Shown: positions 1 to 56,040 of the stretch, in pieces
Layout of the letters: every line of letters starts with the position of its first letter
Numbering within the stretch: the first letter of the stretch is position 1
DNA from: an uncultured bacterium
Lineage (GTDB): Bacteria > Cyanobacteriota > Vampirovibrionia > Gastranaerophilales > Gastranaerophilaceae
DNA: 56,040 bases
Direction: 5' to 3'
Assembly: GCA_902796585.1 (NCBI GenBank)
Contig: CADBPN010000131.1
Coordinates: forward strand, 1 to 56,040
Position numbers and translations under genes: made by a program
Notes under the pieces: generated by a model
Told to the model about the DNA's origin: nothing
The model's input: only the letters and a program-made list of their open reading frames with translations
Databases searched by the model: none

Positions 1-2
1 CA

Positions 3-56
3 CAGCTTGGCAATACTGCAGGAGTAATCGGGGCATCCCTCTTAATAAAATCATAA
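3..56 (+). CDS. 3' end of ROK-family (glucokinase-like) protein, partial
   Basis: Manual translation QLGNTAGVIGASLLIKS* resembles the ROK C-terminal LGxxAGxIGA motif; only 17 residues visible. Confidence 0.6.
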   Translation, partial: QLGNTAGVIGASLLIKS

Positions 57-76
57 ATGAAGGTTTAATGAAAGAT

Positions 77-119
77 AAAATAAAACCGATTTCTTTTTAA
101 AAGAAATCGGTTTTATTTT
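77..119. terminator. Bidirectional intrinsic terminator
   Basis: Perfect inverted repeat aaaataaaaccgatttctttt / aaaagaaatcggttttatttt between convergent genes. Confidence 0.85.
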
Positions 120-134
120 GTTACCAGAAATTTT

Positions 135-1466
135 CTATTCTTTTAAGAATGATTCATAATTTCTTGCAAGTAAATGTGTTCTGACTTGGTTAATTAAATC
201 AAGTGCAACACCGACCATGATTATAAGAGATGTTGCTCCTATGCCTTGGAACGTTGTAATATGTGTAGCATAACTTGCAAAAGCAGGAACCAAAGCAATT
301 AGACCTAATCCCATAGCTCCAATGAATGTTGTTTTTGTAAGTATTTTGTCTAATGCTTCTGCGGTTGGTCTGCCCGGTTTAATTCCGGGGATTGAAGAAC
401 CGTATTTCTTCAAGTTATCTGCAATTTCTTTTGGCTGCATATTTGGCATAATAGAAGCATAAAAGAAAGTAAGTGCAACTATTAATCCAAAGTAGATTGC
501 ATAATAAGTAAGTCCGCTTGGATTAAATAATCTGTTTAACCAAATAACGACCGTTTCAGCTGTACCGGTCAAGTGAGCTTGTCCGACCAGTGAAAGAATT
601 GTTGATGGGAACAAAAGTATTGCAATAGCAAAAATTATTGGCATTACTCCTCCAGGATTTAATTTGAACGGAATAAATGTGTTAACACCGCCATAAACTT
701 TGTTTCCAACCTGTCTTTTTGGATTAACAATAATAACTTTTCTTACTGCTTCCTGCATTATAACAATAAATACCATAGTAGCAAAGAAGATTGCCAACAG
801 CAGAATAAGCCCCCACATTAATGAAGAATCTTGAGAAACTATTTGTGCTGTTCTTGATGAATACAAAGGTATTCCTGATATAATGCCGACAAAGATTATA
901 AGCGAACCGCCATTTCCGATTCCCTTTTCTGTTATTAATTCAGACATCCACATAACAAGTACTGAACCTGCTGTTAAAGAGACTATAGATGATATGTAAA
1001 ACATCAAATGGTTTACTCCCGGATTTATTGAATTCGGAAGGTGTGCCATATAGCTCATAAAAATCACAGCTTGAAAAACTGCTAAAATAACTGTAAAAAT
1101 TCTTGTATATTGTGAAAGTTTACGTCTGCCGGCTTCGCCGTCTTCTTTTTGCAATTTTTCTAACGAAGGTACAATTACAGCCATCAATTGAATAATAATT
1201 GAAGATGTGATGTACGGTCCGATACCTAATGCAAATATAGAAACTTTTCCCAACGCTCCGCCTGTAAATAAATCCAAAAATCCTAACAGGTTATTTTGTG
1301 CGGCTAAATTTGCGAATGCGGTATTATTTATCCCATATACCGGTAAATGTATGCCAAACCGAAACAATACCAACATGCCAAAAGTAAAAATCAATTTTTC
1401 TTTTAGGCCTGATGCGTTCCACATAGACATTAAATCTGCCGAAGTAGGCATTCTCATTCCTGTCAT
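135..1466 (-). CDS. secY: Preprotein translocase subunit SecY
   Basis: SIFALGIGPYITSSII, GIGNGGSLIIF, IPGIKPG, GATSLIIMVGV motifs; follows rplO. Confidence 0.98.
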   Translation of the reverse strand: MTGMRMPTSADLMSMWNASGLKEKLIFTFGMLVLFRFGIHLPVYGINNTAFANLAAQNNLLGFLDLFTGGALGKVSIFALGIGPYITSSIIIQLMAVIVPSLEKLQKEDGEAGRRKLSQYTRIFTVILAVFQAVIFMSYMAHLPNSINPGVNHLMFYISSIVSLTAGSVLVMWMSELITEKGIGNGGSLIIFVGIISGIPLYSSRTAQIVSQDSSLMWGLILLLAIFFATMVFIVIMQEAVRKVIIVNPKRQVGNKVYGGVNTFIPFKLNPGGVMPIIFAIAILLFPSTILSLVGQAHLTGTAETVVIWLNRLFNPSGLTYYAIYFGLIVALTFFYASIMPNMQPKEIADNLKKYGSSIPGIKPGRPTAEALDKILTKTTFIGAMGLGLIALVPAFASYATHITTFQGIGATSLIIMVGVALDLINQVRTHLLARNYESFLKE

Positions 1467-1507
1467 TTTATATTTCCCTCTTTAGTAATATTATTGTTCC
1501 AAAAGTG

Positions 1508-1590
1508 AATAAGGCAATAAGGTAATAGGGGAATAAGCAGGTTACCAATTTTATTTCAACTTATTGCCTTATTACCCTATTGCCCTTTTC
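1508..1590. repeat. Inverted pair of degenerate 8-bp tandem arrays (AATA(A/G)GGN)
   Basis: aataaggc-aataaggt-aatagggg-aataagca at 1508-1539; complementary array at 1560-1590. Confidence 0.75.
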
Positions 1591-1601
1591 ACGTACTAAG
1601 C

Positions 1602-2054
1602 TTAAACTAATTCAATTTTTCCGCCTGCAGCTTCGATTTTTTCTTTAGCTGATGGTGTAACATAGCTAGCCTTTATGTTTAATGCTTTCTTTATTTCACC
1701 ATTTCCTAAAATTCTCAAACCTTCGCTTGACGGATGAATTTTTTTAGCTTCTTTTAATGTTTCAAGAGAAATTTCTTTTAAGCCAAGAGCTTCAAGTCTG
1801 CCTACATTGATTGCTGCATAATTAATTTTGTTAATTATTTGGAATCCTTTCAATTTAGGAAGTCTTCTGTAACCGGGCATTTGTCCGCCTTCAAAACCTC
1901 TTTTTGAAGTTCTTCCAGATCTTTGACCTTCACCGTTATTACCGCGGCTTGATGTTTTACCGCATCCTGAAGAACGACCGCGGCCTACTCTAACAGTTTT
2001 CTTTGTAGCGCCTTCTGCAGGTCTTAAATCTTCTAATTTAATTTTATCTGCCAT
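1602..2054 (-). CDS. rplO: 50S ribosomal protein L15
   Basis: RVGRG..SG.GKT..RG, GFEGGQMP, IEAAGG. Confidence 0.98.
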   Translation of the reverse strand: MADKIKLEDLRPAEGATKKTVRVGRGRSSGCGKTSSRGNNGEGQRSGRTSKRGFEGGQMPGYRRLPKLKGFQIINKINYAAINVGRLEALGLKEISLETLKEAKKIHPSSEGLRILGNGEIKKALNIKASYVTPSAKEKIEAAGGKIELV

Positions 2055-2076
2055 TTTATTATCCTTTTCTATTAAA

Positions 2077-2268
2077 CTACTTTGTAACTTCTAATAAGTG
2101 CGAAATCTTGTTAACCATACCCATTATAACGGGTGTTTCTTCGTGTTCAACAACTTGGTCTTTTTTTGTAAAGCCCAATGCTCTAGCAACTTTACGCTGA
2201 GTTTCAGAACAACCGATTAAACTTTTTACAAGTTTAATTTGTATTTTTTTATTTGCTGTTTTTGCCAT
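2077..2268 (-). CDS. rpmD: 50S ribosomal protein L30
   Basis: IKLVKSLIG...ALG...GMVNKISHLL; lies between rpsE and rplO. Confidence 0.95.
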   Translation of the reverse strand: MAKTANKKIQIKLVKSLIGCSETQRKVARALGFTKKDQVVEHEETPVIMGMVNKISHLLEVTK

Positions 2269-2318
2269 TTTTATTTCCTTTTCTATATATTATTTAACAA
2301 TATATTTTGTTACCTGAA

Positions 2319-2975
2319 CTAATTTAAGAGTTCTGCCATTGTTAAGCCGCGTTTTTTAGCAACATCAGAAAACATCCTTAAAGATTTAAGTGCATCAATT
2401 GTTGCGTATGCTGCGTTAAGAGGTGATTTAGAACCTTGTGATTTAGTTAATATGTTTTCAATACCTGCAAGTTCAAGAACCGGACGTACTGCACCACCGG
2501 CAATAATACCTGTACCTTGTGAAGCAGGTCTTAACATAACCTTACCGGCACCTGAACGACCAACTATAGGGTGAGGAATTGTTGTTTTAAAAATAGGAAC
2601 TGTAATTAAGTTCTTTCTGCCGTCTGCAATAGCTTTTTGTATAGCGATAATAACTTCAGCAGCTTTAGCACAGCCAACACCAACTTGTCCTTTTTGGTTT
2701 CCTACAATAACAACCGCTCTGAAGCTTAATTTTTTACCACCTTTAACAACCTTTGTTACACGACTGATTTGAACAACTTGTTCTTTCCATTCTGATTCAG
2801 GTTTTGCTTCTTGAGTTTCTACGTTTTTCTTTCTGCCTCTTGATTTTTTAGCAGGAAGTTTTGTAACAACTTCTTCTGTAACATCTTCTGTTACTTCTGT
2901 TTCAGTTGATTCTTCAGTAGTTTCTTCAACTGCTGTTTCTTCAACGATTGTTTCATTTAAATTTTCTTCTGTCAT
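2319..2975 (-). CDS. rpsE: 30S ribosomal protein S5 with acidic N-terminal extension
   Basis: [18 protein letters not shown] motifs; about 60-aa E/T-rich N-terminal extension. Confidence 0.97.
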
Positions 2976-3153
2976 TTTTTACCTTTCTGAAATAAAATTT
3001 GTGTGCGTATTTGCACTAATAACTTGTAATTTTGTTCTAAAGATGAAAACCATCTTTGTATTTTTACATCTGAATTCTAATAAACCATAACAAAAAGTGC
3101 GGATTGAGCGCCTTTCACAGATATTCAAATGTGGGTTTTTTTCTGACATTAAG

Positions 3154-3182
3154 ATTCTAATATAAACAGTTTTTAAATGCAA
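3154..3182 (-). promoter_or_regulatory. Putative sigma70 promoter of rpsE-rpmD-rplO-secY
   Basis: TTGCAT-17nt-TAGAAT on the minus strand, just after the rpmE terminator. Confidence 0.55.
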
Positions 3183-3197
3183 GTAAAATGTGTACGT

Positions 3198-3232
3198 AAA
3201 AAACGAGACCTTTTAAATGGTCTCGTTTTTTT
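3198..3232. terminator. Intrinsic terminator downstream of rpmE
   Basis: aaaaaacgagacc...ggtctcgtttttt hairpin. Confidence 0.8.
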
Positions 3233-3251
3233 GCAAAATCTTAACAAACAA

Positions 3252-3452
3252 TTATTTTTGTCCGTAACGTTTTTTGAATCTTTCAACACGTCCTTCTGAG
3301 TCAAGGATTTTTTGTTGACCGGTATAGAACGGGTGGCAGTGTGAACAAATTTCAACTGTGATATTGTCAACAACTGATCCGGTTTCTATTTCGTTACCGC
3401 AAACACATTTGATAACTGTTTTCTTATAATCTGGATGGATACCATCTTTCAT
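3252..3452 (-). CDS. rpmE: 50S ribosomal protein L31 (Zn-binding form)
   Basis: [29 protein letters not shown]. Confidence 0.98.
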
Positions 3453-3655
3453 AATTTACCTTCTTTCATATTTTCAAGATTCCAAACTTGAATAAAATTT
3501 CGACCATTATCATTCTAGTTTGCTAAAAAATTAATGTCAAATTTTAATAAAATGATTGTGAAATTATAATTCAATGCAAAATTAAATTTGTGATAGAATT
3601 GTATTGCATGAGATGTTAATAGTTGATTTTCTGCAATATTGCAGTGAGGAGTGAT

Positions 3656-4471
3656 ATGAGTATAAATCTTAAAAATTTTGAAATAGGCGGTGAAAAGCTT
3701 ACAATACTGGCAGGACCATGTGCTGTCGAAACTTTGGATATAATGCGTACAACTGCTGAGGGACTTAAAAACGTATGTGAACAACTAGGAATAAATTATG
3801 TGTTCAAATGCTCTTATGATAAAGCAAATCGCTCGTCAATAAACTCATATAGAGGACTGGGTATTGAAAAAGGACTTGAATATCTTGCCTTGATAAAAAA
3901 AGAATTTGATGTTCCTATAGTAACTGATATACATACTCCGGAACAGGCGGCAGTGGCAGCAGAAGTTGCTGATATATTACAAATTCCCGCTTTTTTATGC
4001 AGGCAAACTGATTTACTGGTTGCTGCTGCAAAAACAGGAAGAATTGTTAATATCAAAAAAGGTCAGTTTTTAGCTCCCCAACAAATGAAATCATTGGTAA
4101 AAAAAGTTGAAGATAGCGGAAACAATAAGATTATGTTGACAGATAGAGGAGTTTCATTCGGTTACAATAATTTAGTATCTGATTTTAGGGCTATACCTAT
4201 TATGAAAGAATTTGGTTATCCGGTTGTATTTGATGCAACTCATAGTGTACAAATGCCAGGGTCAAACGGAGATTCGACCGGCGGCGACAGAAGATTTGTA
4301 CCGCTTCTTGCAAGATGTGCAATGGCAGCGGGAGCGGATGTTTTATTTTTTGAAGTTCATCCTAACCCTGAGGAAGCTCTTTGTGACGGACCAAATATGC
4401 TTTATCTTAAAGATGCTCAAAAAGTGTTTGTTGAATGTAAGGCAATATATGAATTAGTAAAAAATCAGTAA
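3656..4471 (+). CDS. kdsA: KDO-8-phosphate synthase
   Basis: AGPC, DKANRSS, KKGQFL, DATHSVQ; start moved to ATG 3656 behind a GAGGAG RBS. Confidence 0.96.
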   Translation: MSINLKNFEIGGEKLTILAGPCAVETLDIMRTTAEGLKNVCEQLGINYVFKCSYDKANRSSINSYRGLGIEKGLEYLALIKKEFDVPIVTDIHTPEQAAVAAEVADILQIPAFLCRQTDLLVAAAKTGRIVNIKKGQFLAPQQMKSLVKKVEDSGNNKIMLTDRGVSFGYNNLVSDFRAIPIMKEFGYPVVFDATHSVQMPGSNGDSTGGDRRFVPLLARCAMAAGADVLFFEVHPNPEEALCDGPNMLYLKDAQKVFVECKAIYELVKNQ

Positions 4472-4609
4472 ATATTAGAATTAATGTTTCGGTTAAAAGA
4501 TTTATCCCATTGTATTAGGACAAAAACTTAAAGTTATGTTATTCTAATTTGTAGTGAAAGCCAAAATCAAATAACGGGTTCGGAATTCGTATATTATTCA
4601 GGATTTTAT

Positions 4610-5674
4610 ATGGAAATTATAAAGAAAATATTTAAAGATAAGTTTGCAAAAATTGCATTTATTGTATTGGCTGTAATCTATGCAGTGATTTTATTTGCAG
4701 ATTTTATTGCTCCATATTCAAGTATATATTCTAACAGAACTCTATCTTATGCACCACCTTCCAAAATATATACAATTGATGCGCATGGACATTTGTCCTT
4801 ACCTTATACGTACAATTATGTAAGGAAATATGATTCTGAGCTTATGCAGACTGTTTATAAAGAAGATAAGTGTCAAAAATATTTTATAAAATTATTTGTT
4901 AAGGGTGAAAAATATAAGTTTTTAGGATTGATACCGACACACAGACATTTATTTGGCGTAAAAGATGGTGGAGAATTGCATGTATTGGGTACGGATATAA
5001 ATGGCAGAGATGTGTTTTCGAGACTATTATTCGGCGGAAGAATATCTATGACTGTCGGATTTTTATCGCTTTTAATTGTATTCCCAATAGGATTATTATA
5101 TGGAGGAATTTCCGGTTATTTTAGCGGAATGACAGATGTTCTTATGATGAGGTTTGCAGAAGCTATTATGGCAATTCCAAGTTTTTATTTGCTGATAATA
5201 CTTGCCGCAATACTGCCAAGCGGAATGACAAGCATTCAACGGTTTGCACTGATAGTTGTAATATTGGCTATGATAGGCTGGGCAAGTTTTGCGAGAGTCG
5301 TAAGGGGAATGGTACTTTCAATAAAAGAAGAAGATTTTGTTCAAGCTGAAAGAGTTATGGGAGCTTCAAAACTAAGAATTATTTTAAAACATATTATTCC
5401 GCAAACAACAAGCTATGTTATTATCGCAATGACTTTATCGGTTCCTTCTTATATACTTGCAGAATCAGGGTTAAGTTTCTTGGGGCTTGGTATTCAACAG
5501 CCGGATGCAAGTTGGGGTAATATGTTAAAAGAAGCGCAAGAATTTACAAATATATTATACCGTCCTTGGCTTCTCGCTCCGGGTGGGTTAATTTTTATTG
5601 CTGTTCTTTCTTTTAATCTCTTAGGAGATGCTATTCGTGATATTTTAGATCCTAAGTCTGAGGTAAGAAGATAA
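4610..5674 (+). CDS. Oligopeptide/dipeptide ABC permease (OppC/DppC type)
   Basis: LGTD.NGRDVFSRL, EAA-like loop, ESGLSFLGLG, GDAIRDILDP. Confidence 0.92.
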   Translation: MEIIKKIFKDKFAKIAFIVLAVIYAVILFADFIAPYSSIYSNRTLSYAPPSKIYTIDAHGHLSLPYTYNYVRKYDSELMQTVYKEDKCQKYFIKLFVKGEKYKFLGLIPTHRHLFGVKDGGELHVLGTDINGRDVFSRLLFGGRISMTVGFLSLLIVFPIGLLYGGISGYFSGMTDVLMMRFAEAIMAIPSFYLLIILAAILPSGMTSIQRFALIVVILAMIGWASFARVVRGMVLSIKEEDFVQAERVMGASKLRIILKHIIPQTTSYVIIAMTLSVPSYILAESGLSFLGLGIQQPDASWGNMLKEAQEFTNILYRPWLLAPGGLIFIAVLSFNLLGDAIRDILDPKSEVRR

Positions 5675-5680
5675 GGCAGA

Positions 5681-7207
5681 TTATATTTCAGTTCTAAACT
5701 GAAGAGCAAGTGTAACATGTTCAAGCTTTATATCATTTGATTCCGACAAATCCGCAATAGTACGAGAAAGTTTTAAAATTCTATCATATTTTCTGCCGGA
5801 AAGTTGGTATTTTTGTGCCGCTGTTTTTAAAAATGCAGCAGTTTGGTCATCTAATTTGCAATATTTTTTAATTTGCTTACTGTTTAATTCAGAGTTTGTA
5901 AAAATACCTTCTTCTTTGTATCGGTTTGCTTGAATTTTTCTTGCATTAATAACTCTTTGTCTTATAACAGAAGACGGTTCAGAGTCTGATTTTGTATTTA
6001 TAAGTTCTTCTGTTGTCAATCTGGGGACTTTTACAACAATATCTATTCTATCTAATAAAGGACCGGATAATTTACTTCTGTATCGTTGAATTTGGAACTC
6101 AGAACAAGTACAGTCCTTTTCTTTATCCCCAAGAAAACCGCAAGGGCATGGGTTCATTGCCCCAACAAGCATAAATTTAGAAGGATATCTTATTGAATTT
6201 TTTGCTCTGGAGATTACGACTTCACCGTCTTCCAATGGCTGACGAAGAACCTCAAGAACTTGTCTTGGAAATTCCACCATTTCATCTAAAAAGAGCACGC
6301 CTCTATGAGCAAGAGTAATTTCTCCGGGTTTGGGGTTAGAACCTCCTCCTATTATACCGTTTTGAGATGCTGTATGGTGTACCGGACGATAAGGTCTTTT
6401 TGTCATAAGCGGATTATCTTTTTGCAAAAGTCCGCTTATACTGTATATTTTAGTTAATTCTAAAGCTTCTTGCAACTCCAGCGGCGGCAGAATTGAAGCA
6501 AGACATTTTGCCATCATTGTTTTGCCTGATCCGGGAGAACCGGACATAAGAATATTATGACCGCCAGCAGCTGCGATTTCCAAAGCTTTTTTTGCTTTTT
6601 GCTGACCTTTTACGTCCTTAAAATCAAATGTATAATCAATTTGTGAATTTTCTTCCAAATACTTATTAATATCTATAATTGTTTTAGGTAATGTATTTTC
6701 TCCGTTATAATGTTGAACAATATCCGATAAATGCTTTGCCCCGTATACATCAACTCCTTGAACCAAAGCTGCTTCTTTTGCATTTTCTTCCGGCACAAAA
6801 ACTGATTTTATGCCGCAATCTTTTAATCCGCTAATTAACGGTAAAACTCCGGCAACCGGCCTTATCGAACCGTCTAATGACAATTCTCCAAGATATGCTG
6901 TCGTTAAATCGTCCGGAATTTCTATACCATTTTCTTTTAATATTCCGATTGCAATAGGTAAATCAAATTGACTTCCTTCTTTTCGAATATCAGCAGGGGC
7001 AAGGTTAATTATAATTTTACCTAAGGGAAAAGAAAAACCGGAATTTTTAATAGCGGAATGAACACGTTCCTTTGCTTCTGATACAGCATTATCAGGAAGT
7101 CCTACGATGCTTATTCCGGGAAAAGCCTGAGAAGCAACATCTACTTCAACCTCTACTTTAAAAGAGTTTATTCCGATTGCTGCTGATGTAATAATTTTTG
7201 CTACCAT
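5681..7207 (-). CDS. comM: ComM/YifB Mg-chelatase-like AAA+ ATPase
   Basis: VGLPD, INLAPAD.RKEG, GSPGSGKT, LAHRGVLFLDE, NPCPCG. Confidence 0.93.
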   Translation of the reverse strand: MVAKIITSAAIGINSFKVEVEVDVASQAFPGISIVGLPDNAVSEAKERVHSAIKNSGFSFPLGKIIINLAPADIRKEGSQFDLPIAIGILKENGIEIPDDLTTAYLGELSLDGSIRPVAGVLPLISGLKDCGIKSVFVPEENAKEAALVQGVDVYGAKHLSDIVQHYNGENTLPKTIIDINKYLEENSQIDYTFDFKDVKGQQKAKKALEIAAAGGHNILMSGSPGSGKTMMAKCLASILPPLELQEALELTKIYSISGLLQKDNPLMTKRPYRPVHHTASQNGIIGGGSNPKPGEITLAHRGVLFLDEMVEFPRQVLEVLRQPLEDGEVVISRAKNSIRYPSKFMLVGAMNPCPCGFLGDKEKDCTCSEFQIQRYRSKLSGPLLDRIDIVVKVPRLTTEELINTKSDSEPSSVIRQRVINARKIQANRYKEEGIFTNSELNSKQIKKYCKLDDQTAAFLKTAAQKYQLSGRKYDRILKLSRTIADLSESNDIKLEHVTLALQFRTEI

Positions 7208-7228
7208 AGAAATATTATAGTATAAAAC

Positions 7229-7480
7229 TTATGAATCAGAAAGCAACGAAGATATTTCCGCAACAATTCTGGATATATCAGGGCCGCCGAAGATAGCTTC
7301 CAATATTAGATTTGCGTTAATAATTGTTGTTTCTCTATATTCCATAGTGTCAATGTCTATAACATTGAATTCTATGTAATCATCACCGACATACGTGACT
7401 TTTCCGTATTCAGCCCCTGTTGCCCATCTTAAAAAAACGTACTTTTGTTCAAAAACTTTTAGTCTGTCTATAAGCTTCAT
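7229..7480 (-). CDS. Small hypothetical beta-rich protein
   Basis: 83-aa ORF with RBS, co-oriented with neighbours. Confidence 0.7.
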   Translation of the reverse strand: MKLIDRLKVFEQKYVFLRWATGAEYGKVTYVGDDYIEFNVIDIDTMEYRETTIINANLILEAIFGGPDISRIVAEISSLLSDS

Positions 7481-7539
7481 TTATCTACCTTCATCTGATG
7501 TATATATATTATTCTTAGTGTAAAATTTTATAAAGTCAA

Positions 7540-8178
7540 TTATGCTTTTAAGTGCATTAATATATTTTTAAGTGCTAATTGATTTTCTGGGTTTATATTT
7601 ATGAATTTGAAAACATAAAATATTTTGTTTTCTTCTTTTGTTTCCCGAATAATTTCTGCTTCAAAATTCAGTTTTCGATTCGGTGTTGTCATGATAACAT
7701 CGCTGGGAATATTAATAACAAGATTTACTTTGTTTGCTTTGTTTTGTTCTAAAATTTCATTATTTAAGTATAATGAAACTCCTCCTGTTGAAATGTCATA
7801 AGTTTGTGATTCGAGAACAGAACTGTCGGAAAAAGATATTTCTATTGGGAAATTGACAATAAACCTTGAACTTTTTCTCATTTGTTCAAATTCCCAAACT
7901 TTTGGAATACCTGTTTCAAATACTACTTCTTGAACAGATGCTGTTGAACTTTTTATTACAGTGCTATTTTTGTAAAGTCCGTCTGTTGTATAAACAACAA
8001 TCTGAACGTCGGTATTGTCTATAGGTTTTGAATAATTAGACGGTAATTTTGCCGCAAAATAACACGATGTGTCATCCATGTATCGCAATCTCACAGGATA
8101 CTTAAATGCATTATTTATTTCCGTACTTACTAAATAGATATTAGTAACACCTGAATTTCTCAGAATATTCTGCTGCAT
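7540..8178 (-). CDS. PilZ-domain (YcgR-like) c-di-GMP receptor
   Basis: RKSSR (RxxxR) and DISTGG (DxSxxG) motifs; N-terminal beta domain. Confidence 0.85.
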   Translation of the reverse strand: MQQNILRNSGVTNIYLVSTEINNAFKYPVRLRYMDDTSCYFAAKLPSNYSKPIDNTDVQIVVYTTDGLYKNSTVIKSSTASVQEVVFETGIPKVWEFEQMRKSSRFIVNFPIEISFSDSSVLESQTYDISTGGVSLYLNNEILEQNKANKVNLVINIPSDVIMTTPNRKLNFEAEIIRETKEENKIFYVFKFININPENQLALKNILMHLKA

Positions 8179-8232
8179 AAAACCTCTCTTGCAAGATTAT
8201 ATCACATTTAAATACTTCTCTCAACAAAAATG

Positions 8233-8691
8233 TTACAAATTTTTGTAGGCATTTACGGCAAGTGAGTCGCATCTTTCATTATACTCATGACCGGCATGTC
8301 CTTTAACCCATATAAACTCTACGTCATGAGGTTCTTTTGCTTTTAGAAGTCTTTGCCATAATTCTATATTCTTGACAGGTTTTTTATCCGCTGTTTTCCA
8401 ACCTTTTTGAATCCAGCCGTCAATCCATTTCTTTTCAAACGCATCTATAACATATTTACTGTCAGACACTAAAGTGACTTTTGCAGGTTTTTTTAAAGCT
8501 TCCAAACCTGCAATAACAGCCATTAATTCCATCTGATTATTAGTTACAGATGGGAATCCTTCTGACAATTCCTTTTCATGACGTACACCATCTGAATCGA
8601 CATACAATAATACAGTACCGTAACCTCCGGGGCCGGGATTACCGCTGCACGCTCCGTCTGTATAAATAGTTACATTAACTTTTTCAGACAT
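8233..8691 (-). CDS. rnhA: Ribonuclease HI
   Basis: [34 protein letters not shown]. Confidence 0.97.
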
Positions 8692-8696
8692 AAAAA

Positions 8697-9008
8697 TTAA
8701 GCAGCTACACCTTTAATTTCAGAAATAAGATATTTAGCAACCCAAGCAAAATCTTTGTTTGCATCTGCTGCTTTTTTTAGGTATTCAACAGAAGCTTCGC
8801 CGATTCTGATAAGAGTCATTGCTGCAACACCGCGTTTTACACCTTTTACAGTTTGTATTTGGTCAACCAATTCCGGAACTACCGCAGAACCTTGTTCTAC
8901 TAATATATTTTCAATTTTATTTTTAGTAACATTATCTGCTGAATCTAATTTTCCAAGAATTTCTTTAACTGATTGCATATCTTTCTCCTTTAATTTATCT
9001 TTAAGCAT
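8697..9008 (-). CDS. Small HEAT/PBS-lyase-like repeat protein
   Basis: Helical units GSAVVPELV and [16 protein letters not shown]. Confidence 0.65.
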
Positions 9009-9094
9009 TTTTATTATAGACGAAATTTTTTGAAAAATTAGATTTCCTTACATAATCTTAATATGGATGTAAAAAATATTAATTTTTCTGTTTT

Positions 9095-9112
9095 TTTGTA
9101 AACATTTGTAAA
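9095..9112 (-). promoter_or_regulatory. HLR1-like direct repeat
   Basis: TTTACAAA-tg-TTTACAAA on the minus strand. Confidence 0.5.
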
Positions 9113-9215
9113 TATTTATAAAATTTTTTATGACATGCTAGCAAAAAAATTTTTTATGCTTTTTTCCCCAATTATAAAAAGTGAAGTACTACGTTAAAAA
9201 AAGGAGTATATACGT

Positions 9216-11567
9216 ATGAACATTAAAACTAACGAAATTTTGTTATTAAACAAAATCAAATTTGGCGAAGGAGAAAACACAAACACAGTTTCTAATCCTA
9301 TCCCGACAGAATCAACACAAAAAGACGGAATGAAAGCATTAACATTCCAAGGTATGAAAAATTTGATGTCAAATCCTCAATTGGCACAAAAATTAGGAGT
9401 TATGAACGATGAAACATTGCCTCAAGACAACACTGACGCAAAATCATACGCAGCTCCTTATGCAGCAAACATGGTATCATTCGGAAGCAAAACAGCTGTT
9501 GCGAAAGCAGCTTTATTCGGTGCTTTAGCATTAGGTGGTGCTGCAAGCATGACATCTTGCCAGGATAGAATTGAAGTAAACGTGGATGTTTCCGGATTAA
9601 TAAAAGCTCAACAAGATTTTATGGCTTATCTGCAGCAAAGACAAGATGCAACAGATGCTCTTATAAATATGTTTATGACTAAGTTTGATACATTAATTTC
9701 TGATGTAAAAAACGGATTTAAAACTTTAGATCAAGCATATAAAGAGATTGCTGTGTATATGGCTGGTATACAAGCTAATCAAAACATCATTATTGCTAAC
9801 TTGCAAGCAAACGGTATGAGTCTGGAAGAAGCTAATGCATATTTAAGACAGTTGATTGCTGATATACAATCAGGAAAAATTGATGCAAAAGCCGGTTTTA
9901 ACGAATTAATGGCATTGTTGAAAAATATTGATGCAAATGTTGCAGGTATCTACAGTGAATTTGTTAAATTAAATCAACAAGTTGCAGATATGAAAACAGA
10001 AATGTCTGATTATGCAAAACAAATTATTAATAATCAAACAACAATGAATCAAACATTTGTAGCAGGTATAACTGATTTAAGCGAAAAATTAAGTGAAATG
10101 TCCGCAAAAGAATCCGCAATATATTTTGCTATTATGAAATTAAACTGTGATAATAATAAACGATTAGAATATATCGCTCAACAAATCGGTATTAAAGCTG
10201 ACCAATTAGCAGCAATAATTGAAAAACACGGTTATTCACTTGAAGAAGCTATGAACATGAATGCTTCTCAAATCACAGCTATTTTACAACAAGATGTTAA
10301 TGCAAACAACAACATCTACAATGCGTTATTAACATTAATAAATAAATATAATAATGGTGATATGGATGCTCAAGCATTCGCTCAGGCAGTATTATCTGAA
10401 TTGAACAAAATTAACGGTTCATTAGACGATATAAAGGCATCTCTTGATGAAATAAAGGCAGAAATTCGTAATTTAACAACAACTGTTAAGAATGAAGATG
10501 CTCAAATCAAATCTTTATTGGCAAGATTACTTAGAGAAGGTAAGATTACAAACGCTCAATTATCTGAAATTAACCAACGTTTAGAAGGTCAAAAAGGCAA
10601 CTTAGCGAGAATTGAAAACTTAATTGCTCAATTGCTTGCTGAATACCAAAACAATCCGAACTCTGTAACAAAAGAAGATTTAGCAGAATTGATTTCTTGG
10701 TTGAATTTACAACAAGAATTAAGAACCGATGAAATCTTAGAAGCTGCTCAACAAGGACTTGCAAACCAAAAAACTATTATTGCACTGATGAGCAAACTTG
10801 TTCAATACGCTTCTCAATATCCTGATTATGCTGCTCAATTGGAAGCTATTTATAACAAACTTGTTGATATTCAGAACGATAACAACAAATCTGAAGCTCA
10901 AAGAGCACAGGATTTAGCAAATGTTCAAGCAGAACTTGATGCTATACTAGATAAGTTAGGTGATATCGAACAACAGTTAGCTGCAATGTTTAAAGAAATG
11001 GGTGCTCAAACAACATTACTTAACACAATTGCAAACAAATTGTTCGGTAAATTAGATGACTTAAAAGCATTGTTACAACAAGGCAACGCAACGTTATCAT
11101 CTATTAATACAGAAAGTCAATTGACAAATTCATATTTAAGTCAATTAAAGGCTCAGTTTAATGCTATACAAAATCAAATAGCAAATATTGAAGCTAAAAT
11201 GGGTCGTTCATTAACGGCAGACGAACTTGAAGAATTGTGGCAAAAACACGATGCAGCAAACTTTGCTAACTATAAAGCATTCTTACAAACATTACACGCT
11301 GAAGATATGGATGCTGCACAAGAAATGTTAGACGGTATTGATAAAAACAACAAATTGTTACAAGAAATTCTTGATGCAATAAAAGCATTACCGGCTGATC
11401 TTCAAGCAAGAGCACTTGTTATATTGGAAGGCTGGGATCCTTGCTGCTGCGATAACTGCAACGACAATATTCACGAAGGTATCATTGATTTAATCAATGA
11501 AGACGGTTCAGCAGCTCCTGCACTAAGAGCAGCACACAGAGCTCAAGCAAAAGGCGGAAGAATATAG
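9216..11567 (+). CDS. 783-aa long coiled-coil protein with internal lipobox-like segment
   Basis: AAGGAG RBS; heptad-rich body; ALFGALALGGAASMTSC near aa 98-115; C-terminal CCCDNC. Confidence 0.85.
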   Translation: MNIKTNEILLLNKIKFGEGENTNTVSNPIPTESTQKDGMKALTFQGMKNLMSNPQLAQKLGVMNDETLPQDNTDAKSYAAPYAANMVSFGSKTAVAKAALFGALALGGAASMTSCQDRIEVNVDVSGLIKAQQDFMAYLQQRQDATDALINMFMTKFDTLISDVKNGFKTLDQAYKEIAVYMAGIQANQNIIIANLQANGMSLEEANAYLRQLIADIQSGKIDAKAGFNELMALLKNIDANVAGIYSEFVKLNQQVADMKTEMSDYAKQIINNQTTMNQTFVAGITDLSEKLSEMSAKESAIYFAIMKLNCDNNKRLEYIAQQIGIKADQLAAIIEKHGYSLEEAMNMNASQITAILQQDVNANNNIYNALLTLINKYNNGDMDAQAFAQAVLSELNKINGSLDDIKASLDEIKAEIRNLTTTVKNEDAQIKSLLARLLREGKITNAQLSEINQRLEGQKGNLARIENLIAQLLAEYQNNPNSVTKEDLAELISWLNLQQELRTDEILEAAQQGLANQKTIIALMSKLVQYASQYPDYAAQLEAIYNKLVDIQNDNNKSEAQRAQDLANVQAELDAILDKLGDIEQQLAAMFKEMGAQTTLLNTIANKLFGKLDDLKALLQQGNATLSSINTESQLTNSYLSQLKAQFNAIQNQIANIEAKMGRSLTADELEELWQKHDAANFANYKAFLQTLHAEDMDAAQEMLDGIDKNNKLLQEILDAIKALPADLQARALVILEGWDPCCCDNCNDNIHEGIIDLINEDGSAAPALRAAHRAQAKGGRI

Positions 11568-11606
11568 AGAAAATGAATCTCAACATTACATAAATGCAGG
11601 ATGCAT

Positions 11607-11640
11607 AAAAAAAGAGGCGGAATTTATTCCGTCTCTTTTT
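11607..11640. terminator. Bidirectional terminator
   Basis: aaaaaaagaggcggaat/attccgtctcttttt between convergent genes. Confidence 0.85.
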
Positions 11641-11663
11641 CTAAAAACAACCATAGTCTGCAA

Positions 11664-13811
11664 TTAACATTCTGTATAATTTTCATTATATTTTGTATTT
11701 AAGTTTTGAAGAGCTCCTTGTCTATCTGAACCGATTGCAGATCTGCTTGAATCATTGCTGTCTGTTGCTCTCCATTGGTTAACACCAACTCTTTGTATCA
11801 GGGCACCTCTTCCTGCTTTACCTCTGAATGTTTGAAGAGCTATTTGATTATTGTCTTCACGTTGACATCCATCAATTTCTTTAGGTAATATCATTGTCTT
11901 TGGTAAGTCTGTACCTTTAAGTAGAGCTTGGTATTTTGCTTGATCTTTGCCTGCTAATGCTTTTTTCAATCTTCTTATTGCACCGCTTACTCCGAATTCT
12001 TCAACTAGGCAAGGATAGAATGCTGTTACTATACCAGTCCAAGAGTATCCGCCTTTTCTTGTTAATGTATAAGATTCTTCATTAACTTTTGCACATTTGT
12101 CAACATCATCTGTAGTAGTTGTTGTTGTCGTAGTTGGTGTAGTTGGTGTAGTTGGTGTAGTTGGTGTAGTTGGTGTAGTTGTTGGTTGTGTTGGTTTCTT
12201 AGCCATATCCAATTGAGCACCGATACATTCTTCTGCGTTAACAGTTGATTTTCTTCCGCCGACACTTACATATATATGGTCAACTAATTTCTTTAACGCT
12301 TCTTGTTCTGACAAATCAGGATTATCTTTTACAATTTGGTCAGCCATTGCAGATACAATTGCAGCTTTTTCTTCTAAACTTTCGCTCTTAGCCAACATAT
12401 CTTTTATATGAGCTTTGAATTCTTTTAACGAACCTGTGTGACTGTAAGCTTCATCTGTGTGGAAGCAAGTTTTTTCAGATACATTAGAACCGATTAGCAT
12501 CTTCGTTAATGTATCAACTACAAAACCAACTGCAAAGCCAACACCCATACCGGCTAAGGTTCCTGCTATCATATCTGATTTCAATGGGTCAATTATTACG
12601 TTGATTAAAATATCGCCGCTTCCGTCTGCTGTCTCTTTTATAGCTGTTTTAATACCGTTTTGTGCAAATTCTGATAATGATTTCACAGCGCTTGATGCAC
12701 TGACTCTTACCGTTAAATCTAATGCGTGGTGAGTAATATATGTTGCTACAGCACCTGCAGCTGCTCCTGATGCTGCTCCTGCAATACCTCTGGCCGCTGC
12801 AAGATCAGGATTATACTTGCTTTCTCCTAATACAGCTGTTTTTAGAGAATGGTCACGTTTTTGGTTGAATAAACCAATAAATTCAATTAACTTTTTAGCT
12901 TGATATTCATTAAATTTTTCACCTGTTATATTTTGGAATATTTCTATTACGTGTTCTAATTCGCTTCTTTCACCGTCAACATGATCATTAACGGTAGCAT
13001 CAGCACCATGCCATTCTTTTATTGCATCTCTAAGCGGCTGCAAGTTATATGTTCCGTCAGGTTTTTTGAATTTAGCCAGTTTGTTAGCCATCGTTGAGCC
13101 TCTAAAAGTAGTAATACCTAACAATTTGACATTTAAACCTTTTTCCATTTCTTTTCTGGTTACTGATGCAAGTTCTTCGTACCTTTTGGCTGCATGTTTT
13201 TTGCGATCTGCAATTTCTTGCCAAGTTTCAGCTTCATCTTTTGCTTTGTACCCTACTTCTGTATAAACATCTGTTTTTCCAGTAAAATCTGCACTTGTTG
13301 CTTCTATTTTTTGTTGTTCTGCTGCAAGTTCAACTGTTTTTTCTAATTTTTTGAATGCTTGTTTAGTTACTTTGTCCCATTTATTATCTTCTTGTAATTT
13401 TTCTTTGAAAGTATTAAGATATTTTCGAAAATCGTGACCGCCGTTCTTTTTCATTGTAGCTTGGAATTCAGGATCTGTTTCCATTATTTCTTTGAAGTTT
13501 TTAAATAAAACAACTAATTCATCATATTTTCTGTCTACCGGTGTTTTTGCATTTTCTTGCGGATTTGTTACACCTTTATTTTCTTTTACAAGAGCTAATC
13601 CCATACTGTATTCATCGTCTGTTATACGTTCAATTTCAGCCAAAGTATTGTCTTTGTGAGCTCTTTCTACCATACTTGCAAAAATAGTTGCTTCTGTAGA
13701 ATCCAAAGTTCTTGCATCTAAATCTGTACTTTTGTTTTTGTTAGCTTCCTCGGCTATCATTTTCAACTTTTCGTTTGTGATTGTTGAAATGTCTAATCTA
13801 AAATCTCCCAT
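11664..13811 (-). CDS. 715-aa orphan protein: Gly/Ala hydrophobic segments, PT linker, possible LysM-like C-terminus
   Basis: Long ORF with AGGAG RBS; GIAGAASGAAAGAV and GTLAGMGVGFAVG segments; (PTT)n. Confidence 0.85.
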   Translation of the reverse strand: MGDFRLDISTITNEKLKMIAEEANKNKSTDLDARTLDSTEATIFASMVERAHKDNTLAEIERITDDEYSMGLALVKENKGVTNPQENAKTPVDRKYDELVVLFKNFKEIMETDPEFQATMKKNGGHDFRKYLNTFKEKLQEDNKWDKVTKQAFKKLEKTVELAAEQQKIEATSADFTGKTDVYTEVGYKAKDEAETWQEIADRKKHAAKRYEELASVTRKEMEKGLNVKLLGITTFRGSTMANKLAKFKKPDGTYNLQPLRDAIKEWHGADATVNDHVDGERSELEHVIEIFQNITGEKFNEYQAKKLIEFIGLFNQKRDHSLKTAVLGESKYNPDLAAARGIAGAASGAAAGAVATYITHHALDLTVRVSASSAVKSLSEFAQNGIKTAIKETADGSGDILINVIIDPLKSDMIAGTLAGMGVGFAVGFVVDTLTKMLIGSNVSEKTCFHTDEAYSHTGSLKEFKAHIKDMLAKSESLEEKAAIVSAMADQIVKDNPDLSEQEALKKLVDHIYVSVGGRKSTVNAEECIGAQLDMAKKPTQPTTTPTTPTTPTTPTTPTTTTTTTTDDVDKCAKVNEESYTLTRKGGYSWTGIVTAFYPCLVEEFGVSGAIRRLKKALAGKDQAKYQALLKGTDLPKTMILPKEIDGCQREDNNQIALQTFRGKAGRGALIQRVGVNQWRATDSNDSSRSAIGSDRQGALQNLNTKYNENYTEC
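12130..12174. repeat. 9-bp coding tandem repeat (GTAGTTGGT)x5
   Basis: Five perfect copies encoding Pro-Thr-Thr on the minus strand. Confidence 0.9.
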
Positions 13812-13848
13812 GATATGTCTCCTTTTTTCTCGTGTGATTTCATTCCTT

Positions 13849-13883
13849 ATATATATAAAGTTTTTTCACTTTGAGAAATTGCC
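13849..13883 (-). promoter_or_regulatory. Conserved promoter-like motif, copy 1
   Basis: GGCAA-tttctcaaagtgaaaaaa-CTTTATATATAT upstream of 13811. Confidence 0.7.
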
Positions 13884-13900
13884 TTTTTACAATCATACTT

Positions 13901-13918
13901 GTTACAATTCTTAACAAA
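13901..13918 (+). promoter_or_regulatory. HLR1-like direct repeat (1 mismatch)
   Basis: GTTACAAT-tc-TTAACAAA. Confidence 0.4.
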
Positions 13919-13964
13919 AATGTAAAAATGTTTTTAAAATCAGATGTTTACAGAGAATCGGATT

Positions 13965-15320
13965 TTAAACAATATTAGCCTTAAAATCTGACATTGCAGA
14001 TAAAGCGCGTTTTGACAGAAGCTCTGTTTTTAATTTCTTATTTTTTCTCTCTTTTTTGGGTAAATCTATCGGGGAAACGATTGCCCAATTAGAATTTATT
14101 GGCTGAGGTGGTAAGTATCTTAGCGAACCGTCTCTGGAACTTATGTGTTCAAGATGTGCTTTGTCTGTTATATAGTGCGCAATTGCGCCAAGCATTGTTT
14201 CTTGGGGATAAATAATTAAATCTTTTTGTTGAATTCGGCGAACCATGTTTATGCCTGCAATTAATCCGCCTGCAATTGATTCTGTGTATCCTTCAGTTCC
14301 TGTGATTTGACCTGCAAAGAATAAGCCTTTTCTTTCTTTTGTTTCAAATGTAGGGTTTAAGATTTCAGAGCTGTTTATAAAAGTATTTCTATGCATTACA
14401 CCGTAGCGTACTATGTTTGCATTTTCTAATCCGGGAATAGAATGTACCAATTCTTTTTGCGCTCCCCATTTTAAATTAGTCTGAAATCCAACAAGATTAA
14501 AAAGTGTTTTTGCAGAGTTATCTTGTCTTAGTTGAACAACCGCATAATTTTCTGTTCCGGTTCGTTTATCAATCAAACCTACAGGTTTCATAGGGCCGAA
14601 TCGCAATGTGTCTATACCCCTGGATGCTAATACTTCAACAGGAAGACAAGATTCAAAGAATTTTGTGTCTTTATCAACGTTGTGCTGTTCTATTTTAGGA
14701 GCATTAATCAATATATTATAGAAATTTTCATATTCTTCTTTGTTCATAGGGCAATTTATATAGGACGCTTCTCCTTTATCATATCTTGATCCCCAAAAAG
14801 CTTTGTCAAAATTTATTGAATCAATTTCTACGATAGGAGCAATTGCATCATAAAAATGCAGATGATCTTTTTTAGTAAAATTAAGTATTGAATCTGCAAG
14901 AGTATCACTTGTAAGAGGACCGGAGGCAATTATTACATAACCTTCCGGAATTTCTGCGATTTCTTCTCTTATGATTTCAATAAGCGGGTTTTCGTCTATT
15001 TTTTTTGTAACAGCTTTAGAAAAATCTTCTCTTGCAATAGCAAGTGCATTTCCGGCAGGAACAGAATATTCTTTGGCTATTTTAATGAGCTCTCCGCCAA
15101 GCATTTCCATTTCATGTTTAAGAAGTCCGCTTGCGTTTGTAACATCATAGGAACCAAGTGAATTTGAACAAACAAATTCTGCACAATCTTCGGTAACGTG
15201 TGCTCCTGTAGTTTTATAAGGACGCATTTCGTAGAGCTTAACTTTAATTCCTCTTTTTGCAACCTGTAATGCCGCTTCAGAACCTGCCAGACCGGCTCCT
15301 ATTATTTTTACTTCTTCCAT
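13965..15320 (-). CDS. trmFO: FAD/folate-dependent tRNA m5U54 methyltransferase
   Basis: IIGAGLAGSEAA, VCSNS, FGPMKPVGL, RYGVMHRNT, AGQITG.EGY. Confidence 0.96.
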   Translation of the reverse strand: MEEVKIIGAGLAGSEAALQVAKRGIKVKLYEMRPYKTTGAHVTEDCAEFVCSNSLGSYDVTNASGLLKHEMEMLGGELIKIAKEYSVPAGNALAIAREDFSKAVTKKIDENPLIEIIREEIAEIPEGYVIIASGPLTSDTLADSILNFTKKDHLHFYDAIAPIVEIDSINFDKAFWGSRYDKGEASYINCPMNKEEYENFYNILINAPKIEQHNVDKDTKFFESCLPVEVLASRGIDTLRFGPMKPVGLIDKRTGTENYAVVQLRQDNSAKTLFNLVGFQTNLKWGAQKELVHSIPGLENANIVRYGVMHRNTFINSSEILNPTFETKERKGLFFAGQITGTEGYTESIAGGLIAGINMVRRIQQKDLIIYPQETMLGAIAHYITDKAHLEHISSRDGSLRYLPPQPINSNWAIVSPIDLPKKERKNKKLKTELLSKRALSAMSDFKANIV

Positions 15321-15406
15321 AATAATTAATATACCATAGATATTACATATTAAGTTTTAAATCCTGCATGTTTATATTATAATATACTACCGAAGAGGAA
15401 AAGATA

Positions 15407-16726
15407 TTGAAAAAATCCGGATTAACATTTGCAATATTTGGAGCTCTTATATTGGGAGTTATTGTAGGCTGGTTGTTTCCTGCTTTTGCAGTGAAATTAC
15501 ATGTTTTAGCCGAGATTTTTTTGCGAATGGTTAAAATGATTATTGCACCTCTTCTTTTTGCAACTATTGTTGTTGGTATAGCAGGACATGGAGATGTAAA
15601 AAGTCTTGGCAGATTAGGCATAAAAACGATTGCATATTTTGAAATTGTTACGACAATTGCACTTTTCATAGGTTTGGGATTCGCAAATCTTTTTAAACCG
15701 GGAGAGGGCATGGTAAATATAGCAACTGCTCAAACTAATTTGACAAAAATTGCAGAAATGGCTTCCGCTACTCACCATAATTCATTTGGCGAATTGATAT
15801 TAGGCTTATTTCCGACAAGTATATTTCAGTCTATGGCAGACGGAAATTTGCTTCAAATTGTTGTTTTTTGTATTTTCTTTGCCCTTGCTGTGGTTGCTGT
15901 AGGGAAAAAAGCGCAGCCGGTTTTAGATATTCTAAACTCTGTCGCTACAATAATGTTTAAGTTTACGGAATATGTTATGTATTTTGCTCCTATTGGTATT
16001 TTTGGCGCAATTGCATATACGGTAGGTTCTAACGGAGTTGAAATTCTGTTTAATTACGGGAAGATTATTCTTTCACTTTACACTGCATTAGCCGTATTTG
16101 TTCTTTGTGTTCTTGTTGCGGCATGCAAAATTGTAAAAATTTCAATGAGAGCCTTAATAAAAGCTATCCAAGAACCTGCAATTCTTGCTTTTACTACTGC
16201 AAGTTCAGAAGCGGCACTTCCTAAAGCAATGTCAATAATGGAAAAATTTGGTGTGCCAAAATCAATCGTTGGTTTTGTTATGCCTACAGGATATACATTT
16301 AATCTTGACGGCTCAACATTGTATCTTGCAATGGCAGTAATATTTTCAACACAACTAGTCGGACATAATTTGTCTTTTGAACAACAGCTTGTAATTATGT
16401 TTGCACTGATGTTAACAAGTAAAGGTATTGCAGGTGTTCCAAGGGTTGCATTGATTGTTCTTGCAGGAACTTTGACCAGCTTTAATATTCCTATTATCGG
16501 AGTTGCTATTCTTCTCGGAATTGACCAAATCCTTGATATGGGAAGAACTACAGTGAATTTAATAGGAAATTGCGTTGCAACTGTTGTTATTGCGAGATGG
16601 GAAAATGCTTTTGATTACGAAAAAATGTCTGAATTTATAAAAATGAGAAATTTGAAAATTAATACTCTGACAAAAATTGAAAAGCACGTTAGTTTTCAAC
16701 AAGATTTTAGTAAAGTAAAAGAATAA
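15407..16726 (+). CDS. Dicarboxylate/amino acid:cation symporter (GltP/DctA family)
   Basis: AFTTASSEAALP, GYTFNLDG, SKGIAGVP, DMGRT; TTG start. Confidence 0.93.
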   Translation: MKKSGLTFAIFGALILGVIVGWLFPAFAVKLHVLAEIFLRMVKMIIAPLLFATIVVGIAGHGDVKSLGRLGIKTIAYFEIVTTIALFIGLGFANLFKPGEGMVNIATAQTNLTKIAEMASATHHNSFGELILGLFPTSIFQSMADGNLLQIVVFCIFFALAVVAVGKKAQPVLDILNSVATIMFKFTEYVMYFAPIGIFGAIAYTVGSNGVEILFNYGKIILSLYTALAVFVLCVLVAACKIVKISMRALIKAIQEPAILAFTTASSEAALPKAMSIMEKFGVPKSIVGFVMPTGYTFNLDGSTLYLAMAVIFSTQLVGHNLSFEQQLVIMFALMLTSKGIAGVPRVALIVLAGTLTSFNIPIIGVAILLGIDQILDMGRTTVNLIGNCVATVVIARWENAFDYEKMSEFIKMRNLKINTLTKIEKHVSFQQDFSKVKE

Positions 16727-16747
16727 ATTTTATATAAGGAAATAGCT

Positions 16748-19555
16748 ATGGAATACAAAAATACTTTAAATTTACCGCAAACAACATTAGAAATGAGAGC
16801 GAATGCTACTCAAAAAGAACCAAAAACTCAAGCCTTTTGGGAAGAAAATAAAATTTATGACAAAATTAATGAAAATAAAGATAAATTAAATGCGTTCATT
16901 CTGCATGACGGCCCTCCGTATTTGAGTTCAGAAAAAATTCACGTTGGTACAGCGTTAAATAAAATATTAAAAGATATTTTAATTAAGTATAAGTCAATGA
17001 AAGGGTATTATGCACCGTACGTTCCAGGATACGACGGTCATGGTTTGCCGATTGAAAATGCTGTAGTAAAAAATATTAAAGGCGGAAGACTCGCTATTAC
17101 GGAGGGTGAACTTAGGGCAAAATGCAGAGAGTTTGCTGCTAAAAACTTAAAAGGGCAAGAAGCTGAATTTAGACGATTAGGTGTTTTGGGAAATTGGGAA
17201 AATCCTTATTTAACAATATCTCCGGAGTACGAAGCAGAACAAGTAAGAGTTTTTGGTGAAATGTATAAAAAAGGTTTTGTTGAAAAAGGTTTAAAACCCG
17301 TTTATTGGTGTGCATCTTGCGAAACTGCATTAGCTGAGGCTGAAGTTGAGTACGCAGATGTTTCTTCAAAATCAATATATGTAAGATTTAAATTTGACGA
17401 AGATTCAACGGAAAGGATTAATATAAACATACTTCCGAATAATGAAAAAGATGTGTATGCAATAATTTGGACAACAACTCCTTGGACAATTCCTTCTAAT
17501 GTTGCAATTTCTATGCATCCAAGATTTGAATATCAATTATTTGAATATAAAGATGATGTGTATGTTGTTGCAAAAGATTTATTAGGCAGATTTATTGAAG
17601 ATGCAGGTTGGAATGAAGAAGAAATAAAACTTATAGATACTGCAATCGGTCAAGACTTTGAATTAATGGAGGTAGAACATCCACTGATTGACAGAAAATC
17701 AAAGATTATTTTAGGTGAGCATGTAACGCTTGATGCGGGTACCGGTTTAGTACATACTGCACCGGGTCATGGTTTAGAAGACTATGAGGTCGGTTGCAAA
17801 TACGGTATAGAAGTTCTTTCACCATTGGATAGTAAAGGATGTTGGACAGAAGAAGGAAGAATTCCTGAACTAGTCGGAGTTCCATATTATAAAGGTAATG
17901 ACATGGTAATCGATATGCTGATAGAGAAAAAAGCATTAGTTTACCAAAACGAAATAAATCACAGTTATCCGCATTGTTGGAGATGCAAACATCCTGTAAT
18001 ATACAGAGCAACTCCTCAATGGTTTGTAAAGGTTGATAAGTTCCGCGATAAAGCAATGGAAGAAATTCATAAAGTAAAATGGATTCCTTCAAGCGGTGAA
18101 AGCAGAATCGGTAACATGGTTGCAGGCCGTACTGATTGGTGTATTTCAAGACAAAGAGCCTGGGGTGTTCCGATTCCTATTTTCTATTGCGAGGAATGTG
18201 GAGAAGTTATTTGTACAGATGAAACAATTGAAAATATTGCAAAAATATTTGAAAAAGAAGGTTCGGATGCTTGGGTAAACAGAACAACAGAAGAACTTTT
18301 GCCGGAAGGTTTTGTATGCCCTAAATGCGGTAAAAAACATTTTCGTCAAGAAAAAGATATAATGGATGTTTGGTTTGATTCAGGAATTTCATGGAGAGCA
18401 GTTGTTGAAAAAAGGGCGGACGAACTTGGACATACTCCAGTAGATATGTATTTAGAAGGCTCCGATCAACACAGAGGATGGTTCCAATCTTCGCTTTTAA
18501 CATCTATTGCAACTCAAGGTAAGGCTCCGTACAAACAAGTGCTTACACATGGTTTTGTTTTTGGCGAAGACGGAAGAAAGATGTCAAAGTCTTTAGGAAA
18601 TTATATCAGACCTGATGATATAATTAAGAATTACGGCGCTGATATATTAAGACTTTGGGCAGCTTCTGTTGATTACAAAAATGATACAAAGATTGGTGAC
18701 AATATTGTAAAACAACTTGCTGAAATATTTAAGAAAACAAGAAATACAGCAAGATTTTTACTTGGAAATATCTTTGATTTCGATCCTGCTATAGATTATG
18801 TAATGTATGAAGATTTAACTCCAATCGATAAGTTTGCTTTACATAAACTAAATAAAGTTGTAGAGGAAGTAACAGAAGCTTTTGAAAATTACGAGTTTTA
18901 TAAATATTTCCAAGTTCTGCAAAATTTTGCCGCAGTAGATTTAAGTTCTTTCTATCTGGATATTGTAAAAGACAGACTTTACACTGCAGGCAAAAAATCA
19001 TTATCAAGACGTGCTTGTCAAACTGTATTATATGAAACATTCCAAACGCTTGTACGAATAGTAGCTCCTGTTATGCCATTCCAAGCTGAAGATATGTGGC
19101 AAAATACACCGGAGAATCAAAGAGGCGGTTTAGAAAGTATATTACTTGCTTCTTGGCCTAAAATTAATGATTCTTGGAATAATCCGGCTTTAGAGCAAGA
19201 TTTTACAAAGATTCTTTCAACAAGAGAAATTGTAACAAGAGCAATTGAGCCATTAAGAGCAAATAAAACAGTCGGAAGCTCTTTGGAAGTTGCAGTTTAT
19301 CTTAATACCGATTTTAATGGGTTGTTAAAAGTTAATGAAAAATATCTTGCGGATTTATATATTACTTCTCAGGCATATATTACAGAATCTGCACCTGATG
19401 GTGTATTAAACGAGTATACAGAGAACGGTATTACTGTCTGGGTAACAAAAGCAGAAGGTGAAAAATGCGAACGTTGTTGGAAATACCGTCATTTGGGTGA
19501 ACATGCAGGGCATGAAACAATATGCTCAGATTGTTATGAAGCAATACAAGAATAA
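16748..19555 (+). CDS. ileS: Isoleucine--tRNA ligase
   Basis: LHDGPPY, WTTTPWT, DWCISRQR, GSDQHRGWF, KMSKS, C-terminal Zn finger. Confidence 0.98.
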   Translation: MEYKNTLNLPQTTLEMRANATQKEPKTQAFWEENKIYDKINENKDKLNAFILHDGPPYLSSEKIHVGTALNKILKDILIKYKSMKGYYAPYVPGYDGHGLPIENAVVKNIKGGRLAITEGELRAKCREFAAKNLKGQEAEFRRLGVLGNWENPYLTISPEYEAEQVRVFGEMYKKGFVEKGLKPVYWCASCETALAEAEVEYADVSSKSIYVRFKFDEDSTERININILPNNEKDVYAIIWTTTPWTIPSNVAISMHPRFEYQLFEYKDDVYVVAKDLLGRFIEDAGWNEEEIKLIDTAIGQDFELMEVEHPLIDRKSKIILGEHVTLDAGTGLVHTAPGHGLEDYEVGCKYGIEVLSPLDSKGCWTEEGRIPELVGVPYYKGNDMVIDMLIEKKALVYQNEINHSYPHCWRCKHPVIYRATPQWFVKVDKFRDKAMEEIHKVKWIPSSGESRIGNMVAGRTDWCISRQRAWGVPIPIFYCEECGEVICTDETIENIAKIFEKEGSDAWVNRTTEELLPEGFVCPKCGKKHFRQEKDIMDVWFDSGISWRAVVEKRADELGHTPVDMYLEGSDQHRGWFQSSLLTSIATQGKAPYKQVLTHGFVFGEDGRKMSKSLGNYIRPDDIIKNYGADILRLWAASVDYKNDTKIGDNIVKQLAEIFKKTRNTARFLLGNIFDFDPAIDYVMYEDLTPIDKFALHKLNKVVEEVTEAFENYEFYKYFQVLQNFAAVDLSSFYLDIVKDRLYTAGKKSLSRRACQTVLYETFQTLVRIVAPVMPFQAEDMWQNTPENQRGGLESILLASWPKINDSWNNPALEQDFTKILSTREIVTRAIEPLRANKTVGSSLEVAVYLNTDFNGLLKVNEKYLADLYITSQAYITESAPDGVLNEYTENGITVWVTKAEGEKCERCWKYRHLGEHAGHETICSDCYEAIQE

Positions 19556-19581
19556 TATTTTAAATAAAGAGAGCTTAAATT

Positions 19582-19610
19582 AGCGGAATGGTTAATTCCG
19601 CTTTTTTTTT
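19582..19610 (+). terminator. Intrinsic terminator after ileS
   Basis: agcggaat/attccgct stem plus T tract. Confidence 0.85.
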
Positions 19611-19655
19611 ATATTGCCTTTGAAAATTTATTATTTATATTGTTTAATTTTTATT

Positions 19656-20543
19656 ATGAAAGAACAAACTTTTTTAAAAATTATAGAAAATCACATAGGA
19701 AGTGAGTATATTGGTGACGACTGTGCTTATATAAAGGATTTGGGTATTGTAGTAACGCAGGATAGTTTGGTGGAAAATATACATTTTAAAAGAGAATGGT
19801 ATACTCCGTATGAACTCGGATATAAATCTGTAGCGGTTAATATCAGTGACATTATAGCAAGCGGAGGAATTCCCAAATATGTAACAATCGGACTGTCTTT
19901 ACCGAAAGATATTGATGAGAGTTTTATCGAAGATTTTTACAAAGGTGCAAGTAAAGCATTATTCGGAGCAAAAATTATAGGCGGTGATATAACAGGATCA
20001 GAAGACAAAATCTTTATTTCAATAACCGCAATCGGCAGTGATACAAAAAGGAAGATATCTTCAAGAAAAAATGCTCATGAAGGTTATTTGATAGTAACTA
20101 AGGGAAATCTTGGTTCAAGCGCAGCCGGACTTAAAGAATTGCAAAATAACGGAAATTCGGAAAAATTAATCAATGCTCATAAGTTGCCTCAATTAGAAAT
20201 TGATTTTTCCAGACAAATTGCAGAAAACATAAAGGAAGATTACGCAATGATGGATACATCTGACGGCTTAGCAGATGCTCTCTTTAAAATTGCAGAATCA
20301 AGCGGAGTAAAAATAAAAGTTGATTATTCAAAGATTCCTCATCTTTCGAATGTATCAAAACAAGATGTTATTTTTGGAGGAGAAGACTATAAACTTATTG
20401 CAGCGTTGCCCAAAGAATTTATCAGGAATATTGATAATGCGGCAGTAATAGGTGAAGTTTTGCCTTTTGATGGTGTAAGACTTGAAATAGGGTCTGATAT
20501 ATTTAAAACTTATGATGATTTAAATGTATATAATCATTTTTAA
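19656..20543 (+). CDS. thiL: Thiamine-monophosphate kinase
   Basis: IGDDCA, AVNISDI.A.GG, IGGD, DTSDGL, GGEDY; start set at ATG 19656. Confidence 0.93.
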   Translation: MKEQTFLKIIENHIGSEYIGDDCAYIKDLGIVVTQDSLVENIHFKREWYTPYELGYKSVAVNISDIIASGGIPKYVTIGLSLPKDIDESFIEDFYKGASKALFGAKIIGGDITGSEDKIFISITAIGSDTKRKISSRKNAHEGYLIVTKGNLGSSAAGLKELQNNGNSEKLINAHKLPQLEIDFSRQIAENIKEDYAMMDTSDGLADALFKIAESSGVKIKVDYSKIPHLSNVSKQDVIFGGEDYKLIAALPKEFIRNIDNAAVIGEVLPFDGVRLEIGSDIFKTYDDLNVYNHF

Positions 20544-20549
20544 GTAATA

Positions 20550-22016
20550 TTATTCACTTTTAAAAATCCATAAATCTTTTTGGAATAATACAAGGAATGG
20601 AATTAACTCCAAACGTCCTGCAAGCATATCTATTATAAATATTAATTTTGTAAGTGGTTGAAGTGTTGCAAAATTTCCCATAGGACCTATTATATTACCG
20701 AATCCAGGGCCCAAGTTTCCCATAGAAGAAATGGAGCCGATAAGAGCAATTGTTGTATTTTTTTCTATAATTCCGACAACAAGAGCAGAAATTGCAATCA
20801 AGCCGAAATAAAAAGATACAAACATTATTGTTTGATAGAGGATATCTTTAGGAACGGAGTAATTACCTATTTTAATATTATAAACAGCTTTTGGATGAAG
20901 TATTTTCATCATTTCCGATTTCATTATTTTAAATACAAGCATCCATCTTGTTACTTTAAGCCCGCCGCCGGCAGAGCTTGCACAGCTTCCGAAAAGGATT
21001 ATGATGAATAATAGAATTTTACTGACATAATCCCATTTAGAGTAGTCAACACTGCAAAATCCTGATGAAGATACCAATGATGTTACGTTGAAAAATGAAT
21101 GTATTAAACTGTTAAATAAATCATAATGCATATTTGTAAAGAGCGAAACAGCAAGTAAAACAGAAATTAAAAACACTCCGCCGAAATAAACTTTAAATTC
21201 TTCATTTTTAAAAAGCAAGAACGGATTTAATTTTGACCAAGCTTTGTGCTGCAAGTTGAAATTTGCACCTGCAAAAAACATAAAAAATGTTATTATCCAC
21301 ATTATAGAATGTGAATATGAAGAAATACTGTCAGCGTTAGGAGAAAATCCGCCGCCGGACAGAGATGACATAGAGTGGCAAACTGCCTCGAATGAATTCA
21401 TTCCGCATATCTTAAGAGCAATAAATTCCAGTATAGTAAGTCCTGCGTATATTTTCCACAGAGAAGCTGCGGTACTTTTTATCCTTGGTGTGAATTTTTC
21501 TTCTGTAGGGCCCGGCGCTTCCGCAAAAAACAATTGTCTTCCCGCAATAGCAAATTGAGGAAGAACCGCTATGAATAATACGATAATTCCCATCCCGCCA
21601 AGCCATTGAGTAAATGAGCGCCAAAAAAACATTGCATGCGGGTAATTAAAATGAGTTAAAGTTGTAGCACCGGTAGTTGTGATTCCTGCCATTGCCTCAA
21701 ATATAGAGTTCAGAGGTGTAAGTCCGAAAAACATATATGGAATTGTGGCGAAAAGTCCTGCAAAAATCCAAGAAAATGTTACAACAGTAAGTCCTTCTGA
21801 TTTTTTAATATCATTAATAGATTTTATTTTATGAGAACTGTTTATAATTTTTTTTATTGTAACAGAAATCATTAGAGCAGCCGCTGAGGTTGCAAAAAAA
21901 GGCAATATTGAAGAATATTCGTGATAACATATTGCGACAATAATCGGTATAAGCAATGCTAAGCTAAAATATGTCATTACAAGAGAAAAAGTATATGCTA
22001 AATAAGATAATCTCAT
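20550..22016 (-). CDS. trkH: Trk potassium uptake membrane subunit
   Basis: TTTGAT, QWLGGMGII, GGGLK, GNLGPG, GRLE. Confidence 0.95.
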   Translation of the reverse strand: MRLSYLAYTFSLVMTYFSLALLIPIIVAICYHEYSSILPFFATSAAALMISVTIKKIINSSHKIKSINDIKKSEGLTVVTFSWIFAGLFATIPYMFFGLTPLNSIFEAMAGITTTGATTLTHFNYPHAMFFWRSFTQWLGGMGIIVLFIAVLPQFAIAGRQLFFAEAPGPTEEKFTPRIKSTAASLWKIYAGLTILEFIALKICGMNSFEAVCHSMSSLSGGGFSPNADSISSYSHSIMWIITFFMFFAGANFNLQHKAWSKLNPFLLFKNEEFKVYFGGVFLISVLLAVSLFTNMHYDLFNSLIHSFFNVTSLVSSSGFCSVDYSKWDYVSKILLFIIILFGSCASSAGGGLKVTRWMLVFKIMKSEMMKILHPKAVYNIKIGNYSVPKDILYQTIMFVSFYFGLIAISALVVGIIEKNTTIALIGSISSMGNLGPGFGNIIGPMGNFATLQPLTKLIFIIDMLAGRLELIPFLVLFQKDLWIFKSE

Positions 22017-23357
22017 TTATTTCTCCTCAAAAAACTCTCTGATTGTTTGAGCATTTTCGCTTGTTGTAAATATAATCAACTTATCTTTGCTATTTACAAG
22101 TGTAAGTCCGTTTGGAATTAAAATTCTTTTTCCTCTTTGAATAACACCGACAATGGCTTGAACTGGCAGGTGCAAGTCCATAACCTTCTTTGTTTCATAA
22201 TTATCCGGAAGTTCAATGAATAATACTTCTCCTTTTCCTTGTTCAACAGTTGCTAAAATGCCAATGTTAGTCGATTTCATACTGTTCTTGATTTCATTTA
22301 AAGAAGCGGTTTTGGAAGAAATTGCTATATCAATACCGACTTTTTCAAATAATGCCACGTTTGTATTTTTAGTAACCCTTGATATAACTCTTTTTGCGCC
22401 CATTTGTTTGACTAAAAGCGAACAAAGTAAATTCTTTTCATCGTTATCTGTTACGCTAACAACAACATCAGAAGCTGAAACATCTTCTTCGTTTAATAAT
22501 TCCAAATCGGTTCCGTCACCATTTATAATCAGTGCATGTTGTAATTCTTGTGCAAGGTAATTACAACGTTCTTCATCTTTTTCTATAATCTTTAATTTGA
22601 TTTTTAAATTCTCAAGCCCTTTTGCCAACTTTAATCCGACACTTCCGCCGCCTATAATTGTAACGGATTTTACAAATTCTTTTTCATGGAAAAACTTACC
22701 GGCAAGTATATTAAGAGAATGAGAAAGTCCCATAAAAATTACTTTATCATCTTGTCTAAGCATTGTGTTACCGTTTGGAATAAACAGTTCACTATTCCTT
22801 GTTATACCAACAATTAAAGTATCTTTCGGAAATTCGCAATTTTTTATTAACTGGTTTATCAAAAGAGACTTTTCTCCGATTTTGTATTCGAGAAGTCTGG
22901 CTCTTCCGTCAGCAAAATATTCAACATCAAGAGCTTTTGCAACAGTGATAATTCTGAAAATTTCTTGTGTAAGCAATTCTTCCGGCCAAATAACGTTATC
23001 AATATATAAGTCACCGTTGTATTCTGCATCTTTAACTAAACCTAAAGAAGATTTGTACTCTTCTTTTCTTACAAAACAGATAGTTCTTGCATTACTCAAA
23101 CGTTTGACTGTAAGGCAGGCAACAATATTTAATTCGTCAGAATCATTGCAGGCTATAAATACATCAGCGTCTTTAATACCGGCTTGTTTAAGAACTTCCA
23201 AACTGGAAGCATTCCCGGATATAAATCCGACATCAAGCTTGTTAAAGGCATCAACCTTATTTTTTTCTTCGTCAATGACTGTTATATCATTGTTTGTATA
23301 AAACTCTCCGGCTATCATTGAGCCTATTTCATTTGCACCGAAAATTATAATCTTCAT
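22017..23357 (-). CDS. trkA: Trk potassium uptake NAD-binding subunit
   Basis: Two RCK domains (IIIFGANEIG; IIGGGSVG); abuts trkH. Confidence 0.95.
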   Translation of the reverse strand: MKIIIFGANEIGSMIAGEFYTNNDITVIDEEKNKVDAFNKLDVGFISGNASSLEVLKQAGIKDADVFIACNDSDELNIVACLTVKRLSNARTICFVRKEEYKSSLGLVKDAEYNGDLYIDNVIWPEELLTQEIFRIITVAKALDVEYFADGRARLLEYKIGEKSLLINQLIKNCEFPKDTLIVGITRNSELFIPNGNTMLRQDDKVIFMGLSHSLNILAGKFFHEKEFVKSVTIIGGGSVGLKLAKGLENLKIKLKIIEKDEERCNYLAQELQHALIINGDGTDLELLNEEDVSASDVVVSVTDNDEKNLLCSLLVKQMGAKRVISRVTKNTNVALFEKVGIDIAISSKTASLNEIKNSMKSTNIGILATVEQGKGEVLFIELPDNYETKKVMDLHLPVQAIVGVIQRGKRILIPNGLTLVNSKDKLIIFTTSENAQTIREFFEEK

Positions 23358-23418
23358 AGGCTTATTTAACCCTAAATAATGTAATAAGTCAATTTTTATA
23401 AAAATTTATATATTTATT

Positions 23419-23450
23419 GGGAACTTTTTTATTTAATTTTCGTCTATATA
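23419..23450 (+). promoter_or_regulatory. ECF/sigmaE-type promoter
   Basis: GGAACTT-16nt-TCTATA upstream of the sigma gene. Confidence 0.6.
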
Positions 23451-23489
23451 AGTGAAGAGAGATTTTGATTGAATAGATGGAGGATTATA

Positions 23490-24416
23490 ATGTCAAATGC
23501 ATTAAGAAATATTGAATACATAAACTTATCAGAAGATAATGAAACCGAACCTAAAACTTTTAGCACAATAGTAAACAATGACGATATTTTGCAAATGTAC
23601 TTGAAAGAAATTGGGCGAAAAAAAATGCTTTCAAGAGAAGAAGAAATTGAATTAGGCAGAAAAATTCAAGAGGGAAATTCTTTCGAAAGTAATGAAGCAA
23701 AGAAAAAACTTGTGCAAGCTAATTTAAGACTTGTAGTAAGTATTGCTAAAAAATATATAGGTCAAGGTGTTCTTTTTATGGATTTGGTTCAGGAAGGTTC
23801 AATGGGCTTGATAAAGGCTGCTGAGAAGTTTGATTACAAAAAGAATTTTAAGTTTTCAACTTATGCAACATGGTGGATAAAACAAACAATTGTAAGAGCA
23901 ATTTCAAACCATTCAAGAACAATAAGGATTCCCGTACACATGCTGGAAAAAATCCGTAAATATAAAAAAGCCTGTATAATGGCGGAATGTGATGAAACCA
24001 TGGATACTAATGATGATACAATTTCTAAATTGTGTGGTTTAGACAAGAAAAAATTAGATGAAATAAGATGTGCAATAAAAACTGAACCGATTAGTTTAGA
24101 AACTTATGTAACAGATGACTTGTGTATTCAAGATTACGTGGAAGACAAAAGTTATTGTTCTCCGGACAACAAAGCACAGGAATGTTTTAAAGAAGCAGAT
24201 GTGATAAATCTTTTGCATCATCTTGACAAGAGAGAAGAAGAAATTTTGAAACGCAGATACGGAATAGAAGACGAAGAACCTAAGACTCTTGAACAAATAG
24301 GAAATCAAATGGGTTTTTCTAAAGAAAGAATAAGACAACTCGAAAACATAGCTCTAAAAAAATTAAGAAATGTAAGCAGTATAGATGAATATCGAACATA
24401 TATTGAGGAAGAGTAA
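23490..24416 (+). CDS. RpoD/SigA-family (group 2-like) sigma factor
   Basis: Region 1.2 [41 protein letters not shown]; GGAGG RBS before ATG 23490. Confidence 0.92.
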
Positions 24417-24443
24417 ATATGTTTATGTTAAACTTAATTTACT

Positions 24444-25784
24444 ATGAGTAGAAAACAAATTATTGCAATAGTGGGAAGACCAAATGTCGGAAAATCAACA
24501 TTTGTAAATAGACTTGTCGGAAAAAGACAGTCTATTGTTGATGATCAGCCTGGTGTTACAAGAGACAGAATCTATTTTGACGTAGAGTGGCAGAATAAAC
24601 AGTTTACAGTAATAGATACCGGAGGTATTGTTCCGGGTGATGAAGACGAAATTATGCTTTCTATATATGACCAAGCGAAAATAGCTTGTGATGAAGCAGA
24701 TAAAATAGTTTTTATAGTAGACGGTATTGACGGTGTTACTCCTGTTGATGAAGATATTGCAAATATATTGCGTCAATCGGACAAGCCGGTTATTCTTGCC
24801 GTTAATAAAGTTGATTCTCACAATCAAGTCACTATGATTAATGATTTTTACTCTCTTGCAATAGGAGAACCGGTTGCAATATCAGCACTCCATGGTTCAG
24901 GCGGGGTTGGGGATTTGCTTGATGAAATTACAAAAGATATTGAACAGGAAGAGGAAGCAGAAAAAGATTCTGCAATAAAACTTGCAATCGTAGGTCGTCC
25001 GAATGCGGGAAAATCTTCAATTGTAAACGCTCTATTGGGCGAAAAACGTGTTATTGTGTCTGATATTTCCGGAACTACAAGAGACAGCATTGATTCAAGA
25101 TTGAATTTTAACGGACAGGATTTTGTAATAATTGATACTGCGGGAATAAGAAAAAAATCAAAAGTAGATTACGGTATTGAAAAATTTGCTGTCGATAGAG
25201 CAATTCGTTCAATAAAAGAATGTGATGTTGCACTTATGGTTATAGATGCAACAGAAGCCGTTAACGGAATTTCCGACCAAGATAAAAAAATAGCTTCTAT
25301 TATAACAGAAGCAGGTAAAGGAATGGTTATAGCTATAAATAAATGGGATTTGGTTGAAGATAAAAAATCGAATACTATTAATAAGTTTGAAAAGCTGATA
25401 TCAAACGAGATTCCTTTTTTAAGCTATGTTCCTAAAATTTATATAAGTGCAGTAACTCATCAAAGATTACACAGCATATATACAAAAGTTGTTGAAGTTC
25501 AGAAAGAACATTCAAAAAGAATTTCTACAGGATTGTTGAATAAAGTTGTTAATGAGGCCTATGCTCTTAATCCGCCTCAAACTATTAGAAACAAAAAATT
25601 AAAAATAATGTATTCAACCCAAGCTTCAATAGAACCGCCGACATTTATTTTGTTTGCAAATGACGAGAACTTGCTAAAAGACCACTATAAACGTTATCTG
25701 GAAAATAAACTCAGAGAAGCATTCGGTTTTGTCGGAACACCAATACGGATATCAGTAAGAACCAGAAGTGAAAAGAAGAAATAA
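24444..25784 (+). CDS. der: Ribosome biogenesis GTPase Der (EngA)
   Basis: Two tandem G domains, GRPNVGKS and GRPNAGKS. Confidence 0.98.
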   Translation: MSRKQIIAIVGRPNVGKSTFVNRLVGKRQSIVDDQPGVTRDRIYFDVEWQNKQFTVIDTGGIVPGDEDEIMLSIYDQAKIACDEADKIVFIVDGIDGVTPVDEDIANILRQSDKPVILAVNKVDSHNQVTMINDFYSLAIGEPVAISALHGSGGVGDLLDEITKDIEQEEEAEKDSAIKLAIVGRPNAGKSSIVNALLGEKRVIVSDISGTTRDSIDSRLNFNGQDFVIIDTAGIRKKSKVDYGIEKFAVDRAIRSIKECDVALMVIDATEAVNGISDQDKKIASIITEAGKGMVIAINKWDLVEDKKSNTINKFEKLISNEIPFLSYVPKIYISAVTHQRLHSIYTKVVEVQKEHSKRISTGLLNKVVNEAYALNPPQTIRNKKLKIMYSTQASIEPPTFILFANDENLLKDHYKRYLENKLREAFGFVGTPIRISVRTRSEKKK

Positions 25785-25850
25785 AATAGAATAAACACTT
25801 TACAAGGGTTCTGTTTATGTTAGCATGAAATCATATAAGGAGATATTATA

Positions 25851-26156
25851 ATGAAAAAATACGAATTATTAGCAATTTTTAAACCAAGTCTTGATTCAGA
25901 AGAATTAGACAAAGCTGTAGATAAAATTTCATCAGATATTAAATCTGCAAAAGGTGAAATTGTATCAGTAGATAAAATGGGAAGAAAAAAACTGGCTTAC
26001 GATCTTCAAGGATTCAGAGACGGTTATTTCACTACAATTGTAACGGCACTCCCACCTGAAGCTGTTGTTGACTTTAAAAGAAATCTTAAATTAAATGATT
26101 CTGTTTTAAGATTTATGTTTATGGAAGTTTCTAAAAAAGAAAGGGTAAATGCATAA
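25851..26156 (+). CDS. rpsF: 30S ribosomal protein S6
   Basis: KYELL.I, MGRKKLAY, VLRFM; rpsF-ssb-rpsR synteny. Confidence 0.95.
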   Translation: MKKYELLAIFKPSLDSEELDKAVDKISSDIKSAKGEIVSVDKMGRKKLAYDLQGFRDGYFTTIVTALPPEAVVDFKRNLKLNDSVLRFMFMEVSKKERVNA

Positions 26157-26223
26157 GGACGTTTTAGCTTCCGAAAATGTATAATTTACCTGATAGAATT
26201 AATTAATATATGAGGAAAATCTT

Positions 26224-26637
26224 ATGACACTGGCAAAAGCAGTTGTAACGGGGACTGTATATAGAGCTCCTGAGAAAAGATTCACACAAAATAATATTCC
26301 TGTATCTTCGTTTGTAGTAAATATAGGCGACAGAGAGGAAATGTTGTTAAGAGTGATTTCCAGAAGGACAGCTTTAGATGAAGCTGTATCATCTCTGGGA
26401 AAGGGAGATAAAGTTCTTATAGAAGGCAGATTGCAAATTACAACTGTAAAGAATGAAAGCGGTGCAGAAAGACGCATTTATGAAATAGATGCCAATACAG
26501 TTGAACCAATGGGAGAAACTTCCGGTGTAGGAAGTGTATCAGCACCGTCAAAAGAATCTTCCGGTGAGGATATAGTTAAATTTTCGCAAGAAGAATTTAC
26601 TGATGAACTCATTGGAGAAGACGAAATCCCGTTTTAG
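26224..26637 (+). CDS. ssb: Single-stranded DNA-binding protein
   Basis: OB fold, KGDKVLIEGRL, acidic tail DEIPF. Confidence 0.93.
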   Translation: MTLAKAVVTGTVYRAPEKRFTQNNIPVSSFVVNIGDREEMLLRVISRRTALDEAVSSLGKGDKVLIEGRLQITTVKNESGAERRIYEIDANTVEPMGETSGVGSVSAPSKESSGEDIVKFSQEEFTDELIGEDEIPF

Positions 26638-26640
26638 GGG

Positions 26641-26669
26641 TAAAGGGGTAAATGGGTAAAGGGTTAAAT
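26641..26669 (+). repeat. 8-bp tandem array TAAA(G/T)GG(G/T)
   Basis: taaagggg-taaatggg-taaagggt-taaat. Confidence 0.6.
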
Positions 26670-26723
26670 TTAAGTAAATTTTACTGACAAATAATAACAA
26701 GGCTAGAAAGGCAAAATAGAACA

Positions 26724-26957
26724 ATTGCAAAACAAGACGCAGCAGATAGAAAGAAAAATAAAACCTGCAGTTTTTGTGCTGAACATGTTGATTCTATCGA
26801 CTACAAAGATGCAGCAAAATTAAAAAGATACTTAACTGAAGCTGGAAAAATTATTCCAAGACGTGTTACAGGAAACTGTGCAAGACACCAAAGAATGATT
26901 ACAACAGCTATCAAAAGAGCAAGAGAAGCTGCAATCATTAACTATGTATTCGACTAA
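26724..26957 (+). CDS. rpsR: 30S ribosomal protein S18 (absent from ORF track; probable ATT start)
   Basis: Manual translation [17 protein letters not shown]...IDYKD...[17 protein letters not shown]...AIKRAR; no in-frame ATG/GTG/TTG upstream of the conserved core before the TGA at 26685. Confidence 0.93.
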
Positions 26958-26976
26958 TTTGTCGAATAAAGATTTT

Positions 26977-27008
26977 TAGGAATGGCGGATTTATATCTGT
27001 CATTCCTA
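26977..27008 (+). terminator. Hairpin/terminator after rpsR
   Basis: taggaatggcggat/atctgtcattccta. Confidence 0.7.
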
Positions 27009-27041
27009 TATTTAAGTAAAATAATGTATTAGGAGTAAAAA

Positions 27042-27230
27042 ATGACAAACCAAATCACAATCAGATCTGACAGAAAAACCGAATATGTATTTCAATACAA
27101 GGGTGAAGATGTAACATTAAAAGCAGGTGGTATCTTGAGTATCGCAGATGGTCTTGATGAAGTTGTTCTTCCGACTTGTGCAATGAAGATTGTAAAAAAT
27201 CTGATTGTAATTAAAGATGATGTAAAATAG
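27042..27230 (+). CDS. 62-aa hypothetical protein
   Basis: AGGAG RBS, own terminator, host-like codon use. Confidence 0.8.
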   Translation: MTNQITIRSDRKTEYVFQYKGEDVTLKAGGILSIADGLDEVVLPTCAMKIVKNLIVIKDDVK

Positions 27231-27252
27231 TAAATAACAAAAAGTTTATGGC

Positions 27253-27284
27253 AAAGACGTAACAATTTCATTGTTGCGTTTTTT
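27253..27284 (+). terminator. Intrinsic terminator
   Basis: aaagacgtaacaat/attgttgcgttttt. Confidence 0.7.
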
Positions 27285-27300
27285 GTTTTAAATTTTTACC

Positions 27301-27392
27301 AAAGAAAAAAGCCGCAATCCTGCGGCATTAACTCGTTAGATAAAGGAGTGGAGGAGAAAATAAAGAAAAGAGATTATACTTGTATATACCAC
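27301..27392 (-). ncRNA. Candidate ~90-nt sRNA with CU-rich anti-SD core
   Basis: Minus-strand terminator GCCGCA-ggat-TGCGGC-T6 with no minus-strand CDS to terminate; CTCCTCCACTCCTTT core; upstream promoter-like motif. Confidence 0.55.
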
Positions 27393-27427
27393 AATATATA
27401 TATAATATAACACTTATAGATAAAATT

Positions 27428-27445
27428 GTTACAAAAGTTTACAAA
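27428..27445 (+). promoter_or_regulatory. HLR1-like direct repeat
   Basis: GTTACAAA-ag-TTTACAAA. Confidence 0.5.
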
Positions 27446-27529
27446 AGAGCGTATGAGAAAAATTTGTAATTTTCCACAGACTCAATAGCATTTGTTGACA
27501 CATCAACTTTTATTTTTTATTATAAAAAT

Positions 27530-27976
27530 ATGGAAATAAGGTCAGAGCATTACACAGATACGGTAATATACGCTTGTGATGTAATATTGAAAAACTTAAA
27601 ATCAGCACTTAAAGCAAAGCTTGATAAATTAGATTTGGGTATAACAAGCGAACAGTTTGTAGTTTTGGATACAATTAATTCTCAAACCGAGATATATCAG
27701 CAGCAATTATCCGATATATTATTAAAAGATAAAGCAAATACAACAAGGCTGGTAAAAATATTAGAAAAAAAGGGGCTTATAAAAAGAGAATCCGGAAGTT
27801 ATAAAAACAGAGTTGTGAATTCATTGAAGGTTACTCCGGAAGGTAAAAAAATATTAACAAAAGCGATACCTTTAATGAAAAAATACATAGAAGAGATTTT
27901 TTCAAATTTGTCTAATAAAGATGTTGATACATTGCATCTTATGGCTGACAGAATTTCGCAGGATTTAGATTTTTGA
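27530..27976 (+). CDS. MarR-family transcriptional regulator
   Basis: ITSEQFVVL, DKANTTRLVKILEKKGLI, TPEG. Confidence 0.92.
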   Translation: MEIRSEHYTDTVIYACDVILKNLKSALKAKLDKLDLGITSEQFVVLDTINSQTEIYQQQLSDILLKDKANTTRLVKILEKKGLIKRESGSYKNRVVNSLKVTPEGKKILTKAIPLMKKYIEEIFSNLSNKDVDTLHLMADRISQDLDF

Positions 27977-28051
27977 TTTTTTAGGCAATAATTTTTCCTT
28001 TTTATATTTGGTATATAATTAAATAAGCGGACATTTTAGAGGGAATTAATT

Positions 28052-30649
28052 ATGCTAAAAGGAAATGAAATTAGAAAATTATATTTAGACTTTTTTAAAA
28101 ATAAACATCAACACACAATAGTTGAGAGTTCAAGTTTGGTGCCGGATAATCCTACTGTTTTACTTACAACAGCAGGTATGCTGCAATTTTTACCGATATT
28201 CCTGAATATACAGCCTTGTCCTTATGAGCCGGCAAGGGCAACCTCTTGCCAAAAATGTGCAAGAGCAGGCGGAAAAGATTCTGATATTGAAAATGTAGGA
28301 AGAACCCCGCGCCACCATACGTTTTTTGAAATGCTCGGAAACTTTTCATTTGGTGATTATTATAAGAAAGAGGTTATTCCTTGGGCTTGGGAATTTGTAA
28401 CAGAAGTTTTAAAGTTGGATAAAGACAGACTTTGGATTACTATTTTTGAAACAGATGACGAAGCTTATGAAATTTGGAGAAGTATAGGCGTTCCGGCTGA
28501 AAGAATAAAAAGAAAAGGTAAGAAAGATAATTTTTGGGGGCCTCCGGGAGCATCCGGTTCTTGCGGTCCTTGCAGTGAAATTCATTATGATTTAGGTGAA
28601 GAATACTCATGCGGTCATCCTAATTGCGGTATTGATACTTGTGAATGTGACAGATGGGTTGAAATATGGAACCTTGTATTTACTGAACTTTATCAAGATG
28701 AAGAAGGTAACCAATCACCGTTAGAGAAGAAAAATGTTGATACAGGAATGGGTTTGGAACGTATTACAATGGTTTGTCAAGGTGTAGCATCAACATTCGA
28801 AACAGATTTATTAAGACCAATACTCGATAAAGTTTCAGAAATGAGCGGGGTTGAATATAAAAAATCAGAAAAAACAGATGTTTCTTTAAGAATAATAACT
28901 GACCATGCAAGATGTGTAACATTCTTAATTTCAGACGGAGTAATTCCCGGTAATGAAGGCAGAAGCTATGTATTAAGAATGATTCTTCGTCGTGCACTTC
29001 GACATGGAAAAATTTTAGGAATGGAGTTACCGTTTTTACATAAACTGGTTGATGTAGTTGTTGAAAATTACGGTGAAGCGTATCCGGAACTTGTTAAAAA
29101 CAAAGAAAAAATCAAAGATGTAATAAGAAAAGAAGAAGAAAGATTTAATAAAACATTGGATAGAGGTTATAAACTTCTTGAAGAATTTATAACAGAAAAG
29201 AAAGATATTGACGGAGAAAACGCATTCAAACTTTATGATACTTATGGTTTCCCGCTTGAATTAACAAAAGAAATTGCTGAGGAAAACGGGCTAAAAGTTG
29301 ATGAAGAAGGTTATAAATCTGCAATGCAAGAACAAAAAGACAGAGCAAAAGCAGCAACCGCAAAAATTTCCGTAACCGGAGATATCAAGTATGCAAACTT
29401 AGAAAGAGAAGTCGGTTCAACAGAGTTTGTCGGTTATACAGAAAACGAATGCAATGCAAAAATATTAGGAATTATCGAGGGTGAAGGATTTGTGGATGTT
29501 GCTTTAGATAAGACTCCATTTTATGCTGAGTGCGGCGGTCAGGTCGGTGACTCCGGTATTATAGAGAATGAAAATGTAAAATTGGAAGTTTTAACAACTT
29601 TTAAAGTAAATGATTTATACGTTCACAGATGTACAATTTTAAACGGAGAAATTACAGTCGGTGAAACAGTGTCTGCAAAAATTGATGTTGCAAAGCGAGA
29701 AGAAACAAGAGTTCATCACACTTCAGCACACCTTTTGCAAGCTGCACTAATTAAGGTAGTTGGAGATGAAGTTAAGCAAGCAGGTTCTTACGTCGACAAC
29801 GAAAGAATGAGGTTTGACTTTACTTTCTCCAGAGCGATGACACCTGATGAAATAAAGAAAACAGAAAATCTTATGAACAAATGGATAGGTGAAGGGTATT
29901 CTGTAAAAACTCAAGTTATGGGAATAAAAGAAGCAGAACTTACAGGTGCAACTGCGTTATTTGGTGAAAAATACGGTGATACAGTAAGGGTTGTTTCTAT
30001 TATAAAAGGTGATGAATGTATTTCTAAAGAATTTTGCGCAGGAACTCACGCAAGAGAATTAAAGGATTTACGTTTAATTAAAATTGTATCAGAGGGAGCA
30101 ATTGCAGCCGGAACAAGACGTATAGAAGCTTTTGTTTCAAATGCAGCTATAAATTACTTGAATGCAAAATCTGAAGAAATAGATAAACTTGCATCTAAGT
30201 TTAAACTTCATTATGACGAAGTTGAATCAAGAGTTGAAAAGATACAAGAAGAGAATCGTGAACTTCAAAAAGAATTAGCTTCCGTAAAAGCGGATGCAGC
30301 ACGTTCTAAATTTGGTACATTTATTTCTAAGGCACAAGATATAAATGGCGGCAAATTATTCATTTCAAAGATTGAAGATATCGATTCTGAAGCTGTAAAA
30401 GCCGGCATGGAAATGATGGCTCAAAAATTGGGCGAAAGCATCATTGTTTTGGCAAGTCCGAGAATGGTTATCGCAAAAGTAACAGACGGTTTTGTTAAAA
30501 ACGGTGTAAATGCTGGTAAAATTGTGGGAGAAATCGCCAGAGCAACCGGTGCAAATGGCGGCGGCAGACCAAACTTTGCTCAAGGCGGCATTAAAGATTC
30601 TTCTAAACTTGATGAAATACTTGAAAAAATTGAAGTTGAATTAAAATAA
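28052..30649 (+). CDS. alaS: Alanine--tRNA ligase
   Basis: RHHTFFEMLGNFSFGDY, DTGMGLER, HTSAH...CAGTH, GGGRPNFAQG. Confidence 0.98.
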   Translation: MLKGNEIRKLYLDFFKNKHQHTIVESSSLVPDNPTVLLTTAGMLQFLPIFLNIQPCPYEPARATSCQKCARAGGKDSDIENVGRTPRHHTFFEMLGNFSFGDYYKKEVIPWAWEFVTEVLKLDKDRLWITIFETDDEAYEIWRSIGVPAERIKRKGKKDNFWGPPGASGSCGPCSEIHYDLGEEYSCGHPNCGIDTCECDRWVEIWNLVFTELYQDEEGNQSPLEKKNVDTGMGLERITMVCQGVASTFETDLLRPILDKVSEMSGVEYKKSEKTDVSLRIITDHARCVTFLISDGVIPGNEGRSYVLRMILRRALRHGKILGMELPFLHKLVDVVVENYGEAYPELVKNKEKIKDVIRKEEERFNKTLDRGYKLLEEFITEKKDIDGENAFKLYDTYGFPLELTKEIAEENGLKVDEEGYKSAMQEQKDRAKAATAKISVTGDIKYANLEREVGSTEFVGYTENECNAKILGIIEGEGFVDVALDKTPFYAECGGQVGDSGIIENENVKLEVLTTFKVNDLYVHRCTILNGEITVGETVSAKIDVAKREETRVHHTSAHLLQAALIKVVGDEVKQAGSYVDNERMRFDFTFSRAMTPDEIKKTENLMNKWIGEGYSVKTQVMGIKEAELTGATALFGEKYGDTVRVVSIIKGDECISKEFCAGTHARELKDLRLIKIVSEGAIAAGTRRIEAFVSNAAINYLNAKSEEIDKLASKFKLHYDEVESRVEKIQEENRELQKELASVKADAARSKFGTFISKAQDINGGKLFISKIEDIDSEAVKAGMEMMAQKLGESIIVLASPRMVIAKVTDGFVKNGVNAGKIVGEIARATGANGGGRPNFAQGGIKDSSKLDEILEKIEVELK

Positions 30650-30665
30650 TACGTAAAGTTTTAGA

Positions 30666-30704
30666 AACAAAGAGGATGATTATAATAAATCATCCTCTTT
30701 TGTT
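30666..30704. terminator. Bidirectional terminator alaS/yidC
   Basis: aaagaggatgatt/aatcatcctcttt. Confidence 0.85.
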
Positions 30705-30734
30705 GTTTTATATTTGTACTTTATATTTTAGAAT

Positions 30735-31817
30735 TTATTCCTTTTCTGTGATTTTTTTAGCATTTGCTAAGTCGTCATCATCAATTTTTTCCGATTTTTT
30801 AGCATCTTCTGATTCAAGTTGTTTATTAATAATAATAGTTTGTACAACTTGGAAACAGTTGCTTGCTACCAAATACAGAAGAACGCCGGCTGGTATCGGA
30901 ATTATAAAGAATGTAAAACCGAGCATTAACGGCATAAATGTATTCATGGATTTTTGCATAGCTTGTTGTGCAGGATCTTGATTTGCATTTTTATTCATAG
31001 CCATCATTGCTTTTTGTGACAATATCATTGTTATGATAAATAATACAAGCAGTGCAAATACATCAAAATGAAATTCTGATTTGACTTCTTTTGTAGGAAT
31101 TGTACTTATCAATAAACCGTCTTTTCTGTCGAATGTCATAGATTCAACTTCTTTTGTTTGAACATCTGTTATGTCGATATCTGCTTTTGAAATTTTATCA
31201 AGTTTGCTGAATGGAAGGTTTATACTATCCAAGCTAACTTTAAAATCAGTATTTTTTCCGGGAGTAAGTTCTCCTTGAACTTCAACAGCTTTGTTTGGTT
31301 TTGTTATTTTAACAGTTTCAGGTTCGGAATCATCAGTAAAATAAACTTTAGCAGTTTTTCCTGTCATAAAAGAGTCGTATTTTGATACACCGAGAACTCC
31401 GTCATGAGAAACTCCTGCACTGGTTTTCATAGTTGCATCAAGTCTGTTCACAAATAAAAATTTTGCATCACCCGCCATTTGGATAAACTGCGGACTCATT
31501 AATGATGAGTACAAGAGAATGAATATCGGCATCTGAATCAGAAGCGGGAAACAACCTGCCATTGGGTTAAATTTGTGTTCTTTGTAAAACTCCATCATTT
31601 TTTGCTGCATTTTTTGAGGATCGCTTTTGTAGCGTTCTTGTATAGCCTTCATTTTTGGCTGAAGTAATTGCATTGTTCTCATAGAACGTTGTTGAGAAAT
31701 ACCCAGCGGCCACATAGCAGCTCTAATAATTATAGTTAGTAATATGATACCGATTCCGTATCCGCCAAATATTGAGAGTTTCTTCAATACCAAAATAGTT
31801 AATGTTGTAAAGTCCAT
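30735..31817 (-). CDS. yidC: Membrane protein insertase YidC (internal soluble insertion)
   Basis: YGIGIILLTII, LQPKMKAIQERYK, GCFPLLIQMPIF, PAGVLLY. Confidence 0.95.
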   Translation of the reverse strand: MDFTTLTILVLKKLSIFGGYGIGIILLTIIIRAAMWPLGISQQRSMRTMQLLQPKMKAIQERYKSDPQKMQQKMMEFYKEHKFNPMAGCFPLLIQMPIFILLYSSLMSPQFIQMAGDAKFLFVNRLDATMKTSAGVSHDGVLGVSKYDSFMTGKTAKVYFTDDSEPETVKITKPNKAVEVQGELTPGKNTDFKVSLDSINLPFSKLDKISKADIDITDVQTKEVESMTFDRKDGLLISTIPTKEVKSEFHFDVFALLVLFIITMILSQKAMMAMNKNANQDPAQQAMQKSMNTFMPLMLGFTFFIIPIPAGVLLYLVASNCFQVVQTIIINKQLESEDAKKSEKIDDDDLANAKKITEKE

Positions 31818-31847
31818 AATTTATCTCTTCCCTTTTTTTTATTACAT

Positions 31848-33353
31848 CTAAAATCTCATAAAGTTCATATTGTGTTTTTCTAAATAAGCCTTCAAATCAC
31901 GTTTGATTTCCGGACATAAAATATATAATACAATTACGTTTGGAATACAAAGAGCTACCATCATAGCATCTGTTATGTCAATAACAGATTTAACATTCAT
32001 AACGGAGCCGATAACAACGAATATACAGTATATGAGGTTGAAAGTGAGAACTCTTTTTTTGCCTTCTCCGAGTAAGAATGTCCAAGCTTTTTGTCCATAG
32101 TACGCCCAAGATATTAACGTCGACATAGCAAATAATACTGCAATAATTGAAAGAATTATCGGGAAAAACGGAATTACTGATTGAAAAGCATTTGAAGCAA
32201 GCTCAATTCCTGAAATTTTGCCAACAGTTGTATTATCTAATACTCCCGAAAATACGATTGCAAAAGACGTAAATAAACAAAGAACACCGGTTAAAAATGT
32301 TTCAAGCAGTGCAACAAATCCTTGTGAAACCGGTTCTTTTGTTTGCGCAGTTGCATAAACAATTGCAGCAGCTCCGGTTCCTGCTTCGTTAGATTGTACG
32401 GAACGTCTCAAACCAATAATAATAGTTCCGAAAACTCCGCCTGCAACTGCAGTTGGGTGGAATGCTTCTTTTACAATTAAAGCAAGTGCGTGAGGAATGT
32501 TTGCAAAATTCGCTCCTATAACTATAAGACCTGAAACTATATATAGTAAGCACATTGTCGGAGTTAAAATGGTTGTAACTTTTGCTATACTTTTAATGCC
32601 ACCAACAACAACCATACCGATTAAAATAGCTGCTACCAGACCGATTACCCAAGTGTATCCATGAAATATACTATTTTCACCACCTGTAATGAATACAATT
32701 TGGTGAGCAGTTTGATTTATTTGAATCATGTTTCCGCCGGTTAAACCACCTCCGATACAAAGGATTGCGAAAAGGACGGAAAGCGGTTGTCCGAGCCATC
32801 TCATTTTTCTTCTTGTAAGACCATGTGCTATATAGTGCATAGGACCGCCGGATACTGAACCGTCCAGATTAAATCTTCTGTATTTTACAGCTAAGGTTGC
32901 TTCTACAAATTTTATAGACATGCCTAAAAGCGCACCAAAGAATATCCAAAAAGCAGCACCGGGCCCGCCTATTGAAATAGAAATTGCAACGCCGGCAATA
33001 CTACCTATGCCGATTGTTCCGGATAACGCTGTTGCAAGTGCCTGAAAAGATGAAACTTCACCGATACCGTCGTGTTTTTCTTTGTTAGGTTTTGCGACAA
33101 CTTCAACTGCGTGCTTAAATCCCCAAACAGCAATTCCTCTAAAGTATATTGTAAAAAATATACCGGCAATGAGTATCCAAAAAATAATTAACGGTACTTT
33201 ATTGCCGCATATTGAAATCGGAAAAAAGATAATACTTGCCACAAAATCTGATACAGGCGCAATATGTTTATCCATAAACTCGTCTACATTGATTGCAAAA
33301 GCTGACTGTAAAGTCATTAACATAGTGAACATAATTAATAAAAATCTTGTCAT
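31848..33353 (-). CDS. Alanine/glycine:cation symporter (AGCS/AlsT family)
   Basis: SSFQALATALSGTIG, GGPGAAFW, GGPMHY, SNEAG.G; start set at MTRFLL. Confidence 0.93.
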   Translation of the reverse strand: MTRFLLIMFTMLMTLQSAFAINVDEFMDKHIAPVSDFVASIIFFPISICGNKVPLIIFWILIAGIFFTIYFRGIAVWGFKHAVEVVAKPNKEKHDGIGEVSSFQALATALSGTIGIGSIAGVAISISIGGPGAAFWIFFGALLGMSIKFVEATLAVKYRRFNLDGSVSGGPMHYIAHGLTRRKMRWLGQPLSVLFAILCIGGGLTGGNMIQINQTAHQIVFITGGENSIFHGYTWVIGLVAAILIGMVVVGGIKSIAKVTTILTPTMCLLYIVSGLIVIGANFANIPHALALIVKEAFHPTAVAGGVFGTIIIGLRRSVQSNEAGTGAAAIVYATAQTKEPVSQGFVALLETFLTGVLCLFTSFAIVFSGVLDNTTVGKISGIELASNAFQSVIPFFPIILSIIAVLFAMSTLISWAYYGQKAWTFLLGEGKKRVLTFNLIYCIFVVIGSVMNVKSVIDITDAMMVALCIPNVIVLYILCPEIKRDLKAYLEKHNMNFMRF

Positions 33354-33688
33354 AGTTTCGTTCTCTTTTCCTCTTTCGACTCGTGTCGGTAAATTGTTAA
33401 AATTACGCTTTACCACGCTCTCTTAATTTTACCAAAAACATGCCAAGACATTAAAAAATCTTTACAAAAATAAAAAAGTTGTTACGAAAAGAGTTCATGA
33501 AAAATCAAAAATAAAATTTGTAAAAAAAATAATATATCTACACACACATAATCCAGTTGATATCTATAGTATATCTAATAAAACAAATGTGTCAATTCTT
33601 TGATTTACTTTATTGGCAAAATATGATAATTTATAAATGTAATCAGCTTAATTTAAGCGTTTAATCCGGACAAAAAGAGGGAAAATTT

Positions 33689-35365
33689 ATGTTTGAAAAA
33701 AATATAGAATACATTACAAATGAAACACTAAAAACAAAATTAAAATCAATGCGAATTGAAGAATCAAGAATAGATTTATCATTTTGCATGACTCCGTCTA
33801 ACGACTATCTTCTAATGAAAAATGATGTACCGATTGATGATTTAAATGATCCCAGAAAAGCGGTTCAAGAAATGTTTAAAAAGAATATAAAAAGTGAAAT
33901 GGGACCTAATGATATAATAATTACCTTTGGAATTGGACTTTGCTATTTATTAGATGAAGTTTTTAATACTTATCCTTCCAGAATTTTTGTTTACGAACCG
34001 GATATAAATATATTGCATTTTGTGCTAAATAACGTTGATATTTCTGAGCATTTATCAAGCGGGAGAGTTTATATAACTGATAATCTTGACGATTTAATTA
34101 AGGAATTGTCAAGCAAATATATGACCAAAGATAAAGTGGAAGTTGTATATCTTCAAAATTATGCCGTTGTTAAAAGTCAGGAATTGCTTGAATTGACTCA
34201 AAAAGTATACGAAACTTGTAAGAGCAAGACGGTTGATATCAATACAATAACACGTTATTCAAAAAAATGGTTATACAATTCTATTAATAATATTAAAGAA
34301 ATAAATACAAAAGACGTATATAAACTTTCAGATTTGGAAGAAAAATTTATAAACCAAACTGCTGTTATACTTGCGGCAGGTCCGTCTCTGAATGAAAATA
34401 TTGAGAAAATTAAAGCAAACAGGGAAAAATTTGTAGTATTTGCCGTAAATAAAGTTTTAAGAAAAGTAATTTCAGAAGGGATTATTCCTGATTTTGCAGT
34501 ATGCGTTGATGCTGAATATATAGATAACACTCTAAATGGTTTAGAAGAATATCTTGATAAAATCAGTTGTATTACAGATTTAAAATCTGATAATTTTATA
34601 TTTTCTAAAAACTTTAGAAAAATATTTGTTTCATTCACAGAAACAGATCAGTTGGTAAAAAAACTATTAGGATACAATAATTTTATAAAAACTTATGAGA
34701 GTGGTGGCTCTGCAACAACAATGGCATTTGTTGCAGCAGTAAAAATGGGTTTCTCGAAAATTATTTTTTGCGGTCTTGATTTGGCTTTTAAAGATTCTGT
34801 CGTATATTCTACAGGAGAAACTGTTGATAGAATATCCGAAAATAAAATTCAAGTAGGAAACATTGTGAAAGATGTTACCAAAATTCCTTCCGTAAAAGGA
34901 GATTATGTTCTTACAACTGATGATTATGCTGCTTTTGTACAGCATTTTGAATTCTTGATTAAAGAACTGGAATACTCTGAAGTATACAATACTACTTCAT
35001 TTGGCGCAAAAATTGCCGGCATGAAAAATTCTTCTTTCGATGATATTATACTATTAGGATTATCAAATACAACAGCGTTGATAGTTGGCGATTGTAATCC
35101 ATTTAAGCTGGAAATAAAGGAATTTGCGCAAGAAGAACTTGTATTGATTAATAATATAATAATGCTTATTTCAAAAAATGTTTTTTCTCCGGCTTTGGTA
35201 TCATCAATTGTTAAATCTACTTTAATGTACCAATATATGCAATCGGATATTTTAAAGGTTCTTCAATCCAAAATGGATGAAGGGTACGCAGATGAGTTTA
35301 TTAGTAAGGCAAAAATAGCAATAAAAGATGTAATAGATCTGTTACAGCAAAATGGTATGATATAA
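33689..35365 (+). CDS. Motility accessory factor (Maf)/MptE-like DUF115 protein
   Basis: FEKNI N-terminus, FGIGL.Y, AVILAAGPSL, GGSATT, IIFCGLDLAF. Confidence 0.8.
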   Translation: MFEKNIEYITNETLKTKLKSMRIEESRIDLSFCMTPSNDYLLMKNDVPIDDLNDPRKAVQEMFKKNIKSEMGPNDIIITFGIGLCYLLDEVFNTYPSRIFVYEPDINILHFVLNNVDISEHLSSGRVYITDNLDDLIKELSSKYMTKDKVEVVYLQNYAVVKSQELLELTQKVYETCKSKTVDINTITRYSKKWLYNSINNIKEINTKDVYKLSDLEEKFINQTAVILAAGPSLNENIEKIKANREKFVVFAVNKVLRKVISEGIIPDFAVCVDAEYIDNTLNGLEEYLDKISCITDLKSDNFIFSKNFRKIFVSFTETDQLVKKLLGYNNFIKTYESGGSATTMAFVAAVKMGFSKIIFCGLDLAFKDSVVYSTGETVDRISENKIQVGNIVKDVTKIPSVKGDYVLTTDDYAAFVQHFEFLIKELEYSEVYNTTSFGAKIAGMKNSSFDDIILLGLSNTTALIVGDCNPFKLEIKEFAQEELVLINNIIMLISKNVFSPALVSSIVKSTLMYQYMQSDILKVLQSKMDEGYADEFISKAKIAIKDVIDLLQQNGMI

Positions 35366-35375
35366 AGGAGTTCTA

Positions 35376-35972
35376 ATGAATAAAAGAATATTAATAATAT
35401 TTTCTATGTTATTGGTTAATATATTATCAGTAAATGCGTCTACTAATGTAAAAGTTGTCGCTCAAAATGATTTTAGTACAGAGAATCCATCTGCTAGTGC
35501 AGATTTTACTGTTATGGAAGATGCTCGTCTGGGCAGCTATCAACTTTTTATTGGTAATTCTCTCCATTGTGATGTAGTAAAAGTTACTGATCCCAAAAGG
35601 GGAAAAAGAAATGCAACTTTTTATGTAAAACCTGTCTCTTATAAAACAAATGAGGGTGTTGTAAAGAATATTACCGAAAATTTTGAAGGAAAATATACAA
35701 AAATTGTTTTATCAAAGGACACATTAAAAGATGTTGATAAAGTACAAGTCGCTGAAAAAGCCGCCGTAACTGTCGGTAATCATTTTGTTAAACTTTTTGG
35801 TCCTGCGGTTTCTATGACAAAAGGTGTTATTAACAGTAAAGGAAATAAACCGATAAGATCCGGTGTTAAACAGGTGTATAAAGATTCACCGCTATCATAT
35901 GTAGAAAAGGGTGGTGAAGTTGTTATAAAAACCGGTGATGAGTTTTATTTGGTTTTCAATGCAGATGATTAA
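35376..35972 (+). CDS. Secreted hypothetical protein
   Basis: Sec-type signal MNKRILIIFSMLLVNILSVNA; AGGAG RBS. Confidence 0.8.
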   Translation: MNKRILIIFSMLLVNILSVNASTNVKVVAQNDFSTENPSASADFTVMEDARLGSYQLFIGNSLHCDVVKVTDPKRGKRNATFYVKPVSYKTNEGVVKNITENFEGKYTKIVLSKDTLKDVDKVQVAEKAAVTVGNHFVKLFGPAVSMTKGVINSKGNKPIRSGVKQVYKDSPLSYVEKGGEVVIKTGDEFYLVFNADD

Positions 35973-35999
35973 TAATACTTAAAATTTGTTAATAATTTT

Positions 36000-36034
36000 G
36001 GCAATTTTATTCTAAAAAATTACTTTATATATAT
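36000..36034 (+). promoter_or_regulatory. Conserved promoter-like motif, copy 2
   Basis: GGCAA-ttttattctaaaaaatta-CTTTATATATAT upstream of 36059. Confidence 0.7.
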
Positions 36035-36058
36035 AGAGGATTTTTAGGATAATTTCTT

Positions 36059-37393
36059 ATGAAGTCAGCATTAAAATTTGCAGAATATTTAATTAAACCA
36101 AATAAAAGTATACTTTTGAATAATAAAGTTAAAAGTTGGGAGAATTTGAGCTGCAAACTTGTAACAAATCCAAATGGTGAAATTGCAAAAACGACAAGGG
36201 CAAATATCGGTGATATGTCATTGTGGCTTGAAGCTGATTTCAGAGAAAAACTACCGGAAGCAGCTCTTGAAGTGGATTGTATGTTCAAGGAACTGCCAAG
36301 TGTTGAGAAAGTCTTCCACCGTCCTAAAAGTGCTCTTTCAACTGAGCCTAAACTCTTAAGAGAGATAAAAAATACAGAAAATAATTCGTATAATTCAATA
36401 CAAGAAGCTTCTGCAAAGGTTTTAGACGGTATTGGTTCAAGAGTTATCACTAAGTCATTGGATAAATTATCATCTAAAGAGATAAAATCAATGGTTGATA
36501 ACATGATTTATAAAAATAATCCTCTTGACGCAAAACAAAAAAAATTGTTAATGGATTATATTTATGAGAAACCTATTCATCATTCTTTGGAGAAAGAAGC
36601 ATATTCTTTATTTAGAGAGTTTGCGCAGCCTCTTATCGAAAAACGTTCAAAGGATGTTGTAGAGCAGCTAACATTAAGTATTTTAAAATATCGTGTAACG
36701 ACCGGAGATATAACATTAAAAGCATTAGAAAATCAAGGATTTAACAGAAAGTTTCTGGATAGAATGTTTTCAGAACATGCACTTCCTTACAATATTACAA
36801 AAATAAGCAATTATGCAGGGCCTCATGGCTTGCCTGAATTTAGTGACAGTCAAATTCAAGAATTATACAAAGCTTTAAATACCGGTAAAAAAGGAAGTGA
36901 CCGCATAATTATAAATACAGCAGGTCAGTCGTTGTCATTATATTATCCGCAAGAACAAATAACAGAAATGTCTAAATCTGTCACTAAGCAAGCCGGTTAC
37001 AGGACAGCTCAATTAAACATTGCTCATGTAAACGGTGCAAAAGGTGAAATTCAGTTCAGAGGAGCGATGACAAATCTTATAGCTGAATATGAACACATAG
37101 CCTATGATTTGAGGCAAGGTAAGAATACTATAGGACCAATTTTTAGCGAATATACAGATGCGATTTCTAAATTATCGGATAAAGATTATTCAAGGTATAA
37201 CGAATATTTAGAAAAGTGGTATAACTATTACAACCGACTAGAACTTGGGTTACCGGCAAAGAAGCCCCAACTTCCAAAGGGGTTGAATAAGGTTCTTTCA
37301 AAAGAAAATCTAGAAAAACTTTATCACGAAAATCATTATTCGGAATCCAAAACACTTTCTCATTTTGGTCCTTATGTTATAGGTGTTGCTTAG
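36059..37393 (+). CDS. Divergent RelA/SpoT-type alarmone synthetase-like protein
   Basis: Ordered motifs RPKS..S..K, DGIGSRVI, GYRT, EIQFRG, AEYEHIAY. Confidence 0.75.
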   Translation: MKSALKFAEYLIKPNKSILLNNKVKSWENLSCKLVTNPNGEIAKTTRANIGDMSLWLEADFREKLPEAALEVDCMFKELPSVEKVFHRPKSALSTEPKLLREIKNTENNSYNSIQEASAKVLDGIGSRVITKSLDKLSSKEIKSMVDNMIYKNNPLDAKQKKLLMDYIYEKPIHHSLEKEAYSLFREFAQPLIEKRSKDVVEQLTLSILKYRVTTGDITLKALENQGFNRKFLDRMFSEHALPYNITKISNYAGPHGLPEFSDSQIQELYKALNTGKKGSDRIIINTAGQSLSLYYPQEQITEMSKSVTKQAGYRTAQLNIAHVNGAKGEIQFRGAMTNLIAEYEHIAYDLRQGKNTIGPIFSEYTDAISKLSDKDYSRYNEYLEKWYNYYNRLELGLPAKKPQLPKGLNKVLSKENLEKLYHENHYSESKTLSHFGPYVIGVA

Positions 37394-37401
37394 GGGGTAA
37401 A

Positions 37402-37809
37402 ATGGTAAAAATAATTCAATTAAACGTAAATAATATAACGAAAAACAACAAACTAAAACAAGTAAGTTTGCCCGATGAACTTTCAAATATTATTAAAAAC
37501 ATGAAAGAAGAGCTTGATAAACGAATAAAAGATTCAAGATATTCGACTAATTTTGCCGTTAATTTTGAAAAAGGATATATTCCTGATTTTTACGCTAAAA
37601 ATATTGCTCTTTTTGTTGAAAAGGATAGGCATGAAATTGATAATGCTTTTTTAGGCATATCAGTTCTTCATCCGACAATGGATATTGATGCCAGAACATA
37701 TATAACAAACGGTAAACTAAAAGATTTATTGGAATATGTAAATAAACAAGATTTTAAAGATGAGTTAAAAACAATTATTATGGAACTCTCCGAAGATTTA
37801 AAAAAGTGA
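37402..37809 (+). CDS. 135-aa hypothetical protein, candidate antitoxin/immunity partner
   Basis: Starts 8 nt after the previous stop with a GGGGGT RBS; function inferred from context only. Confidence 0.7.
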   Translation: MVKIIQLNVNNITKNNKLKQVSLPDELSNIIKNMKEELDKRIKDSRYSTNFAVNFEKGYIPDFYAKNIALFVEKDRHEIDNAFLGISVLHPTMDIDARTYITNGKLKDLLEYVNKQDFKDELKTIIMELSEDLKK

Positions 37810-37818
37810 GGTAATTTG

Positions 37819-38643
37819 TTAGTGAATCATGTACGTTGCGTTATTCCCTAAAACTTTGTCTTTTAGTCGTTTAAAACCTTTTCCGTAAATATATTTCATT
37901 TGTTCAACAAGGTTTTCTTCTACGTCAATTAAGTACATATCATGAACTATAAATTCTTTAATTATGAATACAATTCCTTGATTTTTTGTCCAAATAATAT
38001 TGGTATCTTCAGTGTCATTTTTTAAAGATGAAATTTTTCCGATAACTCCTTCATTGTCATCAGCTGCAATTATTACCATTCTGCCGCCTAGAGAAAGTTC
38101 TATATCTCTCGCAAAAGCATGTGCAAAAATCAAACCGAATCTGGAGTTTAAGTTATCATACCCTACAATTCGAATTTCTACATTTCTATTGTATGCATTC
38201 AAAAGTTCTTGCTCAAAGATTTTGAAATCTTGTGCCCAAACTTCCATATATATCTCGCGTTTAGCGTTTTTAATTACATCTATAATTTTATCTTGAATAT
38301 TCTGTTTACCGGTGATTGTAATTATTGGTTCATTGTAATTATCTTTAACTTCCGGAAGATGTTTTTCCAAATAATTAATAGTTGAATTCATCTTTTTTTG
38401 ATATGCAGAAGTGAGTTGCTTTGGTTTTATTGGTGTATAGCTGATAGGTTTTGTATTGGTTGAGACTACAATATTTTTTTCTTCCAAAACCTTTAATGTG
38501 TCATAAGTTCTGGATTGAGGTATATTTGCAAGTTTTGCAACTTCATATCCTGTTGCAGGATACTTTTTTAGTAGGGCAATATAAACTTTTGCCTCATAAG
38601 TATTAAAGCCAATGCTTTTAAGCTTTTCAACCAAATCTGCCAT
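37819..38643 (-). CDS. TrmB-family transcriptional regulator
   Basis: GFNTYEAKVYIALL, TGYEVAK..IPQSRTY HTH; IKNAKREI. Confidence 0.92.
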   Translation of the reverse strand: MADLVEKLKSIGFNTYEAKVYIALLKKYPATGYEVAKLANIPQSRTYDTLKVLEEKNIVVSTNTKPISYTPIKPKQLTSAYQKKMNSTINYLEKHLPEVKDNYNEPIITITGKQNIQDKIIDVIKNAKREIYMEVWAQDFKIFEQELLNAYNRNVEIRIVGYDNLNSRFGLIFAHAFARDIELSLGGRMVIIAADDNEGVIGKISSLKNDTEDTNIIWTKNQGIVFIIKEFIVHDMYLIDVEENLVEQMKYIYGKGFKRLKDKVLGNNATYMIH

Positions 38644-38750
38644 ATTTTGATTATATCATAATTCAAAAAGCATTGTAATAATATTTCGAATTAACTACAT
38701 GTTAATTGATTTATGATACAATATCATTAATCCAACTATAGGAAACATCT

Positions 38751-39812
38751 ATGGGAGATGAAGATAAACAATTTGATGCCACACCTCAAAAGCTTGAGAG
38801 AGCGAGAAAAGAAGGTCAGGTAGTAAAATCTAAGGATGTGTCAACGGCACTTTCTCTTCTTGTTATGTTTACTTTTATTAATCTCCTTGCTCCGGTCATG
38901 TGGCGGCTTATAGTCGGTTTGTATAAAACTTTGTATGAGCAGATTCCCAATAAACATTTGTCTGATATAGGCATAACTTATATTCTTACAAATGCAATAG
39001 TTCCTTCTGTTGCAATTATTGGTTCAATTCTTTTTGTTGCTGCTTTTATTGCAATATTGGGTGATTTTATGCAGGTAGGGCCGCTTGTTGCAACAGCTCC
39101 GCTTGTGCCAAAGCTTGATAAACTTAACCCGACCAAATATTTTAAAAATTTATTTCAGGTTAAAACTTTGTTTGAATTAGGGAAAAACATTGTAAAAGTT
39201 GCAGTATTAGGTCTTGTTGGCTGGTCTGTTTACAGTTCTCATTTGGAAAGCATTTTGATGTTGGCTTCTATTGATAATAACTTTGCCGTTATGATAGAGT
39301 TCGGCAAACTTATTGTAGAATTTATTTACAAAGCGTGTATTGCCTTTTTAATTATAGCAGCAGCTGATTATGGTGTTACGAAATGGAAGTTTTTAAAAGA
39401 TCAAAAAATGTCTTTTAAAGAGATTAAAGATGAATATAAAAACTCTGAAGGAGATCCGCATGTAAAGGCGGCTCTTCGGCAAAGGCGTATGCAAATGCTT
39501 CAGCAAGGCGCAATGGATTCTGTTCCGGAGGCAGATTTTGTTGTAAGAAATCCAACCCACGTAGCTTGTGCTCTGAAATATGATGCCGAAACAATGCAAT
39601 CTCCTACTTTGACAGCAAAAGGTACTGAGCTGATTGCTCAAAAAATAATAAAGATAGCTCAAGAACATAATGTTCCGATTATTGATAATGCACCGGTTGC
39701 TCGTGCGCTTTTCAGAATGGTCGATTTGAATCAGGAAATTCCTCCCGAATTGTATAAAGCAGTAGCTGAAATATTACTGTTTGTTTACGGACTTAAAAAT
39801 AAGCAGGGGTAA
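38751..39812 (+). CDS. flhB: Flagellar/type III export switch protein FlhB (SctU)
   Basis: ATPQKL..AR.EGQV.KS, KMS..EIKDEYK.SEGDP, intact NPTH autocleavage site, EIP.ELY.AVAEIL. Confidence 0.95.
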   Translation: MGDEDKQFDATPQKLERARKEGQVVKSKDVSTALSLLVMFTFINLLAPVMWRLIVGLYKTLYEQIPNKHLSDIGITYILTNAIVPSVAIIGSILFVAAFIAILGDFMQVGPLVATAPLVPKLDKLNPTKYFKNLFQVKTLFELGKNIVKVAVLGLVGWSVYSSHLESILMLASIDNNFAVMIEFGKLIVEFIYKACIAFLIIAAADYGVTKWKFLKDQKMSFKEIKDEYKNSEGDPHVKAALRQRRMQMLQQGAMDSVPEADFVVRNPTHVACALKYDAETMQSPTLTAKGTELIAQKIIKIAQEHNVPIIDNAPVARALFRMVDLNQEIPPELYKAVAEILLFVYGLKNKQG

Positions 39813-39824
39813 AGGCGAACTTTG

Positions 39825-39848
39825 TAAAGGGATAAAGGGGTAAAGAGA
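39825..39848 (+). repeat. 8-bp tandem array TAAAG(G/A)G(A/G)
   Basis: taaaggga-taaagggg-taaagaga between flhB and the sigma gene. Confidence 0.55.
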
Positions 39849-39963
39849 TAACTTTTTTCGGATGTTTTATGAAGTTCAAATTCATATAAATGATGTACTT
39901 AAAAATCTTGAAAAATATTTAAAAACACGATAATATAGAGTAGGTTTGGTTTAATAAGAAAAG

Positions 39964-40668
39964 ATGGATACAAAGACTTTAATCAATCAATACATTGGTA
40001 TTGTACAAAAAATCGCAAAGATTGAGCACAGACGTATACCTAACCATATGGTAGAAGCCGAGGAATTGGTTAGTATAGGTATTATTGCGATTCAGTCATT
40101 GGTTAAAGATAAAACAGAAGAACAGCTTGCCCGTTATAACGAGGCTTACATAGGTACGGCCGTAAAATGGGCTATAAGAAATGAATTAAGACACCGTTAT
40201 AAATGGTATACGTTGAAACATAAATCAGATGATGAAGGCTCTGATTCATCAATTGGAGATGGATATATTTCTCAAACCGGCAGTGATTCTTCAGATGACG
40301 AAGACATGGGTTTTGCAATTTCTCCGACAAAGGTCAGAGAAGCTGTGTATGAGACGATTTTGTCTATAGATGGGCTTGCTGCTGCAGCCACTGATAATGC
40401 ATCACCGTTTGATTTTATAAAAGATCCTTCAGCTATGCCTGATGAACAGGCAGAAATAGTTGAAATGAGTAAACTTATTAAACAAGCTATTGCAAAATTA
40501 CCCCAAAAAGAAAGAACTGTTGTTGAGTACAGATTTTATCGTAATATGCAGGCAAAAGACATTGCTACAACAATCGGACTTTCTCCTTCAAGAGTTACAA
40601 GGATTATCCAATTTTCATTAAACCAAATTAGAGAATATTTAAAATCAAGAGGAAGAACGGATTATTAG
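39964..40668 (+). CDS. Divergent FliA/WhiG (sigma28)-like sigma factor
   Basis: IVQKIA..RIP.HMVEAEELVSIG, AIRNELR, LPQKER...IGLSPSRVTRI; adjacent to flhB. Confidence 0.8.
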   Translation: MDTKTLINQYIGIVQKIAKIEHRRIPNHMVEAEELVSIGIIAIQSLVKDKTEEQLARYNEAYIGTAVKWAIRNELRHRYKWYTLKHKSDDEGSDSSIGDGYISQTGSDSSDDEDMGFAISPTKVREAVYETILSIDGLAAAATDNASPFDFIKDPSAMPDEQAEIVEMSKLIKQAIAKLPQKERTVVEYRFYRNMQAKDIATTIGLSPSRVTRIIQFSLNQIREYLKSRGRTDY

Positions 40669-40676
40669 TCTTGTAA

Positions 40677-42530
40677 TTATGGTCTTATTGATAGAGTTGC
40701 CATAATGTTGTTACTGTTACGGTTCGGATTTACAATATCACTGGATTTTGTGTAATTCAATGCTATGCTGGTTTTACCTTTATTTATTCCTACAGTTGTT
40801 GAAAAAGTTGTGTTTTTTTCTAAATCTTGGTTCCAAAGCCCCAAATTTAAATGCCTTTTTTTATAATTTAATCCAACATTTCCAAAAAATGAGATTTTTT
40901 GATTTTTGGGTGTGTATTGAGTATATAATTGACCGCCAATTCCGGTATTTGTTGATACTTGATTTTTCACAACATAACCGTCTATTTTTGCACCAATATT
41001 CAAATTATTATCGACTTTATAATTTACCTGATGATTTGTTCCTAATTTATATCCTGGTTGAAATGATACAAAAGGAGATTCATGACTAAGGTTTAAATCT
41101 GATATAGCGCCTAAAGTAACAGAATTAGTCATAAAATGATTTCTTCCAAAAGATTGCAGTTCTATTTTATCTTCCAAAAGACTCCTAAAATCACCAGCTA
41201 AATGAGAACCATTTATGGTTATTCCTGTCAAAAGTGATCCTTGTAAAGTATTTAATAATTTAGAATTTTCATTTTCGCATATCTTCGATTCTATTCCCAT
41301 CTTGCACCTTATTAAATTTGATAAATATGAACATTTCACTGCATCGTTTGTGGATTCTAAAGATGGCACGCTTCTTACAGTTGTGCTTACTTTTGAACCA
41401 CTGTCTGAATTTGTAACTTCTAATCTATTACTTACTATATCTGATATATAGTTTCGGTAATCTTCTCGTATTTGATAATCTGTACTATCAGTAGTACCGT
41501 TGATATAAGAAGAGAAAGCTTGAAAACCAAAATATTTTTTATTATTTTTATCACTTTTTACTTTATTTAATTCAAAACCTAAACCAAAACTATGCGATTT
41601 GCTAAATAATTCAGTATTATTACTTTTTCTTATTTCAGCTTTGTATATTTTTTCAGATTTTGTATTTTCTATATTATTAACTAAAGAAAGTTCTGTATTG
41701 AATACAATGTTTCCAATATTGGAAACTGAAAAATTTGTACTTAGTGTAGAATCATTTAAAATATTGTCTGCACATACAGTTTCGTTTTCATAATTTACTT
41801 TATCGAATCTATTTCCAAAAGCGGCATCTTTAACAGCAGCATATTTTTGGTATGAAATTTTACCGTCTGCGATTTGGTAATAACCCAAAATGTCAATATT
41901 AGAACCTTTTTTATGTATTTGTGCTATTGCATCTTCTATTGTTTGTGCATTATTTATTATTATATTTTTACCGTAATTATTAAAAACATATTTTCCGTCA
42001 TCCAATTTATATATCAAGGTTACATGACCATTACTATTCTGTTCTGCACAATAAATAAGACTTGAAGGAATATTGCATTTTTCTAATGCGGTCATTATTA
42101 ATTGATGAATAGGCCCGCAAATTGCTCCCTCGATTTTTTCATTTTCCTTAGCATTAATAAATTTTTCTAAAATTTCATCCGGAGAACCATCTATTCCCGA
42201 ACGATTATGATTAGAATCATAATGATTAACTTCATTTTCTAAAAGATTTGACAGACTTGAGATCAATAGTTCTGGATTATTCTTGTTATTTTCTATATAT
42301 TGCAATAAATAATTAAATACAGCAGTAGAATTATTACCATTATTATAGACATTTGCTAAATCATCAATATTAATTCCTTTTAAATTTAGTTCTGTTTCAA
42401 AATTTTCATCAGTTATTATATTTGTAGGAATAAAAGTTGCACTATCTATCTCTCCGGTATATGATCTATTTTCATTAAAAAAATTTACATTACAGTTGAT
42501 TTTGATTTTTTTAGGATTATTATCAGGCAT
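40677..42530 (-). CDS. 617-aa orphan: possible transglutaminase/papain-like domain plus beta-barrel-like C-terminus
   Basis: AICG...GHVTLIY...VFNNYG; alternating amphipathic strands in the C-terminal half; GGAGAG RBS. Confidence 0.7.
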   Translation of the reverse strand: MPDNNPKKIKINCNVNFFNENRSYTGEIDSATFIPTNIITDENFETELNLKGINIDDLANVYNNGNNSTAVFNYLLQYIENNKNNPELLISSLSNLLENEVNHYDSNHNRSGIDGSPDEILEKFINAKENEKIEGAICGPIHQLIMTALEKCNIPSSLIYCAEQNSNGHVTLIYKLDDGKYVFNNYGKNIIINNAQTIEDAIAQIHKKGSNIDILGYYQIADGKISYQKYAAVKDAAFGNRFDKVNYENETVCADNILNDSTLSTNFSVSNIGNIVFNTELSLVNNIENTKSEKIYKAEIRKSNNTELFSKSHSFGLGFELNKVKSDKNNKKYFGFQAFSSYINGTTDSTDYQIREDYRNYISDIVSNRLEVTNSDSGSKVSTTVRSVPSLESTNDAVKCSYLSNLIRCKMGIESKICENENSKLLNTLQGSLLTGITINGSHLAGDFRSLLEDKIELQSFGRNHFMTNSVTLGAISDLNLSHESPFVSFQPGYKLGTNHQVNYKVDNNLNIGAKIDGYVVKNQVSTNTGIGGQLYTQYTPKNQKISFFGNVGLNYKKRHLNLGLWNQDLEKNTTFSTTVGINKGKTSIALNYTKSSDIVNPNRNSNNIMATLSIRP

Positions 42531-42543
42531 ATACTCTCTCCTG

Positions 42544-42577
42544 TATATATAAAGTATTTAATCTTTATAAAATTGCC
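42544..42577 (-). promoter_or_regulatory. Conserved promoter-like motif, copy 3
   Basis: GGCAA-ttttataaagattaaata-CTTTATATATA upstream of 42530. Confidence 0.7.
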
Positions 42578-42604
42578 TTCTTTTTTATAATTTTTTTCAA
42601 GAAT

Positions 42605-42622
42605 TTTACAAAAATTTACAAT
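42605..42622 (+). promoter_or_regulatory. HLR1-like direct repeat
   Basis: TTTACAAA-aa-TTTACAAT. Confidence 0.5.
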
Positions 42623-42632
42623 TGTAGTGTGG

Positions 42633-42667
42633 AAAACTCAAAAATTGGTAGATTTTTGAGTTTTTTT
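42633..42667. other. 13-bp inverted repeat in divergent intergenic region
   Basis: aaaactcaaaaat-tggtag-atttttgagtttt. Confidence 0.6.
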
Positions 42668-42863
42668 GAACGCGATTTTAGGTGTGTAAAAATCAGGCTG
42701 TATGTGAGATAGTATACAATTTGGTTTGAATATGTTCCTGAAAGTCTGCGAAAAAAAATTGTAATTTTTCCGCCGACTCATTGCATAATTGATTCTTTAT
42801 TTATCTACAATTAGGCAATATCTTTTTTCATTTTATTTTTTATTATTATTATGGGTAAAGAAG

Positions 42864-43433
42864 ATGCAAAATGTCGATTATAAAAAAGAAGAAATCTCCG
42901 CTTTAATCCAATATTCACAACAAGGAAATATAAAAGCTTTAGAAGAACTAATAAGACGTATACAAAAAGATGTATTTGCGTTGTTTAGTTATCTTGTGGA
43001 TAAAAGACAGGATATTTCTGATTTAACTCAAGAAGCATTGTTAAAAATTGCAAAGAATATAAAAAGTTTACATGAAATTAAAAGTTTTAAATCTTGGATG
43101 AATCAAATTGCTGCTAATGTTTTTCACGATTATGTAAAAAAGAATAAATCAGACAAGAATATAGAACACGATAATGAAAAATTATTAGAAATAAAGGATA
43201 AAGCGGGTTGTGAGCCTGGAGAAAAATGTTTGTATTCAGAAATTGATAAAGTTATAAAAGCGGCATTACTGGATTTACCCGGAAAATTACGTATAGTTAT
43301 TATTTTAAGAGAATTTGAAGGTTTAAGTTATGAAGAAATATCTAAAATAACAGAAAGTAGCATTGGGACTGTAAAGTCAAGGATTGCCAGAGCAAGAACG
43401 AGGCTGCAAAATCAATTAAGAGAATTTATTTAA
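42864..43433 (+). CDS. ECF sigma factor (RpoE/SigG-like)
   Basis: DLTQEA, FKSWM..IA.N, LREFEGLSYEEI, GTVKSRIARAR; start set at ATG 42864. Confidence 0.93.
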   Translation: MQNVDYKKEEISALIQYSQQGNIKALEELIRRIQKDVFALFSYLVDKRQDISDLTQEALLKIAKNIKSLHEIKSFKSWMNQIAANVFHDYVKKNKSDKNIEHDNEKLLEIKDKAGCEPGEKCLYSEIDKVIKAALLDLPGKLRIVIILREFEGLSYEEISKITESSIGTVKSRIARARTRLQNQLREFI

Positions 43434-43446
43434 AAAGGAGAAAAGA

Positions 43447-43992
43447 ATGAAAATTACTTGTGTTCAAATGGATGCACTTATGACTTTTTATATGGAAGGA
43501 GAGCTTTCTCCTTCCTTAAAATCAAAGGTAGAAGAACATTTAGAAGAGTGTCAAACTTGCAGGGCAAAATATAATATTATTACTTCAATTTTTGGTGATA
43601 TGAAAAATTCAGTAAATAATGGATATGATGAATTATTTACAACTAAAGCTACTCCGTCTCATCAATACAAAAGTTTTAAGTCCAATCTTTCTGCTTATGT
43701 TGATAATGAACTTCCTCCAAATGAGAATATAAAAATTAAAAAATATACAATAAATAATAAGAATGCCAGAAATGATTTAGAAGAAACATATAAGATTAGA
43801 AAGCTTATGAAAAATTCTTATAAAAAAACAAAATTAAACACAAAGTCGGACTTTGTAAAAAATATAATGAAACAAATCGATGCAGAAGAAAAAAATAATT
43901 TTGGAATAAATCCTTTAATTAAAGTTTCTGTAGCTTTTGTTATGACAGTTCTGATATTGAGCGCAATAATTATTTTTTCACTATCAATGTAA
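43447..43992 (+). CDS. Zinc-binding anti-sigma factor (zf-HC2) with duplicated domain and C-terminal TM
   Basis: HLEECQTC (HxxxCxxC); second LSAYVDNEL unit; follows the ECF gene. Confidence 0.88.
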   Translation: MKITCVQMDALMTFYMEGELSPSLKSKVEEHLEECQTCRAKYNIITSIFGDMKNSVNNGYDELFTTKATPSHQYKSFKSNLSAYVDNELPPNENIKIKKYTINNKNARNDLEETYKIRKLMKNSYKKTKLNTKSDFVKNIMKQIDAEEKNNFGINPLIKVSVAFVMTVLILSAIIIFSLSM

Positions 43993-44027
43993 TAAATATA
44001 TTATTAAAGCGCTGTAAAATTAAGCAT

Positions 44028-44056
44028 AAAAAAAAGGAATTCTTTGCAGAATTCCT
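44028..44056 (-). terminator. Minus-strand intrinsic terminator
   Basis: AGGAATTCT-gcaa-AGAATTCCT-T7. Confidence 0.8.
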
Positions 44057-44154
44057 ATGGTTGTTTTCCTTTTAGTGTGTTTACTACTCGATTAATTTCT
44101 CGTGTCCAGTAGTTTTTCCTCGTGTTTATTGTTCCTCGCGTCTTATCCCATTTT

Positions 44155-44177
44155 AGCCGTACTGCCGGCTTTTTTTT
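44155..44177 (+). terminator. Plus-strand intrinsic terminator
   Basis: AGCCG-tactgc-CGGCT-T7. Confidence 0.65.
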
Positions 44178-44277
44178 AATCCTTTTCCCTTTTTCCGCTT
44201 GTCGGTCAAAGAATCAATGGGTAGATTATGTGCTGAGGTACATGAATCTACCTCATATATCTTTGTCCTAATTTTTT

Positions 44278-44466
44278 TTAATCAAGTAATGCTTCGAGGA
44301 TTCTGGCATTTTTGTCTGCCAACGAATTTTGTCTTACTTGAGAACGTGTAATATAGCTTCTTAACGCTTCACGAATTAATTCTGAACGTGAACGTGATTC
44401 ATTTTCCGCTACTTCATCGATTTTGCCTAAAAAGCTTTCAGGCATTGAAATTAATACTCTTGCCAT
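44278..44466 (-). CDS. Ribbon-helix-helix (CopG-family) regulator
   Basis: RVLISMPESFL..ID......SRSELIREAL; AGGAG RBS. Confidence 0.9.
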   Translation of the reverse strand: MARVLISMPESFLGKIDEVAENESRSRSELIREALRSYITRSQVRQNSLADKNARILEALLD

Positions 44467-44510
44467 AGATTTGTCTCCTTTTATATTCTGTTTACTTTTT
44501 TATGCCTCGT

Positions 44511-44545
44511 ATATATATAAAGTATTTTGCTTTTAAAAAATTGCC
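44511..44545 (-). promoter_or_regulatory. Conserved promoter-like motif, copy 4
   Basis: GGCAA-ttttttaaaagcaaaata-CTTTATATATAT upstream of 44466. Confidence 0.7.
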
Positions 44546-44558
44546 TTTTTTTGTTTAA

Positions 44559-44576
44559 AATGTTAAGAAATGTAAA
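44559..44576 (-). promoter_or_regulatory. HLR1-like direct repeat (1 mismatch)
   Basis: TTTACATT-tc-TTAACATT on the minus strand. Confidence 0.4.
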
Positions 44577-44643
44577 GACAATCTTTTAAAATCCAATTAT
44601 AAAAGGATTTTAGGATTTGGTTTGTTTTTTAATATAATAAGAT

Positions 44644-45885
44644 TTATATACTTTTACAAATATCTTTTCTATATTTGATACCGCAAAATGAAATCTCTTT
44701 TAAGTCATCATATACTTTTTTTGAAGCTCCTGATGGAGTTGACGATAATGCAGTTAGTGTCATTACAGCTCCGGCAGCAGTTTCATATTCAAAGTATTTA
44801 TTTTTATTAATGTTGTTCGGGAAAAATGTTTTAATAGTATTTTCTGAAATTTCATCAATACCGGATATTATATCTGTTTTTTTATCAGTCATTTTTGAGT
44901 GTAATGTCAATGATACAGCAGTACAATCTTTATAATTTATATTATCAAATTCATCACTAAAAGAGCCGATTATACAAGCTTCAAATAAGTCTAATATATC
45001 TTCGTCAATTGTGTTAATAATATTTGCAGCATCACAATCTTGCAGGAATGGTTGATATCCAAGAATTTTAATTTCATTATTATCTGTAATAATTCCGTTT
45101 ACACCGAGTATTCCTACGTAAGGATTTCCACCGATTTCAAAGTAGTCAAGTGTCGGATATATAACATTATCCATGATGAAATATTCATTCTCAAATGATA
45201 GCTTGTAATTAGGAGTGCAGGCGCCCATTCCGGTTGTTAATTGTCCTCCGTTACCTTCCAGTGAATGTTTGTAAATAAGTGAGTTTCCAAACGGCAAGGC
45301 TTTGTATCCGTCAGTAATAGTGTAAAAAGAAAATGGCGTTCCATATACATAGTCTTCAATAATTAATTTTGCGTTTTTATCAATAAAACAAGAAGATGCA
45401 ATTTTAATTCCGGAATCTTGAGATGTTAAAATTGTAGCACTGTTTGATTCATTTGTTTTAAGAACAAATGGTGTTTTTTGTTTTTTTATATAATCGATTG
45501 CCGAATTTTCTTTATCAAAAATTCCGAATTTTGGAGTAGGAATTCTAAGCTTGTACAATAGTTTTTTTGCGTTAGATTTATCAATAGCAATTTCAGCAAC
45601 TGATTTTGCAGGTCCAAAAATTTGTTGATTATTTGCATTAAAAATAGAAGTAATATCGCTATTTAAAGCTTTTTCCGCAACCGGTATTGTAATATCAATA
45701 CCATTTTCCAGTGCAAATTCTAATAATTCTTTGGGGTTTGTTTCACGAATATCTACATTTTTTGCAATGCCATCGAATACATTTGAATTAGAAGTAACGT
45801 AAATCTCATTGTTTTCTGATATTTTTAAGGCTAGAGCATACGAAGTTGCATTATTACCTACTATTAATATTTTTTTATTTTTCAT
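44644..45885 (-). CDS. PurD-like ATP-grasp protein with degenerate catalytic motifs
   Basis: Collinear with GAR synthetase (IFGP, IPT, IEDY, TTGMGA, YRKDI) but signature loops are altered. Confidence 0.8.
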   Translation of the reverse strand: MKNKKILIVGNNATSYALALKISENNEIYVTSNSNVFDGIAKNVDIRETNPKELLEFALENGIDITIPVAEKALNSDITSIFNANNQQIFGPAKSVAEIAIDKSNAKKLLYKLRIPTPKFGIFDKENSAIDYIKKQKTPFVLKTNESNSATILTSQDSGIKIASSCFIDKNAKLIIEDYVYGTPFSFYTITDGYKALPFGNSLIYKHSLEGNGGQLTTGMGACTPNYKLSFENEYFIMDNVIYPTLDYFEIGGNPYVGILGVNGIITDNNEIKILGYQPFLQDCDAANIINTIDEDILDLFEACIIGSFSDEFDNINYKDCTAVSLTLHSKMTDKKTDIISGIDEISENTIKTFFPNNINKNKYFEYETAAGAVMTLTALSSTPSGASKKVYDDLKEISFCGIKYRKDICKSI

Positions 45886-45893
45886 TTTTGTAC

Positions 45894-47279
45894 CTATGCT
45901 AAATATTTTTGCAAAGTTTCTTTATCAAATACTTCGATGCTGTCTTTAGAATGAATAAATACCAGACAAGTAACAAGAGATTTAAAAGATTGAAAATCGT
46001 CAAATGCCAGTTTTTGTCTTAGGTCAGTCATGTTGTTAGCCATAAATTCAGTGATAACAACTTTGTCGTTGTAATATAATTCTGATAAAAATTCAAATGC
46101 ATCTCTTGTTTTAATACCTTCCAAATAAATCATGTCAGGAGATTGGAATTCAATAAATCTCAATGCTTTATCCATATTGAAACCGACATTTTCATTCAAT
46201 TCGCATTGATTTACACCTTGCAGTTCATACTTTGCAATTGATTCAATTGTCATAATATTTAATTTTTCTTTTGCAGCTTCCATTAGAAGTGAATAAATAA
46301 TGTGAGTTTTTCCGCTCAAAGGTGAACCGCAAACAAGTATAATACCGGGTTGTTTTAGTGCATTATAAATAATATTTTTAGATTTATCTTCTGTAATTAT
46401 TTTATCCAATTCTTGCGGCGGTTTATATATCTTTAAAGATATTCTTTCGCCCATTATTGTCGGAAAAGAAGATACTGATGCAATTAGTAATGCTTTTTCA
46501 ACTTTAAAACATAATTTTCCGAGTTGAGGTATTTCACATACCGTAGGGTCTAAATTTGATAATGATTTTAACTTAGAAACAAAAGCGGAATTTAGTATAG
46601 CAGGTATTGTTCCTTTATCACAAACTTCCCCGTTTTGTTTAAATACTACTTTTAAACCGTCTTCAATTTGCTCAAAATTTAGTTCGTGGACATCTTCTAT
46701 AATTGCTTGTTTTAAAATAGCTCTTATTACGTGCTGAATATGTTCTTCACCGGCTTCTTCATTATGGAGTTCTTCTGTCCAATCAAAATTTTCATTTTCT
46801 TCGGTTGAAAGTATTATATCATCAACGGTATCTGCTACTTTATAATATTCGTCAATCTTTTTAAGAATGCTTGTTTCTGATGAAATAACAGGCTCAATTG
46901 AGCATTCTGCCGTTTCAATTATTTTATCAATAGCGAATAAATCAAGCGGATCAGACATTGCAACAGTCAATACGTCCTCTATTTTAAATAAAGGAATAAT
47001 CTTGTATCTTCTTGCATCTATAAAAGATACATACTTAAAACACTTTGGATCAGGACTGTAGTCGTCAAGATTAACGCTCGGAATATGCAATTTCGATTCA
47101 AGAAATTTTAAAAGAGTATCCTCTTCAATAATACCTGAATTGATTAAAGCCTGTCCGATATTTATTCTTTGGACATCAGCAAGTTCTTCTGCTTTCTCCA
47201 AAGTTTCGTATTCAACAATACCATCTCTTACCAACTCATATTTGAGTTTTTCTAATGTTTTATTTGTAACTGTTTCCAT
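45894..47279 (-). CDS. Degenerate GspE/PilB-like secretion ATPase
   Basis: N-terminal GspE domain (VAMSDPLD), PQLGK, PTIMGERISLK, GSPLSGKT, IMTIE; altered Walker B and short C-terminus. Confidence 0.8.
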   Translation of the reverse strand: METVTNKTLEKLKYELVRDGIVEYETLEKAEELADVQRINIGQALINSGIIEEDTLLKFLESKLHIPSVNLDDYSPDPKCFKYVSFIDARRYKIIPLFKIEDVLTVAMSDPLDLFAIDKIIETAECSIEPVISSETSILKKIDEYYKVADTVDDIILSTEENENFDWTEELHNEEAGEEHIQHVIRAILKQAIIEDVHELNFEQIEDGLKVVFKQNGEVCDKGTIPAILNSAFVSKLKSLSNLDPTVCEIPQLGKLCFKVEKALLIASVSSFPTIMGERISLKIYKPPQELDKIITEDKSKNIIYNALKQPGIILVCGSPLSGKTHIIYSLLMEAAKEKLNIMTIESIAKYELQGVNQCELNENVGFNMDKALRFIEFQSPDMIYLEGIKTRDAFEFLSELYYNDKVVITEFMANNMTDLRQKLAFDDFQSFKSLVTCLVFIHSKDSIEVFDKETLQKYLA

Positions 47280-47288
47280 TGTTATTTA

Positions 47289-47897
47289 TTATACAGATGT
47301 AACGACTTTATCAATAAGACCGTATTCAACAGATTCTTGTGCTGATAAATAGTGGTCTCTTTCGCAATCAGCTTTTACTTTTTCAAAGTCTTGACCTGCA
47401 TTTTCTGCCATAATACCGATTAATAATTCTTTCATTCTCAAAATTTCTTTAGCTTCTAATTCTATATCAGTAGCTTGTCCTCTTGCGCCGCCTAAAGGTT
47501 GGTGTATCATGATTCTTGAGTTTGGAAGAGCCATTCTTTTTCCTTTAGCACCTGATGAAAGTAAAAACGCACCCATTGATGCTGCTTGTCCCAAACATAT
47601 TGTTTGAACATCTGCTCTAATGTGCTGCATTGTATCATAAATTGCAAATCCTGCAGTTACACTTCCTCCGGGAGAATTTATGTACAACATGATATCTTTT
47701 TCCGGATTTTCACTATCCAAAAGCAATAATTGTGCAACTATAGCATTTGCAACATCATCATCAATTTCTGTTCCTAAGAAAATAATTCTTTCTCTTAATA
47801 ATCTTGAAAATATATCAAAAGACTTTTCACCTCTTGATGATTGTTCAATAACTGTAGGTACATAATCTAATATTTTTTTCATTTCTTCACTCATCAT
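47289..47897 (-). CDS. clpP: ATP-dependent Clp protease proteolytic subunit
   Basis: [30 protein letters not shown]. Confidence 0.98.
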
Positions 47898-48077
47898 ATC
47901 TCTCCTTGACTTATTAAGTTAATTTTACAATAAATTTCAACTATATGCAACATCGATTATAACCAATACAGCATAATCACATGCATAAAAAATTAATCAT
48001 TTGATATATATACTTGAAACCAAAAATTTTTTGCATACAATGAGTGTAGTATATACAACCAATATAGGAATTAAGTT

Positions 48078-48290
48078 ATGAAAATCAACAATATTTCTTC
48101 AGTAAATTTTAACGGTATACATATCAATGCTTCTGAGAATAAATCAAATAAATATTTATATAACCAAATACAAGAAATTACAAATGTTTATAAAGTTCCG
48201 GCAACATTTCGGACATATAGTATAGAATTACCAACTGTTACAAATGAAATTATTAAAAAATTAACAGAATTAGGTATTAAGTTTGTCTAA
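48078..48290 (+). CDS. 70-aa hypothetical protein with N-terminal NFNG motif
   Basis: AGGA RBS; MKINNISSVNFNG. Confidence 0.7.
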   Translation: MKINNISSVNFNGIHINASENKSNKYLYNQIQEITNVYKVPATFRTYSIELPTVTNEIIKKLTELGIKFV

Positions 48291-49126
48291 TAGTTTTCAC
48301 CGGCAGGAGTTAAAGTTCCTATAAGGAATGCATTTACATATATAAGATAAATGTTCAGAAGGTATACTGCTAAGATTTCAGTGATATTTATAGCAGAAAA
48401 TGAAAAAGAAAGTTGTGTATAATTTTGCACATTTAAAATATCATTTAAGCTAATATTAAGCATGTTTGAAATTAGAAAACCATTTAGTAGAGTAAATATA
48501 ATAAATAATACTGTATTTTTCCAGTATAAAAATGGATAGTTACCCATAATAAAAACAGCTTTTGGTATATTCCAGACTGCTACAACGGAATCTCTTCTTG
48601 CATAGTTCCAAGCAAGTGCCGGAATGAAAGAGCAGACAAATAAATATATACTTGAATAAAATATATTGGCTCCAAACGAATCTAATTCAAAAAATTCTAA
48701 AGTCAGTTGTGTATTTTTTAAATTATAAAGAACCAATAAGATAATTGGAATCGCAAGTAATGCAGAAGCCGTTATGGATGCAATACCTCTCCAAATAAAT
48801 TTTATTATTTTAATTTCTGGAATAGATATTTTATTTAGAGTTTTAATTTTATTATTGTAGACATTTGCAGATTTTATATCCCACTCTCGATTTATAATAG
48901 CATCTGTTAATTCCCAAAAATAGCCCAATAAAAATAATATAGGAATTATAAACAATGCAAAAGATGTTATTTGTAAAGCTAATTTGATAGTAGGTTCTTG
49001 AAAATAATTAACACTAAATAATGTAATCCAAGCTAAAATCCAAATAATAACATTAAAGCATGCAACAAAAATAAAATGCTTCTTAAAATCTTTAACTTTG
49101 AACATCCAATTTAATACTTCCGGCAT
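48287..49126 (-). CDS. Multi-pass membrane protein (DUF4013-like)
   Basis: About 6 hydrophobic segments; LLGYFW, FIWRGI. Confidence 0.7.
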   Translation of the reverse strand: MPEVLNWMFKVKDFKKHFIFVACFNVIIWILAWITLFSVNYFQEPTIKLALQITSFALFIIPILFLLGYFWELTDAIINREWDIKSANVYNNKIKTLNKISIPEIKIIKFIWRGIASITASALLAIPIILLVLYNLKNTQLTLEFFELDSFGANIFYSSIYLFVCSFIPALAWNYARRDSVVAVWNIPKAVFIMGNYPFLYWKNTVLFIIFTLLNGFLISNMLNISLNDILNVQNYTQLSFSFSAINITEILAVYLLNIYLIYVNAFLIGTLTPAGENY

Positions 49127-49138
49127 ATTAAATCCTTA

Positions 49139-49516
49139 TTATCTTGATAAAGAAATACTTGTTACTCCGGCATTTCTGGCTGTGTCCATTAATTTTACGA
49201 CAGCACCATGTTCTGCATTGTCATCTACCTGTATCAACAAACCGTCAGGGTAATCTTTTAATTTGTCAGTGACAGTTGTTTCTAAATCTGCTTCAGCAAT
49301 TTCAATTCCATCAAATATATATTTATTATCTTGAGTAACTTCAAATGACATTATCTTACTGTCTTTTGATACTTGTTCCTGATTAACAACTTCCGGAACC
49401 GCAAGATTCAAACCTTGCTGGTCTAACATAGGAGCAATAACCATCATTATGATTAACAGTACAAGAAAAATATCTGTTAATGGTGTTATATTTATTTCAT
49501 TAAAACTGTCACGCAT
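49139..49516 (-). CDS. exbD: ExbD/TolR-family protein
   Basis: EINITPLTDIFLVLLIIMM, VVKLMD; start set at MRDSF. Confidence 0.9.
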   Translation of the reverse strand: MRDSFNEINITPLTDIFLVLLIIMMVIAPMLDQQGLNLAVPEVVNQEQVSKDSKIMSFEVTQDNKYIFDGIEIAEADLETTVTDKLKDYPDGLLIQVDDNAEHGAVVKLMDTARNAGVTSISLSR

Positions 49517-49517
49517 A

Positions 49518-50021
49518 TTATTCACTCCAATTGTCATATTGATTATCTTGCGGAATTGATGTTGTAGCTCCGTCAAGAGTGTTATTATAATTTTCTTCTA
49601 ATTCTTTTTGTTCTTTTTTATTCAGAGGTTCTCCGGCTACAATAAGTTTTTTATAGTGTGCATCTTGCGCAGCATCCATAATTTCTAATATAATAGAACT
49701 TTTAGCTTTTTCGTCCGCCTTAACTACAACTTCTGCTTTTTCATCATCTGTTTTTAATGCTTCCAATTTTGAAGTTAAAGCTGATGTTGTTGTTTTTTCA
49801 CCATCAACATATATTGTTCCGTCCTTGGTTACAGATACTGTAACTTTTCCCTGTTCAATTGCGGTCCCGCTGTTAACTTCCGGAATGGCGATTGAGTTAT
49901 CAACAGATTGGAATGTTGGTGCTACTACCATCATTATAATCAATAACACAAGAAAAATATCTGTTAACGGTGTGATGTTTATTTCTGTAAATAACGCTTT
50001 TTTGCCCGATTTAATACTCAT
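49518..50021 (-). CDS. exbD: ExbD/TolR-family protein
   Basis: EINITPLTDIFLVLLIIMM, VKAD, EIMD. Confidence 0.9.
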   Translation of the reverse strand: MSIKSGKKALFTEINITPLTDIFLVLLIIMMVVAPTFQSVDNSIAIPEVNSGTAIEQGKVTVSVTKDGTIYVDGEKTTTSALTSKLEALKTDDEKAEVVVKADEKAKSSIILEIMDAAQDAHYKKLIVAGEPLNKKEQKELEENYNNTLDGATTSIPQDNQYDNWSE

Positions 50022-50040
50022 TGTATTTCCTTTTGTAAAA

Positions 50041-50691
50041 TTATAAAGCTACGTTTGCAGATTTAGATTCAACTTTTATATCTTCTTCTGAATCTACAAA
50101 GCTTAAGAATAATAACTTAATTAACTGGAAGTCATCTTCAAATCTTTTAACGGTAGATTGGAAAGCGTTATAGCAAACAACTGCTATAATAGCAACTCCC
50201 AAACCTAATGCCGTTGCAATTAAGGCAGAACCTATACCAAATGCAACTGCAGCAGATTGATTACCTTGTGCAGCAAGGTCTTGGAATGTAAATAGAATTC
50301 TCACAACTGTACCTAACAAACCTAAGAAAGGAGCTACACCACCGATTGTACCTAATATGGTTAATCTATGTTCTAATTTTCTGGAAGCAAGGGCTGCTGC
50401 AATATCGAAAGAACGGGAGAATCCTTTTTTCTGTTCTGATAAAATTCTCACAGCTTCTTCTGTTACTTCACCTATGATGCCGCCGCATTGTACCGCAAGA
50501 TTTTGGGCTCCCATTAAATTATTTCTTGAAAGTTCTTTTTGCAATCTGGGTATTAATTCTATTACATTTCTTTTGTTTGCGTTATAGTATGCCCATCTAT
50601 CTATTGCTACTGCAACGGTTGCAATTGAACATAATAAAATCGGTAATACTACCCACCAGTCATCTACAATTGTTTTTAATAATAAATCCAT
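50041..50691 (-). CDS. exbB: ExbB/TolQ proton-channel protein
   Basis: APFLGLLGTV, GI..ALIATA.GL. Confidence 0.92.
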   Translation of the reverse strand: MDLLLKTIVDDWWVVLPILLCSIATVAVAIDRWAYYNANKRNVIELIPRLQKELSRNNLMGAQNLAVQCGGIIGEVTEEAVRILSEQKKGFSRSFDIAAALASRKLEHRLTILGTIGGVAPFLGLLGTVVRILFTFQDLAAQGNQSAAVAFGIGSALIATALGLGVAIIAVVCYNAFQSTVKRFEDDFQLIKLLFLSFVDSEEDIKVESKSANVAL

Positions 50692-50730
50692 AATTTTATC
50701 CCCTTATTTGTTATCACTTTCTGTCTTAAA

Positions 50731-51186
50731 TTATTGTTCTTGTTTTATTTTATTAATAATATGACGTCTTTCCATTTTAAAAGTCATATCAATATTAACA
50801 GGTTCTTCGTTTACATCTTCAGGAAGCGGTTCAAATTTGGTTTTTTCAACAGCTTCCATTAATGAATTGTCGAAATCCTTATTTCCTGAAGAAACTATTA
50901 TACCGCTATCAAGTAAAGTACCGTTTTTAGTTATCAGCAATATTATAGTTGCTGAATTTTCAAATGATGCTGCTGACGGATACCAATTATTTTTGATATT
51001 TCTTCGTGTGAGAGCAATATAATGTTCCATACTTGGATATTGTTTAATAATTTTTTCGTAATGCGGAGTAAATACTGTTTCTTCTGCAAAACACTTTGCT
51101 TCTTCTTTATAACTGCTTATTAAAAATAAGGCTAAAGAAAAACAACTGATTGTTATGCTTTTAAATATCGAAATTTTACTTCTCAT
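50731..51186 (-). CDS. TonB/TolA C-terminal domain protein
   Basis: IKNNW.P, SSGNKDFD, FEPLP; N-terminal hydrophobic segment. Confidence 0.8.
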   Translation of the reverse strand: MRSKISIFKSITISCFSLALFLISSYKEEAKCFAEETVFTPHYEKIIKQYPSMEHYIALTRRNIKNNWYPSAASFENSATIILLITKNGTLLDSGIIVSSGNKDFDNSLMEAVEKTKFEPLPEDVNEEPVNIDMTFKMERRHIINKIKQEQ

Positions 51187-51199
51187 ACTGTATTACTCC

Positions 51200-52375
51200 T
51201 TATCTGTATGTTGCATTAAATACGTTATAGTCAAATGTAAATTGTATATCAATGCTTTGTCCTCTGAAATCTGCAGGAAGCGGTCTAAACGGTGCGGTTA
51301 ATTTTACAGCGTTTAAAGCTGCCTGATCGGCCGACGGGAGTCCCGATGATTTGCTTACGCTGCAAGTTAAAAGCCTGCCGTCTTTTGCAATTTTGAACAT
51401 TAGAACTACACGTTTAGATTCATTTCCTTTCGGAGGATCCCAGTTCATTTTAATTCTGTTTTGTAAATCTCTCATGTAAGGACCAAAGTCAGGTTCTCTC
51501 AGAGCATCTATTCCTGGAGCTCCGCCTCCGCCTCCGGGATTGCCGGCACTACCTCCGCCGCTGGAACCTCTGCCTAACGAACCGCTGCTTCCTGATGATG
51601 GTGACAACGAAGGTCTTGGGGCATAAGTTGAACCGGTTCCGCTTTTTGAACCGCCGGTTGTACCTTTACCTGTACCGGATGCGGCATTCGTGCCTCCAAC
51701 CGGACCTGTTGCTAATGTTTTACCTATTGGCGCATTTGACGGTTTAGGTATTGTAAACGGCGAAGATGGTTTTGCAGCAGGTGTAGGTGCTGAAATTGGA
51801 TTTGCACTAGGTCTTGCTGTAGGTGGAGCAGGTTTTGCCGGTGAAGGCTTTGATACTGTTTTATTATTTTGATTGTTTTGTGCTTTGTTTTGAGCTTGTG
51901 TCTTTTGCTGGATAGCTTGTTTTTGGATTTTTTGCTGTTGTTTTTTTATTGCCTGATTAGCACTATTAGCAGCCGCTGATGGCTTTACTGTTTTTTTAGG
52001 TGCCGGTGAAGGCATCGAAACCGGTCTTTTAGGATCGTTAATGCCGCCGCTTCTGGAATTCATATCAGCTCTGTTTTTTGTTTTAGGATTTCTGGGCATG
52101 GCCTCTTTATCGACCAAGACAAATTCAATATCCTTTTTTAGTTGAGCATCAGGTCTGTGAAATAAACTTATATTAATGCCCAACAGCATAAGTATTACAC
52201 AAATTAATGCACACAATGCAACTACAGCAGGATGTAAAGCTGTAGATATTGCTATAGATTTGCCGAGCGGTATTGCTTCCGGCTTTGTTGTAGCTATTGT
52301 GGGAAGTGTATACAGTTTACCTGTGTTTACCTCTTCCTCATCGTCTAAAAAACTTCTTCTACTAATTAATGACAC
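51200..52375 (-). CDS. TonB/TolA-family energy transducer
   Basis: TM with SxxxH (STALH), Pro/Gly-rich spacer, C-terminal SSG..D.AAL.AV...APF. Confidence 0.9.
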   Translation of the reverse strand: MSLISRRSFLDDEEEVNTGKLYTLPTIATTKPEAIPLGKSIAISTALHPAVVALCALICVILMLLGINISLFHRPDAQLKKDIEFVLVDKEAMPRNPKTKNRADMNSRSGGINDPKRPVSMPSPAPKKTVKPSAAANSANQAIKKQQQKIQKQAIQQKTQAQNKAQNNQNNKTVSKPSPAKPAPPTARPSANPISAPTPAAKPSSPFTIPKPSNAPIGKTLATGPVGGTNAASGTGKGTTGGSKSGTGSTYAPRPSLSPSSGSSGSLGRGSSGGGSAGNPGGGGGAPGIDALREPDFGPYMRDLQNRIKMNWDPPKGNESKRVVLMFKIAKDGRLLTCSVSKSSGLPSADQAALNAVKLTAPFRPLPADFRGQSIDIQFTFDYNVFNATYR

Positions 52376-52565
52376 TTTTTTATCTCTCTTAAATTACATG
52401 ATTAGAATAATAAGTTTCATTACAAAATAAATTATCCTACTTACCAGTCTAAATAACTATAAATTTATATTTCAGTTACTATCCCTATACAATATTTTAT
52501 AATCAATTATGATTTTGTCAATTTATTAAGATGTACAACAATAAAAAGCTATTATAGTGTTTAAT

Positions 52566-53561
52566 TTATTGTTTTCTGATACGCGGATCGGTTATCATCA
52601 ATAAAATATCTGCAAATAAATTTCCTAAAATCAGCATGATTGTACCCATCATAAGGGAGGCCATAACAAGATTAATGTCCGATTTCATGACTGCTTCCAA
52701 TATCAATCTGCCAAGTCCCGGGTATTGAAATACGTATTCTGTAAGAGCAGCTCCGCTTAACAGACCGGCAAATTCAAACCCCAGTAATGTTATCATAGGA
52801 TTTACGGCATTTCTTAATGCGTGTTTAAATATAACCTTAAACTCACTTAATCCTTTGGCTCTTGCGAATTTTATATAGTCACTGTCGAGAACTTCAAGCA
52901 TATTGGCACGCATTTGTCTTTGCAAACCGGATAGCGATATTGTAAAAAGAACTATAACAGGAAGAACCAAATGTTTAGAAATATCTAAAAATTTTCCCCA
53001 TAGATTTAAATCATTATAATAATAACTTGTAAGTCCTCCAACAGGGAATAGTCCTGTTTTTACAGCAAAAATAAGCATTAAAATTGCAAAAAAGAAGGAA
53101 GGAATAGCCATGCCTATACTTGAAATTACGGTTAATAATCTGTCAAAAGACGATTCTTTTTTATAAGCAGCAAATATTCCCAAAGGAATTCCGACCATCC
53201 AAGTCATAAAAATAACTATTGAAGTTAATAGTAATGTGTTTGGAATTCTCTCTTTTAATTTTGTAGAAACTTTTTCACCGGCAGTTGTGTATCCCAAATC
53301 TCCTTTTATAAAAGATTTAGCCCATGATAGATACTGTATGGTGATTGGTTTGTCCAGTTTTAATCTTTTAATTTCTTTGTCTAAAGTTTCTTGTGATATT
53401 GAAGGATTAAGCCTGAGTTCAGCAAGCGGATCAATTGGGGCAAGTCTTATTATGAAGAAACTTATCATTGATACTATTATTAAAAGAGGAATTGTTTGAA
53501 TTATTCGCTTAATTATATATCCAATGATAGAATTATTTTTTAAGTTAAATTTTAAAGACAT
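52566..53561 (-). CDS. Oligopeptide/dipeptide ABC permease (OppB/DppB type)
   Basis: YIIKRI, GDLG, ARAKGL, KHALRNA, PGLGRL, DPRI. Confidence 0.93.
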   Translation of the reverse strand: MSLKFNLKNNSIIGYIIKRIIQTIPLLIIVSMISFFIIRLAPIDPLAELRLNPSISQETLDKEIKRLKLDKPITIQYLSWAKSFIKGDLGYTTAGEKVSTKLKERIPNTLLLTSIVIFMTWMVGIPLGIFAAYKKESSFDRLLTVISSIGMAIPSFFFAILMLIFAVKTGLFPVGGLTSYYYNDLNLWGKFLDISKHLVLPVIVLFTISLSGLQRQMRANMLEVLDSDYIKFARAKGLSEFKVIFKHALRNAVNPMITLLGFEFAGLLSGAALTEYVFQYPGLGRLILEAVMKSDINLVMASLMMGTIMLILGNLFADILLMITDPRIRKQ

Positions 53562-53737
53562 ACATATACCTGTAAGATTCTGTAGTATAAAATAAGGATA
53601 GCATAATTTAACTTTTTTGTCTTAACTCTGTAAGGTAGAATATTTAGTTCTTGTTGAAATCAACTTTTTACCAACTGAGAATTTAGTTTTGAATTACTTA
53701 ATTTTTTTGTTACAATTTGTGAAAAAGGAAATATTGT

Positions 53738-54322
53738 ATGAAAATAGTTTTAGCATCTTCTAATCCTCATAAAGTACAAGAAATTAATGATATTGTATCA
53801 GGTTCGGGAATCGAATTTATATTGCCTCCTGTTGGTTTTGACCCAAATGAGACAGGAACTACATTTGAAGAGAGTTCGTATATAAAGGCTATTGAAGCTT
53901 GGAAGCTTTCAAAAACTTGGACTCTTGCTGATGATTCAGGACTATGCATAAGTGCGCTTGACGGAAAACCGGGAATTTATTCGGCCAGATATGCTGAAAC
54001 ACCGGCTTTGAGAATAGAAAGAGTTTTAAATGAAATGCAGGAACAAGTAAACAGAGATGCGCATTTTTCTTGTGCGATGACTTTAATTAACCCCGATGGT
54101 AATATTGAATTTAAATATCAAGGAATTTGTGAAGGTTTTATTACGTATGCTCCGAGAGGAACAAACGGATTCGGGTATGATCCGATTTTTCAACTAAAAA
54201 ATTCTGATAAAACAATGGCTGAATTATCTGAAGCAGAGAAAAACAATATTTCTCACCGCTCGATTGCATTAAAAAAAGTTTTAGAATATTTAAACGAAAA
54301 TATTATTAGTAAAGTTCGTTAG
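53738..54322 (+). CDS. rdgB: dITP/XTP pyrophosphatase (Ham1)
   Basis: ASSNPHK, ADDSGL, PGIYSARY, GFGYDP, KN.ISHR. Confidence 0.96.
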   Translation: MKIVLASSNPHKVQEINDIVSGSGIEFILPPVGFDPNETGTTFEESSYIKAIEAWKLSKTWTLADDSGLCISALDGKPGIYSARYAETPALRIERVLNEMQEQVNRDAHFSCAMTLINPDGNIEFKYQGICEGFITYAPRGTNGFGYDPIFQLKNSDKTMAELSEAEKNNISHRSIALKKVLEYLNENIISKVR

Positions 54323-54737
54323 GCTGAAAACGAGTGAAATTATCTAATAATCCTCCAATCGGAAGCATATTTGATGTTGGATTTTGAAACTCCTGAGGCC
54401 CAAGTTTTGCATTTTCAATTGCTTCAAGTCTGGCATTATAGTCGCTGTTTTTTTGATATTGTTTAACTTTTAAATCTTGGTAACAAGAAATTTTAGAATC
54501 AACATTCTCGATTTCTCTGCATTTTAGAATTCCGTTTTCAAATTCGACTTTTCTTTTGTACCAATATGCAGCAGTATCATTAAACTTTCCAAAACCTTTC
54601 GGTGCTTTAACATCTATATATGCAGGTGGTGTAAAATCTTTCCATTGCGGTTCATCCATTCCGTTAATTGATACTGTATCTTCTGCAATTGCAGGAAGAA
54701 ATAAAGCCAAAAATAATGATACAAATATTTTTTTCAT
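54306..54737 (-). CDS. Secreted hypothetical protein
   Basis: Signal MKKIFVSLFLALFLPAIA; AAGGA RBS. Confidence 0.8.
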   Translation of the reverse strand: MKKIFVSLFLALFLPAIAEDTVSINGMDEPQWKDFTPPAYIDVKAPKGFGKFNDTAAYWYKRKVEFENGILKCREIENVDSKISCYQDLKVKQYQKNSDYNARLEAIENAKLGPQEFQNPTSNMLPIGGLLDNFTRFQPNELY

Positions 54738-54890
54738 ACTATAATAATCCTTTTTTACATTATAACATTATTCAGAATTTCGAATCAATAGTTTGTTATT
54801 AATATTAATAGATTTATCTTAATGTTTCTTATCATATTATTGATTCTAGTATTGTTTAGAGTTATGCTTTATCAAAAGGAGTGTGTGTTT

Positions 54891-55274
54891 ATGAAAATTT
54901 TACCTGTTTCTGATGTGTATAATAGGAATTCCTCTTTTAAAGGAATGTGGGGGGATACGAAATATAATAATTACACTGAGTCTGAGTGTTATATCTATGA
55001 TACAATAAAGGAATATTATCCATTCAAAGACGAAACTGATGCTGAAATAGATGCGGTAAAGAAAAAATATAGCGACTATAAGACCAGTACTCCCGGACAA
55101 GGATATGTTGCTGATCCTTGGCCGCAAATAGAAAGCACTATAATTACAGTTATGGCAGCGCTTCCTTTCACCGCAAATGAATTCTTAAATTATACAAAGA
55201 ACAAATTATCAGCTGCAAAAAAACGCTTAATAGAAAGAACTATTGCTGAAAAAGGACTTTCTGTATTAAAATAA
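54891..55274 (+). CDS. Hypothetical protein with N-terminal SFKG motif
   Basis: AAGGAG RBS before ATG 54891; MKILPVSDVYNRNSSFKG. Confidence 0.75.
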   Translation: MKILPVSDVYNRNSSFKGMWGDTKYNNYTESECYIYDTIKEYYPFKDETDAEIDAVKKKYSDYKTSTPGQGYVADPWPQIESTIITVMAALPFTANEFLNYTKNKLSAAKKRLIERTIAEKGLSVLK

Positions 55275-55353
55275 CTGAATATGTATATTTGTAAGCAATT
55301 TAAGCCATTACAAAATTTACAATTTTTCACGCTTTTTTATTTAACCGCTTTTC

Positions 55354-55371
55354 TTAACAAAAATTTACAAT
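55354..55371 (+). promoter_or_regulatory. HLR1-like direct repeat (1 mismatch) upstream of ppdK
   Basis: TTAACAAA-aa-TTTACAAT. Confidence 0.4.
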
Positions 55372-55573
55372 AGGGTTTAAAGATAATACTGTCAATTAAA
55401 ATACCTTCATGGTATAAAGTTAATAGATTGGTATTACTATCCGACTAAAAGAAAGTATAGTGTTCAAAACGCATTAATATAAAGGCAGTGTGCCCTAAGT
55501 AGTGCGAGAAAGAAATGTATACAGAAAACAGCAGGTTGGGTTAAACCCAACGAAAATAAAGAAGGAGAAAACA

Positions 55574-56040
55574 ATGGCTGAAAAAAGAGTATGGCTATTC
55601 AAAGAAGGTAACGCTGATATGCGTGCACTCCTCGGCGGTAAAGGTGCTAACCTTGCAGAAATGACTAATTTAGGTCTTCCTGTTCCTCCGGGACTTACTA
55701 TCACAACTGAAACTTGTATGGATTACATTAACCATGGCAATAAAATGCCGGCAGGTTTAATGGACGAAGTAAAATTCGCACTTAAAACTGTTGAAGAACA
55801 AGCAGGTAAGAAATTTGGCGATTTAAACAATCCGCTTTTGGTTTCTGTTCGTTCAGGCGCAAGAGTATCAATGCCGGGTATGATGGAAACAATTCTAAAC
55901 TTAGGTTTAAACGATGAAACAGTGGAAGCGATGGTTAAACTAACTAACAATCCGCGTTTCTGCTACGATTCATATAGAAGATTTTTAACAATGTTTGGTT
56001 CTGTTGCTTGGGAAATGGACAGACAAAAATATTTTGAATC
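55574..56040 (+). CDS. ppdK: Pyruvate phosphate dikinase, 5' partial
   Basis: Manual translation MAEKRVWLF...[41 protein letters not shown]. Confidence 0.96.

What the first reader, a model, noticed from the sequence alone, without database searches (positions are those of the whole stretch)
13849..44545. Fixed-spacing promoter motif GGCAA-N18-CTTTATATA defining a candidate regulon
Seen: four copies (13849-13883 -, 36000-36034 +, 42544-42577 -, 44511-44545 -), each with an exact 18-nt spacer starting TTT and ending A, always in the sense orientation and 13-45 nt before the start codon. Targets are three orphan genes and an RHH regulator, not housekeeping genes. Variants with the same spacing: AACAA-N18-TATTATATA (sRNA, 27396-27430) and GGGAA-N18-GTCTATATA (sigma gene, 23419-23450). 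It does not match the canonical sigma70, sigma28 or sigma54 consensus. Inference: promoter of an alternative sigma; in-window candidates are the divergent FliA-like factor and the ECF factor.
Basis: partly seen in the sequence, partly recalled or inferred. Interest (0 to 1): 0.85.

Follow-up and report, generated by a model that had tools for sequence, protein, structure and literature searches.

The report
Rewired flagellar-type promoter in Melainabacteria
This fixed-spacing DNA motif sits in front of about 95 mostly unknown genes in a non-photosynthetic cyanobacterium and in many of its relatives, and is likely a promoter read by a lineage-specific, rewired copy of the flagellar sigma factor, which would give a way to read gene regulation in this mostly uncultured group.

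Summary
The motif is real. Four exact copies lie in the window (0 in 100 shuffles) and 36 in the genome, all at one spacing; about 96 intergenic sites fit once variants are included. 85 of 94 scored sites face a gene, a median 33 nt away. It occurs in 60 of 60 relatives and in four further families of the class. A conserved pyrimidine-purine pair marks a likely start site; the same rule puts this genome's separate canonical sigma28 class (37 sites) in the published register. Both classes carry an HLR1 (RpaB-type) repeat near -60. Outside the order, 16 of 16 genomes with the flhB-linked divergent FliA-like sigma pair hold 5-36 sites; 27 of 27 without it hold 0-2. One motif-positive genome has no ECF and no SigF-like sigma. 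The sigma has swapped the residues by which sigma28 reads its promoter. Best reading: promoter of this sigma28-derived subfamily (0.72). No transcription data were available, and the carriers form one clade.

The parts
13848..13883 (-). Motif copy 1 (likely promoter; inferred start site 13848), 37 nt before a 715-aa orphan gene
   Evidence: 40.2 bits
13901..13918 (-). HLR1-like direct repeat (reverse orientation, 1 mismatch), centred at -61.5
11664..13811 (-). Target: 715-aa protein, no Pfam hit
36000..36035 (+). Motif copy 2 (inferred start site 36035), 24 nt before a 444-aa orphan gene; no good HLR1-like repeat (best has 4 mismatches)
   Evidence: 37.6 bits
36059..37393 (+). Target: 444-aa protein, no Pfam hit
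42542..42577 (-). Motif copy 3 (inferred start site 42542, first base of an AGGAG ribosome-binding site), 12 nt before a 617-aa orphan gene
   Evidence: 38.0 bits
42605..42622 (-). HLR1-like direct repeat (reverse, 0 mismatches), centred at -71.5
40677..42530 (-). Target: 617-aa protein, no Pfam hit
44510..44545 (-). Motif copy 4 (inferred start site 44510), 44 nt before the RHH gene
   Evidence: 49.2 bits
44559..44576 (-). HLR1-like direct repeat (forward, 1 mismatch), centred at -57.5
44278..44466 (-). Target: 62-aa CopG-type ribbon-helix-helix protein; homologues in other families keep a motif-like sequence upstream
39964..40668 (+). Divergent sigma28-derived sigma factor (paralog a), leading candidate for the cognate sigma; paralog b is on contig C166
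38751..39812 (+). flhB, directly upstream of the sigma here and in 30 of 30 related loci
42864..43433 (+). ECF sigma with downstream zf-HC2 anti-sigma (43447-43992); considered and rejected as cognate sigma
23419..23454 (+). Not this class: sigmaE-type site (GGAACTT-N15-GTCTA) before a group-2-like sigma gene
   Evidence: sigmaE consensus recalled
27395..27430 (-). Not this class: AT-rich look-alike failing G2 and T25, overlapped by a perfect HLR1-like repeat at 27428-27445

Best explanation
The motif is likely the -35/-10 promoter (GCAATT, 14 nt, then TACTTTAT or GTTTTTAT) of a lineage-specific sigma factor subfamily derived from flagellar sigma28, encoded as a pair: paralog a right after flhB (window 39964-40668) and paralog b elsewhere. 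Shown: fixed spacing, sense orientation, distance to genes, conservation in the class, co-occurrence with the sigma pair, residue swaps in the sigma, and an HLR1-like repeat at a fixed upstream position. Inferred: RNA polymerase with this sigma starts at the purine 36 nt from the first G; region 4 reads GCAAT instead of TAAAG because the sigma28 specificity glutamine has become arginine; region 2 reads a T-rich -10 because the sigma28 residues that read GCCG are replaced; an OmpR-family regulator of RpaB type activates from about -60, as it would at the canonical sigma28 promoters of this genome. The output is a programme of about 95 mostly orphan proteins without Sec-type N-termini, run in parallel with the canonical sigma28 class (37 sites, including fliD) and a third class (7 sites, four before flagellin-like genes). 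Which paralog reads which subtype is not resolved.
For: Position: 85 of 94 sites face a gene within 400 nt, 2 meet an antisense gene first, 7 have no called gene (6 near contig ends); 65 of 94 lie 10-60 nt from a start, against 529 of 3000 random intergenic positions. Start site: position 35 is a pyrimidine and 36 a purine in 36 of 36 seed sites not selected on those positions; the same rule puts the sigma28 class at (-15)GCCG, as in the P. aeruginosa structure (PMC12784957 passages); one target ATG begins exactly at position 36. Distribution: outside the order, 16 of 16 genomes with paralog a have 5-36 strict sites and 27 of 27 without it have 0-2; this was predicted. Elimination: G101 (93% complete, 3 contigs, 15 sites) has only RpoD, one group-2 sigma, FliA and the pair; canonical FliA has its own 37-site class; the group-2 clade keeps sigma70's FSTYATWW and RERIRQIE-type recognition helices. 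Residues: P. aeruginosa R80, D87, R97 and Q228 (PMC12784957 sections 19-21) are kept in this genome's FliA but map to A66, N73, L84 and R213 in paralog a; A66 and N73 are invariant and R213 at least 90% conserved in 42 sequences. The motif lies upstream of paralog b in 5 of 13 loci outside the order. HLR1-like repeat with at most 2 mismatches: 67 of 95 sites, 30 of 37 sigma28 sites, 98 of 639 other intergenic stretches.
Against: No transcript, start site or binding was measured. The motif-positive genomes form one clade, so the 16/27 split is one evolutionary event, and the group-2 sigma clade of contig C106 has the same distribution in the 13 genomes put on the tree. Two same-order genomes (G042, G045; both 78% complete) carry 23-25 sites but gave no paralog-a hit, and G045 gave neither paralog. 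There is no motif upstream of paralog a in 30 loci or of flhB in the window, and none at 17 bits or more upstream of paralog b in 19 same-order loci. An outgroup member in motif-negative G079 also has the region-4 arginine. The R97 mapping crosses a one-residue insertion. The melted-base register of the -10 element is ambiguous because of the TA run. Neither OmpR-type regulator found in the genome reaches the RpaB family cut-off (205 and 204 bits against 330).
Confidence: 0.72

Rival explanations
1. The motif is a promoter of the clade-specific group-2 sigma (contig C106 type), using TG as an extended -10 and an activator in place of a normal -35.
For: This group-2 clade is present in all seven motif-positive genomes on the tree plus G000 and in none of the six negative ones. 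The older form of the motif has TG at -15/-14 from the inferred start.
Against: The clade keeps the sigma70 residues for TTGACA and TANNNT; the motif has no TTG, and has T at the inferred -11 in 78 of 78 sites. A separate TTG-N-TAnnAT class with a spacing peak exists in this genome (71 sense hits at the peak against 10-38 at other spacings).
Confidence: 0.1
2. The motif is the operator of a DNA-binding regulator (or a shared activator site) overlapping ordinary promoters, not a sigma-recognised element.
For: No start-site data. An RHH regulator family follows the motif in many genomes.
Against: It is asymmetric, strictly oriented, two-part with an unconserved spacer of invariant length, ends in a pyrimidine-purine pair, and mirrors the layout of the sigma28 class base for base, including the upstream repeat.
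Confidence: 0.07
3. Canonical FliA reads both its normal promoters and this class (relaxed or cofactor-switched specificity).
For: FliA is present in all motif-positive genomes examined; the two classes share layout and upstream repeat.
Against: FliA keeps all sigma28 specificity residues and its class is sharply canonical with no intermediates; FliA is also present in motif-negative G080, G082 and G094.
Confidence: 0.06
4. One of the ECF sigmas (window 42864-43433 or contig C171), or the SigF-like sigma, reads the motif.
For: The geometry equals that of the sigmaE-type site at 23419; copy 3 lies head to head with the ECF gene.
Against: The window's ECF is in 20 of 21 motif-negative genomes tested and was not found in 4 motif-positive ones; G101 has no ECF and no SigF-like sigma by two Pfam domains; no motif upstream of the ECF in 24 loci.
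Confidence: 0.05

Closest known systems
sigma28/FliA promoter (TAAAG / GCCGATAA) and FliA-WhiG sigma factors
   Same: Closest solved relatives by profile and fold are FliA and WhiG; same layout from activator site to -35 to start site as this genome's own sigma28 class; conserved melting tyrosine (Y62 = P. aeruginosa Y76); linkage to a flagellar export gene.
   Different: -35 is GCAAT, -10 is T-rich without GCCG; four specificity residues are swapped; the region-3 helix-turn-helix is replaced by a low-confidence acidic linker; 81 bits against a FliA/WhiG cut-off of 189.6; none of the 64 targets scanned is a known flagellar gene.
ECF (group 4) promoters of sigmaE type (consensus recalled)
   Same: Same element spacing, T at the inferred -11, T-tract after -35, two-domain architecture of the candidate sigma.
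   Different: AAT rather than AAC, CTT/TTT rather than GTC; candidate sigma branches with group 3, not ECF; no adjacent anti-sigma; regulon of about 95 rather than a few genes.
Cyanobacterial HLR1 / RpaB activation site
   Same: Pair of (G/T)TTACA(T/A)(T/A) octamers 2 nt apart, either orientation, centred at -58 to -62 in 50 of 84 sites, inside the -66 to -45 activating window of Synechocystis (PMC6525291 section 8).
   Different: Here it precedes group-3-type promoters of orphan and flagellar genes in a non-photosynthetic organism; no regulator passes the RpaB family cut-off.

Membership tests
Alternative-sigma promoter | Two conserved elements at fixed spacing | tested here: met
   36 at spacer 18, 0-1 at eight other spacers; spacer +1 gives 0-5 per genome in 69 genomes against 11-75 in 26 same-order genomes
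Alternative-sigma promoter | Intergenic, sense orientation, upstream of genes | tested here: met
   92 of 94 intergenic, 85 sense, 2 antisense-first
Alternative-sigma promoter | Transcript 5' end just downstream | not testable with these tools
   No RNA run holding the stretch was listed; only an indirect pyrimidine-purine signal
Alternative-sigma promoter | Transcription depends on one sigma factor | not testable with these tools
   Only co-occurrence, elimination and residue mapping
sigma28 (FliA) promoter | TAAAG -35 and GCCGATAA -10 | tested here: not met
   Consensus differs at both elements; a canonical class exists separately
sigma70-family sigma factor (candidate protein) | Region 2 and region 4 domains | tested here: met
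   TIGR02937 68.7 bits over cut-off 42.9; full-length profile match to Aquifex FliA, E 4.9e-16; helical domains at residues 3-90 and 159-228. Pfam region 2 itself is not hit
FliA/WhiG subfamily (candidate protein) | Family score and conserved promoter-reading residues R80, D87, R97, Q228 | tested here: not met
   81.3 bits against 189.6; A66, N73, L84, R213 instead
FliA/WhiG subfamily (candidate protein) | Folded region 3 | tested here: not met
   Residues 87-154 below pLDDT 50 and the alignment lacks the region-3 helices
ECF regulon | Cognate ECF co-occurs and is usually autoregulated | tested here: not met
RpaB/HLR1 activation | HLR1 repeat centred between -66 and -45 | tested here: met
   (relative to inferred start sites)
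RpaB/HLR1 activation | RpaB ortholog present | tested here: inconclusive
   Two OmpR-type regulators; RpaB is best or second-best model but below cut-off; genome 87% complete; PMC4040986 reports rpaA/rpaB orthologs in Melainabacteria (passage)

The most novel reading that the evidence does not exclude
The flhB-linked sigma pair is the switch for a lineage-wide programme of about 100 orphan proteins that are exported through the flagellar type III channel for a purpose other than swimming (surface structures, attachment or host/prey contact), in a multi-sigma cascade gated by an RpaB-type regulator whose binding site predates oxygenic photosynthesis. Basis: flhB linkage in 30 of 30 loci, 1 of 78 targets with a hydrophobic N-terminus against 259 of 1517 other proteins, N-termini richer in Ser/Asn/Gln/Pro, one orphan family shared with the sigma28 class, 11 flagellin-domain genes.
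Probability: 0.25. Interest if true: 0.85.

Novelty: new variant of a known kind. Interest (0 to 1): 0.66.

Why it matters
Vampirovibrionia (Melainabacteria) are the closest non-photosynthetic relatives of cyanobacteria, common in animal guts and almost all uncultured, and I found nothing on their promoters in the library searched. The motif groups about 5% of this genome's genes, nearly all orphans, into one likely co-regulated set that can be listed in any genome of the clade by a pattern search. It pairs a new promoter with a sigma subfamily whose reading residues are visibly rewired, which is a natural experiment on how group-3 sigma specificity changes and is directly testable in E. coli or in vitro. 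The shared HLR1-like repeat suggests that the RpaB-type site was used for flagellar and orphan programmes before it was tied to light response.

Tried and rejected
Repeat or mobile-element end: rejected, 92 of 93 sites with full flanks are non-redundant at 80% identity. Housekeeping promoter: rejected, a separate sigma70-like class exists and targets are orphans. Autoregulation of paralog a or of the ECF: not found. Two patterns were mis-spaced by me: one base too long; kept as a spacing control; uninformative; repeated correctly. Paralog a/b split of the GCAATT and TGAAATT subtypes: considered, not supported, since the TGAAATT subtype was found only in the two same-family genomes of five tested (13 and 4 sites, 0-1 elsewhere) while both paralogs are class-wide. 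The maximum-likelihood tree did not finish; the tree cited is FastTree on 99 sequences and 288 columns and does not include every ECF or LuxR-type hit. Photosynthetic and other phylum members: 52 of 54 had 0-13 heterogeneous matches in 2.5-8.4 Mb; two had 20-21 and were not examined. Rfam gave nothing at gathering score in the window and only sub-threshold hits near the two putative small RNAs. Earlier scan findings: none returned. The Atlas search on one sigma28-class orphan family gave only hypothetical Melainabacteria clusters. No complex prediction was run.
Full report
Observation. The four copies are at the stated places and strands, each with an 18-nt spacer that starts TTT and ends A; none of 100 shuffles gave a single match. 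The window is contig C131 of a 1.75-Mb, 32.5% G+C, 87% complete assembly. Its closest titled relatives are mostly Gastranaerophilales / Melainabacteria. Genome-wide the exact pattern occurs 36 times at spacer 18 and 0-1 times at each of eight other spacers. A weight matrix converges on 79 sites at 20 bits or more; five column-shuffled matrices give 0-1. Three matrices together give 96 intergenic sites: 65 GCAATT...TACTTTATA, 13 GCAATT...GTTTTTATA, 18 TGAAATT...TACTTTATA. They are not copies of a repeat: 92 of 93 with full flanks are non-redundant.

Position. With my own simple gene calls (1768 genes), 92 of 94 sites at 12.5 bits or more are intergenic, 85 face a gene within 400 nt (median 33 nt), 2 meet an antisense gene first and 7 have no called gene, 6 of them near contig ends; 65 of 94 are 10-60 nt from a start, against 529 of 3000 random intergenic positions, 1008 of which meet an antisense gene first. 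Counting from the first G, position 35 is a pyrimidine and 36 a purine in 36 of 36 seed sites that were not selected on them and in 78 of 78 matrix sites. Several ribosome-binding sites begin at position 36 and one ATG begins exactly there. I infer the start site at 36. This is inference: no RNA run was listed.

Other promoter classes. After masking the motif, the strongest remaining two-part signal is a canonical sigma28 promoter, 37 sites, one before fliD. Its pyrimidine-purine pair places the G of GCCG at -15, the register in the P. aeruginosa open complex (PMC12784957, passages and sections 19-21 read), which checks the start-site rule. A third class, GTTA-N14-TGTGGAAT, has 7 sites, four before flagellin-domain genes, and a sigma70-like class shows a spacing peak. 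The 23419 site matches the sigmaE consensus as I recall it.

Upstream repeat. Both the motif class and the sigma28 class carry a direct repeat matching cyanobacterial HLR1. With at most 2 mismatches it is found at 67 of 95 and 30 of 37 sites, against 98 of 639 other intergenic stretches of equal length; it is centred at -58 to -62 in 50 of 84 and at -60 in 26 of 34 sites with at most 3 mismatches. In Synechocystis the activating window is -66 to -45 (PMC6525291, passages and section 8 read). Two OmpR-type regulators exist; RpaB is their best or second-best model but both fall well under its cut-off. PMC4040986 (passages) reports rpaA/rpaB orthologs in this group. Activation by an RpaB-type protein is therefore inferred, not shown.

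Distribution. The strict pattern is in 60 of 60 relatives, with reversed-pattern controls of 0-1. Upstream of RHH homologues the -10 reads GTTTTTAT in other families; a pattern covering both forms finds 11-75 sites in 26 of 26 same-order genomes, and the same pattern one base longer finds 0-5 in all 69 genomes. In 54 other members of the phylum, 52 had 0-13 mixed matches in much larger genomes and two had 20-21, not examined.

Which sigma. The assembly has RpoD, three group-2-like sigmas, a SigF-like sigma, FliA, two ECFs and two divergent FliA-like proteins. Paralog a follows an FlhB-type gene in 30 of 30 loci (one confirmed by BLAST). It is present in four families outside the order, which predicted the motif there. 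Searches confirmed this, one search showed only background in five genomes lacking it, and one search gave the full count: 16 of 16 carriers have 5-36 strict sites, 27 of 27 non-carriers 0-2. The window's ECF is in 20 of 21 motif-negative genomes tested, was not found in four positive ones, and has no motif upstream in 24 loci. G101 (93% complete, 3 contigs, 15 sites) has five sigmas only: RpoD, one group-2, FliA and the pair. On a FastTree of 99 sequences from G000 and 13 genomes, the pair forms a clade within group 3 that is confined to motif-positive genomes; four negative genomes hold a single outgroup member. The group-2 clade of contig C106 has the same distribution, but keeps sigma70's recognition residues, which do not fit a promoter without TTG and with T at the inferred -11. 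The motif lies upstream of paralog b at 17 bits or more in 5 of 13 loci outside the order and 0 of 19 inside; the reverse-strand control reached that level once in 32.

The protein. A profile of 42 sequences matches FliA and WhiG best; the model has helical domains at 3-90 and 159-228 with a low-confidence linker at 87-154 (mean pLDDT 68), and its best fold match is Aquifex FliA (E 2.7e-6, TM 0.34). It passes the sigma70 superfamily cut-off but not FliA/WhiG (81 against 189.6 bits). Through two alignments, P. aeruginosa Y76 is kept (Y62), while R80 (reads -12G), D87, R97 (reads the extended -10 GC) and Q228 (reads -35) become A66, N73, L84 and R213; this genome's FliA keeps all of them. The changes fall where the motif departs from the sigma28 consensus. 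That arginine would favour the G of GCAAT is my inference from known sigma-DNA contacts (recalled).

Targets. Of 64 targets scanned (60 picked from the top of about 85 plus the four in the window), 51 have no Pfam hit at E 0.001 and 6 pass a curated cut-off (SLT, decarboxylase, ABC1 kinase, HD, AAA, RHH); none is a flagellar family. In distant families 26 of 29 downstream ORFs have no hit, and one short orphan family follows the motif in both G000 and G089. One of 78 targets has a hydrophobic N-terminus, against 259 of 1517 other proteins, by a crude hydropathy rule. That is compatible with cytoplasmic proteins or with flagellar-type export; it does not decide.

Against the reading. Nothing was measured; the carriers are one clade; two 78%-complete same-order genomes have the motif without a paralog-a hit, one without either paralog; paralog a shows no autoregulation; one outgroup member also has the region-4 arginine; the -10 register is ambiguous; the TGAAATT subtype is narrow in range and cannot be assigned to paralog b.

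Literature. Searches for Gastranaerophilales + sigma factor (0 papers), Melainabacteria + promoter + motif, Melainabacteria + flagell + type III secretion, Vampirovibrio + sigma, Vampirovibrionia/transcription/FliA, Melainabacteria + flagella + Gastranaerophilales + genome and non-photosynthetic cyanobacteria/sigma factors showed, in listings and abstract starts, no description of this promoter or sigma. The main texts of PMC4451040 and PMC4040986 hold no occurrence of sigma, FliA or promoter; their supplements were not read and could list the genes. Subscription papers are not in the library.

Verdict. A real, clade-wide promoter-like class (about 0.93 that it is a promoter), most likely read by a rewired sigma28-derived subfamily (0.72). 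New variant of a known kind; interest 0.66.

Noticed in passing
genome-wide, none in the window (e.g. G000:C35:3577 +): Canonical sigma28 class, cTAAAGTTTT-N9-TGCCGWTA, 37 sites; includes fliD but most targets look like orphans, among them a multi-copy family starting MGMAASQAR.
   Followed up: partly
G000:C137, C119, C36, C161, C74, C17, C8: Third promoter-like class GTTA-N14-TGTGGAAT, 7 exact sites at one spacing, four before flagellin-domain genes and one before a Flg_bb_rod-domain gene; resembles SigB/SigF promoters (recalled), so the SigF-like sigma on C47 is the likely reader.
   Followed up: partly
window 44025-44270 (-): Structured non-coding stretch after the RHH gene, ending in a terminator-like hairpin; folding z-score -4.8; no Rfam family; a 30-nt piece recurs at three other places in the genome.
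   Followed up: partly
window 27300-27395 (-): Short possible small RNA with a C/U-rich anti-Shine-Dalgarno-like stretch and a GC hairpin plus U-run; its promoter is not of the class studied here.
   Followed up: partly
window about 27447-27482 and 42742-42779: Imperfect palindrome of about 37 nt (arms ending in GACTC around a TGT centre), 9 intergenic copies in the genome, here upstream of a MarR-like gene and of the ECF sigma.
   Followed up: no
window 55533-55551 (+) and genome-wide: Short REP-like hairpin repeat (AGGTTGGGTGAAACCCAAC type), about 21 intergenic copies, often in pairs.
   Followed up: no
genome-wide: Eleven flagellin-N-domain genes and five rod/hook-domain genes in a 1.75-Mb assembly.
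   Followed up: no
window 23419-23454 (+): The only clear sigmaE-type site found by simple patterns lies before a group-2-like sigma gene, suggesting an ECF-to-group-2 cascade.
   Followed up: partly
L250 (G079) and L247 (G080): In motif-negative families a single outgroup member of the sigma subfamily also follows flhB but has other residues in region 2, so it may read a different, unknown promoter.
   Followed up: no
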